A DNA stretch of 64,000 nucleotides, from positions 55,988,001 through 56,052,000 of the forward strand of contig NC_086108.1 of NCBI RefSeq assembly GCF_963921235.1. Reading direction: 5' to 3'. The position numbers and the translations under genes are program-made. Numbering within the stretch: position 1 is the stretch's first letter; each line of letters opens with the position of its first letter. Shown one piece after another: positions 1 through 64,000 of the stretch. The stretch is from Mobula hypostoma. Taxonomy: Eukaryota. The notes below the pieces were generated by a model, which saw only the letters and a program-made list of their open reading frames with translations, was not told the origin of the DNA and did no database searches.

Positions 1-112
1 GCCAGATTTTCCATTCCTCTTTGATCAATTGTATGTGAAGCTTGGTATATAAGATTTAACAGCTTTAATAACACCCTAGTCTATAGATTATAAAATTAAA
101 TTGGTTTATTAC

Positions 113-1240
113 AAGACATAGGAGCAGAATTTAGCCATTTGGCACATCAAGTCTGCTCTGTCATTCCATCATGGCTGATTTATTTTGCCTTTCACCCCCA
201 TTCTACTGCATCCTTTCTGTAACCATTGACACTCTTACCAGTCAAGAACCCATCAACCTCCAATTTAAATATACCCAATGTCTTTAAATGTACTCAGTGA
301 ATTCCACAGATTCACCACGCTTCTCCTCATCCCTTTTCTAAAGGAATATCTTTGTATTCTGGGGCTGCGGCTTCTGGAATCATCCTCTCCAAGTCCACTA
401 TCTAGGCAGTCAAATGTTCCTCATATGTTAACCCTTTTATTCCTAGGATCATTCTCATAAACCACCTCTGCATTCTCTCCAACGCGAGTATACATCCTTT
501 CTTAGATACTAGCCATAAAGCTGCTCTAAATACTTCTCTCTGTCTCTGATCCTTCTCTGAGTACTGACTCATGGACCTCTGATTTCTCTGTCCTGAATTG
601 TACAATCAGTTCCTTGGTCTTATTGACATTGAGTGAGAGAATTGACACCACCACCTTTTCCTTACCAGAATTCAAAGTTCAAACCATTCTGAAAATCATA
701 AAACTACTTATCAGCAGCCAACCTGAAAAGGTCCCCTTTATTCCCACTCTTATCCTCTTTCCAGTCATACAATCTTCTATCCATGTTATTATCTTTCCTG
801 TAATACCATGGGCTCATGTTTACAGCCTCATATGTAGCACTTTGTTGAGGGCCTTCTGAAAATCCAAGTAAGCTATATCAATGGATGGACACAAAATGCT
901 GAAGGGTCTCAGCCTGAAACATCAACTGTACTGTTTCCCATAGATGCTGCCTGGCCTGCCGAGTTCCTCCAGCATTTTGTGTGTGTTGCTTGGATTTCCA
1001 GCATCTGCAGATTTTCTCTTGTTTGTATATCAACCAAGTCTCCTGTGTCTTTCCTCCCTGTTATTTCCTCAAATAATTCACAGATTTATCAGGCAAAATT
1101 TCCCCTGAAGGATACATACTGAATTCCTTCTATTTTATCATGTGCCTCCAAGTACCCCAAAACCTCATCCTTAACAATGCACTCTAACATCTTACCAAAC
1201 ACTGAAGTCAGGCCTGTCTTTCCTGTCTTTTGCCTGCTTG
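113..1240 (-). mobile_element. Degenerate CR1 LINE fragment (3' UTR plus RT pieces), interrupted by a Penelope mini-element
   Basis: Reverse complement of the CR1 3' end (GGAGCAGAATTTAGCCATTTGG...CATCATGGCTGAT). Minus-strand peptides LALERMQRWFMRMILG and LTSVFGKMLECIVKD resemble the CR1 ORF2 at 57636-59093. Confidence 0.8.
882..1025 (+). mobile_element. Short Penelope-like 3' end (partial hammerhead motif) with a 13-bp inverted stub
   Basis: GAAGGGTCTCAGCCTGAAACATCAACTG...GATGCTGCCTGGCC...CCAGCATCTGCAGATTTTCTCTTGTTTG. Flanked by TATATCAA at 874-881 and 1026-1033. ACACAAAATGCTG at 889-901 is the inverse of an internal segment. Confidence 0.8.
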
Positions 1241-1480
1241 TATAGAATGTGCTGCCATAGGGGTTTGTGGAACGAAATGCAAGCACTATACTTAAGAGAC
1301 TTTTAGACAGTCATGTAAACAAGCAAGGCATAAAAGGAGGTGGACCTAACACAGGCGAATAGATCAGTACTGAAGAGCAACACACTCAACATGGGTGATG
1401 TTGGCTAAAGGGCCTGAGCCTGTGGGGTACAACTGTGACTATAATGCAGCTTTCTAGCCTTTTTCAATATTTTCTTATTT

Positions 1481-1680
1481 CCACTGCCTGTAAGGAGTTT
1501 GCATATTCTCCCCCATGACTGCATGTGTTTCCTCAGGGTGATCTGGTTTCCTCCCACAGTCCAAAGACGTACCGGTTGGTAGGTTAAGTAGTCATTGTAA
1601 ATTGGCCCATGATTAGGCTAGGATTAAATCGGGGATTAATGGGTGGTGCAGCTCAAAGGTCAGTACTTCTCAATAAATAC
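1481..1680 (+). mobile_element. V-SINE (HE1-like) fragment
   Basis: Conserved V-SINE core GGAGTTTGCATATTCTCCCC...GGTTTCCTCCCACAGTCCAAAGAC. Confidence 0.7.
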
Positions 1681-1854
1681 ATTGTAAAGTTTTTATTTGT
1701 AACAAACAGATTTAAATAAATTATGTAAAAACAGTTATATCAATTTGATGGTTGATAATGAATATTAACTCATCTACTGAAAACATACAGGAAGTGTACC
1801 ATGCATTCTGGTGAGCAGGATACTGCAGTCGAGAATGAAAGAGAGATTCCTTTG

Positions 1855-2261
1855 AACAAAATGCTGGACGAACTCAGCAGGTCAGGCAGCATCTATGAAA
1901 ATGAATGCATTTTGGGCCAAGACTTTTCATCTGGACGGGAAAGGAAGGGGGAAGATGCCAGAGTAAGAAGGTGGGAGGAGAAGGAGGAGGAGAAGCTGGA
2001 AGGTGATAGGTGAAGTCAGGTGGGTGGGGAGGGGGAAATGAAGTAAAAAGCTGGGAGATATGTAGAAAAGGTGAAGGATTGGGGAAGGAATCTAATAGGA
2101 GAGGAGAGTGGATTATGGGAGGAAGGGAAGGAGGGGTGTCATCACTCGGAGGTGATAGGCAGGTGAGGAGAAAAGGTAAGATGTGTGAGTGGGAAATGAA
2201 GAAAGGGAGAAGAGGGAAGGAAAAAAATTTACTGGAATCTGGAGAAATCGATGTTCATGCC
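1855..2261 (-). mobile_element. Penelope-like element 3' end (end of GIY-YIG ORF, purine-rich tract, degenerate hammerhead)
   Basis: Similar to 43215-43680: AAAATGCTGG...GCAGCATCTATG...GAGAAATCGATGTTCATGCC. Confidence 0.75.
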
Positions 2262-2266
2262 TAGAC

Positions 2267-2481
2267 GGAATTCTGCCACAGGAAACAGTTGAGGCCAGTT
2301 CATTGGCTATATTTAAGAGGGAGTTAGATATGGCCCTTGTGGCTATGGGGGTCAGGGGGTATGGAGGGAAGGCTGGGGCGGGGTTCTGAGTTGGATGATC
2401 AGCCATGATCATAATAAATGGCGGTGCAGGCTCGAAGGGCCGAATGGCCTACTCCTGCACCTATTTTTCTATGTTTCTATG
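2267..2481 (+). mobile_element. Young CR1 3' end fragment
   Basis: Nearly identical to 58970-59190 and ends in the TTTCTATGTTTCTATG tail. Confidence 0.9.
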
Positions 2482-2984
2482 TAACTATTTTTTTATATAA
2501 TGTGTCCTATGCTTTTAGAGGAGTGCAGCAGGTGATGTAACTGAAAATACTTATGAAAAGGCCTTGAAGTAGAAGGAAATTTTGTGCAGCAATTATCAGT
2601 GAATTTGCATGCATACCCTCTGGCTTTATGCATTGCATCCAGCGCTCCTAATGTGGTGACGTTTACGTCAATGAGACTGGATACAGACTGACCAACTGCT
2701 GTGCTACACTCCATCTGACTGAGTGGAAGCAATGAACTTGTATGTTTTAGAATTGGAATAAAGTTCCAAAAGGCAAGTGAAAACAGAAGTAGCTTTCTTG
2801 ATTATTGAAGCTTTCATATTTGAGGAAGAAGAATTTTTTTTAAATCTGTTGCTGTATAATGCAGGAATGTTCTTGAAGTATGTGTAGCATGTGAATGTTA
2901 GTGTACAATAATTAAAAATTGAGACAGAACCAGTCTGGCTGTTAGTCATTAAATCTCTTCCCCCCTAGATTTGGTCATCCATAC

Positions 2985-5500
2985 ACTGATAAAGAATTAT
3001 GCCTCTCAATTTTAAGGATTCTACAAAGACACCCCTCTTTCTCCTCAATTCCAAGAACAGACACCTAGCCTGGCCAACCACCCTTCAATTCAGGTCCTCC
3101 ATTCTGGTATTAACCCTCAAATCTACTTTGCCCTCATTTCAGTTTAACTACAACTTTCCTACAACAGGGTGAACAAAACTGTACACAATACTACAAGTGT
3201 AGTCTTACCAATAATTTAGAACTACAACATAATATCCAGACTCCTAAATTCAGTGCACTAACAGAAGGCCAGTGTGGTAAGTGTCTTTTTCACCACCTAT
3301 GATGCCAATTTCAACAAACTATGTTCTTGTCCTATTTGGTCCCTCTGTTCCATTACACTCCCTAGTGCACTACCATTCATAGTACACATCCTGTGCTGGT
3401 TTGCCTTTTCAAAAAGCATCACCTCACGCTTATCTACTGAAATCCATTTGGCATTCACCAGCCTACTTCCCTAACTGATCTACATTCTTCTATAATCTAC
3501 GGTAACATCCTTCTCTATCAACTCTTAATATTGTGTCATCCACAAACTTGATCAAGTTCTATGGATTCATATTAAAATCATTTACATAAACAATGAGTAG
3601 CAAGGGTGACAAAACTGACACCCATGGTACACCACTAGCCACTGGCCTCCTTTCAGAGAAATAACCTTAAACCACTGCCCTCTGCTCCTTAACTCAATCT
3701 ACTTTTTTAATTCATCAAACTAACTCTTCCTGGCTTCTGTGGGACAAAACTTCCAGACTAGTCTATCATGTCATAGTCATAGTCATACTTTATTGATTCC
3801 GGGGGAAATTGGTTTCCGTTACAGTTGCACCATAAATAATAAATAGTAATAAAAAGGACACTGAATGCCTTCTTAAAGTCCAAACTGATTACATCCACTG
3901 CCCTACCCTCATCTACATCTTTGATACTTCAAACAGCTCTAGAATGTTAATCAAGCATGACTTTCTACATACAAAGTGTTGCTGTCTCCTTCTAATCAGA
4001 TAGTCTATCCAAATGCTGGTAAGATTCTGTCCTTCAGAAAGCCCTCCAAAAACTTCTCTGCTACTAATGTCTGCCTGACCAAACTGTAGTTTCAGGTTTG
4101 TCCTTGCTATTCTTAAACAACGGAATGACATTAGCCACCTTCCAGTCTTCAGGAACTTCACCAGTGTCAAATGATGAATCAATTATCTCTGAGGACCCCT
4201 GCAATTTTCTCTCTAGCCTCCCATAAATTCTAAGGATGCACTTGGTCAAGCCCTGATGACCATGAGAGCCAATGTGCTCACTGCCTGTCTGCCAATTCAG
4301 TTATCTGCCTAAGATAATTTCATCTCCTAAGGAAGATCCAGTATTGCGCCCTCCTGAACAGGGCCTTCTATATGTTGATTGAAGAAACTTTCCTGGACAT
4401 ATTATTCAAATTACACCCCATCCGAGTCCTTAACACTATGGGTGGCCCAGTCAATATCAGTGAGATTAAGATCTCCCACTAATACAATCAAATTATTCTT
4501 ACAACTGACCAACCTCTCTACACATCTGCTCCTCATGTTCCCACTGCCTATATGTTCCCATCTCTAATATAACTACAGTAGAGTGACCCTCTCCTTGTTT
4601 TTAAGTTCTACCTATCTGGCCTCACTGGACAATCTCCTACTCTAAGTACTTCTGCTACATCCCACCTTAACAAAAGGGCAACATCTGCTCTTCGCTAATC
4701 TATAACTCTGTCATTCCTGTAGTATCTGTATCCTGGAATATTAAGCTGCCTGTCCTGCCTTTCTCTCAGCCATGTTTCTGTTGTAGCTATAACATCCCTG
4801 TACACAGAGCCAATACACACAGAGTTCATCTTTCTTACCTGTTAAACCTCTAGTATTGAATTAGATACAGCTTATCCAAGAATTGCTTTCCCTGTCTCTT
4901 GCTTACCCCAACCTGGTTTCTCTTCCTCAGGGACAGAATCTCTTGTCCATTTCTCTCACGATTAAATTTCTCATTGCTATTGTCCTATCTGACTGCACAC
5001 TTTTCCTCTGAGCCTCAGAGCCAGTCACAATGCCAGAGACCTGACTATTACTGCTAGCCCCAAAAAAAAGCAATCCCACAACAGATCCAGTTGGGTCGGT
5101 GAGGAGAATGTCCACAAGGGAAATCTGCTCTGACTGCAGAACTTTGTACTGCTGCTGTAAAGTTAATAAATTTCACAACATATGCCAGAGATATTAAATC
5201 TGATTCTGACAGCCTACTCCCCTTATTTTTCCATTTATCCAAAGCCTATAGCTCATTTACTACCTCATTAAAAACCTTAACCACGAGGTTCTCTGTCTCC
5301 CCATCCCAAGTACATCCAAATCTGGCTCCAGTTCCTTGACCTAGTTTAACCAGAGCTGTACTTTCCTTGGATGTAAGCATTAAGGAGACTGTGAATTTCT
5401 CTAAGTTCCTACATCTTGCAGGAGAAGCATTCCACTGTCCTAACTGCCAGCCTGCTTACATTGACTCAAGTAGTGAGGATAAACTGCAGAAAGAAATCTT
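2985..5500 (-). mobile_element. Old, heavily decayed CR1 LINE with small Rex-type tail insertions (about 3769-3855 and 5150-5210)
   Basis: Minus-strand peptides DTGEVPEDWKVANVIPLFK, RKSCLINILELFE and IVREMDKRFC (ORF1-like), with many stops. Confidence 0.75.
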
Positions 5501-6717
5501 ACCTGTTCATACCAAAACCTCTTGAACAAAGGTCTCAACTCCCAAATCTCAGAAATGACATTGCAAAAGGCACTCCGCTTAACTTAACCTTCCATCTATT
5601 GGGTGAAGTTCCCGTCACCCAAATAACCAATCAATGAGACTTTCCTTTTTAATGTTCCTGCTCTTACTCCAAGCTCCTGGGTCACTTACTCATCCTTTCG
5701 TACCAAAGCCTCCCCTGCTGTTGTAACCAAATGCTAGCAGCTTCACTGGAGGCATGGCTAGTTCTATAAAGCAGGACTTTAACCACTACATCAGGGATGT
5801 TGTCTGGTCTCATAGATTTTGCTATGCTCAGCACTCACAACCATTGCTTGACTGAGGTGGGATGCATCAAATCGACTGAAAGTGGCTCCTGAGATGGTGG
5901 AGCTGTCAGAAGAAAAGCAAGATGGATCATTCATTTGGTGCTTCTGGCTGAAAGTGTTGCTTTTTACTTGTCCACCACCACTGCCAACTGGACGTAATAG
6001 AACTGCAGAGCTTTGATCTGATCTGTTGGTTCTATCATATCTAATAGAACTTGTAATGCCATATAAGCAGCTTCACCAATTTTTGATAATTGACGTTGCT
6101 GACAGAGCTTGGCCACTTAAATAAAACTGATTTAATTGATTAACCCTAATGGTCTTGGTTAGTTATTTATTCATAACTAACTTTAAAAAATGCAAGGGTC
6201 AGAACAGTTCACTTAAGAGTATTGATATATTTTGGGTAAACAGACAGAATTCAAATAAGGGTAAGGCTCTGCTCATTAAAAATGGGTATAGCTCACAGAT
6301 AATGTGTTTGACACTCCTGGACTGAAACTTCTCCCACCAATTTGTTCAAAGATACAAAAGAATAACAGTTTATAAAATCAAAATAATAATTTATCCAACC
6401 AATGTCATTCAACCAAGAATCAAGCTGCCTTAGTCATTCTGTCTGATGTTGATGCCAACAAATCAAAGCAAGATTTGCAAATATAGATGACACTGCTGCA
6501 AATTTTGTAGTTGATATATTACTGTTCTTTATTGCATAATTCATGGAGCCTACAATGTCCTTGTTAGAATTATGAAATGTTCTCCACAGTCTAAGACTGA
6601 AAGTGAAATGCAAGGTATAATACTAATGAGAATGTAGGCTAGATGATGTTCACCAGTCTTGTATATTCTCTGAAGTGAGAGCAATACATGGTGTAAATTC
6701 TGGACCCACACCACCAA

Positions 6718-7162
6718 GGCCATGCTCCCTTCTTGCTGCTGCCATCAAGAAGAAGGTACAGGAGCCTCAGGACTCACACGACCAGGTTCGGGAGCAGTTA
6801 TTAGCCCTCAACCATCAGCCTCTTGAACCAAAAGGGATAACTTCACCCAGCTTCACTTGCTCCATCAGCGAAATGTTCTAGCACCCAGTGAGCTCACTTT
6901 CAAGGACTCTCCATCTCAGGTCCTCAATATTTGTTGTTTATTTATTTATTATTATTCTTTCTTTTTTTTTGTATTTGCATAGTTTATTGACTATTGCACA
7001 CTGATTGAATATCCAAGCTGGTGTGGTCTTTCGTTGATTTTATTGTGGTTATTATTCTATTATGGGTTTACTGTGTATGCCCACAGGAAGTTAAATCTCA
7101 GGGTTGGATATGGTGACATATATGTATTTTATTAATAAATTTACTTAGAAGTTTTTGGACTT
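6718..7162 (+). mobile_element. Rex1/Babar-type LINE 3' fragment
   Basis: GCTGCCATCAAGAAGAAGGTACAGGAGCCTCAGGACTCACAC...AATAAATTTACTT, similar to 36160-36570 and 37160-37520. Confidence 0.75.
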
Positions 7163-7319
7163 TGGTAGTGATTTAGTTGCTGATTACAGAGGGAACACCA
7201 TGCAAAATATTTTATAAAGAGACAAACTTAGCACTGGTTTCAGAAGCACAAACCAAAAACATTGATATTTCAGTGCCATCTCTAACAATTTTGGAGTAAG
7301 GTTTCAAGATATGAATAAG

Positions 7320-7920
7320 TCCTCATCGAGGGATCAGCAGTAGAAAAGTAAGCTGTTTCAACTTCCTGGGTATCAACATCAACATCTCTGAATATCTATT
7401 CTGGGCCCAGCATATTTATGTAATTTCAAAGAAAGCACAACAATGACTGTACTTCATTAAGCTGTTTGAGGAGAGATGGTATACCACTAAAGCCACAAAC
7501 AAATTTCTATATCTTGGAGGGCATTCTAACTGGTTGTATCACAGTCTGGTTTGGAGAGGGCACTGTACAGGGTCGTGTAAAGCTGCTGAAATGTGCAAAC
7601 TCAGCCTCCTCGGCCTGGAGGACATCTTCAAAAGGAGGTACCTCAAAAGGTGGCATCCATCAAGGGCACCCTTCACTCAGGACATGCCCTCCCTCTTCTA
7701 ATTACTACCATCAAGGAGAAGGTACAGGAGCCTGAAGACACACACTCAATGTTTTAGGAACAGCTTCTTCCCTAAGCCTTCAGGTTTCTGAATGGGCAAT
7801 GAACCCATGTGCAGTATGCTACCTCATCTTTCTTTTGGTCTCTTTTTGCACTACTTATTAAATATATATATATTTCATATTGTAATTTTTCATCAGTAGA
7901 TGTATGTACACAGCTGAACA
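7320..7920 (+). mobile_element. Rex1/Babar-type LINE fragment
   Basis: Peptide ILTGCITVWFG and the GAAGGTACAGGAGCCTGAAGACACACACTCAA 3' motif. Confidence 0.7.
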
Positions 7921-8032
7921 AAAATTTTTGCAATGGATTATTTGTGAAAACCAAGTGGTAGAAGTTCATTTAGTTAAGGTTATACAGTTTGAATGAATTT
8001 ATAAAAGGGAAGAAATCGCACTCTTTTCATGG

Positions 8033-9560
8033 ATCAGAATCAGATTTATTATCACCGGCATGTGACGTGAAATTCGTTAACTTAGCAGCAGCAGTTCAAT
8101 GCAATATATAATCTACTAGAGAGAAAAAATAATAAATAAAATAAAACATAATATTAAATAAACAAGTAAATCAATTACGTAGATTGAATAGATTAAAAAA
8201 AGACATGCAAAAACAGAAATACTGTATATTTTTTAAAAAGTGAGGTAGAGTCCAAAGCTTCAATGTCATTTAGGAATTGGATGGCGGAGGGAAAGAAGCT
8301 GTTCCTGAATTGCTGAGTGTGTGCCTTCAGGCTTCTGCACCTCCTACCTGATGGTAACAGTGAGAAAAGGGCATGCCCTGGGTGCTGGAGGTCCTTAATA
8401 ATGGACGCTACCTTCCTGAGACACTGCTCACTAAAGATGTCCTGGGTACCTTGTAGGCTAGTGCCCAAGATGGAGCTGACTAGATTTACAACCTTCTGCA
8501 GCTTCTTTTGGTCCTGTGCAGTAGACCCTCCATACTAGACAGTGATGCAGCCTGTCAGAATGCTCTCCATGGTACAACTGTAGAAGTTTTTGAGTGTGTT
8601 TGTTAACATGCAAAATCTCTTCAAACTCCTAATAAAGTATAGCCACTGTCTTGCCTTCTTTATAACTACATCGATATGTTGGGATCAGGTTAGATCCTCA
8701 GAGATCTTGACACCCAGGAACATGAAGCTCCTCACTCTCTCCACTTCTGATCCTTCTTTGAGGATTGGCATGTGTTCCTTCGTCTTACCTTTCCTGAAGC
8801 CCAAAATCAGCTCTTTCGTCGTACTGACGTTGAGTGCCAGGCTGTTGCTACGGCACCATTCCACTAGTTGGCTTATCTCACTCCTGTACGCCATCTCGTC
8901 ACCACCTGAGATTCTACCAACAATGGTTGTATCGTCAGCAAATTTATAGATGGCATTTGAGCTATGCCTAGCGACACAGTCATGCGTATATAGAAAGTAG
9001 AGCAGAGGGCTAAGCACACACCCCTGAGGTGTGCCAGTGTTGATCATCAGCGAAGAGGAGATGTTATCACCAATCCACACAGATTGTGGTCTTCCAGTTA
9101 GGAAGTCGAGGATCCAATTGCAGAGGGAGGTACAAAGGCCCAGGTTCTGCAACTTCTCAATCAGGATTGTGGGAATGACGGCATTAAATGCTGAGCTATA
9201 ACCGATGAACAGCATCCTGACATAGGTATTTGCATTGTCCAGGTGGTCTAAAGCCGTGTGGAGAGCCATGGAGATTGCGTCTGCTGTTGACCTATTGTGG
9301 CAATAGGTAAATTTCAATGGGTCCAGGTCCTTGCTGAGGCAGGAGTTCAGTCTAGTCATGACCAACCTCTCAAACTATTTCATCGCTGTCGATGTGAGTG
9401 CTACCGGGCGACAGTCATTGAGACAGCTCACATTATTCTTCTTAGGCACTGGTAAAACTGTTGCCTTTTTGAAGATAGTGGGAACTTCCGCCTGTAGCAG
9501 TGAGAGGTTAAAAATGTTCTTAATTACTGCCGCCAGTTGGTTGGCTCAGGCTTTCAGAAC
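8033..9560 (-). mobile_element. 5'-truncated Rex1/Babar LINE with RT ORF 8685-9365
   Basis: LDPLKF...RSTADAI...YVRMLF...SSAFN...[13 protein letters not shown]...[10 protein letters not shown]. The 3' tail appears as ATCAGAATCAGA on the + strand. Confidence 0.9.
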
Positions 9561-11258
9561 AATACCTAAAACTCAGAATACTTATTTTCCTCCCTGGGCA
9601 CCTCAGTAAAATTTTGAAAATGTGAAGATGCTTCAAAAGAAAATGAAACCTCCTGTTAAGATGAATGATACCTTAAATGTTTGGCAAATCAAATGACATC
9701 GCCTACAAAGTAAGTTTCAAATCCATGTTGAACATTCATTACTAAAGGTGTGGAGTTCAGGATTTTAAAAGTAAAATGTACGTTGTGAAACATGAAAATT
9801 AAATTAAAGAAAAATAATCATGAATAAACTTGTAAATTTGCTAATAGAGGTAGATTAGATTCAGGCAAGAATTTTGGAGAATTTCTCTTCTCAAAATGTC
9901 AGTTATTTGGGCAGAATGGTGCCTGATCTATCAGTGGCTTTGCACACTATGTCTGGAAAAAGATGTTAGATGGATACGGATGATGGCAAGGGATGGGCAT
10001 CTGTGTGTAAGTTGCGTGTATAAGAATCAAATGATGGACAAAGGAGAAATGTGCACGTTTTCCAGTTGAAGGCTTAAAAGTATGTTTTGTTTTAACATGC
10101 TGCATGTGGAATACATACATTTCTGTAAAGCCTACCAGGAGCAAGTTCCTAACACATATTTGCATGTAATGTGCTGCTTATTTCAAATCACAGATGCAAA
10201 AGTCTGATTTTGTACATACAACGCACATTATGTGCAATGTTGCATATGAAGCACACCTCTTGTCACTGGAAAAAGATCAGGAACAATGCTTCCCTTTGGC
10301 AACTGCTCTTTCAAATCGTGATGGAAGAGGAGAGGAAATGGGATGTTAGCAGAGTTGGTGGTGAAAAGGGACAACTCTAACAACATTCTTCATCCTTCTC
10401 TGAAAGTTGAGGCCCACAACATGTTTTCAAGCTAAAATAATGCAACTGTAATATTAATTGAGTATTGCACATCCACTATATGGCAGCAGCTTCCGTACAT
10501 AAGTGTAAGATCCATGTTACAGTTCCAAGTATCTGAAGCAATTGGTTTGCATATACTGTAAAATACTATTGTGCAATGCATTACAACCCTGTGAGCTATG
10601 CAACAGAATTTCTATCACAAGGTTCCATTAAAATTAGCATAAGCATTAATATATGAGGGATAGGAAAAAGCTCTTGAGCTGTAGATCAGTTGGTCTGAAT
10701 GTCTAACTAATTCTGTGCGAAAGCACATCTGTATATAAAACAAAAAAGAAGAATGTAGTTCTGAGGTACTTTGTATGAAAACCTAGATTCCCATTCTAAC
10801 TTTCTGACAGCATGAGCAATTCCTTGCTTCATATTTGTAGCAGCATTATAGCATTTCCCTTGTAAGTTACACAGGATATAAGAAGTTTATAATCCAATTG
10901 CCAATTTATTTTGTCACTTCTGGTTTCCAATGTCCTCACCATCCTTGCACCTCATTTATTTTTTGTTGTGTTTATACTGTACCACTACTCCTTTTTCCAA
11001 ACTATCCAAGTATGTTGTCCATACCTAGGCTCAACAAAACATAAAATTATCAAGGATTTCCTGCTTCTTTTTACATATTTGAAATGAAATATCATCACCC
11101 CAATACAGAGCTGGCAAAACTAAAAAAGAATTAACATATGTGAAATACAATCACAGCACAAGCCTGTAACAGTCTACTAAATTGTAGGTGTACAGATATT
11201 GATGTGGTTGCACTGGAGAAAAGGCACCATGACTGAAAAGGAAACAATGCAGAAGTCA

Positions 11259-11281
11259 TGTGTGTGTGTGTGTGTGTGTGT
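11259..11281. repeat. (TG)n microsatellite
   Basis: Seen directly. Confidence 0.9.
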
Positions 11282-11599
11282 TCGTTCGGATAGTTAGACA
11301 GAGGTATCTACTGTATTTAGGGTCAGTAGAAAGTATATGTCTTAACATTTGGTCCAAGAACCATTGAGAAAAAATGGTCGTTTGCAGAGGCATTCATATT
11401 CATCAGATGGTCCATTTGCAGGCCCACTGAACCAGTTGCTGATGGAAAATCGGCAGAAAATATTGGAGTAATATGCAAGTCCGCTGGAACATCTATAAAG
11501 CCAGTTGTAGCTGGAAATGGCAGAAAAGCAAGACATTCAAAGCTGCTACGTGGTTGACTGTGGTTAAGAAGGCACACAATTCATTGGCCCTCACCAAAT

Positions 11600-12197
11600 G
11601 TAGGATTGAGTTTAGGAGCTGAGAGGTAATGTTTCAGCTATATAGGACCCTGGTCAGACCCCACTTGGAGCACTGTGCTCAGTTCTGGTCGCTTCACTAA
11701 GGGAAGGATGTGGAAACCATAGAAAGGGTGCAGAGGAGATTTACAAGGATATTGCCTGGATTGGGGAGCATGTCCTATGAGAATAGGTTGAGTGAACTCG
11801 GCCTTTTTTCCTTGGAGCGACGGAGGATGAGAGGTGACCTGGTAGAGGTGTATGAGGTGATGAGAGGCATTGATTGTGTGGATAGTCAGAGGCTTTTTCC
11901 CAGAACTGAAATGGCTAACATAAGAGGGCACAGTTTTAAGGTGCTTGGAAGTAGGTACAGAGGGGATGTCAGGAGTAAGTTTTTTATGCAGAGAGTGGTG
12001 AGTGCGTGGCATGGGCTGCTAGCAACGGTGGTGGAGGCGGATACAGTAGGGTCTTTTACGAGACTCCTGGATAGGTACATAGAGCTTAGAAAAATAGAGG
12101 GCTATGGGTAACCCTAGGTAATTTTGAAAGTAAGGATATGTTTGGCACAGCATTGTTTACCAAAGGGCATGTATTGTGCTATGGGCTTTCTATGTTA
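11600..12197 (+). mobile_element. CR1 LINE 3' fragment
   Basis: ORF 11710-12111 ERVQRRFTRILPG...LFSLERRRMRGDLVEVY; tail TTTTCTATGTT. Confidence 0.9.
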
Positions 12198-12230
12198 CTG
12201 GGCCTATCTAGATGAATGTAGCAAGTCTTA

Positions 12231-12525
12231 TCAGAATCAGAATCAGGTTTATTATCACAGGCATGTGTCAGGAAATTTGTTAATTTAGCAGCAGCAGTTC
12301 AATGCAATATATGATAATATAAAAAAATAAGGAAGTAAATTAATTAGAGTAAGTACATATATGTACATTAAATAGCTTGATTAAAAATAGTGCTAACAGA
12401 AATATTATTTAAAAAGTGGGGTAATGTTTATGGGTTCAATGTCCAATTAGGAATCGCATGGCAGAGGGGAAGAAGCCATTTCTGAATCGCTGAGTGTGTG
12501 CCTTCAGGCTTCTGTACCTCCTTCA
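12231..12525 (-). mobile_element. Rex1/Babar 3' end
   Basis: Similar to 8033-8345, with the TCAGAATCAGAATCAG tail. Confidence 0.8.
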
Positions 12526-14053
12526 TTAATATGAATATATTAATGTCTCTTTCTGAAGTTGTCTAACACAGTCAAACCTGACAGAGGCAAGCAAGGGAAG
12601 CAATGGGTTACAAAATAATGTGAAGAAAATATTACAATTCTCAGAGCCCAACTCGCAAGTATTATCCAATAAAGTAAACAGAGGAGAAACAGAACGTTAC
12701 GGAAATGATGGAGAGACGTTTCACTTGTGTTTTGTGCCAACTTGCTCAGCTCTATATTTGCAAACCAATACAGTAAATCAAAAATGCCCTCACCAAAACG
12801 GACAAAATAACATCTTGACCATATTATTTTCCTTCTGTGGATACCCAAACATGTCTCATATTCAAAATGGATCAACTGAACAGATGACCTTCTTCTTGTA
12901 CCTTCATCCAAGTGGTAATGTACAGTCTTTTCTTCTTATACCTCATATTTCATTTGAATAGTATGATATAATGGCGGAGTTTTCATGGGACCAACAGCCT
13001 TAACAGTGATTACCTTTAAATTAGCCAACAGTGTTGCTACTCTCATTTGGAAGAAGCCACTCGCATTTTCTGGGTGTAGGTAGTTTCCTGGATGTGTACA
13101 GTTAATGTTCCCACACTCCTCATCTAACACGTCAACATCATTAATGTAATCTCAGTTCTAACTTCCCACGTCTTTAAAGCCTTGACTGTCCTGTCTTCAG
13201 TCTGTAACCATCTTGAAATTTGCAGGAGTTACAACACAAGCTAAAAGCCTTTAAAGCTGTGGTTTCCAAAGTGGCCAATATCAGCCCCTGGGGGTGGTGA
13301 AAGTTTCTAAGGAGCAATAACCGTAAAGGGGGCAGTGGTGCGGGGTGCTCGGTAGCAAAGCGGGAAAAATGGGAGATTACAGGTTTAATTTAAGAAATTA
13401 ATTGCTTATCATAAGCATTTGATCCAATGTGACTCATAATTGATTACAATGATCATGTAAACATCTCATCTCTTGCTAACCTACCATTCTTTTAGACTTT
13501 GCTCGATGCGCATTATAGCTGTTGAAAAGAAAATTGACACTCCTGTATGTAGCACATCATGAGAAATCAAGATTGGAGAAATCATGTTATTTCTGGGCAC
13601 GGTCAGCTCATTATTGCCATTTACCACTGTAGTACAGTGTTAGCTAGTATGATTCACATACTCTAACCACGTAGAGACACAATTGTTCTGAAATAGGGTA
13701 TGGCATTCAATGGGGGCAAAGTTCAGAATCTGCTTTGTTGAATAGTCTTGAAATCATTTCTCTAGCCCATGGCCCAACTGAGATATCAGTGCCCCACTTT
13801 ATGTACTTTAGGCAGAGGATCAGGTTTTGCTTGAGCTATTATGACGTCGTGGATGGTTTTTAAAGTAGGTATTCATAATGATCTGATTATTCATCTTGCA
13901 CCATTCTACCCATTTCTCACCTCTTTCATTTCTTGCTCCAGTCTGAATTTTCCTATAGTATTTCCATCAGCACCTTGTCCTACTTTCACGTTTAGATCTC
14001 CAAAAAGTCCCGGTGATAGCCCAGAAATCAAATTGACTTTCTTACTATAAACC

Positions 14054-15450
14054 AAAGATTTAGAAACTCAATGACTTAATGCAAAGCATATCCAGGTGCA
14101 GACTGTAATAGTGACCATAACTCAGTAATATGTCAGTAATAAAGTAATACTTAAAAAACTAAAGAAGCAAAAACCTGAACAATCCCTCGACTACTCGCAA
14201 TTAGTTAAAGAAGAAAACTTAAGACAAAAATTTACAATTGAAGTAAGGAATAGATTTCAAAGTCTAGAAATAGAATCTGTAGAAGATGATAACAATCATG
14301 TAGAAATAAAGTTACTAATTCATCAGGACCTGCTGCATTTCCTTTCTTCATCTTATTTATTGCATTACAAACTTCAGATTTTAAAATACTTGGACCTTCA
14401 ATGTTCTTCTTAATTTCTGGTTTTTCGCTTCGATCGTCTTCAAACAATTCCTGAATATAATCAGTCCATCTGTTCATAATCTCATCTTTTTCCATGATAA
14501 TAGTACCATCCTTTGCTTTCAAACATCCACCTGAAGAACAGAGGAGCTTTTTACCACTGATATTCTTGATTTGTTGATGTACCCTTTTTAGATTAGTATT
14601 ACAATATTACAAAAAATAAGAGACATCTTGGGAATCAAAGTTGGCGGTGAAAACATTAATAATTTCAGATATGCAGATGACATGGTGTTAATTGCAAGTA
14701 CGGAGGAAGAACTACAAAACTTAATTAATATAGTTGTTGAAAAAAGTGCAAAAATGGGTCTATCTATCAATCACAAAAAGACGGAATGTATGGTGATATC
14801 CAAAAAGAAGGAGAATCCTATCTGCAGGCTGAAAATAAACAGGAAAGACATAAAATAAGTACAGAACTTTTGCTACTTAGGAAGCTGGGTGACATCAGTT
14901 GGCAGGTGCGACATGGACATCAAAAGAGGAATAGGGATGGCAAAAGACACCCTTACGAGAATGAAGAATATACTGACCAATACTAAACTAGGCACGACAA
15001 CCCACCTCAGAGTACTGAAGTGTTACATTTATCCAGTTATGTTATATGGATCAGAATGTTGGACAATATCTAGTAACATGAGGAAACAAATTGAAGCAAC
15101 GGAGATGTGGTTTTTGAGGAGGATGCAAAGAATATCATGGATGAAATGAATATCTAATGAGGATGTCATGAACAGAGCAAACACAAAAAGAGAAATAATG
15201 TATGAGATCATGAAAAAGCAACGTAACTTCATTGGACATGTGATTAGGAAAGAGGAGTTAGAATGCACAGTAATTATGGGAAAGATTGAAGGGAAGAAAG
15301 CAAAAGGAAGGCAAAGACAAATGATGATGGAGACAGCAGTCAGAGAACTGGAAATGAATACCAATGATTTGATCGACTTGACCCGAAACAGGAGTGTGTG
15401 GGCCACGGCAGTCACAGCTCAGGCTGGGCCTGGCACCTGATGATGATTAT
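14054..15450 (+). mobile_element. RTE-clade LINE nested in the hAT element, with an internal inverted segment (about 14312-14590)
   Basis: + strand AYPGADCNSDHN-like endonuclease end; - strand KAKDGTIIMEKDEIMNRW...AAGPD; + strand GIKVGGENINNFRYADD...LYGSECWT; (TGA)n tail at about 15438-15448. Confidence 0.85.
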
Positions 15451-16319
15451 GACATCAAAACTTTCACCTTTATTGATCACACTGTTTGAAATTGAACTTA
15501 ATCTACAGGTAATTGTTCCTGGTTGTTAATCCATAACAAATCTGGTAAAAGCAGACCAAATGAAAACAAAGTGAAGACATTCTGGTGTGCAGTATCAGAA
15601 ATACGGATTTATACCAGCATCAAGCAACCAACAGCAGCCAATGTGTTTGTTGTGTGAAAAGGGTTTCTCAAATGAGGCAATGAAACCATCCAGGCTCCTT
15701 GAACACTTGGAGAGAATACACTTTGAGAAAAACAAGCAAGAACTTGATTTATCTTCAGTTACTTTGTGAAAATGTTCAGAAATGCAAAACACTTCCAAAC
15801 CTGTTTGCCAGCACTTCACAACAAAACAGTGATTATTTGTGTGCTTCATCCAACATTTCATTGCTCATTGCTGAATTTGGAAAGCCCCATACAATTGGAG
15901 AAGAACTGATTCTGCCAGCAGTAAGGGAGGTTCTGGGTACAGCTTTGCATCAGTCATCAGACCAAATAATTAAAGTGATTTTGCTCAGAGATAGCTCTGT
16001 TCAAAGACAAATAGATGAAATGTCTGAAAATGTGGACAACAGAATTTGTTCTGCAGTTGGATGAGTCAATTTTGCCAGTTAACAAATCTTTGCTTCTTGG
16101 TTATGCTCTCTTCATAAAAGATGAAAGCATTATTCAAGAGATGTTATTTGCAAGGGAAGTAGAAACAGATGCAAAGGGGGAATCAAAATTTTAGATTGTT
16201 GAGCAATCTTTCAAAGAGGAGGACATTCCACTCACCAACATTCTTGCTTGTGCAACCGACAGGGCATCATCAATGACATGACACCACCGTAGAATTATTA
16301 CTTTCTTGAAAAAACACTG

Positions 16320-16690
16320 TCCCTACTGTTTGTCTCTCTCTCTTTCCCTCACAATCACGCCTTGCCTGCTGTCCATCTTCCTCTGGTGCTCCCCTCCCCC
16401 TTACTTTCTCCCACGTCTCCAGCTTTGTTTCCCTTTAGCCAATCTACTTCCTAGCTCTTAGCTCCATCCCTCCCCCTACTGTCTTCTCCTATCATTTTGG
16501 ATCACCCCCTCCCCCTCCCTCTTTCAAATCTCTTACTATTTCTTCTTTCAATTAGTCTTGACGAAGGGTCTCGGCCCAAAACGTCGACTGTACCTCTTCC
16601 TATAGATGCTGCCTGGCCTGCTGTGTTCTACCAGCATTTTGTATGTGTTGCTTGAATTTCCAGCATCTGCAGATTTTCTCGTGTTTGCGT
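16320..16690 (+). mobile_element. Penelope-like 3' end with decayed hammerhead (16554-16589), nested in the hAT transposase
   Basis: Pyrimidine tract followed by AGTCTTGACGAAGGGTCTCGGCCCAAAACGTCGACT...CCAGCATCTGCAGATTTTCTCGTGTTTG. Confidence 0.85.
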
Positions 16691-17915
16691 ACCTAAAATA
16701 TTTACTATCCAATGTGTAATTCATAGACAACATTTTGTTACCAAAAACCTAAGTGATTAGCTGCACAAATCATTAAATACTGTTATTACAGCGGTAGATA
16801 AAATCAAGTCCCATGCTCTCAATTCCTGACTGTTTTGAGAGTTTTGTATTGTGAATGATAAACAGTTTGAGCACTTGCTGTTGCACATAGAAGTCAGGTG
16901 GCTCTCAAAATGAAAATGGTGAGGAAATTTATGTGCCTTTTGAACCCATGATAAAATCTTTGAAAACTCAAATGCTTCATTCAGTAATCAACTCAAGAAT
17001 GTTAGGTATGACATTGTTTCTTTGTCAGACTTATTGACGAAGTTTAATGAAATCAATCTTCTGCAAGGAAATGATTTGAAACTTACCAAAGTCAAATCAG
17101 TCGTCTCTGCATTTCTGTCCATGTTAACCCTATTTAAGTGCAGCATTGGCTGTCGCAATCTTTTCCAATTACGGAGCCTTTGAGTTGGAAGAGAAAGAAA
17201 GAATACTAGATGATGACCTTCAAGTCTACTGCGCCCACTTAAGTGAGCTGCATAACGACAAGTCAAAGGGATTTCAGGATCTTCTGTCAGTCCAAACTCC
17301 AGAGAAGGTAATAAATTGATTCCTGAACACTGAAGCTGAGGTTCAAAAAATCATATTAAGATTTTTGGTTGCTGATAGAAATCCCTGAAAGCTACTCTGC
17401 ACTGTGGAAAAAGGTCACGATGTTCTTTATTGCCTTGCCAATATCATATTTAGTGGAACGCAGTTTCAGTGTAGTCACCCAACTTCTTTCAAAGCAATAA
17501 AGCAAACCATAAATTACTGAACATGGGGATCTGATCCTCCTTCTGTGTGATATTCAGCCTGATGTTAAGAAGTTGATATCACTGCACAAAGCCCATCCCT
17601 CTCATTGAAGTGAAAAAGCAACGAAGTAGTGAATGCTAATGTACGCTTGAAAATTGTTGATGAAAATTGCTTTTACTATAATTAAATAAATATTTTTATT
17701 TGTAGATATGAATAGATTTGAATAATTGTTGCAAATTCACTGCTTTGAATTTGTAGTTCCTGTTTTCTTTTGCTGTGTATCGTAAATCAAAATTCTTTAT
17801 ACTTGTTATGTACTCACCGGAAAGGGAGAGGGAAACACTGGGGATGTGGTTTAGGAGTCAAGAGGGCGATAACCCAAAAAATGTTTGGGAACAACTGCTT
17901 TAAAGCACTGACGTA

Positions 17916-18463
17916 CACTTAGTGGCCATTTTATTAGGCACACCATACATCTGCTTGTTAATGTAAATATCGATTCATGTGGCAGCAACTCAATGCATAA
18001 AAGCATGCAGACATGGTCAAGAGGTTCAGTTGTTGTTCAGACCAAATATCAGAACAGGGAAGAAATGTGATCTAAGTGACTTGTTGGTGCCAGACAGGGT
18101 GGTTTCAGTATCTCAAAAACTGATGATCTCTTGGGATTTTCATGCACAATAGACTTGAATTTACAGATAATAGTGCGAAGAACAAAAAAAAACCACCAGT
18201 GAATGACGGTTCTATGGGCGAAAATGCTTTGTTAATGAGCAAGGTCAGAAGAGAATGGCCAGACTAGTTCAAGCTGACAGGAAGGCAATAGTAACTCAGA
18301 TAACCACATGTTACAACAGTGGTGTGCAGAAGAGTATCTCTGAATGCACAAGGTATTGAACCTTGAAGTGGATGGGCTACAGCAGCAGAAGAGCACAGAC
18401 ATACACTGAGTGGTCACTTTATTATGGACAGGAGGTACCTAATGAGGTGGATGTCACTGAGTG
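17916..18463. mobile_element. Non-autonomous Tc1/mariner-type element
   Basis: TA flanks. TIRs are CACTTAGTGGCCATTTTATTAGG and CCTAATGAGGTGGATGTCACTGAGTG. An extra internal TIR-like copy lies at about 18404-18424. Confidence 0.75.
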
Positions 18464-19492
18464 TAGATGTCATTCATTTTGATACAAGAAAATATGGTTC
18501 CAACATTCTAAGTGCCAGCATCAAATTTGAATGGTTTTCATCAACAAGCTTCTCCACTCTCCATTCTCAGAACATAAACTTGGACATATCAAATCTGCTC
18601 TGTTATCATTCATTCTTAGAAGGTCAGAACTGCAGTCCTTTATTCTTCTTGTTTTCCTTTCCTGTGCTATCACTAGTTGTTTTTATTCAAAACTTCAAGG
18701 CTGTTTCTTCCCAGTGACAATGCCTGAATGATCTCAATTTCTCAATTTTTTTTAGCCCATCATTCTGTGGGCTTCGGTTCTTCATCCATCTTTCTCAAAC
18801 TCAGATCAATTCTTCGAGATGTAACAGGTCACTTTCATCTATCCCAGATAGAGAAGTAATATGTTAACTCTCCTCCATTTCTCCGGAAATGCTATCACTC
18901 TCCTCATGAGGGTTCAGTAACCTAGCTTCTACCACGTTACATACAGCCTGATTTTACTGCACTGTGAAGAGATCAAAGTAAAATCGATGAAGGGCAGGGG
19001 CGTGGGGTTAAAATATAATCACTAGCAAATCCACCTACTCTCCCATATGGTAGGTTAGGTTAAATTTGGAATTGTGATGTCTGGCAATGTGATAAGGTGA
19101 AACATAAAAATCATTACAGCAGGGGTACGAGGGGATTCTAGGATGATTACACTGAATTGTACTTACTTCTGAATAGCAGTATGATGTTTTATGCTGTGTC
19201 TTGCCAGCAGTTCCACACAGAAATGTCAGTACAGTATTTGTCTTGTGTAAGTGGCAGCACATTTTAGAACTCTCACAAAAACAGGGCAGTCTTGATATGG
19301 GTGAGCTTTGCTGACAATTACCCTCTTGAACTCAGCTACTGGAGTCCAGGAAAGGAGCAGAATTAGATTGAGATACCCCAGCACCTATGCTGAGGAATCT
19401 ATTCTCAAATTCTGCACCAAGATGTACAGTTAAACTGGAAATGTGGTGCTGCAGGGAAAAATAACTAGAGTAACTTAACAAAAATTATCTAT

Positions 19493-19710
19493 GCAACACA
19501 CACAAAATGCTGGTGAACACAGCAGGCCAGGCAGCATCTATAGGAAGAGGTACGGTCGCCGTTTCGGGCCGAGACCCTTCGTCAGGCTCCGCCCAAAATG
19601 CCGACTGTACCTCTTCCTATAGATGCTGCTTAGCCTGCTGCGTTCACCAGCATTTTGTGTGTGTTGCTTGAATTTCCAGCATCTGCAGATTTCCTCATGT
19701 TTGTGTTTTT
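19493..19710. mobile_element. Two-armed (palindromic) Penelope-derived mini-element with hammerhead motif
   Basis: Inverted arms meet at about 19586. TSD AAAAATTATCT(A/G)TG at 19480-19493 and 19711-19724. Confidence 0.88.
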
Positions 19711-19924
19711 AAAAATTATCTGTGTTTTATTTAATGCTTTTATAATTTATTGTTAAGCACTTTAAGTGATTAATTATTTTAAAGACATTTTACATAACTT
19801 TGGCTTTAGTTTATATTTCATTTGTAATAGTTTTTAAATATTTCTCAATATCAGATTCACACAGTACATTGAAAATATTGTAACACTAGTAACAGTAGAT
19901 GATCTTATGGCCTCATAGAATACA

Positions 19925-19981
19925 TCTCTCACTCTCTCTCTCTCTCCCTCCCTCCCTCCCTCTCTCTCTCTCTCTCTCTCT
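19925..19981. repeat. (CT)n/(CCCT)n microsatellite
   Basis: Seen directly. Confidence 0.9.
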
Positions 19982-20444
19982 AGTGATCCGGGGGATTTAA
20001 TAGTTACTATTAACCAACAACTGCACAGAAGTTTGTTCTGTGATCTTCTAAGTCTCTGCTCTTTTATTTTGATAAATCCTTACCTTGTCCTTCAACCCAT
20101 AAAATTTAATAATGTATTTTTCTGCAATTAGTTTATATCAGCTTGCATTTGGCCAATTTATTAAATAGACTATATTCTCCTGAAGTCATATCTAATCATG
20201 TCACTATTAACTACACTCCATAATTTTTATAATGGTGTATGGCACAACGTTGTCCCAGATACCAAAGACCAAATAATATATATTGTAGGTGAGTGGGTCT
20301 CACTCTATGCTATTGAGTTTTATGATCAACAATTAGACAAACATTCCTACAGGGGAAGATAAAGTATTATACTCAACTGTTTTAAACCCTTTTCATCCAC
20401 CTTGTGATTACTGGGATAATTCTACCTTCCTTAAACTCTTAAAA

Positions 20445-21316
20445 CACTTTGCATTCTGTCTGGGTAGCCTGCAATCTGATGGCATGAACATCGATTTCTT
20501 CAACTTCCAGTAATGGCCTTCCCCACTCCCCTTCACCATTCCCCATCCCCTTTTCCCTCTCTCACCTTTTTTCTGTCTGCCCATCGCCTCCCTCTGGAGC
20601 TCCTCCCCCCTTTCCTTTCTTCCATGGCCTTCTGTTCTCCTATCGGACTCCCCCTTCTCCAGCCCTGTATCTCTTTCACCAATCAACTTCCCAGCTCTTG
20701 ACTTCATCCCGCCCCTCCCACTTTCACCTATCACCTTGTGTTTCTCTCTCCCTTTCCCACCTTTTAAATCTACTCTTCACATTTTTTCTCCAGTCCTGCC
20801 GAAGGGTCTCGGCCCAAAAAGTCGACTGTACTCTTTTCCATAGATGCTGCCTGGCCTGCTGAGTTCCTGCAGCATTTTGAGTGTGTTTCTTTAAACTTCT
20901 AGTAATTTCCCCCCCCCCCCACTTTTTTTTTCCATCCTCAATTCTGGTTCCTCTCTCATCCTTTCTCATCTCCTTATCTGCCCATCACCTCATCTTGGTG
21001 CCCCTCCTCCTTCTTTTTCTTTCATGGTCTACTGTTCTCACCTATCAGGTTCCTTCTTTAGCCCTTTATCTCTTTCTCCTATCACCTCCCAGCTTATTAC
21101 TTCATGTCCTCTCCCCACCCACCCACCTTTCCCCTCACATAGCCTCACCAACTTGTGCAACTTCTCCTCCTCCCCCCCCCCACCTTCTTATTCTGGCAAT
21201 TTCCCCCTTGCATTCCAGTTCTGATGAAGGGTCTCAGCCTGAAATGCCGATAGGTTGTTCCCCTCTATGGCTGCTGTCTGACTTGCTGAGCTCCTCCAGC
21301 ACTTTGTGTGTGTTAC
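20445..21316 (+). mobile_element. Two tandem Penelope-like 3' ends, each with a hammerhead motif (20792-20827 and about 21217-21250)
   Basis: CTGGGTAGCCTGCAATCTGATGGCATGAACATCGATTTC (GIY-YIG C-terminus, LGSLQxDGMNIDF) followed by two successive pyrimidine tract + CTGNNGAAGGGTCTC + CCAGCA..GTGTGT units. Confidence 0.8.
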
Positions 21317-21967
21317 AAAGAGTTGAGAGCAGTACTGAGGATAAATTTGGTCCAGTGACCACAGGAAAACATGATGCAAATGAAGATACAAAGCCTAGTG
21401 AAATATTTGTACTGAGAAAGCCAGGTAGAGGGGAGGTTGACTGCATTCAGCACCTACCTTGCTGATCTAATTTGTAAATTAAATATATTATTTATACCTG
21501 CATTTCCTTAATTGAAAAGAGTTTTTGCCATTGCACAAGCTTAAAAATTTGCAAGGTTTCAGATAAGTGCATTTTAGAGAAAAACATTATCAATTTCAAC
21601 ACAAATTTGAACAAATGTTTTCAAAGGTTAGGTGGCAATGCAAACTGAATTATTATGGAAAAATGGAAGATGGAATGCTCCAAAAGATCTGTCTGTGTTT
21701 ATTCAGTAGGAGACATATGTGTCAGTCAGCTGCCAATATTCCCTCTTTATGTACGTTCATGCATACACTCTAATTAATTCAGTTTCCCACTGTGTCCTAC
21801 CATTATGAATTTTCCCACACACATTCCTGCTGCTTCTTGTGCTTATGCTGATTCCTTTGCCCCTTATATCGGGTTCCTTCATGGCACATTATTTTCAAGT
21901 TTTTCGCTAAGCAGTTTGGGAGGGTTTTTTTTCTCCATGATCCTTCTGGGGATAATTGTTTATGATG

Positions 21968-21975
21968 TGACGTCA
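21968..21975. promoter_or_regulatory. Palindromic CRE (TGACGTCA) in the putative SGIP1 promoter region
   Basis: Exact motif in TE-free sequence, upstream of a GA-rich tract and about 900 bp before the ATG. Function untested. Confidence 0.45.
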
Positions 21976-21989
21976 GTGGGATTGATCTC

Positions 21990-22317
21990 TTTTCAATGGC
22001 ACAGAGAGCGAGAGAGAGAGGGAGGGAGGGAGAGAGAGAAGGGGAGGAACAAGCAGAAATGTGCAGCAGCTTTCTGACAAAAGGACACAAGCATTAACTG
22101 GCTGATTAACACGAGAACAACACTATAGCTTAATTATTGATATTCAGCTTTGGGAATGATATAAATGCTGAAGGGAAGAGGCTTTTTACTTGCATATTTT
22201 TGGATGCTCAGCTGATAGTGAAGGCTTCTACATGCGTTCGACAGTGCTGATTGTTAATCTGATCTGATCTGCCTGGCTACCCAAGTAGGATTATAAAACG
22301 GTGAATTGTGTCACAAG
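21990..22317 (+). other. SGIP1: Possible non-coding upstream exon (start uncertain)
   Basis: Donor-like CACAAG|GTATAT at 22317/22318 could pair with the acceptor TTTCCTGTGTCTTTCAG at 22840. No transcript evidence. Confidence 0.3.
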
Positions 22318-22327
22318 GTATATGGAC

Positions 22328-22333
22328 TGTGTG

Positions 22334-22415
<82 letters not shown>

Positions 22416-22470
22416 ATGTGCGCGTGTGTGTGAGTATGTCTGTTTCTCTGTGTGTGTCTGTGTGTGCGCG
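22328..22470. repeat. (TG)n microsatellite with degenerate extension
   Basis: Long pure TG run at about 22336-22414. Confidence 0.95.
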
Positions 22471-22875
22471 TGCACATCTGTCTGTCTGCTGGATGTTTGT
22501 GTCGGTGTGTGCAAATCAGAGAAAGGTGGGGAGGTGGCTTTTTCCTGTGTTCCCAAAAGGTATTGTGTCAGTTGATGGCAACCATGTGATTAGCAACAGA
22601 GCAACAGCAATTGGCTGAACCTAGCAGTTGTGTAGAGCACAGCAAGCTTCCTCTCCCTGTCTTTTATCAGCATCATTCTGTGAACCTGCTGCTGACAGCA
22701 TTTGTGGCATCCATGGCCTGTACACGCACCATTTCAGTTCCATCTTGGCATCCGCAATAACTAGGAGTTGATGCTGATCTTCATCCATTCCTGTTGAGTT
22801 CATATGTGATAACTGGCCGCTGCTTTCCTGTGTCTTTCAGGACCTTTGGAGATTAAGGAATGCAATTCTGCCACC

Positions 22876-22885
22876 ATGATGGAAG
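22876..22885 (+). CDS. SGIP1: First coding exon (10 coding nt, M-M-E-G, phase 1) of SH3GL-interacting endocytic adaptor 1
   Basis: Strong Kozak GCCACCATG, then ATG GAA G|GTAAGC donor, with an upstream acceptor at 22840. From recall, human SGIP1 begins MMEGLKKRTRK with a 10-nt first coding exon preceded by ATTAAGGAATGCAATTCTGCCACC, as seen here. Not database-verified. Confidence 0.8.
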
Positions 22886-23598
22886 GTAAGCTTCAATCCT
22901 ATGTAATATTTTAAGCCTGCCTTGTGAATTAGCTGAGCAGAAGTAAGCAAACGAAGGGCTTTCATTCAAACAGACAATGCCACGAGAGATCATGCATTCA
23001 TATTTCTAATTCATTCTGTGGCTATCCATTGCTTTCTATTGTGCTTTAGGCAGCAACTAAAAGCAAATGACCCTTATGGGTCCTTGAAACACTTGATGTC
23101 CTCCAGTTATCTTTTATGTACCCATTTCTGAGGGATTTTTATTGCCTATAAGGAAATTTAACAAGGTTGCTTTAGCAGTGACATCATTAAAGCTTCAAGA
23201 TTATCGAGATTATTGTGGACAAATACACCTCTGGATGAAAATAACTGATGAATTATGATTAATTACAAAATGTACCTCTGATTTAAACAAAGAGCACAGT
23301 AGTTCCAAATTTAAGTACATCTTGCAATGCATTAGAAGTTGTGTAAGCACTTAATGTAGTGATACTTGCATTAAGGCATAGAACATTTGTATATTAGGAG
23401 TGGAGAAAATCAGCCTTGTGTGGCAATGATATAATTCATTGCATAAAATGAATTATCTGCAACCACTATATTTAGTCTGCCTACTGTCCAAAATTATACT
23501 TTTTATATTAATCTGAACTCTCTGACTATATTAATTTGAATGATGCAACCAATATGATTACTTTTTCATCAGTCATGCTCATTTTCAGCCTGATTTCT

Positions 23599-23613
23599 GT
23601 TAACCATGGCAAC
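23599..23613. promoter_or_regulatory. RFX X-box-like motif in early intron 1
   Basis: GTTAACCATGGCAAC is close to the GTTNCCATGGNAAC consensus. Further half-sites ATGGCAAC and TAGCAAC at about 22575-22597. Confidence 0.3.
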
Positions 23614-25286
23614 AGTGAATTAACAGAAATGAAGGTTCTCCAAACCTTTCGTTAGGACTGTTTGATTATTGGAAATTTAGTGGCCATGTCTGTGCGATGC
23701 ATTGAGGGTTGGGGAGTTTTATTTGTGGATTGGTGCTGTGGTATGTTATAAACAGGAAATGAATATCTTCTGCAGCTCTTGGTAACTAGCTTCGTTCATT
23801 TTGTTCAGATTCAATATAAAGTAGCTTCTGATATCAATAGAAGCTGCAGTTTGATTTTCTGTCCAGTCTTTCGTTTTATGCAGGCAAATATTCAACATTT
23901 TACATGGATTTTTAAACATGAATTTTAAATTTCATCATTGGTAAAAATATCAAACATATTACTGGAAGAATAAGCATGTTTAAGTGAAGTTGATTAATAG
24001 AGCACTGGAAAATATGGACTGAGATTGCTCGCCACATTTTGAAATGAAATATTATTAATCTGACAAAACATTCTGGTCTTTTTGGAAATTGAACTTCTAA
24101 GGAGCCCTGAAGAAAATATCCTGTAGCATGTCAGACCAGGTGGTATCTCATTTGGCATAAGGCATCAGTTGCAAAGTGCTGGTTTATTTGAAGAGTTCTG
24201 TGTTACATTTACTATCTGCACTCTATGTAACCCATTCATTACTGTATTATGTGCTTTTCATTCAAATGGTTGAAAAGTATCAATACCCACTATCAATGGT
24301 TTGGTGAGGAAAATGGATTCATGCCACAGCTTTACTTTCTCTGCATAAAATTAAACTCAAAATAACTTTTAAAGGAAGAGTTGTGGGAGGGAAAATCTGA
24401 GCTTTCAATAGATGGTTATTTAACTAGCTGAGATTGATAGCTGTTCTTATAGAGTGGGATCTAGGTTGCAGGGCCATGTTTCCTGTAACTCCCCATAAGG
24501 TGAACCACTGCATGGTTAGAGTCTTTTATATCAAGTCTTAATTTACAGCAAGGGTAGGTGCCTGTTTTGTATAAAAAAGCATTCTATAATTTTTTTCAAT
24601 TAAACAAAAAATAGTTAAAGCATTTGCATATAACTTTTGTCCATTTCCTGGACAGTATTATGGTCGAATGAATCAGTCACTCACCTATTTTCACAGGATT
24701 CTGCTGCACATGAGTGATCAGCTTTAAAAGATCACCATCCAGCTGGTAAAACTGCAGAAAGGCACATTCTCTGATATACTGCAGTGATATGCCAAGACAT
24801 TCAATTTAAAATCAGCCATTTTCAATGTGTTCATGATCTATGCTTGTTTATGAACTCTAAGCTTCTCAGGGATTTCACTTGGAATGTGAAGCATTTATTG
24901 AATAGGTCTACACTTAAAATTGCATTTCTTCTTTTTATGAACTTTTTGTTGGATATCTTGGTGGAATGAACATACAGGTATATCCATTATGTCAAGGCAA
25001 CCAGGTCATTGGTCCTGTAGGGTATATCTGATATGACTAAAGGGACAGGCCATTCATCAACACGTCTCTTCTACCATTTGATGTATTATGATTTTGCCAT
25101 TACATTTGTCACTATAATCCTTTCATACCAATGCTTGTAAAAATTTGTCAACTGCAGATTTAGATTTATTAATTGAGGCAGCATCTACAGCTTTTGTGAG
25201 AAGATTTCCACTCCTCTACCATCTTTTCAGTAAAGTATAACACATTGAAGCACTTCATCAGATAAGTGCTGAATGTACCTTTTTAT

Positions 25287-25420
25287 CCTGAGCCTGAGTC
25301 TGAGGCCTCCGTCGGTCAGAGTTAACCATGGATATTGCGTCTTAACTGTCTAGATACGTAAGCCTGGGCAGTACGATATGGAGAGTAAGCTGTATTATCC
25401 ATTGCTGTGATAAAGCAGCA
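25287..25420. mobile_element. Short interspersed-repeat fragment, family uncertain
   Basis: CTGAGCCTGAGTCTGAG tail-like start and GCCTGGGCAGTACGATATGGAGAG; relatively CpG-rich versus its flanks. Confidence 0.3.
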
Positions 25421-25789
25421 TCTCCACAACAGATACACACTAATAACAGGAAGAAGAGGAGGCCACTGAGACCCTAGAGATGAAATTGTGTCTGTAGCTA
25501 CCTCCATTTGCCTGCCTTATCTCCAGGTCCTTAATATCATTGTGTTCCAAAAGAAAATACAATCATCGTACTTGAAGTTATTAATTAGGCTGGACAACAG
25601 CACCTATTTGTAGAGAAAAAGTGCCATGCTTCCATGATCTTTCTCATATTGGGAAGTACTAAGTTTGTGATTATGTCCATTTGAATCTTCACCAATAGAA
25701 GGAGACAGAAATCCATTCTTTGGATGAAAATCTTCTTAAATCACCTCATACACTTTATTTCCTGGAACACAATCCTAGTTTACATGTTC

Positions 25790-25871
25790 CTCGGCCTGAA
25801 ACATTGACTGCACCTCTTCCTAGAGATGCTGCCTGGCCTGCTGCGTTCACCAGCAACTTTTATGTGTGTTG
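25790..25871 (+). mobile_element. Single-arm remnant of the Penelope mini-element
   Basis: CTCGGCCTGAAACATTGACTG...GTGTGTTG flanked by CCTAGTTTACAT at 25774-25785 and 25872-25883. Confidence 0.85.
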
Positions 25872-27594
25872 CCTAGTTTACATATCCTTTCTTGGAGCCC
25901 TGATAACATTTTGTTGCAACATTGCTGCACGTTTTCCAAAGCCTGTCGATGAGTTTGATGCAGAGTTTCTCATGCCTTTACACAACAGACAATAAAGCAG
26001 AATTGTCATTTAGTGCGAGCACTGAATGGCTTTGGTGTTTTGTGGCAGTTTACTGCAGATTGGTTCTGGATTGAAAGATGCCAGAGCATGGAATCAACAG
26101 GGAAACGTGTTCCATCTGGCAAATGGAGTCACCACTCAACCGTTCGATGAGGAGTCTTCTAAGGATGGGCAATCTGCTCTCCTGATTCATGAAGGAGATT
26201 AAAGACAAAATCATTCTGATACTTTCATTTTAAAGAAATGTGCCTAAAAATTGGATTTCATTCTTTTATGATGCACTGAATGCATTTCACACTAAGTAAT
26301 GGCCATTTAGGATTCTATTCTGCAATAAAACACAACACTGATGCAATTCACCTTTACAGAATCATTAAGATGGCTTGCACCTTTTGATGATAACTGTGTC
26401 TGCACACTTGCTGATGGCAGCAATGTGCAAAGCTGGCAGCCACTGCATGTAGCAACCATATCATTCCTGCACTATAAATCCATGCCATGAAGTACACTCT
26501 TTAAGGCAGCCACAGGGCAGCTATGTACTGTAGGTAAGGGAAAACAGGGTGACTAGAGGGCAGGACTCATGTCTCCAGACTGCCTGACCACAGCCAGATC
26601 TCTCCCACTATGATTCTTCCCACATGTTTCTTTCTCTGCCCTAAGCATTGCCAAAGTCACTACTAGACATAGACAGAGAGAAGAAGCACTGACCTGTGCA
26701 GTTTAAAGATGCTGCAAACTCACACACACAAACAACTGATCTGCCACTGAAGCAGATCTGTTGTCATGACACAGTCACAAAGGAAGGGCAGAACATCTTG
26801 GTTCTATCAGGGACACTTCAATTTTCAGGTAGTGGGCAAGCTAGAGTGTGCTTTGCTCATTTTTTAAACAATGAGTGAAAAGTACGAATTAGAAGTTACA
26901 TTTTTGCACCAGTTTCAGTCATTATTGAGCAATTTATTTTATATGCCTTGAGAAAGTCATCTCATGCATGGATTATGCTGAGGGAATTACATGAACACCG
27001 AGATGAATCAGAATTTCTCAATCTAATTTCCCAATGTTGGGATCAGAAATAGGTGCAATCCTATTAAGGTTTGTGTAAATGATTATTATGCACGTTTCAC
27101 CTTTAAAAAGCAAGCATAAATAGGTCCAGGTTCTGGACAAAAATATTTACTCAGAATAAGTTTCAAGGCAAAAAAAAAGTTAGGGTAAATATTAAACATG
27201 GTTATCTAACTTCAAAATTATTATAAATAATTGGAACAAGTCTGAGAAATTTGTCAATTAGTTTTGTCATATGGTTTAAGTGTGTTAGTTCAGCTAAAGT
27301 TTTTCAAGTTAGCAAAGAATTCTTTAAATCTTTTACTGACATTACTTAACATCACAAAGGGCTAATTCTAATTTTTAGTTTTGCAAAATATTGAAACATC
27401 ATTGATCAAGATGCTATGAAGGCTTGTGGAATTGAAACATTTCTTGAACTTAAATAAGTTTTACTTTTAAATAGCTTCACTCCTCCCAATGACTAACTTC
27501 TTCCAGCTCTATAAATCATCTGCCGACCCACCTGCAAACTTTTTCTCCTCCATTCTGCATATCTGCACACCTCTGATTTCAGAGAATCTTGGAG

Positions 27595-28030
27595 TATTAG
27601 AATCTTACCGCATATGAACTGGCTCTTTGGGTCTGCCTCATTCATGCAAAACGTGATGCTTTTCTATGCTAATCTTATTTGCCTTCTGTCTGCCATTCCT
27701 TTCAATTCTTTGTAGACAATGTATTTATGCCTGTCTCCACCATCTTCTCTGACTGCTCATCCCAGACATACAGCACGTTCCAAATGCACAGCACACTTTG
27801 TGTGTAAAATGTACCCCTCAGATCTCCTTAAGATTCTCCCTTTCCACCTTAAACTTGTATCTTCTTGTTCCAGGCTTCCCTTCCCTTGGAAAAACACTCT
27901 GAGCCTCTGTCCTATCTATGCACCTTCTAACTGTTTAAACCTTTACAAAGTGACTTCTGAGCCTTCTACATTCTTGGGGAGTAAACTCAGCCTATCCAAA
28001 CGCCCCTTTTAACTGTTATCCTCCATTTTA
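27595..28030 (-). mobile_element. Old CR1 3' fragment
   Basis: Decayed similarity to the adjacent young CR1 3' region at 28034-28500. Confidence 0.6.
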
Positions 28031-28309
28031 GGTACCATAGAACCATAGAACCATAGAAACTACAGCACAGAAACAGGCCTTTTGGCCCTTCTTGGCTGTG
28101 CCAAACCATTTTCTGCCTAGTCCCACTGACCTGCACACGGACCATATCCCTCCATACACCTCCCATCCATGTATCTGTCCAATTTATTATTAAATGTTAA
28201 AGAAGAACCCGCATTTACCACCTCGTCTGGCAGCTCATTCCATACTCCCACCACTCTCTGTGTGAAGAAGCCCCTCCAATGTTGCCTTTAAACATTTCCC
28301 CCCTCACCC

Positions 28310-31044
28310 TTACCCCATGTCCTCTGGTTTTTTCTCCCCTTGCCTCAGTGGATAAAGCCTGCTTGCATTTACTCTATCTATACCCATCATAATTTTATAT
28401 ACCTCTATCAAATCTCCCCTCATTCTTCTACGCTCCAGGGAATAAAGTCCTAACCTATTCAACCTTTCTCTGTAACTGAGTTTCTCAAGTCCCGGCAACA
28501 TCCTTGTACACCTTCTCTGCACTCTTTCAACCTTATTTATATCCTTCCTGTAATTTGGTGACCAAAACTGAACACAATACTCCAGATTCGGCCTCACCAA
28601 TGCCTTATACAACCTTATCATAACATTTCAGCTCTTATACTCAATACTTTGATTAATAAAGGCCAATGTACCAAAAGCTCTCTTTATAACCCTATCTACC
28701 TGTGACGCCACTTTTAGGGAATTTTGTATCTGTATTCCCAGATCCCTCTGTTCCACTGCACTCTTCAGTGCCTTACCATTAACCCTGTATGTTCTACCTT
28801 GGTTTGTCCTTCCAATGTGCAATACCTCACACTTGTCTGTATTAAACTCCATCTGCCATTTTTCAGCCCATTTTTCCAGCTGGTCCAAGTCCCTCTGCAG
28901 GCTCTGAAAACCTTCCTCACTGTCTACTACACCTCCAATCTTTGTATCATCAGCAAATTTGCTGATCCAATTTACCACATTATCATCCAGATCATTGATA
29001 TAGATGACAAATAACAATGGACCCAGCACTGATCCCTGTGGCACACCACTAGTCACAGGCCTCCACTCGGAGAAGCAATTCTCTACTACCACTCTTTGGC
29101 TACTTCCATTGAGCCAATGTCTAATGCAATTTACCACCTCTCCATGTATACCTAGCGACTGAATTTTCCTAACTAACCTCCCATGCGGGACCTTGTCAAA
29201 GGCCTTACTGAAGTCCATGTAGGCAATATCCACTGCCTTCCCTTCATCCACTTTCCCGCTAACCTCCTCGAAAAACTCCAATAGATTGGTCAAACATGAC
29301 CTACCACACACAAAGCCATGTTGACTCTCCCTAATAAGTCCCTGTCTATCCAAATGCTTGTAGATTCTGTCTCTTAGTACTCCCTCCAATAACTTACCTA
29401 CTACCGACGTTAAACTTACTGGCCTATAATTTCCCGGATTACTTTTCGATCCTTTTTTAAACAACGGAACAACATGAGCCACTCTCCAATCCTCCGGCAT
29501 CTCACCTGTAGACAGTGACATTTTAAATATATCTGCCAGGGCCCCTGCAATTTCAACACTAGTCTCCTTCAAGGTCCGAGGGAACACCCTGTCAGGTCCC
29601 GGGGATTGATCCACTTTAGTTTTCCTCAAGACAGCAAGGACCTCCTCCTTTTTGATCTGTACAGTTTCCATGATCTCACTACTTGTTTCCCTTAATTCCA
29701 TAGACTTCATGCCAGTTTCCTTAGTAAATACAGACGCAAAAAACCTATTTAAGATCTCCCCCATTTCCTTTGGTTCCGCACATAGCCGACCACTCTGATC
29801 TTCAAGAGGACCAATTTTATCCCTTACAATCCTCTTGCTCTTAATATACCTGTAAAAGCTCTTTGGATTATCCTTCACTTTGACTGCCAAAGCAACCTCA
29901 TGTCTTCTTTTAGCCCTCCTGATTTCTTTCTTAAGTATTTTCTTGCACTTCTTATACTCCTCAAGCACCTTATTTACTCCCTGCTTCCTATACATGTCAT
30001 ACAACTCCCTCTTCTTCTTTATCAGAGTTGCAATATCCCTTGAGAACCAAGGTTCCTTATTCCTATTCACTTTGCCTTTAATCCTGACAGGAACATACAA
30101 ATTCTGCACTCTCAGAATTTCTCCTTTGAAGGCTTCCCACCTATCAATCACATCCTTGCCAGAGAACAACCTATCCCAATCCATGCTTTTTAGATCCTTT
30201 CTCTCATTTCTTCAAATTTGGCCTTCTTCCAGTTAAGAACCTCAACCCTAGGACCAGATCTATCCTTGTCCATGATCAAGTTGAAACTAATGGTGTTATG
30301 ATCACTGGAACCAAAGTGCTCCCCTACACAGACTTCTGTCACTTGTCCTAACTCATTTCCTAACAGGAGATCCAATATTACATCTCCTCTAGTTGGTCCC
30401 TCTATATATTGATTTAGAAAACTTTCCAGAACACATTTTACAAACTCTAAACCATCTAGACCTTTAACAGTATGGGAGTCCCAATCAATATATGGAAAAT
30501 TAAAATCCCCTACCACCACAACTTTATGTTTCCTGCAGTTGCCTGCTATCTCTCTGCAGATTTGCTCTTCCAATTGTCGTTGACTGTTGGGTGGTCTGTA
30601 ATACAATCCCACTAATGTGGCCATACCTTTCCTGTTTCTCAGCTCCACCCATAAGGACTCAGTAGACAAGCCCTCTAATCTGTCCTGCCTGAGCACTGCT
30701 GTAACATTTTCCCTAACAAGCAATACTTCTCCCCCACCTTTCATTCCTCTGCCTCGATCACATCTGAAACATCGGAACCCTGGAATATTAAGCTGCCAGT
30801 CCTGCCCCTCCTGTAGCCAAGTTTCACTTATTGCTATAACGTCATAATTCCACGTGTCAATCCACGCCGTCAACTCATCCGCCTTCCCCGCAATACTCCT
30901 AGCATTGAAATATATACACCTTAGAAGATTTTTACCACCACTCACAACCTTTCTATTAGCGGATTTGCTTGAACTTTTAACATCATTTATTTTCACCCCA
31001 GCCACACTGTCAGCTCTGGCACTCTGGCTCCCATCCCCCTGCAA
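28310..31044 (-). pseudogene. CR1 ORF2 (APE endonuclease + reverse transcriptase) with one frameshift (about 30190) and one in-frame TGA (28628-28630)
   Basis: YFNARSI, ISETWL, GDFNFP, SDHN; NYRPVSLTS, DFSKAFDKV, GVPQGSVLGP, KFADD. Confidence 0.95.
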
Positions 31045-31049
31045 ATCTA

Positions 31050-32007
31050 GTTTAAAGCCTCCCCAATAGCACTAACAAACCTCCCTGAAAGGATATTGGT
31101 CCCCCTGTAGTTCAAGTGTAACCCGACTCTCTTGTACAGGTCCCACCTGCCCCAAAAGAGGTCCCAATGATCCTGAAATCTGAAACCCTGCCCCCTACAC
31201 CAGTTCCTCAGCCTTGTTCATCCTCCAGAGTATCCTATTCCTACCCTCATTGGCACATAGCACAGGTAGCAATCCTGAGATTACCACCCTCGAGGATCTG
31301 CTTTTCAACTTCCTACCAAGCTCTCTATACTCACTGTCCAGGACCCCCTCACTCTTCCTTGCTATGTCATTGGTACCGATGTGCACCACGACATCTGGCT
31401 GATCACACTCCCACTTCAGAATGTCATGCAATCGATCAGAGACATCCTTGACCCTGGCACCCGGGAGGCAACAAACCATCCTGGTTTCTCTGTCACGACC
31501 ACAGAACCTCCTATCTGTACCTCTAACAATTGAGTCCCCTATCACTACCGCTCTCCTCTTTTTCCACCCTCCCTACTGCACTGCAGAGCCAGACTCAGTG
31601 CCAGAGATCCAGCTACTGCAGCTTGTCCCAGGTACGTCATCCCCCCCAACAGTATCCAATGCGGTATACTTGTTGTTGAGGGGAATGGCCACAGGGGAAC
31701 CCTACTCTGTCTGCCCTTTCCTCTTCCCTCGCCTGACAGTGACCCAATTTCCTGTCCTCTGCTCCTTTGGCGTAACTACCTCCCTGTAGCTACTATCTAT
31801 AATCTCCTCATTCTCCTGAATGATCCGCAGGTCATCCAGCTCCTGCTCCAGTTCCCTGACGTGGTTTGTTAGGAGCTGCAGCTGGATGCACTTCTTGCAG
31901 GTGTCGTTGTCAGGGACATCGGAGGGCTCCCTGACTTCCCACATCCTGTAAGAGGAGCATTCCAACATCCTGCCTGGCATTCTCTCTACACTAGACAATC
32001 TGAACAA
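31050..32007 (-). pseudogene. CR1 ORF1 (zinc finger/coiled coil + SGNH esterase), disrupted
   Basis: CSSY..CKKCIQLQLL..VRELEQELDDL; IGDSIVRG, CLPGA, VVVHIGTND. In-frame stop at 31702-31704 and a frameshift near 31220. Confidence 0.85.
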
Positions 32008-32170
32008 AAAACTTACCGAAACCTACCCTGGCCTCTGCCTGTTCTCGCCGAAGCCTGTTGAGCCAAAGCCATCCCACTCTGACTCAATCCACTCCGACGA
32101 TGGCCGCTGTATATGGTGGTCTGCTTTTAAACCTTGGCGTGCTACGTCCTAGTGAATCTCCTCAGCTACC

Positions 32171-32870
32171 AGAATCAGAATCAGATTTATTCTTACTTAC
32201 ATATATCATGGCAGCAGTACAGTACAAGAAATTTAAAATAAAAAGATGACTGTAAATTACGATACGATATAAAATAAATAAATAGTGCTAAAGAGTAATA
32301 GTGAGGTAGTGTTCATGGATTCATTGACCATTCAGAAATCTGATGGTGGAGGGGAAGAAGCTGTCCCTAAATTGTTGAGTGTCTATCTGCAGACTTCTGT
32401 ACCTACTCCTAGAGGTAGTAATGACGAGAGGGCATGTCCTGGGTGGTGAGAACACATAATGATGGATGCTGCATTCTTGAGGCACAATCTTTTGCAGATT
32501 TCCTCAGTGATGGGGGGACTTGTTCCCATGACAGAACTGGTTTACTCTTCAACCCTCTGCAGCCTCTTGTGATCCTGTGCATTGGATCATAAGACCAGCA
32601 CACCATTTCCTTTTTGTAAAGTGGTGACCAGAATTGTACAAAATACTCCACGTGCCATCTAACCAATGTTTTGTACACTGCAACTTGATGTCCAAACTCT
32701 TATACATTGTGCTTTAACCCATGAAGGCAAGGACACCAAATGCCCCTTCCACCACTTTCAAGGAGTTATGGACTTGTACTCTAAGTTATCTGTGACATCA
32801 ATACTCATAAGGTCCCTGCCATTTACTTTATATGTCCTATCATAATTTCACCTGCCAAACTGTATTGCCA
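32171..32870 (-). mobile_element. Rex1-type 3' fragment joined to a CR1 RT fragment
   Basis: AGAATCAGAATCAGA tail plus Rex-like 3' coding sequence, then YKTLVRWHVEYFVQFWSP. Confidence 0.7.
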
Positions 32871-34129
32871 GTGGTGATTGTGCATTCACTTGTCTGGCTC
32901 CCAAGAATCAGCAACCTAAACCTTTCACTTGTCTCTCCTTCCTTGGATGATGGTCCTTAAAATCCTCCCATTTAGACAAGCGTTTAGCTAGCTTTCCGAG
33001 TGGATTGTGTCAGTTTATGCTAGATTACGCTCCTGTGATGAACCTTGAAACATTTTGCAGTGTTAAAGGTACAACAAAAATGCAACGTGTTCATCTAATC
33101 AAGATTCTACATTGCTATGTAGAAATTTGAACATAAAAATGAGATACTCTGCATAAGTGATGGAACAACCCTTAACTACCTTTATTGTTTACATAGTTCA
33201 TCATTCCTCCTTTCTGCCAAACACTCATTTAAGTTTACATAGCTGTCTATATCAATCACTAACTCCAGCAGAGCAGTTCACATCTCATGTCCCTCTCACC
33301 TCTGTACTACGTATCCTGCATTTAATCTTCTACATTCCACCATTCTAAAATCTTTCACCCGCAGGCAGAATTTCATATTTTTTAGCATGTCCCATTCATT
33401 CATAATCCGAAACACCTTTAACAGACTATTTCATGACTTTCCGCTTTCTGATCATCAAGACTTCCTGATATGTTGCATTACCGGAAAGCAGTTAGGTTTA
33501 TGGGGATAGATGGAATTGCTGAAAGGTTTCTGCTCTCAATGCAGTTATTTGTTATGCTAATTGGATCTAGAATTTATTTGGTTAGGAGTATTTTTAGACG
33601 AGGAATTAGTTTAGTGAAGCTTTTTATTAGTTGAGGTTAGGAAGAACAGAAGAGCCAAGCATCTTCTTTGTTGCATGCTAATAATTCTCTGCTGACTGCT
33701 GTATGATATACCACTCCATTTTGTGTCAGAAAACAAAACTAAAGAGCTTACCAACCACTCTTGCAAACTAATTCTTTTGAAATACAATTGGAATTACTGT
33801 AAAGACTTTCCAGTTTGTGCTTCAGTACAGAACCTATTAAACATAAAATGTTCACCTAAAACACCTTAAAGATAACTGCAATACATCACAGAAACCAGAT
33901 GCTGAGGGGCAAAAACAAATAACAGGCAGCTGTTTTAAAATGAAAAATGTTAACTAGTTGCATTACAATAATTTTTGCAAGATATTTTGATTGTATAACT
34001 CTTTGGAACACAGATATATGAGGATGTCAAAGCTAATGTTCACATTTGAATCATTCACACACACACTTTAAGATTCAGGAGCTTGACCGTCATTGTAGTG
34101 TATGTGATAGCCAAGTGCTTCTTGTGCGC

Positions 34130-34740
34130 AAGTACAAAATACTGAAAATACTCAGCAGGTCAGGCTGCATTTGTGGGAAGAGAAACACGATGGACATTTT
34201 GGGTCAAAGACCCTTTGTCAAAACAGAGAAAGGGACAAAAATGCAGAGAGAGCTGGGGAAATGGAATGTCTCTGATAAGATAAAACCAGGGAATAAACTG
34301 TAAACAGGGTTACACAGTCAATGAGTAATTGTGAGCTGTCAGAAAGTGAATCATACACAAAATGATATAGGAATTATGAAATGTAGAGCAAGAGCAAGAA
34401 AACATGCCCAGCAGATGAGGATGCGCATTCCCTCTACTCTCAGAAGATAACAGAAAAATGAAATACGACAACAAACAGCTCAGATGGTATTTCAGAGTGA
34501 CAATTGATTATGACAGAAATCAAACTGTAAAATTCAATACTAAGTTGAGAAGTTAAGTTACAACATGCCGATACAGAAGATGAGGTGCTGTTCCTCAAGC
34601 TTGTATTGAGCTCATTGGAACAGTGCGGGAGGCCACAGACCAATAGGGTGGAGTGGGAAGGCCAATTCAAGTACAAGACCTTGGGAAGCTCAGAGCACAC
34701 TGATTGAACACAGGTTTTGCACAGAATGATCACCCAGTTT
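34130..34740 (-). mobile_element. Old degenerate Penelope-like 3' region
   Basis: AAAATACTGAAAATACTCAGCAGGTCAGGCTGCAT...GGGTCAAAGACCCTTTGTCA and a decayed GIY-YIG C-terminal segment. Confidence 0.55.
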
Positions 34741-34910
34741 ATTCCTTGTACTCCTCCAGAGCAAACAGAGGAGAAAGCTAAATCTGGCCAGGCTTTGGTG
34801 AGCAGATTGCAGGAAAGAGAAAGAAAATAACTTTACAGTACAATTTTCTCTTGGGAGCTCAAGGCAACAGTTTAAATATTTCATTTAAATAGCTTTATCA
34901 GCATGCATAT

Positions 34911-35126
34911 CACAAACAAGAGAAAATCTGCAGATGCTGGAAATCCAAGCAACACACACAGAATGCTGGAGGAACTCAGCGGGCCAGGCTGCATCTATGG
35001 AAAAGAGTACAGTCGACATTTCGGAGCAAGTCCCTTCACCAGGACTTGGCCCGAAACGTCAACCGTACTCTTTTCCATAGCGGCTGCCTGACCTGCTGAG
35101 TTCCTCCAGCATTCTGTGTGTGTTGC
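34911..35126. mobile_element. Two-armed Penelope-derived mini-element with hammerhead motif (35011-35046, minus strand)
   Basis: Inverted arms meet at about 35046. TSD TCAG(C/A)ATGCATAT at 34898-34910 and 35127-35139. Confidence 0.88.
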
Positions 35127-35929
35127 TCAGAATGCATATATTAGCTACTCTACCAAGCCAACAGAGTATTGTCATGTGAATCCTTTGTAATCATTGTCAC
35201 CTTTTCCCAGTATTACCAAATTCCTGCATATATCTCTCAGCTGATATGTCTTTGGTTCTTCCTATATCAAGATAAAAGAGATTTCTGATGCAAATAGCGT
35301 TATATCTCTGTGTTAGGTTTTTAACAAGTAAGACCATTTCTGATTTGCATACTAGTGGATGACAATTCCATTCCACAAACTTTAATCATACCCCTTTTTT
35401 TCATTTGTCTTTTATGAATAGTTGTCAAGTTCCTTCCTCTTTCCTAAATTCAGATAAATCATCCGTGAATATAATTTCTCCTTCTTAACCTAACTTCACT
35501 TTGGAGCTTAAAATCTTCCTTTGCTTTTCATTCCTTTTTACAATATTTAGGTATTTACAATGCAAAATTATACAGAGCTTTACTTAGAATCTACATCATG
35601 TAAACTGGCAACTAACTGATCAATGTAGATGCAACATGGGGCTCTCCCAATTCTGCCCATATTTTCTTGCATATTAATGCTTCCAATAATTAAATATAAA
35701 AAGGAAGTTAGTTTTAAACATGCTTTCCAAATTATTAGACATTTTAAAAAGTTATTTAAAATTTTAAAATATTTATATTTTAATCACTTAAAACATTAGG
35801 AGTTTAATCAATTAGGAAATCTGGCATTATATCTGAAACTTTGACTAACTTCTCTTTTCTCTTCCTTTCAAATCTTTTTATTGTTATTATCTAAAATTCA
35901 ATCTTTAAAACAATGTTTTTGTTTCTTTT

Positions 35930-36570
35930 GAGACATTGTAAGTGTTGACTAACTTCTATAGATGTGTGGTGGAGAGTATATTGACTAGCTGCATCACAGC
36001 CTGGTATGGAAACATCATTCCCCTTGAATAGAAAATCTTTCAAAAAGTAGTGGATATGGCACAGTCCATCACAGGTAAAACCCTCCCCAGCATTGAGCAC
36101 ATCTACATAAAACGGTATCGCAGTAAAGCAGCATCCTCCAGCAGGGACCCCTGCCACCCTAGACAGGCTCTCTTCTCACTGCTGCCTTCAGGAAGAAGGT
36201 ACAGTAATCTCAGGACTCACACCACCAGGTTCAGGAACAGTTATTATCCCTCAACCATCAGGCTCTTGAACCACAAGAGATAACTTCACTCAATTTCACT
36301 TGCTCCATCATTAAACCGTTCCCACAACCTTTAGATTCTTCATCTCATGTTTTCGATATTTCTATTTATTTATTTATTTATTTATTATTACCCTTTCTTT
36401 CTTTTTATTTGCTATTTGTTGTCTTTTGCACATTGATTCTGTTATGGTTATTATTCTATTATGGATTTATTGAATATGTCCACAAGAAAATTAATCGCAA
36501 GGTTGGTTGTATATAGTGACATATATATGCTTTAATAATAAATTTACTTTTGAATTTTTGTGAACTTTTG
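35930..36570 (+). mobile_element. Rex1/Babar 3' fragment
   Basis: AQSITGKTLPSIEHIY...HPRQALFSLLPSGRRYSNLRTHTTRFRNSYYPSTIRLLN. Confidence 0.85.
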
Positions 36571-37159
36571 AGCATTTAAATAAGTAAAAAGGAATGAATC
36601 TACAAGTAATAATACTTAGTCTTAAACAACAGTTCTATTTCGTTAAAATTGAGAATTTATTCTTATGGTAGGGGTACTGCAGCAGGTGATTAGAGTGGAT
36701 TCCCCATGGTAATTGGTGGGGTATTCCTGCCACCACTGATGTAAAATCACAAAGTTACAAACAATTAAAAGGGGGAATGTTGACATGTAAATTGGAAATA
36801 GCTGGCATTTCCTAAAAATTTCAGACTAGTAGCTTTTGTTTATAAAAATGTATTAGCAATTTACTAAACAAGGAAGGTTTCGGCTGAGAAGGCTGCCAAT
36901 ATTCTTTCAGCTTTGTGATGAAGCTTATCTTGCAAGTTCCCCACCCACGTGAAGTATTTGAGTCACAGCAGGATCTCACTGCAACAGATGGAACCAGTGT
37001 CTCCTTACAGTTTACAAAATGGTTCAGGTTTGAGCAAAAGGAAAATATAATGGTATTATGAAAGTTGGTTAAGACCGTTTCTAGTGATTTTAAACTGAAG
37101 TAAGACTTACATTATAGGTATAATTGGCCAATTGTGTAATGACCGAACTTGAAATGCTG

Positions 37160-37525
37160 GCCACCAGGTTCAGGAGCAATTATTACCCCTCAACCATCAG
37201 GCTCTTGAACCAGAAGGAGTAACTTCATTCAACATCACTCATCATAAAACTGACCTGTTCTCACAGCCTATGGACTCACTTCAAGGACTCTTCATCTCAT
37301 GTTCTTAATATTTATTGATTATTTATTTATTATTTTGTTTTCTGCTTGTATTTGCACTTTGTTATCTATTGCACCTTGGTTATGTGTCTGTCTTGTTATA
37401 GGCGATCTTTCATTTGGTCTACCGTGTTTCTTTGTATTTACTGTGAATGCCCACAAGAAAATTATTCTCATAGTCGTATATGATGGTGTATATGTACTTT
37501 GATAATAAATTTACTTTGAACTCTA
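37160..37525 (+). mobile_element. Rex1/Babar 3' UTR fragment
   Basis: Similar to 36220-36570. Confidence 0.75.
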
Positions 37526-39339
37526 AACATTGACACTTGGTGTCCCTGTCTTGCTGAACGCTGAGGTTTAGGCACCACGCCATCTCAGATAGGATCTGTA
37601 GAACTCAGTGTGCCTGCGCCTCTTCAAGGCAGTATGAATGTGTATGGGCCACTGGCAACATTAAGAAATGAAAATTTCACATCCTACCTCATCATGGCCT
37701 TGCACATTATTGTCTGCCTGTGCTGAACCCTCTCTGCAATTGTGACACTCTATTCTGCATTCTGTTATTCCTTTTCTCTTATAAATTTACTGACGTGATG
37801 GAATGATCTGTATGGATGGCATTCCAAACAAAGTTTTTCTCTGTACTTCGGTACATATGACAATAATAAACCAATCCCAATGCCATTGCCATTTAAAGGA
37901 ACTGGAGTACCTGACTGGAACTCTTAAACCATAAACTTGAATTACAGCAATCCCGAAGGTAGAGCAATGAAAAGAGCTGATTTCTTAGGGTCGCATTGGT
38001 TGCATTATTGGTTCAGACTTTGGAGGAGAACTGACGGATGAAACTGGCAGCAGCTTTAGGATTTTCTACACTTGCATGGTATAAAGTGTCAATCACAAAG
38101 TTACTATGAGAAGTTCAATTCTCCTACATAGATACACTGCTTATGGTTTTCTCCAACAAAAGCAAGGAAAGGCAGTCAATGACATGAACAAGTTTATCTC
38201 ATTGTAAAATACCCCAGAAGTCATATCTGTTGTTGCATGAGATCTAAGTTTTAATATCAAGCTATAATTACTGCTTAACAAGTTCGCTAGTTGTAAAAAA
38301 GAAATATGTATTGTAATACCCTCAGGCAAATATTTCAAATGACATTATAAGGTACATTAATTTTACTTCATGTAAAGTAAAAAACATTACAGTTTTAATA
38401 GGTTTAGGACAAATTGGCTTATTCCTCAATCATATGTGTGTATTTCAATCTTTATTTGCTATTCAGTAAAATGTTTAAAAAGTTGCATAAAAAGCTGCAT
38501 GATAACATCACAGCTGCAGACAGTAAGGAACTCTTTTAACTTCTGCCTTTCAGCAGCTGATGTCAGAACAGGGAAGTTCTAAAAGTTAGCTCTATTGAGT
38601 ATAATGCCCACATTTTGAATACCTCAGTGGTATATACAAAATGCTAGAAGTTCTTCCTCTTTATTTTAAGTTATAATCAAATGTTTTGTCACTTATTTTG
38701 AACCCTGCTCTTTCAATGTAAATTTTATCTCATTATGATCCTGTGATGTAAAGTAGGACCCATTTTATAAAGTTGAAGGTACAGTCTTATTGTAAGTTGT
38801 TGAAAATGAAACTCAATAGTCTAAACCGAGTAAGTATTTTGCATCAGTCTTCACTGTGGAAGACACTAGCAGTATGGTGGAAGTTCCAGGTGTCAGGGGT
38901 CACGAAGTGTGTGAAGTTACCATAACTAGAGAGAAGGTTCTTGGGAAACTGAAAGGTCTGAAGGAAGGTAAGTCACCTGGACCAATGGTCTACACCCCAG
39001 AGTTCTGAAAGAGGAGGCTGAAGAGATCGTGGAGGCATTAGTAGTGATCCTTCAAGAATGATTAGATTCTGGAATGGCTCCGGAAGACTGGAAAATTGCA
39101 AATGTCACTCCACTCTTCAAGAAGGGAGAGAGGCAGAAGGCCAGTTAGTCTGACCATAGTGTTTGGGAAGATGTTGGAGTTAATTATTAATAATGATGAG
39201 GTCTCAGGGTACTTGGAAGCTAATGATAAAATAGTCAGCATAGTTTCCTCAAGAGAAAATTTTCTCTGACAAATCTGTTGGAATTCATTGAAGAAATAGC
39301 AAGCAGGATAGACAAAGGAGAATCGGTTGATGTTGTGTA

Positions 39340-42273
39340 CAGTGCCTATAAAAAGTATTCATCCCCCCCCCCACCCCCGGAAGTTTTCATGTTTTATTGT
39401 TTTACAACATTGAATCACAATAGATTTAATTTGGCTTTTTTGATTCTGATCAACAGAAAAATATTCCTTCGTATCAAAGTGAAAACAGATCTCTACAAAG
39501 TGATCTAAATTAATTTCAAATATAAAACACAAAATAATTGATTAAGTATTCACCCCCTTTAGGTCAGTATTTAGTAGATGCACCTTTGGCAGCAATTATA
39601 GTCTTGAGTCTGTGTGGATTGGTCTCTCACGAAAAATGCTGGTGAACACAGCAGGCCAGGCAGCATCCATAGGAAGAGGTACAGTCGGTGATTCAGGCTG
39701 GGACCCTTCATCAGGACTAACTGAAAGAAGAGATAGTAAGAGATTTGAAAGTGGGAGGGGGAGGGGGAGATCCGAAATGATAGGAGAAGACAGGAGGGGA
39801 GGGGTGGATCTAAGAGCTGGAGAAGGGAGAGGATCATGGGACGGGAAGCCTGGGGAGAAAGAGAAGCGGGGAGGGGAGCCTGGAGGGTGGAGAGCAGGCA
39901 AGGAGTTATAGTGAGAGGGACAGAGAGAGAAAAAAAACGGGGAGAAAAAAATAAAAAATATATAAAATAAATAATTAAGGGATGGGGTGTGAAGGGAAGG
40001 AGGGGCGTTAACGGAAGTTTGAGAAGTCAATGTTCATGCCATCAGGTTGGAGGCTACCCAGACGGAATATCAGGTGTTGTTTCTCCAACCTGAGTGTGGC
40101 TTCATCTTGACAGTAGAGGAGGCCGAGGATAGACGTATCAGAATGGGAATGGGACGTGGAATTAAAATGTGTGGCCACTGGGAGATCTTGCTTTCTCTGG
40201 CGGACAGAGCGTAGGTGTTCAGGGAAACGGTCTCCCAGCCTGCGTCAGGTCTCGCCAATATATAGAAGGCCACACCGGGAGCACCAGACGCGGTATATCA
40301 CCCAGTCGACTCACATGTGAAGTGTTGCCTCACCTGGAAGGACTGTCTGGGGCCCTGAATGGTGGCAAGGGAGGAAGTGTAAGGGCATGTGTAGCACTTG
40401 TTCCGCTTACAAGGATAAGTGCTGGGAGGGAGATCGGTGGGAAGGGATGGGGGGGACGAATGGACAAGGGAGTCACGTAGGAAGCGATCCCTGTGGAAAG
40501 CAGAAAGAGGTGGTGAGAGAAAGATGTGCTTATTGGTGAGATCCCTTTGGAGGTGGCGGAAGTTACGGAGAATTATATGTTGGACCCGGAGGCTGGTGGG
40601 GTGGTAGGTAAGGACAAGGGGAGCCCTATTCCTAGTGGGGAGGCGGGAGGATAGGGTGAGAGCCAATGTGCGTGAAATAGGAGAGATGCATTTGAGAGCA
40701 GAGTTGATGGTGGAGGAAGGAAAGCCCCTTTCTTTAAAAAAGGAAGACATCTCCTTCATCCTGGAATGAAAAACCTCATTCTGAGAGCAGATGCGGTGGA
40801 GACGGAGGAATTGCAAGAAGGGGTTGGCATTTTTACAAGAGACGGTGGGAAGAGGAATAGTCCAGGTAGCTGTGAGAGTCTGTAGGCTTATAGTAGACAT
40901 CAGTAGATAAACTGTCTGAAGAGATAGAGACAGACGGATCAAGAAAGGGGAGGGAGGTGTCAGAAAGGAGAGATAGGTCTCTATCAGCTTTGCATATCTG
41001 GACACTGCAATTTTTCTCCATTCTTCTTTATAAAACTGCTCAAACTCTGTCAGATTGCATGGGGATTGTGAGTGAACAGTTCTTTTCAAGTCCAGCCACA
41101 AATTCTCAATTGGATTGAGGTCTGGACTCTGACTTGGCCACTCCAGGACATTAACTTTTTTTTGTTTTTAAGCCACTCCTGTATAGCTTTGGCTTTATGC
41201 TTGGGGTCATTGTTTTACTCCGAAGCCGCAGTTCTCTTACAGACTGCATCAGGTTTTCCTCCAGGATTTCCCAGTAGTTTGCTGCATTCATTTTACCCTC
41301 TATCTTCACAAGCATTCCAGGGCCTGCTGCAGTACCATGCTTCATGTTAGGGATGGTGTGTTTTTGATTATGTGTGGTGTTTAGCTTACATCAAACATAG
41401 CGTTAGTCTGATGACCAAAAAGCTCAATTTTGGTTTCCTCAGGCCATAGAATCTTCTTCCAGCTGACGTCAAAGTCTCCCTCATGCTTTCTGCCAACTCT
41501 ACCCAAGATTTCATGTGAGTGTTTTCCAACAGTGGCTTTCTCTTCGCCACTCTCCCATAAAGCTGCAACTGGTGAAGCATCCAGGCAACAGTTATTGTAT
41601 GCACAGTCTCTCCCATCTCAGCCTCTCAGCCACTGAAGCTTGTAACTACTCCAGAGTTGTCATAGGTCTCTTGGTGACAACCCTCACTAGTCCCTTTCTT
41701 GCACGGTCACTTGGTTTTTGAGGATGGCCTGCTCTAGGCAGACTTACAGCTTTGTTGTATTCTTGATGACTTAACTATACTCCAAGTGACTTAGAAATTT
41801 TCTCATCCACCTCCTGAATTGTGCTTTTCAATAACTTTTTGTGGAGTTGTTTGGAGTGTTCTTTTGTCTTCATGGTGTAGTTTTTGGCAGGATACTGACT
41901 CATTAGCAGTTGGACTCTTCCAGATACAGGTGTATTTTTACCAGTAAATTGAAACACCTTAACTGCACACAGGTCTCCAAAAACAGATCTCCATTTAACT
42001 AATTATGTAACATCTAAAACCAATTGCCTGTACCAGTGATGATTTGGTGTGTCATAGTAAAGGGGTGAATATTTACGCAATCAATTATTTTGTGTTTTAT
42101 CTTTATAATTACTTTAGATCACTTTGTAGAGATCTGTTTTCACTTTGACACGAATGAGTCTTTTTCTGTTGATCAGTGTCAAAAAAAGCCACATTAAATC
42201 CACTGTGATTCAATGTTGTAAAACAATAAAACATGAAAACTTCCAAATGGGTGAACACTTTTTATGGGCTCTA
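39340..42273 (-). mobile_element. Tc1-like DNA transposon with ~220-bp TIRs and decayed transposase
   Basis: TA duplication at 39338-39339 and 42274-42275. TIRs begin CAGTGCCTATAAAAAGTATTCA and end TGAACACTTTTTATGGGCTCTA. Peptides MKTKEHSKQL, LYGRVAKRKPLL and GKMNAANYWEILEENL. Confidence 0.9.
39628..40971 (-). mobile_element. 5'-truncated Penelope-like element nested in the Tc1
   Basis: RT C-terminus STDVYYKPTDSHSYLDY, a GIY-YIG region, and a hammerhead motif at 39683-39718. TSD GAT(T/A)GGTCTCT at 39617-39627 and 40972-40982. Confidence 0.88.
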
Positions 42274-43309
42274 TACTTGGATTTTCAGAAGGCCTTTGAC
42301 AAGGTGCCACATTGAGGATGCTTAACAAGCTATGAGCCCATGGTATTACAGTAGAGATTGTAGCTTGGATAAAGCAGTGGCTGAGTGGCAGGAGGCAAAG
42401 AGTAGGAATAAAGGGAGCCTGCTGTGGTCGGCTGTCGGTGACTAGTGGTATTCCACAGGGATCTGTTTTAGGACCGATTCTTTTTATGCTATATATCAAT
42501 GATTTGGATGAAAGAATTGATGGGTTTATTTCAAAGTTTGTATACAATGTGAAGGCAGGTGGAGGGGCAGGTAGTTTTAAGGACATAGAGAGGCTACAGA
42601 GGACTTAGATTAGGAGAATGGACAAAGAAATGCACACAGTGTCAGGAAGTGTATGGTCATGCACTTTGGTAGAAGAAATGAAATGGTTGACTATTTTATA
42701 AATGGAGAGAAAATACAAAAACTGAGGTGCTAGGGGACTTGGGAGTCCTTGTGCAGAATTTGTAGGTTGAGTCTGTGGTGAGGAAGTGAAATGCAATGTT
42801 AGCATTAATTTCAAGATGACTAGAATATAAAAACAAGGATGTAATGTTGAGACTCTATAAAGCAATGGTGAGGTCTCATTCAGAGTATTGTGATCAGTTT
42901 TGTACCCCTTATCTTAGAAAGGATGTGCTGAAACTGGAGAGGGTTCAAAGGAGTTTCACTAAAATGATTATAGGATTGAATGTTTTTCGTATGAAGAGTG
43001 TTTGATAGCTCTGGGCTTGTATTCACTGGAATATGTAAGAATGAGGGGTGACCTTATCAAATGGTGAAAGGCCTTGATAGAGTAGATGTGGAGATGATAT
43101 TTCCTGTGGTGGGAGAGTCTAAGACCAGAGGACAGCCTCAGAATAGGGGGGGGCGTCCTTTTAGAACAGAAATAAGGAGGAATTTCTTTAGCCAGACAAT
43201 GTTGAATCTGTGGACAACAGGAATTCTGCAGATGCTGGAAATTCAAGCAACATACATCAAAGTTGCTGGTGAACGCAGCAGGCTAAGCAGCATCTATAGG
43301 AAGAAGCGC

Positions 43310-43345
43310 AGTCGACGTTTCAGGCCGACACCCTTCGTCAGGACT
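43310..43345 (-). ncRNA. Minimal type I hammerhead ribozyme motif
   Basis: Minus strand reads AGTC-CTGACGA-AGGGTGTCGGCCT-GAAA-CG-TC-GACT, with an intact core. Confidence 0.75.
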
Positions 43346-45161
43346 AACTGAAGGAAGAGTGAGTAAGGGATTTGAAAGCTGGAGGGGGAGGGGGAGATGC
43401 AAAATGATAGGAGAAGACAGGAGGGGGAGGGATGGAGCCGAGAGCTGGACAGGTGATAGGCAGAAGGGGATACGAGAGGATCATGGGACAGGAGGTCCGG
43501 GAAGAAAGACGGGGGGGGGTGACCCAGAGGATGGGCAAGAGGTATATTCAGAGGGACAGAAGGAGAAAAAGGAGAGTGAGAGAAAGAATGTGTGCATTAA
43601 AAAGAGTAACAGATGGGGTACGAGGGGGAGGTGGGGCCTAGCGGAAGTTAGAGAAGTCAATGTTCATGCCATCAGGTTGGAGGCTACCCAGACGGAATAT
43701 AAGGTGTTGTTCCTCCAACCTGAGTGTGGCTTCATCTTTACAGTAGAGGAGGCCGTGGATAGACATGTCAGAATGGGAATGGGATGTGGAATTAAAATGT
43801 GTGGCCACTGGGAGATCCTGCTTTCTCTGGCGGACAGAGCGTAGATGTTCAGCAAAGCGGTCTCCCAGTCTGCGTCGGGTCTCACCAATATATAAAAGGC
43901 CACATCGGGAGCACCGGACGCAGTATATCACCCCAGTCGACTCACAGGTGAAGTGATGCCTCACCTGGAAGGACTGTTTGGGGCCCTGAATGGTGGTAAG
44001 GGAGGAAGTGTAAGGGCATGTGTAGCACTTGTTCCGCTTACACGGATAAGTGCCAGGAGGGAGATCAGTGGGGAGGGATGGGGGGACGAATGGACAAGGG
44101 AGTTGTGTAGGGAGCGATCCCTGCGGAATGCAGAGAGAGGCAGGGAGGGAAAGATATGCTTAGTGGTGGGATCCCGTTGGAGGTGGCGGAAGTTACGGAG
44201 AATAATATGTTGGACCCGGAGGCTGGTGGGGTGGTAGGTGAGGACCAGGGGAACCCTATTCCTAGTGGGGTGGTGGGAGGATGGAGTGAGAGCAGATGTA
44301 CGTGAAATGGGGGAGATGCGTTTAAGAGCAGAGTTGATAGTGGAGGAAGGGAAGCCCCTTTCTTTAAAAAATGAAGACATCTCCCTCGTTCTAGAATGAA
44401 AAGCCTCATCCTGAGAGCAGATGCGGCGGAGACGGAGGAATTGCGAGAAGGGGATGGCGTTTTTGCAAGAGACAGGGTGAGAAGAGGAATAGTCCAGATA
44501 GTTGTGAGAGTCAGTAGGCTTAATCCCAAACAGTCCTTCCAGGTGAGGCATCACTTCACCTGTGAGTCGACTGGGGTGATATACTGCGTCCGGTGCTCCC
44601 GATGTGGCCTTTTATATATTGGTGAGACCCGACGCAGACTGGGAGACCGCTTTGCTGAACATCTACGCTCTGTCCGCCAGAGAAAGCAGGATCTCCCAGT
44701 GGCCACACATTTTAATTCCACATCCCATTCCCATTCTGACATGTCTATCCACGGCCTCCTCTACTGTAAAGATGAAGCCACACTCAGGTTGGAGGAACAA
44801 CACCTTATATTCCGTCTGGGTAGCCTCCAACCTGATGGCATGAACATTGACTTCTCTAACTTCCGCTAGGCCCCACCTCCCCCTCGTACCCCATCTGTTA
44901 CTCTTTTTAATGCACACATTCTTTCTCTCACTCTCCTTTTTCTCCTTCTGTCCCTCTGAATATACCTCTTGCCCATCCTCTGGGTCACCCCCCCCCGTCT
45001 TTCTTCCCGGACCTCCTGTCCCATGATCCTCTCGTATCCCCTTCTGCCTATCACCTGTCCAGCTCTCGGCTCCATCCCTCCCCCTCCTGTCTTCTCCTAT
45101 CATTTTGCATCTCCCCCTCCCCCTCCAGCTTTCAAATCCCTTACTCACTCTTCCTTCAGTT

Positions 45162-45197
45162 AGTCCTGACGAAGGGTCTCGGCCTGAAACGTCGACT
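45162..45197 (+). ncRNA. Minimal type I hammerhead ribozyme motif; predicted cleavage after GUC at 45193
   Basis: Stem I AGUC/GACU, core CUGACGA...GAAA, stem II in AGGGUCUCGGCCU, and palindromic ACGU in place of stem III. This is the form known for Penelope-like elements. Confidence 0.78.
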
Positions 45198-46314
45198 GCG
45201 CTTCTTCCTATAGATGCTGCTTGAATCTGTGGAATTTTTTTGCCACAAGCAGCTGTGAAGGCCAAGTCTTTATGTATATTTAAGGTAGTGGTTGATAGAT
45301 TCTTGATTGGTCAGGGCAAGAAAGGATACGTGGAGAAGGCAGGAGATTGAGGCTGAGAGGAAAATTGGATCAGCCATGATGAAATGATGCAAACTGAATG
45401 GGCCAAATAGCCTAATTCTGCTCCTATAGCTTTTGGTCTTATGGTCGAAACTTGGCACTAATGTAAATATATATTTTCTCATTCGTTTTCAAGCCAAGTT
45501 GAATAGAAAGTAGGTTTGGCACATTATTTCAAAGGATAATGGGATTCTTATATTATGAAAGCTGGGAAGAAAATATACTTGTTGAATCATAGTCCATAAA
45601 GGCCATAAGATACAGGAACAGAATTAGGCCATTTGGCCCATCGAGTCTGCTCCGTCATTTCATCATGGCTGACCCATTTTCCCTCTCAAGCATACTCAAG
45701 CGTTAGTTAAGAAACTGAAAACAAATCTGGAATAATTTTGACTTTGAGTTCAAGCAGTAAAATGATTCAGATTTTATATCTCCAATATGTAATACTTATT
45801 TTAGAGCAGTGGATTAGTCAGAGGCTAAATTTAATAGAAAAGTTGATTGTGTCTGTAGTTTTAGAAGAGTGTAAGCAAAAGAAGAATGTTTATATTTGAT
45901 GACACATTTTCTTCCAAATTAGATTGTAAATGAAACTGGAGCAAAATTAGACTGGGATGTCTCAGTATCAGCATGAATCCCAAGTGCAGAATATGCATGT
46001 CCTTAAAAGTAATCCCTCTAACAGATGTGATTTACCTGTCAATGCAGACACTGCTAAGACTGATGTCAGTTATACCTGATATCCTGCTATTAATATCGGG
46101 CCACTGCTGCACAATCATGTATGATCAGAGCACCCCTAGTGAGTCATTAGTTTAACTAAGGCAAGCTCTACAGGCCTCAGTAGTCTCCCAGAGAGAAATC
46201 TCTGAATTCTCCACAGGCACCAATGCAAATATTGCACTGAAAGTTTATAGGAGTTGAATTGGAGAAGTTATGATTCTTCTAAGACAGTCACTCCTATAAT
46301 GAGAGTACAGGTTA

Positions 46315-48105
46315 CAATGGATTCCAGTTAATTGGGCCATCGATTAATCGGATCAGCTGCTTATTAGGGACAACTCTTAAAGAACAAAATCGAATCAAGA
46401 AAATTGCGGGAATTCCCTTTGTTTATTTGAGACACTATGTCACTTAATTGGGACAGGAGACTGCTGCCAAACAGTTTCCAACTATCATCAGATGCGTACA
46501 CTTGTGTGGCGGTTAAACACTACACTGTGTTTGGATCAAACAGTTTTTAAACAGCACCAGTTGTGTGTGTTTTTGTTCAAAAGCAGTGATTTTTGTCATT
46601 GATAGTTGGAGAGAAATAAGCAGTAAAGCTCTTTGGAAGTGTTCTACTCATGGCGGTTTCAAGCTTTCAGGTTTGGAGATGCTTGGAATGGTCGGGAGTG
46701 AAAATGGAATAATGTCACTACTTCAGCAAGTTAGGAACTATGGAGAATTTGAAAGTATCGACAATCAACTGGAATATTACAGTAAAAATGAAAATTTGTA
46801 GATTTGCAATCGTCATTAGTATTGTATGAAGGCTGTCCATTACACTGGACAACAAATTTTATCAAAAGTGCTGCTTCCTCAGAATTTTTTTTGTTTATAA
46901 TAGACTGCTTGAAGATGAACGCAAATATAATTTCAGACTACTTGTATCACATGGGAATTTGGAGAAACAACAAATTAACTTTTATTGAATATAATGTGTT
47001 TAATTGCATAATGGTACTGATGCTTTACAATAGTTCAATTAAGTTAAAAATATTTTGTTAATGATTTTCATTTGTACTCAGTTCCTGAGGCTTCTCGCTT
47101 AAGTGTCCAACAATAATTTGCCAGCATTTACAGAGTCCAGTTGCCCTGGTATCTTTTCTCCATGACTGCAATGTCCTGGTGAAAACCTTTACCATGCTTG
47201 TCACTAACAGCACCAAGATTTGCAGGGGAGAAGTCTAGATGGGTATACAGAAAATGAGTCTTTAGTGACATGTTGCATTTCATGGTTTTATATGCTTGAA
47301 GCATGCTTTCAACCAGCTGCATGTAGTTTGGTGCTCTGTAGATGCCGGGAAAAATTTCAACAACTTCCTTGAATGCCTTCCATGTGATTTTCTCCAGTCC
47401 CACTAGAAATTCTTCAACTTGCCTGTCATTGATGACCTGTTTGATTTGTGGACCAACAAAAATGCTTTCCTTAATCTTGGTATCAATTATTCCGGGAAGC
47501 ATCTGTCTCAAATATCAAAATCCTTCATAGAAATTTTTGTGCCTGGTGATAGCAAATTCCATCCTTGCAGTCCTGAACCCAATAATTATTACTAAAACCT
47601 GCCTGCCGCGCCGCCTAAGCATGCCCAAGCATGCCCGGACAAGATAGGAAACTTTCCAGCTTACATTGTAGGCAACATTTTAATTGACTTGAATTATGAA
47701 TTGAAATAATAAACATAAGTTTATTTTAAAAAATGGTGCATGATAGGGAAATTTCATGGTGATTTTCATGATCAGTCACCCAAGATTCACAAGGTACACC
47801 AAAAGATATACAGGATGCAAAATCTTTGTTGTCCAGTGTAATCTACTCTAGGCATCTGTGCTGATTTTGTTCATTACATACATACACTGGATACATCGAT
47901 AACTATTAGGGACTAATACACAGTTTTATAGTACTGTAGTGTTCTAATTTGTTCTGCATTTCATTTTAACATGTAATTTGTTACTCAGTTTGTTTTTTTT
48001 AAATATTTTTAACTCTTTCCATGAAACTTTGGCTAATTAAGGCAGCTGCTTAATTGGGCAAAAATGTACTGGTCTCAATGTGTCCCAATTAACTGGAATC
48101 TACTG
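46315..48105. mobile_element. Non-autonomous pogo/Tigger-like element
   Basis: TA flanks. TIRs are CAATGGATTCCAGTTAATTGGG and CCCAATTAACTGGAATCTACTG. Confidence 0.8.
46843..47838 (-). mobile_element. Internally deleted Chapaev3 (CMC) DNA transposon nested in the Tigger-like element
   Basis: TIRs CACTGGACAACAAA / TTTGTTGTCCAGTG with TTA/TAA flanks. ORF 47128-47511 IKESIFVGPQIK...NMSLKTHFL..HLDF...GAVSDKHGKGFHQDIAVMEKRYQG. Confidence 0.8.
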
Positions 48106-49375
48106 TAATTCCAAAAGTTTATCAAGATGTATATACTTTTTAAAAAGGATCATTTAACACATTCAGTTGAAACATTGGTAGACTGTATTTAAAATTGGCT
48201 TGGCCACGGACGATGAAGTGTTGTGGTTGACAGGTGTTATTCTGGTGGGAGATCTTCGACCAGTGGTATTCCATGTTGCTCTGAGCTGGGACCACTTATG
48301 CTTATGACATGGGTAAGTGATTTGAATGAAAATATTACTATAAGTAAGCCTCGAGTTGTGGAGAGTAAAGAAGATTGCAAAGGGATGCAGCAGGATAGAG
48401 ATTGCAAACAAGAACAAATCTGCAGGTGCTGGGAATCAAAGCAACATGCACAAAATGCTGGAGGAACATAGCATGGCCAGGCAGCATCCATGGAAAAGAG
48501 TAAACTGTCATTGTTTTGGGCCGAAACCCTTCATCCGGATTGTTGGAATAAAGATGAGGAGTCAGAGTAAGAAGGTGGGGGGAGGGGAGAAAGAAGTACA
48601 AAGTGGTAGGTGATGAGTGAAACCAGGAGACGGGAAGCAGTGAATTCAGTTGATTGTTGAAAGAGATAAAGGGCTGGAGAAGAGAGAATCTAATAGGAGA
48701 GGACAGAAAGCCATGGAAGAAAGGGAAGAGGGGAGGAGCACCAGAGGAAAGTGATGGACAGGTAACAAGATAAGGTGAGAGTGGGAAATGGAAATGGGGA
48801 ATGGTGAAGGAGAAGGGGGGTGTGGGAGCAATTACCGGAGGTTTGAGAAATCAATGTTCATGCCATCAGGTTGGAGGCTAACCAGATGGAAGATAAAGTG
48901 TTGCTCCTTCAACCTGAGTGAGGCCTCATTATGACAGTAGAGGAAGCTATGGACTGACGTGTCAGAATGGGAAAGGGAAGTAGAATTGAAGTGGGTGGCC
49001 ACCAGGAGATCCTGCTTTTTCTGGTGGACTGAGCGTAGGTGCTCGGCAAAGCAGTCTCCCAATCCCCATTGGGTCTCACCGATATACAGGAGGTTGCACC
49101 GAGAGCAACAGATACAGTAAATGATCCAACAGTCTTGCTGGTGAAGTGTTGCCTCACCTGGAAGGACCATTTGGGGCCCTGAATGATAGTGAAGGAGGAG
49201 GTACAGGGGAAGGTGTGGCATTTGTTCCACTTGCAGGGGTAAGTGCCAGGAGGGAAATCAGTGGGGAGAGACGAATGGACAATGGAGTCGCGTAGGGAGT
49301 GATCCTTGTGGAAAGTGGAAAGTGGGGGACAGGGAAAGATGTGCTTGATGGTGGGATCCACTTGGAGATGGTGGA

Positions 49376-49594
49376 CAACAGGAATTCTGCAGATGCTGGA
49401 AATTCAAGCAACACACATCAAAGTTGCTGGTGAACGCAGCAGGCCAGGCAGCATCTGTAGGAAGAGGTGCAGTCGACGTTTCAGGCCGAGACCCTTCGTC
49501 AGGACGAAGGGTCTCGGCCTGAAACATCGACTGCACCTCTTCCTACAGATGCTGCCTGGCCTGCTGCGTTCACCAGCAACTTTGATGTGTGTTG
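49376..49594. mobile_element. Young near-perfect palindromic Penelope mini-element inserted into the older Penelope copy
   Basis: Arms 49405-49500 and 49503-49598 (95/96 match, 2-nt centre). TSD CTTGGAGATGGTGGA at 49361-49375 and 49595-49609. Confidence 0.93.
49471..49505 (-). ncRNA. Minimal hammerhead ribozyme motif at the palindrome centre
   Basis: Minus strand reads GTC-CTGACGA-AGGGTCTCGGCCT-GAAA-CG-TC-GAC. Confidence 0.7.
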
Positions 49595-50849
49595 CTTGGA
49601 GATGGTGGAAGTTACAGAGAATTATGTGCTGGATGCAGAGGCTGGTGGGGAGGTAGGTGAAGACAAAAGGAACCCTATCACTGGTGGGGTGGTGGGTGGA
49701 TAGGGACGTGCATGAAATGGAAGAGACGCGGCTGAGGGCGGCATTCATGGTGGAGGAAGGGAAGCCCTTTTCTTTGAAGAAAAATGATTTCTCTTTCATA
49801 CTGGAATGAAAAGCTTCATCCTGGGAGCAGATGTGATGGGTACGGAGGAATTGAGAGAAGGGGATGGCATTTTTACAAGTGACAGGGTAGAAAGAAGTAT
49901 AGTCCAGGTAGCTGTGAGAATCAGTGGGTTTATAAAAGGCATCAGTGGATAAACTGCCTCCAGAGATAGAGGCAGAAAATCGAGAAAGGGAAGTGAGGTG
50001 TCAGAAATGGACCAGGTAAATATGTGGGTAGGGTGGAAGTTGGAGGCAAAGTTAATGAAATTGACGAGCTCTGCATGGATGCAGGAAGCAGCACCAATGC
50101 AGTTGTTGATGTGGCGTAGGAAAAGTGGGGAGTGATACCAGTTTAGGCTTGGAACATTGACTGTTCCATCTAGCTGACAGAAAGGCAGACATAGCTGGGA
50201 CCATGTAAGTGCCCATGGCTACAACTTTTGTTTGAAGGAAGTGGGAGAAGCCGAAGGAGAAATTATTGAGAGTGAGGACCAGTTTTCCCAGACAGAGAGG
50301 AATATCAATCTTATAGATATAGATCAGTTGGAAATAATGGCAGAGAAATGACAGAAGGGTTTTAATCCTGACAGTCTTAAGATATTATACTTTACAGCAA
50401 GAGTATATAGCAAATGGCAGGACCCTTGGAAGCATTGATGTAAATAGAGATCCTAGGGAGTACATCCACAGATCTCTGAAAATGACAATACAAATAGATA
50501 AGGTGTTAAGAAGACACATGGCATACTTGCCTTTATTGGTCAGGGCATTGAGTATAAGCATCAGGATGTCATATTGCAACTGTAGAAAATTTTGATTGGA
50601 CCACATTTGGAGCATTGTGTTCAGTTCTGCTTGCCATAATACAGAAAGATGAGGAAGCTCTGGAGAGGGTGTGGAGGAGGCTCACCAGGATATTCCATGT
50701 GTGGGAGACTATGAGCTGTAAGGAAAGGTTGAACAGACTTCGAATGCTTTCTCTCCAAGTGTTGGGGGTTGCTAAGGGGGGTTTTGAAGTGTGTGTATTT
50801 TGATATTTGGACTATTATGGGTAAGGGGATGAACTTAAAGCAAGTATCA

Positions 50850-52035
50850 GTACATGGCACTATGATATGGCCATAACAGAGATTTGGTTGAGAAAGGGAC
50901 AGGAATGGATGCTTAATATTCTAGGTTTTGAAGTTAAGAAAAATAGAGAGGAGGTGAACGTCAGGGGAAGTTGTGGAGGGAGGTGTGCTATTATTCAGGA
51001 ACAATATCTCAGAGGTTAAATAATGGAGGGCATATCCACTGAGTGTATATGAGTAGGACTCAAGAATAAGAAAGGTTCAATCACTCTGATGGGATTGTAA
51101 TACAAATGTTCCAATAGTCACTGGGACATTGAGGAAGAGGTATGCAGACCCATTAAGGAAAGCTGTGAAAACAATAGGGTTGTGGTAGTGGGTGACTTCA
51201 ACTTCCCTGATATAGACTGCAATCTGTGCAAGAGGTTTAGAGAGGGCAGAATGTGTTAAGTATATCCAGGAGGGTTTCTTAAATAAATATGTAGATAGTC
51301 CAAGAAGATGAGAGGCCATACTGGATCTGTTGTTGGGAAATGAGCCTGGCCAGATGATTGACCTTTCAGTGGAACAGCAAATGTGGAGTACAGAGCAAAT
51401 GGCTGGGAACGGTAATTACAACTCCTTAAAATTTAAGATAGCTAAAGATATTGGTAAGAATGGCCCTTGCACGAAAGTATTAAATTGGAGCAAGACAGAT
51501 TACAGGGGAATTAGGCAGGAACAAGGAAGAGTTAATTGAGAACAGCTGTTTTTCAGGGCAGTCCACATCTATCATGTGGAAGGTGGTTAAAGACCACCTG
51601 CACAGAGCACAGGACAGATATGTTCTACTGAGAAGGGAAGACAAGGATGGTAAGGTAAGGGAACCTTGGATGTTGATAGAAATGGTGAATTCAGTCGAGG
51701 AAAAGAGCAAGAGGATAACTAGGGAGTGAGCAGGATCAGTCAAGGATAAAGGAGGAACATATGCTTGAAGACAGAGGATGTGGATGAGCTCCTAAGTGTG
51801 TGTCTTGCATCAGTATTTACCAAAGTGAATGACTGAGAGGATAGGAAGTTCAGAGTGGAGGCTGTTAATATATTTTCAGAAGAAGGTAGTGCTGGATCTC
51901 TTAAAGAACTAGTGGAGTGGTTGTGGAGGACTACGGTCCAGGTGGAAGTCGATGGAACTAGGACAAATAACATTTCAGCATGGGCTAGATGGGCTGAAGG
52001 GCCTGTTTCTTTGCTGTAGTGCTCTTTCACTCTAT
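50850..52035 (+). mobile_element. Decayed CR1 endonuclease region plus a CR1-type 3' end
   Basis: VVVVGDFNFPDID-like DNA, LLGNEPGQ, and the GATGGGCTGAAGGGCCTGTTTC 3' motif. Confidence 0.7.
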
Positions 52036-53189
52036 GTAAGCATTGGTTGTGGTCAAGGTCACGACTACAATAACATGCACAATTGGCACGAGGGTAGGGG
52101 CTAAATGGGCTGAAAAAAGAGCCACCCATAGTCAGGAGTTTTTATTAAAAGGGGAATTTACTAAAGTTGGTTCTCAGCCACAGGTTCCATGGGATATGAT
52201 TTGCTCTAATAGTTTCCTTTTAAATTGTGAAAGGGAGCCTGAGTACTTCCCTGCAAAGCTTTTACTGCATGGTTGGCCTGTGCTGCTCAGCAATATGAAG
52301 CAGGAGGAATGGAGAAACATTGCATATCACTGGTAGTCACTGCACATCTGGAACCACCTTCATATTGCTACTGTATCAAATACATAGAGGAACTGGAAAG
52401 AAATTGGAACACACAATGAATAGTTTTCCAAAGTAGAAGTAATGTGCAATGAGTAAAAATATTATGCAGTAGTGTTGCATTACTTGGCTATAACCTACAT
52501 CCAGAACTTGCATTACGTAACTTTTTATAAAGCCTGGGTAGGTGTTATGAACTGTATATTATTAAAGTTAAATTTAGTTACTAACTTTAATATTTAGTTG
52601 TTAATTACCCATACAGTTGATTGGATTATAAGTTTCTGGATGGGCAAATATGCTTTCTGTCATTTAAACTGCTGCAGTGCAGAGCTTTGCTTTGGTGGGT
52701 ACAGTTTTTGGTGATGCAGTTATTATTAAGATTGGCACAGTTCGAATGTATAGTTTCTGTGCAGTAAGCAGTGAGAAGAGATTAATTTTGTAATATTCCA
52801 TCTTTGACAAACAGCATCAAAGATTTTTAAATGCTCTACTGTAAAATACAGTAACCATGGACATAAAAAACTGCAGATGCTGGAAATCTGAAATAAAATA
52901 GAGAATTCTTATATCACTCAGTAGGTCTGGCAGCAGCTCTGGAAAGAGAAACTGGTTTAATATTTCAGGTCTGCAAATAGAATAACAAAAATAGAGCCTA
53001 AATGGTAAAAGTAAAAGTGGCCAATTCTGGTAACCCAAGCTTGCAATACATGTAGATACCAGTGACAATGAAAAGGAGTCCTGTAACATTGGTTTAGGGT
53101 GCTAGGTAGTCATCTAAAGAGCAGGAATTCATAGTTTGACATCCTTGGGTTTCTTCTGGTGCCACGAGCAAGTATAAAGATAAATATTA

Positions 53190-53474
53190 GCTTTATTTGT
53201 TTACATCGAAATATCAAAACATGCAGGGAAATGTACCATTTCAGACATTGACTAACACAGTCTGAGGATGTGCTGGGACAGCCCATAAGTGTCGCCATGC
53301 TTCCAGTGCCAACGTAGCCTGCAACTCACTAACCTGTACATCTTTGGAATATGGGAGGAATGCAAACACAGTCATAGTAATAGTGTACAAACTCCTTGCA
53401 GACAGCAGTGGGTACTAAACCCAGATCGCTGGTGCTCTGAAGCGTTATATTAACCGTTACACTACCATGCCACC
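53190..53474 (-). mobile_element. V-SINE-like tRNA-derived SINE
   Basis: Reverse complement of GGTGGCATGGTAGTGTAACGGTTA (A-box-like), GGAGTTTGTAC and CCTCCCATATTCCAAAGATG. Confidence 0.65.
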
Positions 53475-54640
53475 TCATAGTGCTGGAATAAAAGGACAGG
53501 TTGGATAAATGTGTGACTGATGGGATGTTGCGGAGGGGTAGGCTTTAGGTTTCTGGATCATTGAGATTGTTTCTGGGTGAAGCGGAACCTGTACAAGTGA
53601 CAGGTTGCATCTCAGGGAACCAGATCAGGATCCACAGTGTGAAGTGTGCTTACTCTGGCTGGTAATGCTTATGATACATTGACTATGGAATGGGGGTTCA
53701 GAGCAGTTGTACTAATGAAGAGATACAAGATACAATCACCTTAAGGAAAAATTATTAAGTGTATTAGGAAGAACAAGTGAGAACAATCAGAGGAATCCAA
53801 AGCTAAATTGTACCTATTTTAATACATGGTGCATAACGAGTAAAGTCGATGATCTCAAACCTATAACTAAAATGGGAATCTATGATATTGTTGCCCTCAC
53901 TGGGACATGGTTGAAGGATGGGCAAGATTGGTAACTCAATATCATAGAAGGCTTCTCAAACAAGACTATCTGGATAGATAGATATTAGAAATGGAAAAAG
54001 TATTATCCAAAGAGGGAAGGAGCATTACTGGCCCTCATAAATACACAGGAGATGCTCTCTGTCAGGCTTAAAGATGGATCAGTCCTCAAGACCAGATGTG
54101 ATTTCTTGAAAGCTGTGACTAGAGGCAAGGAAGGAGATTACTGCAGGTCTGGCCAAGATTTTTAAATCTACCTTGGGTATAGGTGAGGTAACAGATGACT
54201 AGAGGACTGCAAATGTGATTCCTGCCAAGTAAGGCATTAGGGAAATACTTGGTAACTATAGATCTATGAGCATAACATCACTGGTAGAGGAGATTTTGGA
54301 AAACATTCTCAAGTAGAGGATTAATGATCACTTGGAAAGGAATGGATGAGTCAGAGAGAGACAACATGTCTTTGTCAAGGGCAAATCCTCCTTGATGAAT
54401 TTCATTAAATTCTTTGAAGAGGTAACAAGATATATTGATATTCTGCAGGACAATATTTGTAATTTATGCAGGCTTCAGTAAAACCCTTTACAAGGTCGCA
54501 CAGAGAGATTAGTTCAAAAGATTAGGGCCCATGGGATCCAAGACGAACTGTTACAATGGATCCAAATTTTTCTTGACAGAGGGAGGTGGCAGAGAGCTTT
54601 TGTGATTGGATGCCTGTGACTTATTGATATACTATAAGAA

Positions 54641-55029
54641 CGGAGTGGCACACCACAAGGGGTCGGAGTGGCACACTACAAGGGATCGGAGTGGCACACT
54701 ACAAGGGGTCGGAGTGGCACACTACAAGGGGTCGGAGTGGCACACTACAAGGGATCGGAGTGGCACACTACAAGGGATCGGAGTGGTATACTACAAGGGG
54801 TCGGAGTGGCACACTACAAGGGATCGGAGTGGCACACTACAAGGGATCGGAGTGGCACACTACAAGGGGTCGGAGTGGCACACCACAAGGGGTCGGAGTG
54901 GCACACTACAAGGGATCGGAGTGGTATACTACAAGGGATCGGAGTGGCACACTACAAGGGATCGGAGTGGTATACTACAAGGGATCGGAGTGGCACACTA
55001 CAAGGGATCGGAGTGGTATACTACAAGGG
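54641..55029. repeat. 23-bp minisatellite, about 17 copies (CGGAGTGG[CAC/TAT]ACTACAAGGG[A/G]T)
   Basis: Seen directly. It has no stop codon in any + frame, hence three overlapping repetitive ORFs. Confidence 0.95.
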
Positions 55030-55208
55030 TTGGTGCTGGGACCCTTGTTAAAAAAAAATACATGAATGACCTGATGAGGATATGAAAGGCATGATCAATA
55101 AGTCTGTGGATGCTATGAAGATTTCGTGCTACTGTAGGTAGTCTTGAAGATAGCCTTAGGCTGCAGCAAAATGTAGATTCATTGATGAAATGAACACAAA
55201 GTAGCAGA

Positions 55209-55434
55209 GCAACACGCACAAGATGCCAGAGGATTTCAGGCCAGGCAACATCTATGGAAATAAGCCTTCTTGCTCTAACTTATCTACTTTTTTCAGTCCT
55301 GAAAAAGGGTCTGAGCCAGAGACATCAACGGTTTACTCTTTTCCATGGATGCTGCCTGGCCGGCTGAGGCCCTCCAGCATTCTGTGCATGTTGCTCGGAT
55401 TTCCAGCATCTGCGGAATTTCTTGTCTTTGTGCT
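55209..55434. mobile_element. Older two-armed Penelope mini-element
   Basis: Short inverted arm at 55209-55260 plus a long arm with a decayed hammerhead (about 55295-55330). TSD ACAAA(G/A)TAGCAGAG at 55196-55209 and 55435-55448. Confidence 0.8.
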
Positions 55435-56219
55435 ACAAAATAGCAGAGGTTTATTTCAAACAAAAGTGAGGTGATGCGTTCTGAGAGCACTAATGAGGCT
55501 AAAGCATTCACCACGAGAGGTAGGGTCTTGGGGAATATTGAGGAACAGGGGGATCTCAGAGTTCAAGACCATGGATCCTTGGAAGTTGCAATGCAGGAAG
55601 ACAGTGAGAAAGCATTAAGGGACGCTGGCCTCATTAGCTAGCTTAGACGTGTTGGGTTTATGCTCCAGCTCCAACTCAGAACTCAGCTGTGCGCTGTTCT
55701 GTTCATTAAGGTATAGGAAGAATGACACAGTCATGGAACTACACAGCTCTCAGGAAAGCCTTTCAGTCTAACTCATCCATGCCAACCAAATTGACCAGCA
55801 AATGGGAATCGTTCATTATGAATATAATTGTCCAAATATCTTTTAAACATGGCAATTGTATCCACCTTTACCACGTTCTCTGGTACCTCCTTCCTTACAC
55901 TCCCTGTGCAGAAATAAATTACTCCTCACATTCCCTTTAAATAGTTTCCACCTCTCTTTAAACCTATGCGACAATGCTAGAGAGGCTCCAGGATATTGCT
56001 TAAGATGGAGGAGTTCAATGATGGGAGAGACTGGAGAAGCTAGTCTGTTCTCCCTACAGTGGAGGAGGGGAAGAGGGATCATGGTTGAGGTATATAAAAT
56101 TATGAGGGTTATAGATCAGGTACGCTGCAGGAAACTTTAACACATCAGAAGCAGATGAAACTAAGGAAATATGTTTATGCTAAGGAGTACGTGATTCAGA
56201 GGGTGTATGTTAGGGATCT

Positions 56220-56655
56220 TAGACCATCAAATATAGGAGCAGAATTAGGCCATTTGGCTCATCAAGTCTGCTCTGGCATTCCATCTTGGCTGATCTCCAA
56301 TTTCCCTCTCAGACCCAATCGCCTGCCTTCTCCCATATCCCTTCAGGCCCTGACCAAACAAGGATCTATCAACCTCTGCCTTAAATATACATAAAGGTTT
56401 GGCCTCCTCAGCTGCCTGTGGCAAAGAGTTCCACAGATTCTTCACTCTCTGGCTAAAGAAATTCTTCCCCATCTCCTTTCTAAAAGGACACCCCTCTATT
56501 CTGAGGCTGGGTCCTCTGGTCTTGGACTCTCCAACCATAGGAAACATCCTCTCCACATCCACTCTATCAAGGCCTTTCACCATTTGATAAGTTTTCAATG
56601 AGGTCACCCCTAATTTTTCTGAATTCCAGCGAATACAGGCCCAGAGCCATCAAAT
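56220..56655 (-). mobile_element. CR1 3' fragment, resumed at about 59191-59295 after a younger CR1 insertion
   Basis: LGLYSLEFRKIRGDLIE...KGLDRVDVERMFP on the minus strand; the matching continuation follows the young element's tail. Confidence 0.85.
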
Positions 56656-56659
56656 GGTC

Positions 56660-59190
56660 AAATGTGTGCAATAAAGGAACAGCAGTTATAATGGGTGACT
56701 TCAATCTACATGTAGATTGGGTGAACCAAATTGGTAAAGGTGCTGAGGAAGAGTTTTTCTTGGAATGTATGCGGGATGGTTTTTTGAACCAACATGTCGA
56801 GGAACCAACTAGAGAGCAGGCTATTCTGGACTGGGTTTTGAGCAGTGAGGAAGGGTTAATTAGCGAACTTGTCGTGAGAAGCCCCTTGGGTAAGAGTGAC
56901 CATAATATGCTGGAATTCTTCATTAAGATGGAGAGTGACATAGTTAATTCAGAAACAAAGATTCTGAACTTAAAGAGGGGTAACTTTGAAGGTATGAGAT
57001 GTGAATTAGCTAAAATAGACTGGCAAATGACACTTAAAGGATTGATGGTGGATATGCAATGGCAAGCATTTAAAGGTTGCATGGATGAACTACAACAATT
57101 GTTCATCCCAGTTTGGCAAAAGAATAAATCAAGGAAGGTAGTGCACCCGTGGCTGACAAGAGAAATTAGGGATAGTATCAATTCCAAAGAAGAAGCATAC
57201 AAATTAGCCAGAGAAAGTGGCTCACCTGAGGACTGGGAGAAATTCAGAGTTCAGCAGAGGAGGACAAAGGGCTTAATTAGGAAGGGGAAAAAAGATTATG
57301 AGAGAAAACTGGCAGGGAACATAAAAACTGACTGTAAAAGCTTTTATAGATATGTGAAAAGAAAAAGATTGGTTAAAACAAATGTAGGTCCCCTACAGAC
57401 AGAAACAGGTGAATTGATTATGGGGAGCAAGGACATGGCAGACCAATTGAATAATTACTTTGGTTCTGTCTTCACTAAGGAGGACATAAATAATCGTCCA
57501 GAAATAGTAGGGGACAGAGGGTCCAGTGAGATGGAGGAACTGAGCGAAATACATGTTAGTAGGGAAGTGGTGTTAGGTAAATTGAAGGGATAGAAGGCAG
57601 ATAAATCCCCAGGGCCAGATGGTCTGCATCCTAGAGTGCTGAAGGAAGTAGCCCAAGAAATAGTGGATGCATTAGTGATAATTTTTCAAAACTCGTTAGA
57701 TTCTGGACTAGTTCCTGAGGATTGGAGGGTGGCTAATGTAACCCCACTTTTTAAAAAAGGAGGGAGAGAGAAACCGGGGAATTATAGACCGGTTAGCCTA
57801 ACGTCGGTGGTGGGGAAACTGCTGGAGTCAGTTATCAAGGATGTGATAACAGCACATTTGGAAAGCGGTGAAATGATCGGACAAAGTCAGCATGGATTTG
57901 TGAAAGGAAAATCATGTCTGACGAATCTCATAGAATTTTTTGAGGATGTAACTAGTAGAGTGGATAGGGGAGAACCAGTGGATGTGGTATATTTGGATTT
58001 TCAACAGGCTTTTGACAAGGTCCCACACAGGAGATTAGTGTGCAAACTTAAAGCACACGGTATTGGGGGTAAGGTATTGGTGTGGGTGGAGAATTGGTTA
58101 GCAGACAGGAAGCAAAGAGTGGGAATAAACGGGACCTTTTCAGAATGGCAGGCGGTGACTAGTGGGGTACCGCAAGGCTCAGTGCTGGGACCCCAGTCGT
58201 TTACAATATATATTAATGACTTGGATGACGGAATTGAATGCAGCATCTCCAAGTTTGCGGATGACACGAAGCTGGGTGGCAGTGTTAGCTGTGAGGAGGA
58301 TGCTAAGAGGATGCAGGGTGACTTGGATAGGTTGGGTGAGTGGGCAAATTCATGGCAGATGCAATTTAATGTGGATAAATGTGAAGTTATCCACTTTGGT
58401 GGCAAAAATAGGAAAACAGATTATTATCTGAATGGTGGCCGATTAGGAAAAGGGGAGGTGCAACGAGACCTGGGTGTCATTATACACCAGTCATTGAAAG
58501 TGGGCATGCAGGTACAGCAGGCGGTGAAAAAGGCGAATGGTATGCTGGCATTTATAGCGAGAGGATTCGAGTACGGGAGCAGGGAGGTACTACTGCAGTT
58601 GTACAAGGCCTTGGTGAGACCACACCTGGAGTATTGTGTGCAGTTTTGGTCCCCTAATCTGAGGAAAGACATCCTTGCCATAGAGGGAGTACAAAGAAGG
58701 TTCACCAGATTGATTCCTTGGATGGCAGGACTTTCATATGAAGAAAGACTGGATGAACTGGGTTTGTACTCGTTGGAATTTAGAAGATTGAGGGGGGATC
58801 TGATTGAAACGTATAAAATCCTAAAGGGATTGGACAGGCTAGATGCAGGAAGATTGTTCCCGATGTTGGGGAAGTCCAGAACGAGGGGCCACAGTTTGAG
58901 GATAGAGGGGAAGCCTTTTAGGACCGAGATTAGGAAAAACTTCTTCACACAGAGACTGGTGAATCTGTGGAATTCTCTGCCACAGGAAACAGTTGAGGCC
59001 AGTTCATTGGCTATATTTAAGAGGGAGTTAGCTATGGCCCTTGTGGCTACCGGGGTCAGGGAGTATGGAGGGAAGGCTGGGGTGGGGTTCTGAATTGGAT
59101 GATCAGCCATGATCATAATAAACGGCGGTGCAGGCTCGAAGGGCCGAATGGCCTACTCCTGCACCTATTTTCTATGTTTCTATGTTTCTA
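56660..59190 (+). mobile_element. Young 5'-truncated CR1 LINE; ORF2 intact except for a TAG at 57591-57593
   Basis: GDFN..SDHN, then in-frame KADKSPGPDG, NYRPVSLTS, GVPQGSVLGP and KFADD, to the stop at 59093. (TTTCTATG)n tail. Confidence 0.95.
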
Positions 59191-59544
59191 TATGACAAGT
59201 CATTCAATTCTGGAATCATTTTTGTGAACCTCCTTTGAACCCTCTCCAGTTTCAGCACTTCCTTTCTAAGATAAGAGGCCCAAAACTGCTCAAAAGCCAT
59301 CCTTCCTATATCTCAATCTTCTTCACCTTGAGGGGGTTAAGAGTCTGGAATGAACTGTCTTGCAGAAAGATTGAAGCTGGGCTACTGACCTATTTAAGAA
59401 GTAATTAAACCGGAAGTGCACTGAGAGCGGTAAGCGTAAAGGAGTTGGGGGCTTGCTGTTCTGGTTAACAACGGATGGTGCGATCCTGGTCATATTACGA
59501 TCGAGGAACGTGTTTGTAGTCCAGATATTGCTGTTGGACTCCAG

Positions 59545-59822
59545 CCATATTCCACCGAGATACAACACTGGGTGTCACGGGAGGTTGTTGCTGCCTGTGG
59601 CCATTGAACTTTGCAGCTCCTCCCGTGAAGGGTCAGACACCCTGAGCCAATAGGCTGGTCCTGGACTTATTTCCATCTGGCATAGTTTTGCATACTGTTG
59701 TCTGATCGTTTGTGGTTTTTGTATTGCTATATTTATGTTCTATTCTTGGTTGGTGCAGCTGTAACGAAACTCAATTTCCCTCGGGATCAGTAAAGTGTGC
59801 CTATGTCTATGTCTACGTCTAA
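59545..59822 (+). mobile_element. Rex1-type LINE 3' end
   Basis: LLPVAIEL-like C-terminus, AATTTCCCTCGGGATCAGTAAAG and a (CTATGT)n tail. Confidence 0.7.
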
Positions 59823-60194
59823 GTGAGAAATTGACTTAGGACAATGGACCAAGTGCTGTGAAATCAGGCTAATACAAGTGGGTGCCTGTGGTCAGTGTGG
59901 ACAATGTAGGCCAAGTGATCTCTTTCCTTGCTGTATAATCTTTGATTCCATGATAAAGACAAAGAAAAGTCGCGACTGGGTTTTGTGTGTGTTACCCCAA
60001 CATTGGGTTTTGCCATCTTATACTCACTATATTCCTGTGAGTGAGGTTTGTTTGCCTGCTCAGTGAGGCTCATCCAGGAGACTAACTCAGATCAGGAGGC
60101 TCAAAGCAGATCAGTTTGCTGAAGAAAGGAATTCATTCTGCAACTTTCTGATAAAGGCACTTTGAGGCAAGGAGGCACGTAAAAAGCAAGAAAA

Positions 60195-60420
60195 GTTCAA
60201 ATTCAAAGTGCGTATATGTTACCATATATTGCTCTGAGGTTTTCTTGCAGGCATTCACAATAGATACAAAGAAACACAATGGAATCAATAGACAAATGCA
60301 CACAAACAGAGGCAAACAAACAACCAATGCGCAAAAGATGACAAACTGTGCAAATACAAAGAGGAAAAACAAATAATAATAATAAATCAGTAATAAATGA
60401 TATTAAGATGTGAATTGAAG
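60195..60420 (-). mobile_element. Rex-type 3' UTR fragment
   Basis: Reverse complement of the 3' UTR type seen at 37300-37520. Confidence 0.6.
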
Positions 60421-63400
60421 CTGCAAAATGCTGTTCTGGAGGAGTGTTCCATGCATGGATGCTGTTGTGATGGAAGAAGGTGTTAATGGATGTCCTGTTG
60501 AATCTGACTGCTGGGTTGTTATTATTGAGCACCCTACCCACGGTGAGACAGAAGTCCTTTCCAGTAGCCAGTGTGCTCCACAGGGCTGAAGTCTACAAGA
60601 GCAGGTTGGTGGAGAGGGGGAGTGTGGAGATTGGTGGAGAGGAGTAGTAGAGAACATAGATAGTCAGTGAGGGGTTTGTAGGAGGAGAACAGACTGATTG
60701 AGTAGAGGGGTGGTTGAAATTGTTGATACTTTCTTGGCAGAGTTGCGCGCTACATGGAAACACTCCAGTAGGATCTTGCCTGCAAGCAGTCAAGTAAATA
60801 TATTCACTTGGTTACTTCAACACTTCTAGCTTGATTTCAGCTGTTAGGTTTCTCCCAGAGCCAGGTGTAATTATCCCCAGGCCACTTGCATTTAAAAATG
60901 AAAAGGTGGTTAAGCATAAAGAGCCAATGAACTGGATGTCTACATCTCTTCTCCCTTTCCAATAACAGCAGAATTGTGACAGCTTGTTTTCATATTGTTT
61001 TTAAAACATGGATTTGGACGTCACTGGCAGCGGGAGTACAGAATGGCCATATCTCAGTTTTGCCCCAGAAAGTGGCTTGCTATTTTAGAAGCAATTACAT
61101 TGTTGAGGAGCTGTAGTACCTCATGGTCTAGTCTCAGTCAGAATTTTCTCTCTGGAGAATTTATTTCCCCTTTGTTCACCGTTAATAAATCCTTCCAAAC
61201 TCCAGATTTAGTTATTTGAAAGTATTTTCCCATGGTTGGATATAAATTGTCACAATTGTGCAAAACTCTTGATACTCATCCAGGCTTAGCTTTTATAACT
61301 CTCTAGATGGCTTGTATTTTCCATTCCAGTATGACCCCTGGAAGATAAATTCAAACTGTTCTCTGTTTTCTGATTTTTCTTTCCTGTTGACATATCTGCA
61401 TCGTTTCCTCTTTTCTTTTCCTTCTTTTCCTCTTTTTTTCCTTTGCCACTTTGCACTCCAGTTTTTTAACCATTTATTTGCTTTATCCTTGTCATGTCTA
61501 TTTTCCCTTGTATTTTCCTGTCTGTTTCACTCTTGCCTCTTGTTCTGATCCTTTTCTTACATTTGGTTCTCACCTCTTTCTCTTTTGATCTCTCTCCGCT
61601 TTTAATCCTTTCTCTGCCTTTCAATCTTTGCAATTCAGCTTTTTAAAGAATGCCAGCTTGTTATTTTATGAATAGTGGTAAAAATGTGTCTCCCTTGCCA
61701 AGAGGTACCCACTAGAGTCTAGTTATCACAGTGATGTGAAAATTTCCTTTGCTGCACACAGATGCTGCTTTCAACAAAATCATTAGTGAAACAGCCAACT
61801 GAATTAGGTAAAAATCTCCTTTTCTGCAAAAGAGAAAGCAAAAATTACAATTTTTAGCCTGCAATTTAAAATTCTCACAGATTGTGAAATAAGAGGACGG
61901 GAACAAACTCGGGTTTAAGATACAAACTGAAATAACATCAACAACTCATCAGAAAAACAAAGGAAGTTAATTATTTTTGTCTATGTAGGAAACTACAGTC
62001 AAATATTTCAATGAACTTGTGGGTTATCGAGACTGCTAAACAGTAATTAATGCCTCAGAAAGACATAACAATAATTCGAGTGCATTTCAAGCAGCAAGGT
62101 CATTTGTAACTTTATATCTTGATACAAGTATGTAAATGTCTGATGTTCCCATCAGAATTCTGGGCTCATGAGATTAAGCTGGAGAATGATGCAGGTCACC
62201 ACTTCCTGTGGAAGAGCAGGGAATCATGAACAGCAGCAAAGATTGTATGTGCTTCTTCTAGAAGGTGCTGTCATATTTCAGAGCCAACCACAGCCAAATG
62301 CCACCAGTTTTTCAGTCACCACACAACTCTAAAACTGAGACCATTGTGTTGGTGCTCTGCGTTAAAATGATGAAAAGAAGAAGCCAGATCACTTCCAGGC
62401 AATAATAATGTTCTTGCCAGCTACTCTTTCTTGAGGCATGAAACTGGAAACAACTTGCTTCATTTAAAGAAAATAAAAACAGAAAAGGAGGCCATTGGAT
62501 CTATCAGGTCAGTGCCAACTCCTGTGCACCATCCCAATCTGTTTGCTCCTCCCTCGTTATCTGTCTGTACCCTGTAGTTTATTCTTCCCTATATGTCCAA
62601 CAACATCCCTATGAAGGGTTTTAGTCATATGTTCCTCTCTCAGTATTTCTTGACACCAGGAAGGTAAGTGAGATATGGGAGATAATGCAGGGGATCCACC
62701 AGACTGATTCTGAAAACAAAGAACTGAGTTAGGAAGCGTGAGCTTTTAAAATAAAAGAAGTGATTGAACAGCGGGCCTTATTGCTGGCTGTGGTCAAAAT
62801 GTGTTAGGATGTGATCCAGAAATGTGTAGATGTAGTAAATGAAAGGTGTGTACAAAGCAAAGTTTCACATCGTCAAACTGGGATAGGACCTAGGAATTCC
62901 ACCCACCTGCCCCATTGTGTTTCATAAAGTTGTTTATTGATTGAATTTGTTGCAACACATGTGACCTGATGGCTACCCTTTGAATACTAAGGTGTAAGGC
63001 CTGATCCAGGGATTGGGAACGTGGATCCAGTTCAACTCAATGTGTTTTCTTTTCTTCATTATTTTGTAGCTTGGTTTGATTTTACTAGCCAAGATCTGTT
63101 CCACACTGTCTATTGTTAATCAAGACTAACCCACTTCCTGTTCCGTTTCATTTTGCTAAAAGTTGCAAAAACATTGTATTCCTAACCTTGATCATTCTGG
63201 AACATCAAACAGGTTTGGAGAGCTTCTACACAGTTGTGCACTTTAGTGCTAGTCCTCATTATGAAAGGCTGTTTCTTTCGTTATCTTTGCTGTTTGGTGC
63301 AACTAATGCAACTATCTTGTTATAAATGATCCATTCTTGCAGATATAGCACATTTAATTTTATCCCTAATATTTCTCCAGCTGTGACATTGCTGCCAGTA

Positions 63401-64000
63401 CCTTATCAATATTAATAAATTCTTTCATTTCCTGATGGGCCTGTCTGACCTGGATAGTGTACAACCTTAAATTTTCTTTCCCAGATTAAAAAACTACTTT
63501 TGCCAGAGCTCCCTCTACCCCCTCATTAGTTCATAGCCCTGGTCTGATTGCCTTAGAGGATCTACTAGGATCAGTGCACTGCAAAGGGATAGATCTACTT
63601 TCCCTAGGAATGGTGCCAGTGTCCCATGAATAGAAATTCCTCCTCTTTTTTCAGATTTTTTTTTTACATGTCTCCTCCTTTCTCTTCTAGGCAGTCTGTG
63701 TTTGGCATAGAATGTAACCCAAGAATTGTTACCTTTGATGTTGTGTTTTTTAAAAATCTTTTTCTCTGGCTCCTCAAACTCTTTCATCAAGACCATTTTT
63801 AATTCATCTTATTTTGCTGTTTTCTACAGAAATACAGCAACTGGATCTGTCCCTACTTGCTCAAATTCTTCATCTGCTAGGAGTTACCATTTTAACTCTG
63901 TCACTAGCCGGGTAACACAATCTTCAGGACTCCTGAACATGGTTGCTTAGTGTTACTGTCCTCTGTGACATTCCTTTTCACAATCGTTTTCCCATAACCT

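What the first reader, a model, noticed from the sequence alone, without database searches (positions are those of the whole stretch)
19480..55448. Family of two-armed, hammerhead-bearing Penelope mini-insertions with a fixed second-arm end, suggesting double-ended target priming
Seen: independent insertions at 19493-19710, 34911-35126, 49376-49594 and 55209-55434 (plus the 2-kb version at 43215-45220) share one architecture. Each has a 13-15 bp TSD enclosing two inverted copies of the element 3' end, both 3' ends pointing outward. One arm runs to the far terminus (...GCAGATTTTCTC.TGTTTG or ...GAATTCCTGTTG). The other stops about 30-40 nt earlier at ...GTGTTGC in all four minis and in the solo arm at 25871. 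In three minis the arms join inside or at the edge of the hammerhead motif. The two arms of one insertion share variants not seen in the others (CAGAATG at 35 kb, CTGTAGG at 49 kb, AAGAAGCGC at 43 kb). Established: Penelope-like elements carry minimal hammerheads and often have inverted terminal repeats. Inference: both 3'-OH ends of a staggered GIY-YIG cut prime reverse transcription from two defined sites near the RNA 3' end, and the two cDNAs are joined head-to-head, often after stopping at the ribozyme fold. The product looks like a MITE but is retro-derived.
Basis: partly seen in the sequence, partly recalled or inferred. Interest (0 to 1): 0.78.

Follow-up and report, generated by a model that had tools for sequence, protein, structure and literature searches.

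The report
Penelope insertions primed from both ends
These short mirror-image insertions are cut-down copies of a Penelope-type jumping gene in an already published layout, but in a sample of this genome nearly every one pairs a long end with a short end, which likely means that both cut ends of the DNA start copying one RNA at two set points.

Summary
In detail: all five inserts carry 13-15-bp TSDs around two outward-pointing arm ends. They are truncated copies of an abundant Penelope-like element with RT, CX4CxxC linker, GIY-YIG and minimal hammerhead. The layout (inverted pLTR, TSD, 30-40-nt tail on one arm) is the published 'typical Penelope structure' (PMC3846280, PMC8557442); two RT start sites and extension of both strands were shown in vitro (PMC11167929). 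The scan noted this pattern before on other DNA.

A 1.77-Mb census adds:
- 38 of 39 classifiable TSD-bounded pairs have one tailed and one tail-less arm.
- Both ends show excess short microhomology with the target.
- Minis have different centres and are not a clade.
- The tail-less arm reaches further upstream in 16 of 29, so arms are not nested as simple self-priming requires.
- Three tailed arms stop at the partner's start site, as in L1 twin priming.

Corrections: the short end is a narrow window (26 of 35 within 4 nt), not one base. Inner ends pile up at the hammerhead's 5' edge, a splice-acceptor-like site, not at its cut site. Best model: twin priming on one RNA. No biochemistry was done.

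The parts
19494..19710 (.). Two-armed mini: tail-less arm on - (19494-19586), tailed arm on + (19587-19710); TSD 19480-19493/19711-19724
34911..35126 (.). Two-armed mini of the older subfamily: tailed arm on - (to -97), tail-less arm on + (from -85); TSD 34898-34910/35127-35139
43215..44522 (-). Tailed arm of the 2-kb insert (element -1274..+32): RT thumb end, linker, GIY-YIG, 3' UTR, hammerhead, tail
44525..45220 (+). Tail-less arm of the 2-kb insert (element -737..-40); 1 mismatch in 696 nt against the other arm; TSD 43202-43214/45221-45233
43638..44159 (-). Frame with CX4CxxC linker and GIY-YIG endonuclease (PF01541, E 6.4e-05, above gathering score)
43309..43345 (-). Minimal hammerhead motif (helix I edge at 43345 = position -98; core CTGACGA...GAAAC; predicted cut after 43314)
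   Evidence: sequence read by eye; no Rfam hit
45162..45198 (+). Second copy of the minimal hammerhead motif, in the tail-less arm
   Evidence: sequence read by eye
49376..49594 (.). Two-armed mini, young subfamily, arms joined in the hammerhead core with a short palindromic overlap; TSD 49361-49375/49595-49609; inserted into an older copy of the same element
55210..55434 (.). Two-armed mini of the older subfamily: short tail-less arm on - (to about -55), tailed arm on +; TSD 55196-55209/55435-55448
25790..25871 (+). Single tail-less arm (-82..-1) with its own 12-bp TSD (25774-25785/25872-25883) and 4 extra bases at the 5' junction

Best explanation
These are separate, 5'-truncated insertions of one Penelope-like retroelement family, each likely made by twin priming: the GIY-YIG enzyme would cut the two DNA strands about 14 nt apart, and the two 3' overhangs would each prime reverse transcription on one element RNA, one at a distal site (+32..+36, giving the tail) and one about 35 nt upstream (-3..0). 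Shown in the sequence: TSD lengths, two end windows, one of each per insert, short microhomology at both ends, non-nested arms, separate origins. Inferred: 3'-overhang cut geometry, annealing of 1-4 nt at each site, a two-RT (probably dimeric) complex. Because one RNA offers each site once, every product is long+short. The RT starting at the distal site usually goes on through the region already copied, displacing the other cDNA (inferred), so the same stretch appears twice as inverted arms; sometimes it stops at the other primer, giving a tail-only arm as in L1 twin priming. The two cDNA ends are then joined head-to-head by end-joining with 0-10 nt of overlap or a few filler bases. Minis arise because many cDNAs end at a preferred point just upstream of the hammerhead (an RNA 5' end or a roadblock; unresolved). 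If only one end primes, an ordinary single-armed copy results. The minis are dead products, not a MITE family.
For: Unbiased sample of 1,774,000 bases: of 41 TSD-bounded head-to-head pairs, 38 long+short, 1 short+short, 0 long+long, 2 long+earlier end; 38 of 39, binomial p 7e-11 against independent choice. Adjacent termini within 500 nt: 53 face outward, 4 inward, 6 direct. TSD 11-18 bp, mode 14 (39 inserts). Microhomology between TSD and the element's next bases: mean 1.49 nt at short ends (35 of 39 locatable; null 0.34 random, 0.53 permuted TSDs) and 1.56 at long ends (25 of 39; null 0.35, 0.67); 0 of 5000 null draws reached either. In 29 young two-armed inserts the tail-less arm reaches more than 5 nt further upstream in 16, the tailed arm in 8, 5 are level. 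Among 67 young arms, 3 stop at -12..-3 and none at -52..-13; all 3 are tailed arms whose partner starts 2-7 nt away (L026:9228, L126:695, L044:6296). Arms of one insert share rare alleles at 30 of 11,674 sites against 14 of 82,442 between inserts (24 pairs). Arm lengths correlate (Spearman 0.71, n 29; 0.57 in the 25 unbiased). 16 of 71 unpaired arms have a TSD close to both ends, 8 long and 8 short, so each site can be the only primer (counted by eye). In vitro, PAc cuts and extends both strands, starts at two internal sites that bound the tail, and is predicted to be a dimer (PMC11167929).
Against: All evidence is genomic. One RNA copied twice cannot be told from two sister RNAs of one locus on an asymmetric complex. 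Among 26 close head-to-head pairs without a passing TSD (mostly older), 18 are long+short, 4 short+short, 1 long+long and 3 have an earlier end (counted by eye); decay may explain these, but the rule is not absolute (L029:6008 is short+short with a perfect 14-bp TSD). The partner arm is the closest copy in only 8 of 23 pairs. PMC11167929 reports no difference of start site between strands and no homology to the cut DNA in vitro. Microhomology could also come from end-joining rather than priming. No null was run for the single-arm TSDs. Strand displacement by this RT is untested.
Confidence: 0.66

Rival explanations
1. Dual priming on two RNAs: each target end primes on its own transcript, both from the same source locus, and an asymmetric enzyme complex assigns the distal site to one end and the proximal site to the other.
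For: Explains overlapping arms of up to about 2.7 kb without strand displacement (L204) and shared rare alleles if the transcripts are sisters. Postulated for L1 (PMC2837659).
Against: Gives no reason for tailed arms to stop right at the partner's start site (3 of 67 arms, none in the next 40 nt). Needs an extra rule to forbid long+long and short+short. Needs co-packaging of sister RNAs in a family with very many sources.
Confidence: 0.2
2. Self-priming or fold-back: one strand (antisense RNA in PMC3846280, or first-strand cDNA) folds back and copies itself; the endonuclease then resolves the intermediate, leaving the tail on one side only (wording of PMC8557442).
For: Palindromic junction overlaps (L138, 49-kb mini), near-identical arms and correlated arm lengths fit a hairpin. 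It is the explanation in print. In 8 of 29 inserts the tail-less arm is nested in the tailed arm.
Against: A folded-back arm must be a subset of the first arm. In 16 of 29 the tail-less arm reaches further upstream while only the other arm has the tail, and in 3 the arms barely overlap. Rescue needs precise trimming of one arm at a site that also ends single-armed TSD-bounded copies and shows microhomology to the target.
Confidence: 0.1
3. A MITE-like palindromic master (or masters) is copied whole, by a DNA transposase or by the PLE machinery.
For: Many minis are 210-245 bp and look alike.
Against: All 28 inserts of 300 nt or less have different centres (by eye). 14 mini arms need 14 changes on an 84-row tree, and one clade is rejected (p-AU 0.00016). 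Sizes run from 68 bp to 5.5 kb, and TSD length varies from 11 to 18.
Confidence: 0.02
4. Two independent insertions side by side, or later homogenisation of arms by gene conversion.
For: Termini are dense (320 in 1.77 Mb).
Against: One TSD encloses both arms (null 2 of 396). Orientation is 53 outward to 4 inward. Older minis' arms have diverged to about 88-90%, so they are not being homogenised.
Confidence: 0.02

Closest known systems
Typical EN+ Penelope-like insertion: inverted pLTR, TSD, optional 30-40-bp tail on one arm (Pen2a_Av, PMC3846280; Fig. 2 legend of PMC8557442)
   Same: Head-to-head inverted 5'-truncated copy, one TSD around the whole unit, tail on one end only, hammerhead in the pLTR (passages).
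   Different: Those papers describe few copies and invoke self-priming or EN-mediated resolution. Here the long+short pairing is counted (38 of 39), arms are often non-nested, TSDs are longer (mode 14 against 8-10), and many inserts are only the two pLTR arms.
PAc (Poseidon of Anolis carolinensis) in vitro TPRT, PMC11167929
   Same: Two internal RT start sites that bound the tail, near a stem-loop downstream of the hammerhead; both strands cut and extended; uncleaved RNA is the main template.
   Different: Different clade (this element has the CX2-5CxxC linker, which Penelope/Poseidon lack). PAc showed no strand difference in start site and no homology to the target; this genome shows one site per end and excess microhomology. 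The paper does not discuss inverted arms or TSDs.
L1 twin priming and postulated dual priming (PMC2837659; original model by Ostertag and Kazazian recalled, not read)
   Same: Both target 3' ends prime; TSD bounds two inverted pieces; tail-only arms that stop at the second primer match the classical outcome.
   Different: In L1 the second site is anywhere internal and the arms do not duplicate each other. Here it is a fixed window about 35 nt from the first, there is no poly(A), and the arms usually duplicate the same region.
Minimal hammerheads of metazoan PLEs, PMC4209133
   Same: Minimal core with palindromic helix III, abundant as scattered single motifs. In D. virilis the intron end maps to the 5' end of helix I; here a pyrimidine tract plus YAG sits at the same place.
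   Different: Self-cleavage was not tested here. The pile-up of insertion 5' ends at the helix I edge is not mentioned in the passages read.

Membership tests
EN+ Penelope-like element (C-terminal EN) | Single ORF with RT followed by C-terminal GIY-YIG endonuclease | tested here: met
   L202 frame of 934 aa hits RVT_1 (E 6.9e-05, below gathering score); window 43641-44159 hits GIY-YIG (E 6.4e-05, above gathering). In the copies seen, the EN lies in a separate frame after a break.
EN+ Penelope-like element (C-terminal EN) | Two cysteines between GIY and YIG (CCHH motif) | tested here: met
   VIYCVRCSRCGLLYIG read in the translation; the histidines were not aligned to a reference.
EN+ Penelope-like element (C-terminal EN) | pLTRs from partial tandems, direct or inverted; tail equals the element's 5' start | tested here: met
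   L202 has a 137-nt direct pLTR at 98.5% on both sides of the ORF, and the 5' copy runs on through the tail into the ORF.
EN+ Penelope-like element (C-terminal EN) | Hammerhead motif in the pLTR | tested here: inconclusive
   Minimal motif present by eye and conserved across subfamilies; no Rfam hit; the MFE fold does not form it (z -0.42); cleavage untestable here.
Neptune or Nematis clade | CX2-5CxxC zinc-finger-like linker upstream of GIY-YIG | tested here: met
   CKRNKCYTC in the translation; feature defined in PMC8557442.
Neptune clade specifically | RT phylogeny with reference Neptune elements | not tested
   No reference PLE proteins were fetched. Neptune is favoured only because it is reported from fishes (PMC4209133).
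MITE (non-autonomous DNA transposon) | Copied as a unit: shared interior, own clade, fixed TSD length | tested here: not met
   Different centres, clade rejected, TSD 11-18 bp.
L1-type twin-priming product | Two inverted pieces of one RNA that do not duplicate each other, inside one TSD | tested here: not met
   Met in only 3 of 29 young inserts; the rest duplicate the same region. It works like twin priming but is not the L1 form.

The most novel reading that the evidence does not exclude
Twin priming is the default integration route of this PLE family, not an accident. One complex holds a single RNA at two fixed sites about 35 nt apart, hands one site to each 3' overhang of a ~14-nt staggered cut, and copies the same RNA twice by strand displacement. 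This single rule would explain the inverted pLTRs, the one-sided tail and the TSD of all EN+ PLEs. A conserved splice-acceptor-like site at the hammerhead's 5' edge sets a preferred end for the copies and so defines the solo pLTR.
Probability: 0.4. Interest if true: 0.66.

Novelty: new member of a known kind. Interest (0 to 1): 0.43.

Why it matters
How Penelope-like elements make their inverted repeats and one-sided tail is named as an open question in PMC8557442, and PMC11167929 leaves the steps after priming unvalidated. This genome holds a very large natural record (320 termini in 1.77 Mb; by extrapolation several hundred thousand in 3.48 Gb). It turns the question into countable predictions: one start site per DNA end, short annealing at both, non-nested arms. 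These can be tested directly in the existing PAc in vitro system. The layout itself is not new.

Tried and rejected
DNA search of the own genome with the terminus gave nothing (common words are skipped), so stretches were sampled instead. Rfam: no hit. RNA folding of the pLTR-tail region is not better than shuffles (z -0.42) and does not form the hammerhead, though it puts the short site on the 3' side of a local hairpin. Public runs: no RNA holder listed on record; all runs laid are contigs, which cannot show RNA starts. They gave loose ends at 43343-43347 with low agreement and no joint there, so no shared upstream exon was seen; this is no evidence on expression or splicing. A cap-derived extra G at arms ending at -98 was looked for and not seen consistently. 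L076:36-2252 first looked like a tail-only arm, but its tailed arm is split by a later 2-kb insert. Seven tandem-amplified copies in L133/L134 were left out of the 5'-end count. Seven of 46 inserts were left out of the microhomology and TSD-length count: weak or ambiguous TSD, or not long+short. No structure or complex prediction and no RT tree with reference PLEs were run.
Full report
OBSERVATION. Each is bounded by one 13-15-bp TSD with 0-1 mismatch and holds two inverted copies of the same terminus with 3' ends outward. Positions below count from the C of GTTGC at the short end (0). On this scale the hammerhead core starts at -94, its predicted cut follows -67, helix I begins at -98, and the long end lies at +32..+36. 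The four minis and the solo arm at 25790-25871 end at -1..0. The 43-kb short arm ends at -40, probably a short-site end that lost 40 nt between two 5-nt repeats (inference). The variants called private are mostly subfamily variants, found in 5, 7 and 3 arms of the sample; the 35-kb one is also in the 55-kb mini.

WHAT THE ELEMENT IS. The 43-kb arms encode the end of a Penelope-like ORF with a CX4CxxC linker and GIY-YIG domain. A protein search of the own genome gave 185,091 first-look candidates; 150 were scored and the 150 matches listed were 86-100% identical. Locus L202 is near full length: a 137-nt pLTR, an RT frame of 934 aa, and a second pLTR ending at the short site. Its 5' pLTR runs on through the tail into the ORF, so the tail is the element's own 5' start. 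The linker places it in Neptune or Nematis (PMC8557442); no RT tree was made.

CENSUS. I sampled 171 stretches of 10 kb from eight large contigs (30 of them flank the window; the rest were set at round coordinates) plus the window: 1,774,000 bases. 35 further loci came from the protein search and are biased to long young copies. The unbiased sample holds 320 termini, 138 long and 182 short, with bimodal ends. Of 172 candidate head-to-head pairs, 47 passed a TSD cut-off that 2 of 396 random pairings reach; 41 lie in the unbiased sample. Of these, 38 are long+short, 1 short+short, 0 long+long, and 2 pair a long arm with an earlier end (p 7e-11 for 38 of 39). Against this, 26 close pairs without a passing TSD include 4 short+short and 1 long+long. 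TSDs are 11-18 bp, mode 14; 21 of 39 begin with T and 21 end with A. Short ends span -12..+1 (26 of 35 at -3..0), long ends +29..+41 (19 of 25 at +32..+36). Both ends share more bases with the target than chance: means 1.49 and 1.56 nt against 0.34-0.67 in two nulls, 0 of 5000 draws.

NOT A COPIED UNIT. The 28 inserts of 300 nt or less all have different centres (by eye). On a tree of 84 long arms (those spanning -80..+28 at 84% identity or more), the 14 mini arms need 14 changes, and one clade is rejected (p-AU 0.00016; few columns, rough bootstrap). Sizes run from 68 bp to 5.5 kb.

ONE SOURCE FOR BOTH ARMS. In 24 pairs, arms share rare alleles at 30 of 11,674 sites against 14 of 82,442 between inserts. 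The partner is closer than the median copy in 23 of 23, but the closest of all in only 8. Arm lengths correlate (0.71, n 29; 0.57 in the 25 unbiased).

ARMS ARE NOT NESTED. A folded-back strand can copy only what the first strand holds. In 29 young inserts the tail-less arm reaches further upstream in 16, the tailed arm in 8, and 5 are level (two centres are ambiguous palindromes). In the 16, neither arm contains the other. In three inserts the tailed arm is little more than the tail and stops 2-7 nt from the partner's start; no young arm of 67 stops in the next 40 nt. This is the classical twin-priming outcome described for L1 (PMC2837659). Single-armed copies with a TSD end at either site (8 long and 8 short among 71 unpaired arms; no null), so each site behaves as a priming site. 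Two of the long singles carry 6-9 bases that read as a tiny inverted short arm.

WHERE THE ARMS STOP INSIDE. Of 49 young arms that reach -93, 19 stop at -102..-93, 11 of them at -98 or -97. Other 10-nt bins lose 0-13%, and only 2 of 61 stop around the hammerhead cut. So the cDNA passes through the ribozyme and ends at its upstream edge, and cleaved RNA is not the main template, as in PAc. That edge is preceded by a pyrimidine tract and YAG in the young subfamily and in 18 of 19 older arms listed, like a 3' splice site; in D. virilis the intron ends at the 5' end of helix I (PMC4209133). No shared upstream exon appears at genomic junctions. An RNA 5' end, a bound-protein roadblock or cDNA snap-back at helix I remain open. 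The same boundary makes the single-armed 'solo pLTRs'.

MECHANISM. Best model (0.66): a staggered cut leaves two ~14-nt 3' overhangs. Each anneals by a few bases to one of two sites on a single RNA and primes its own RT. The distal RT usually displaces the other cDNA and re-copies the region; sometimes it stalls at the other primer. The two cDNA ends are then joined. Two-ended priming as such (this model plus the two-RNA rival) I put at about 0.86. Everything enzymatic is inferred.

KNOWN VERSUS NEW. The layout is in print as the typical Penelope structure, with self-priming (PMC3846280) or EN-mediated resolution (PMC8557442) as explanations. PMC11167929 shows both strands cut and extended and two start sites bounding the tail, but does not discuss inverted arms or TSDs in its text or in its three text-held supplements (figures not held). 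Searches found no paper proposing twin priming for PLEs or counting the pairing; the library lacks most subscription papers, including older Penelope reviews. What I saw of each paper: PMC11167929, parts 1-2 of 4 of the text, term passages and a supplement search; PMC8557442, PMC3846280, PMC4209133, PMC2837659 and bioRxiv 10.1101/2024.12.14.628481 (supplements closed; not relied on), passages only. The original L1 twin-priming paper is recalled. Earlier notes of this scan report the same pattern and reading in other genomes and in two other pieces of this one. They are unchecked, came after my own reading, and are not independent support. One note's rule that the tail-less arm is the longer holds here only as a tendency (16 of 29).

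VERDICT. Real, well supported, a new member of a known kind. Its value lies in the counted rules, which argue against the published self-priming explanation and can be tested in an existing in vitro system. Interest 0.43.

Noticed in passing
L029:6008-6501: Short+short two-armed insert with a perfect 14-bp TSD: the one clear exception to the pairing rule.
   Followed up: partly
L055:8202-8496: Mini whose tailed arm holds a tandem re-copy of about 62 nt (-86..-25), suggesting RT slippage or re-priming.
   Followed up: no
L165:6926-7555: One TSD encloses a short arm plus a partial tandem (pLTR part, tail, about 320 nt of ORF start, pLTR, tail): template jumping within one event.
   Followed up: partly
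L133 and L134: At least seven tail-less arms of about 95 nt repeated inside a minisatellite-like array, amplified with the array.
   Followed up: no
L075:4960-5084: Two-armed insert whose TSD is itself PLE terminus sequence: insertion into an older copy's short-site region.
   Followed up: no
window 54638-55044: Tandem array of a 23-bp unit whose end resembles LINE RT-region sequence found elsewhere in the window (LINE identity recalled).
   Followed up: no
window 39633-41170: Older PLE copy on the - strand, adjoined by a DDE_3 (Tc1/mariner-like) transposase fragment in the same frame translation.
   Followed up: partly
window 42336-42605 and 43000-45460: LINE RT fragment (RVT_1, E 3.2e-07); the 2-kb insert appears to sit inside LINE-derived sequence (inverted-repeat matches of its flanks).
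   Followed up: no
window 47128-47514 (-): 128-aa frame that looks like a DNA-transposase remnant (recalled resemblance); no Pfam hit at E 0.01.
   Followed up: partly
window 2272-2467 and 58976-59171: 196-nt direct repeat at 96% identity, 56.7 kb apart.
   Followed up: no
window 881-1026, 16431-16690, 20443-20891, 21217-21314, 48405-48539, 1856-1897, 34133-34224, 52866-52948: Further termini of the same family in the window; none was paired with a partner arm, and the three checked as single arms had no TSD found.
   Followed up: partly
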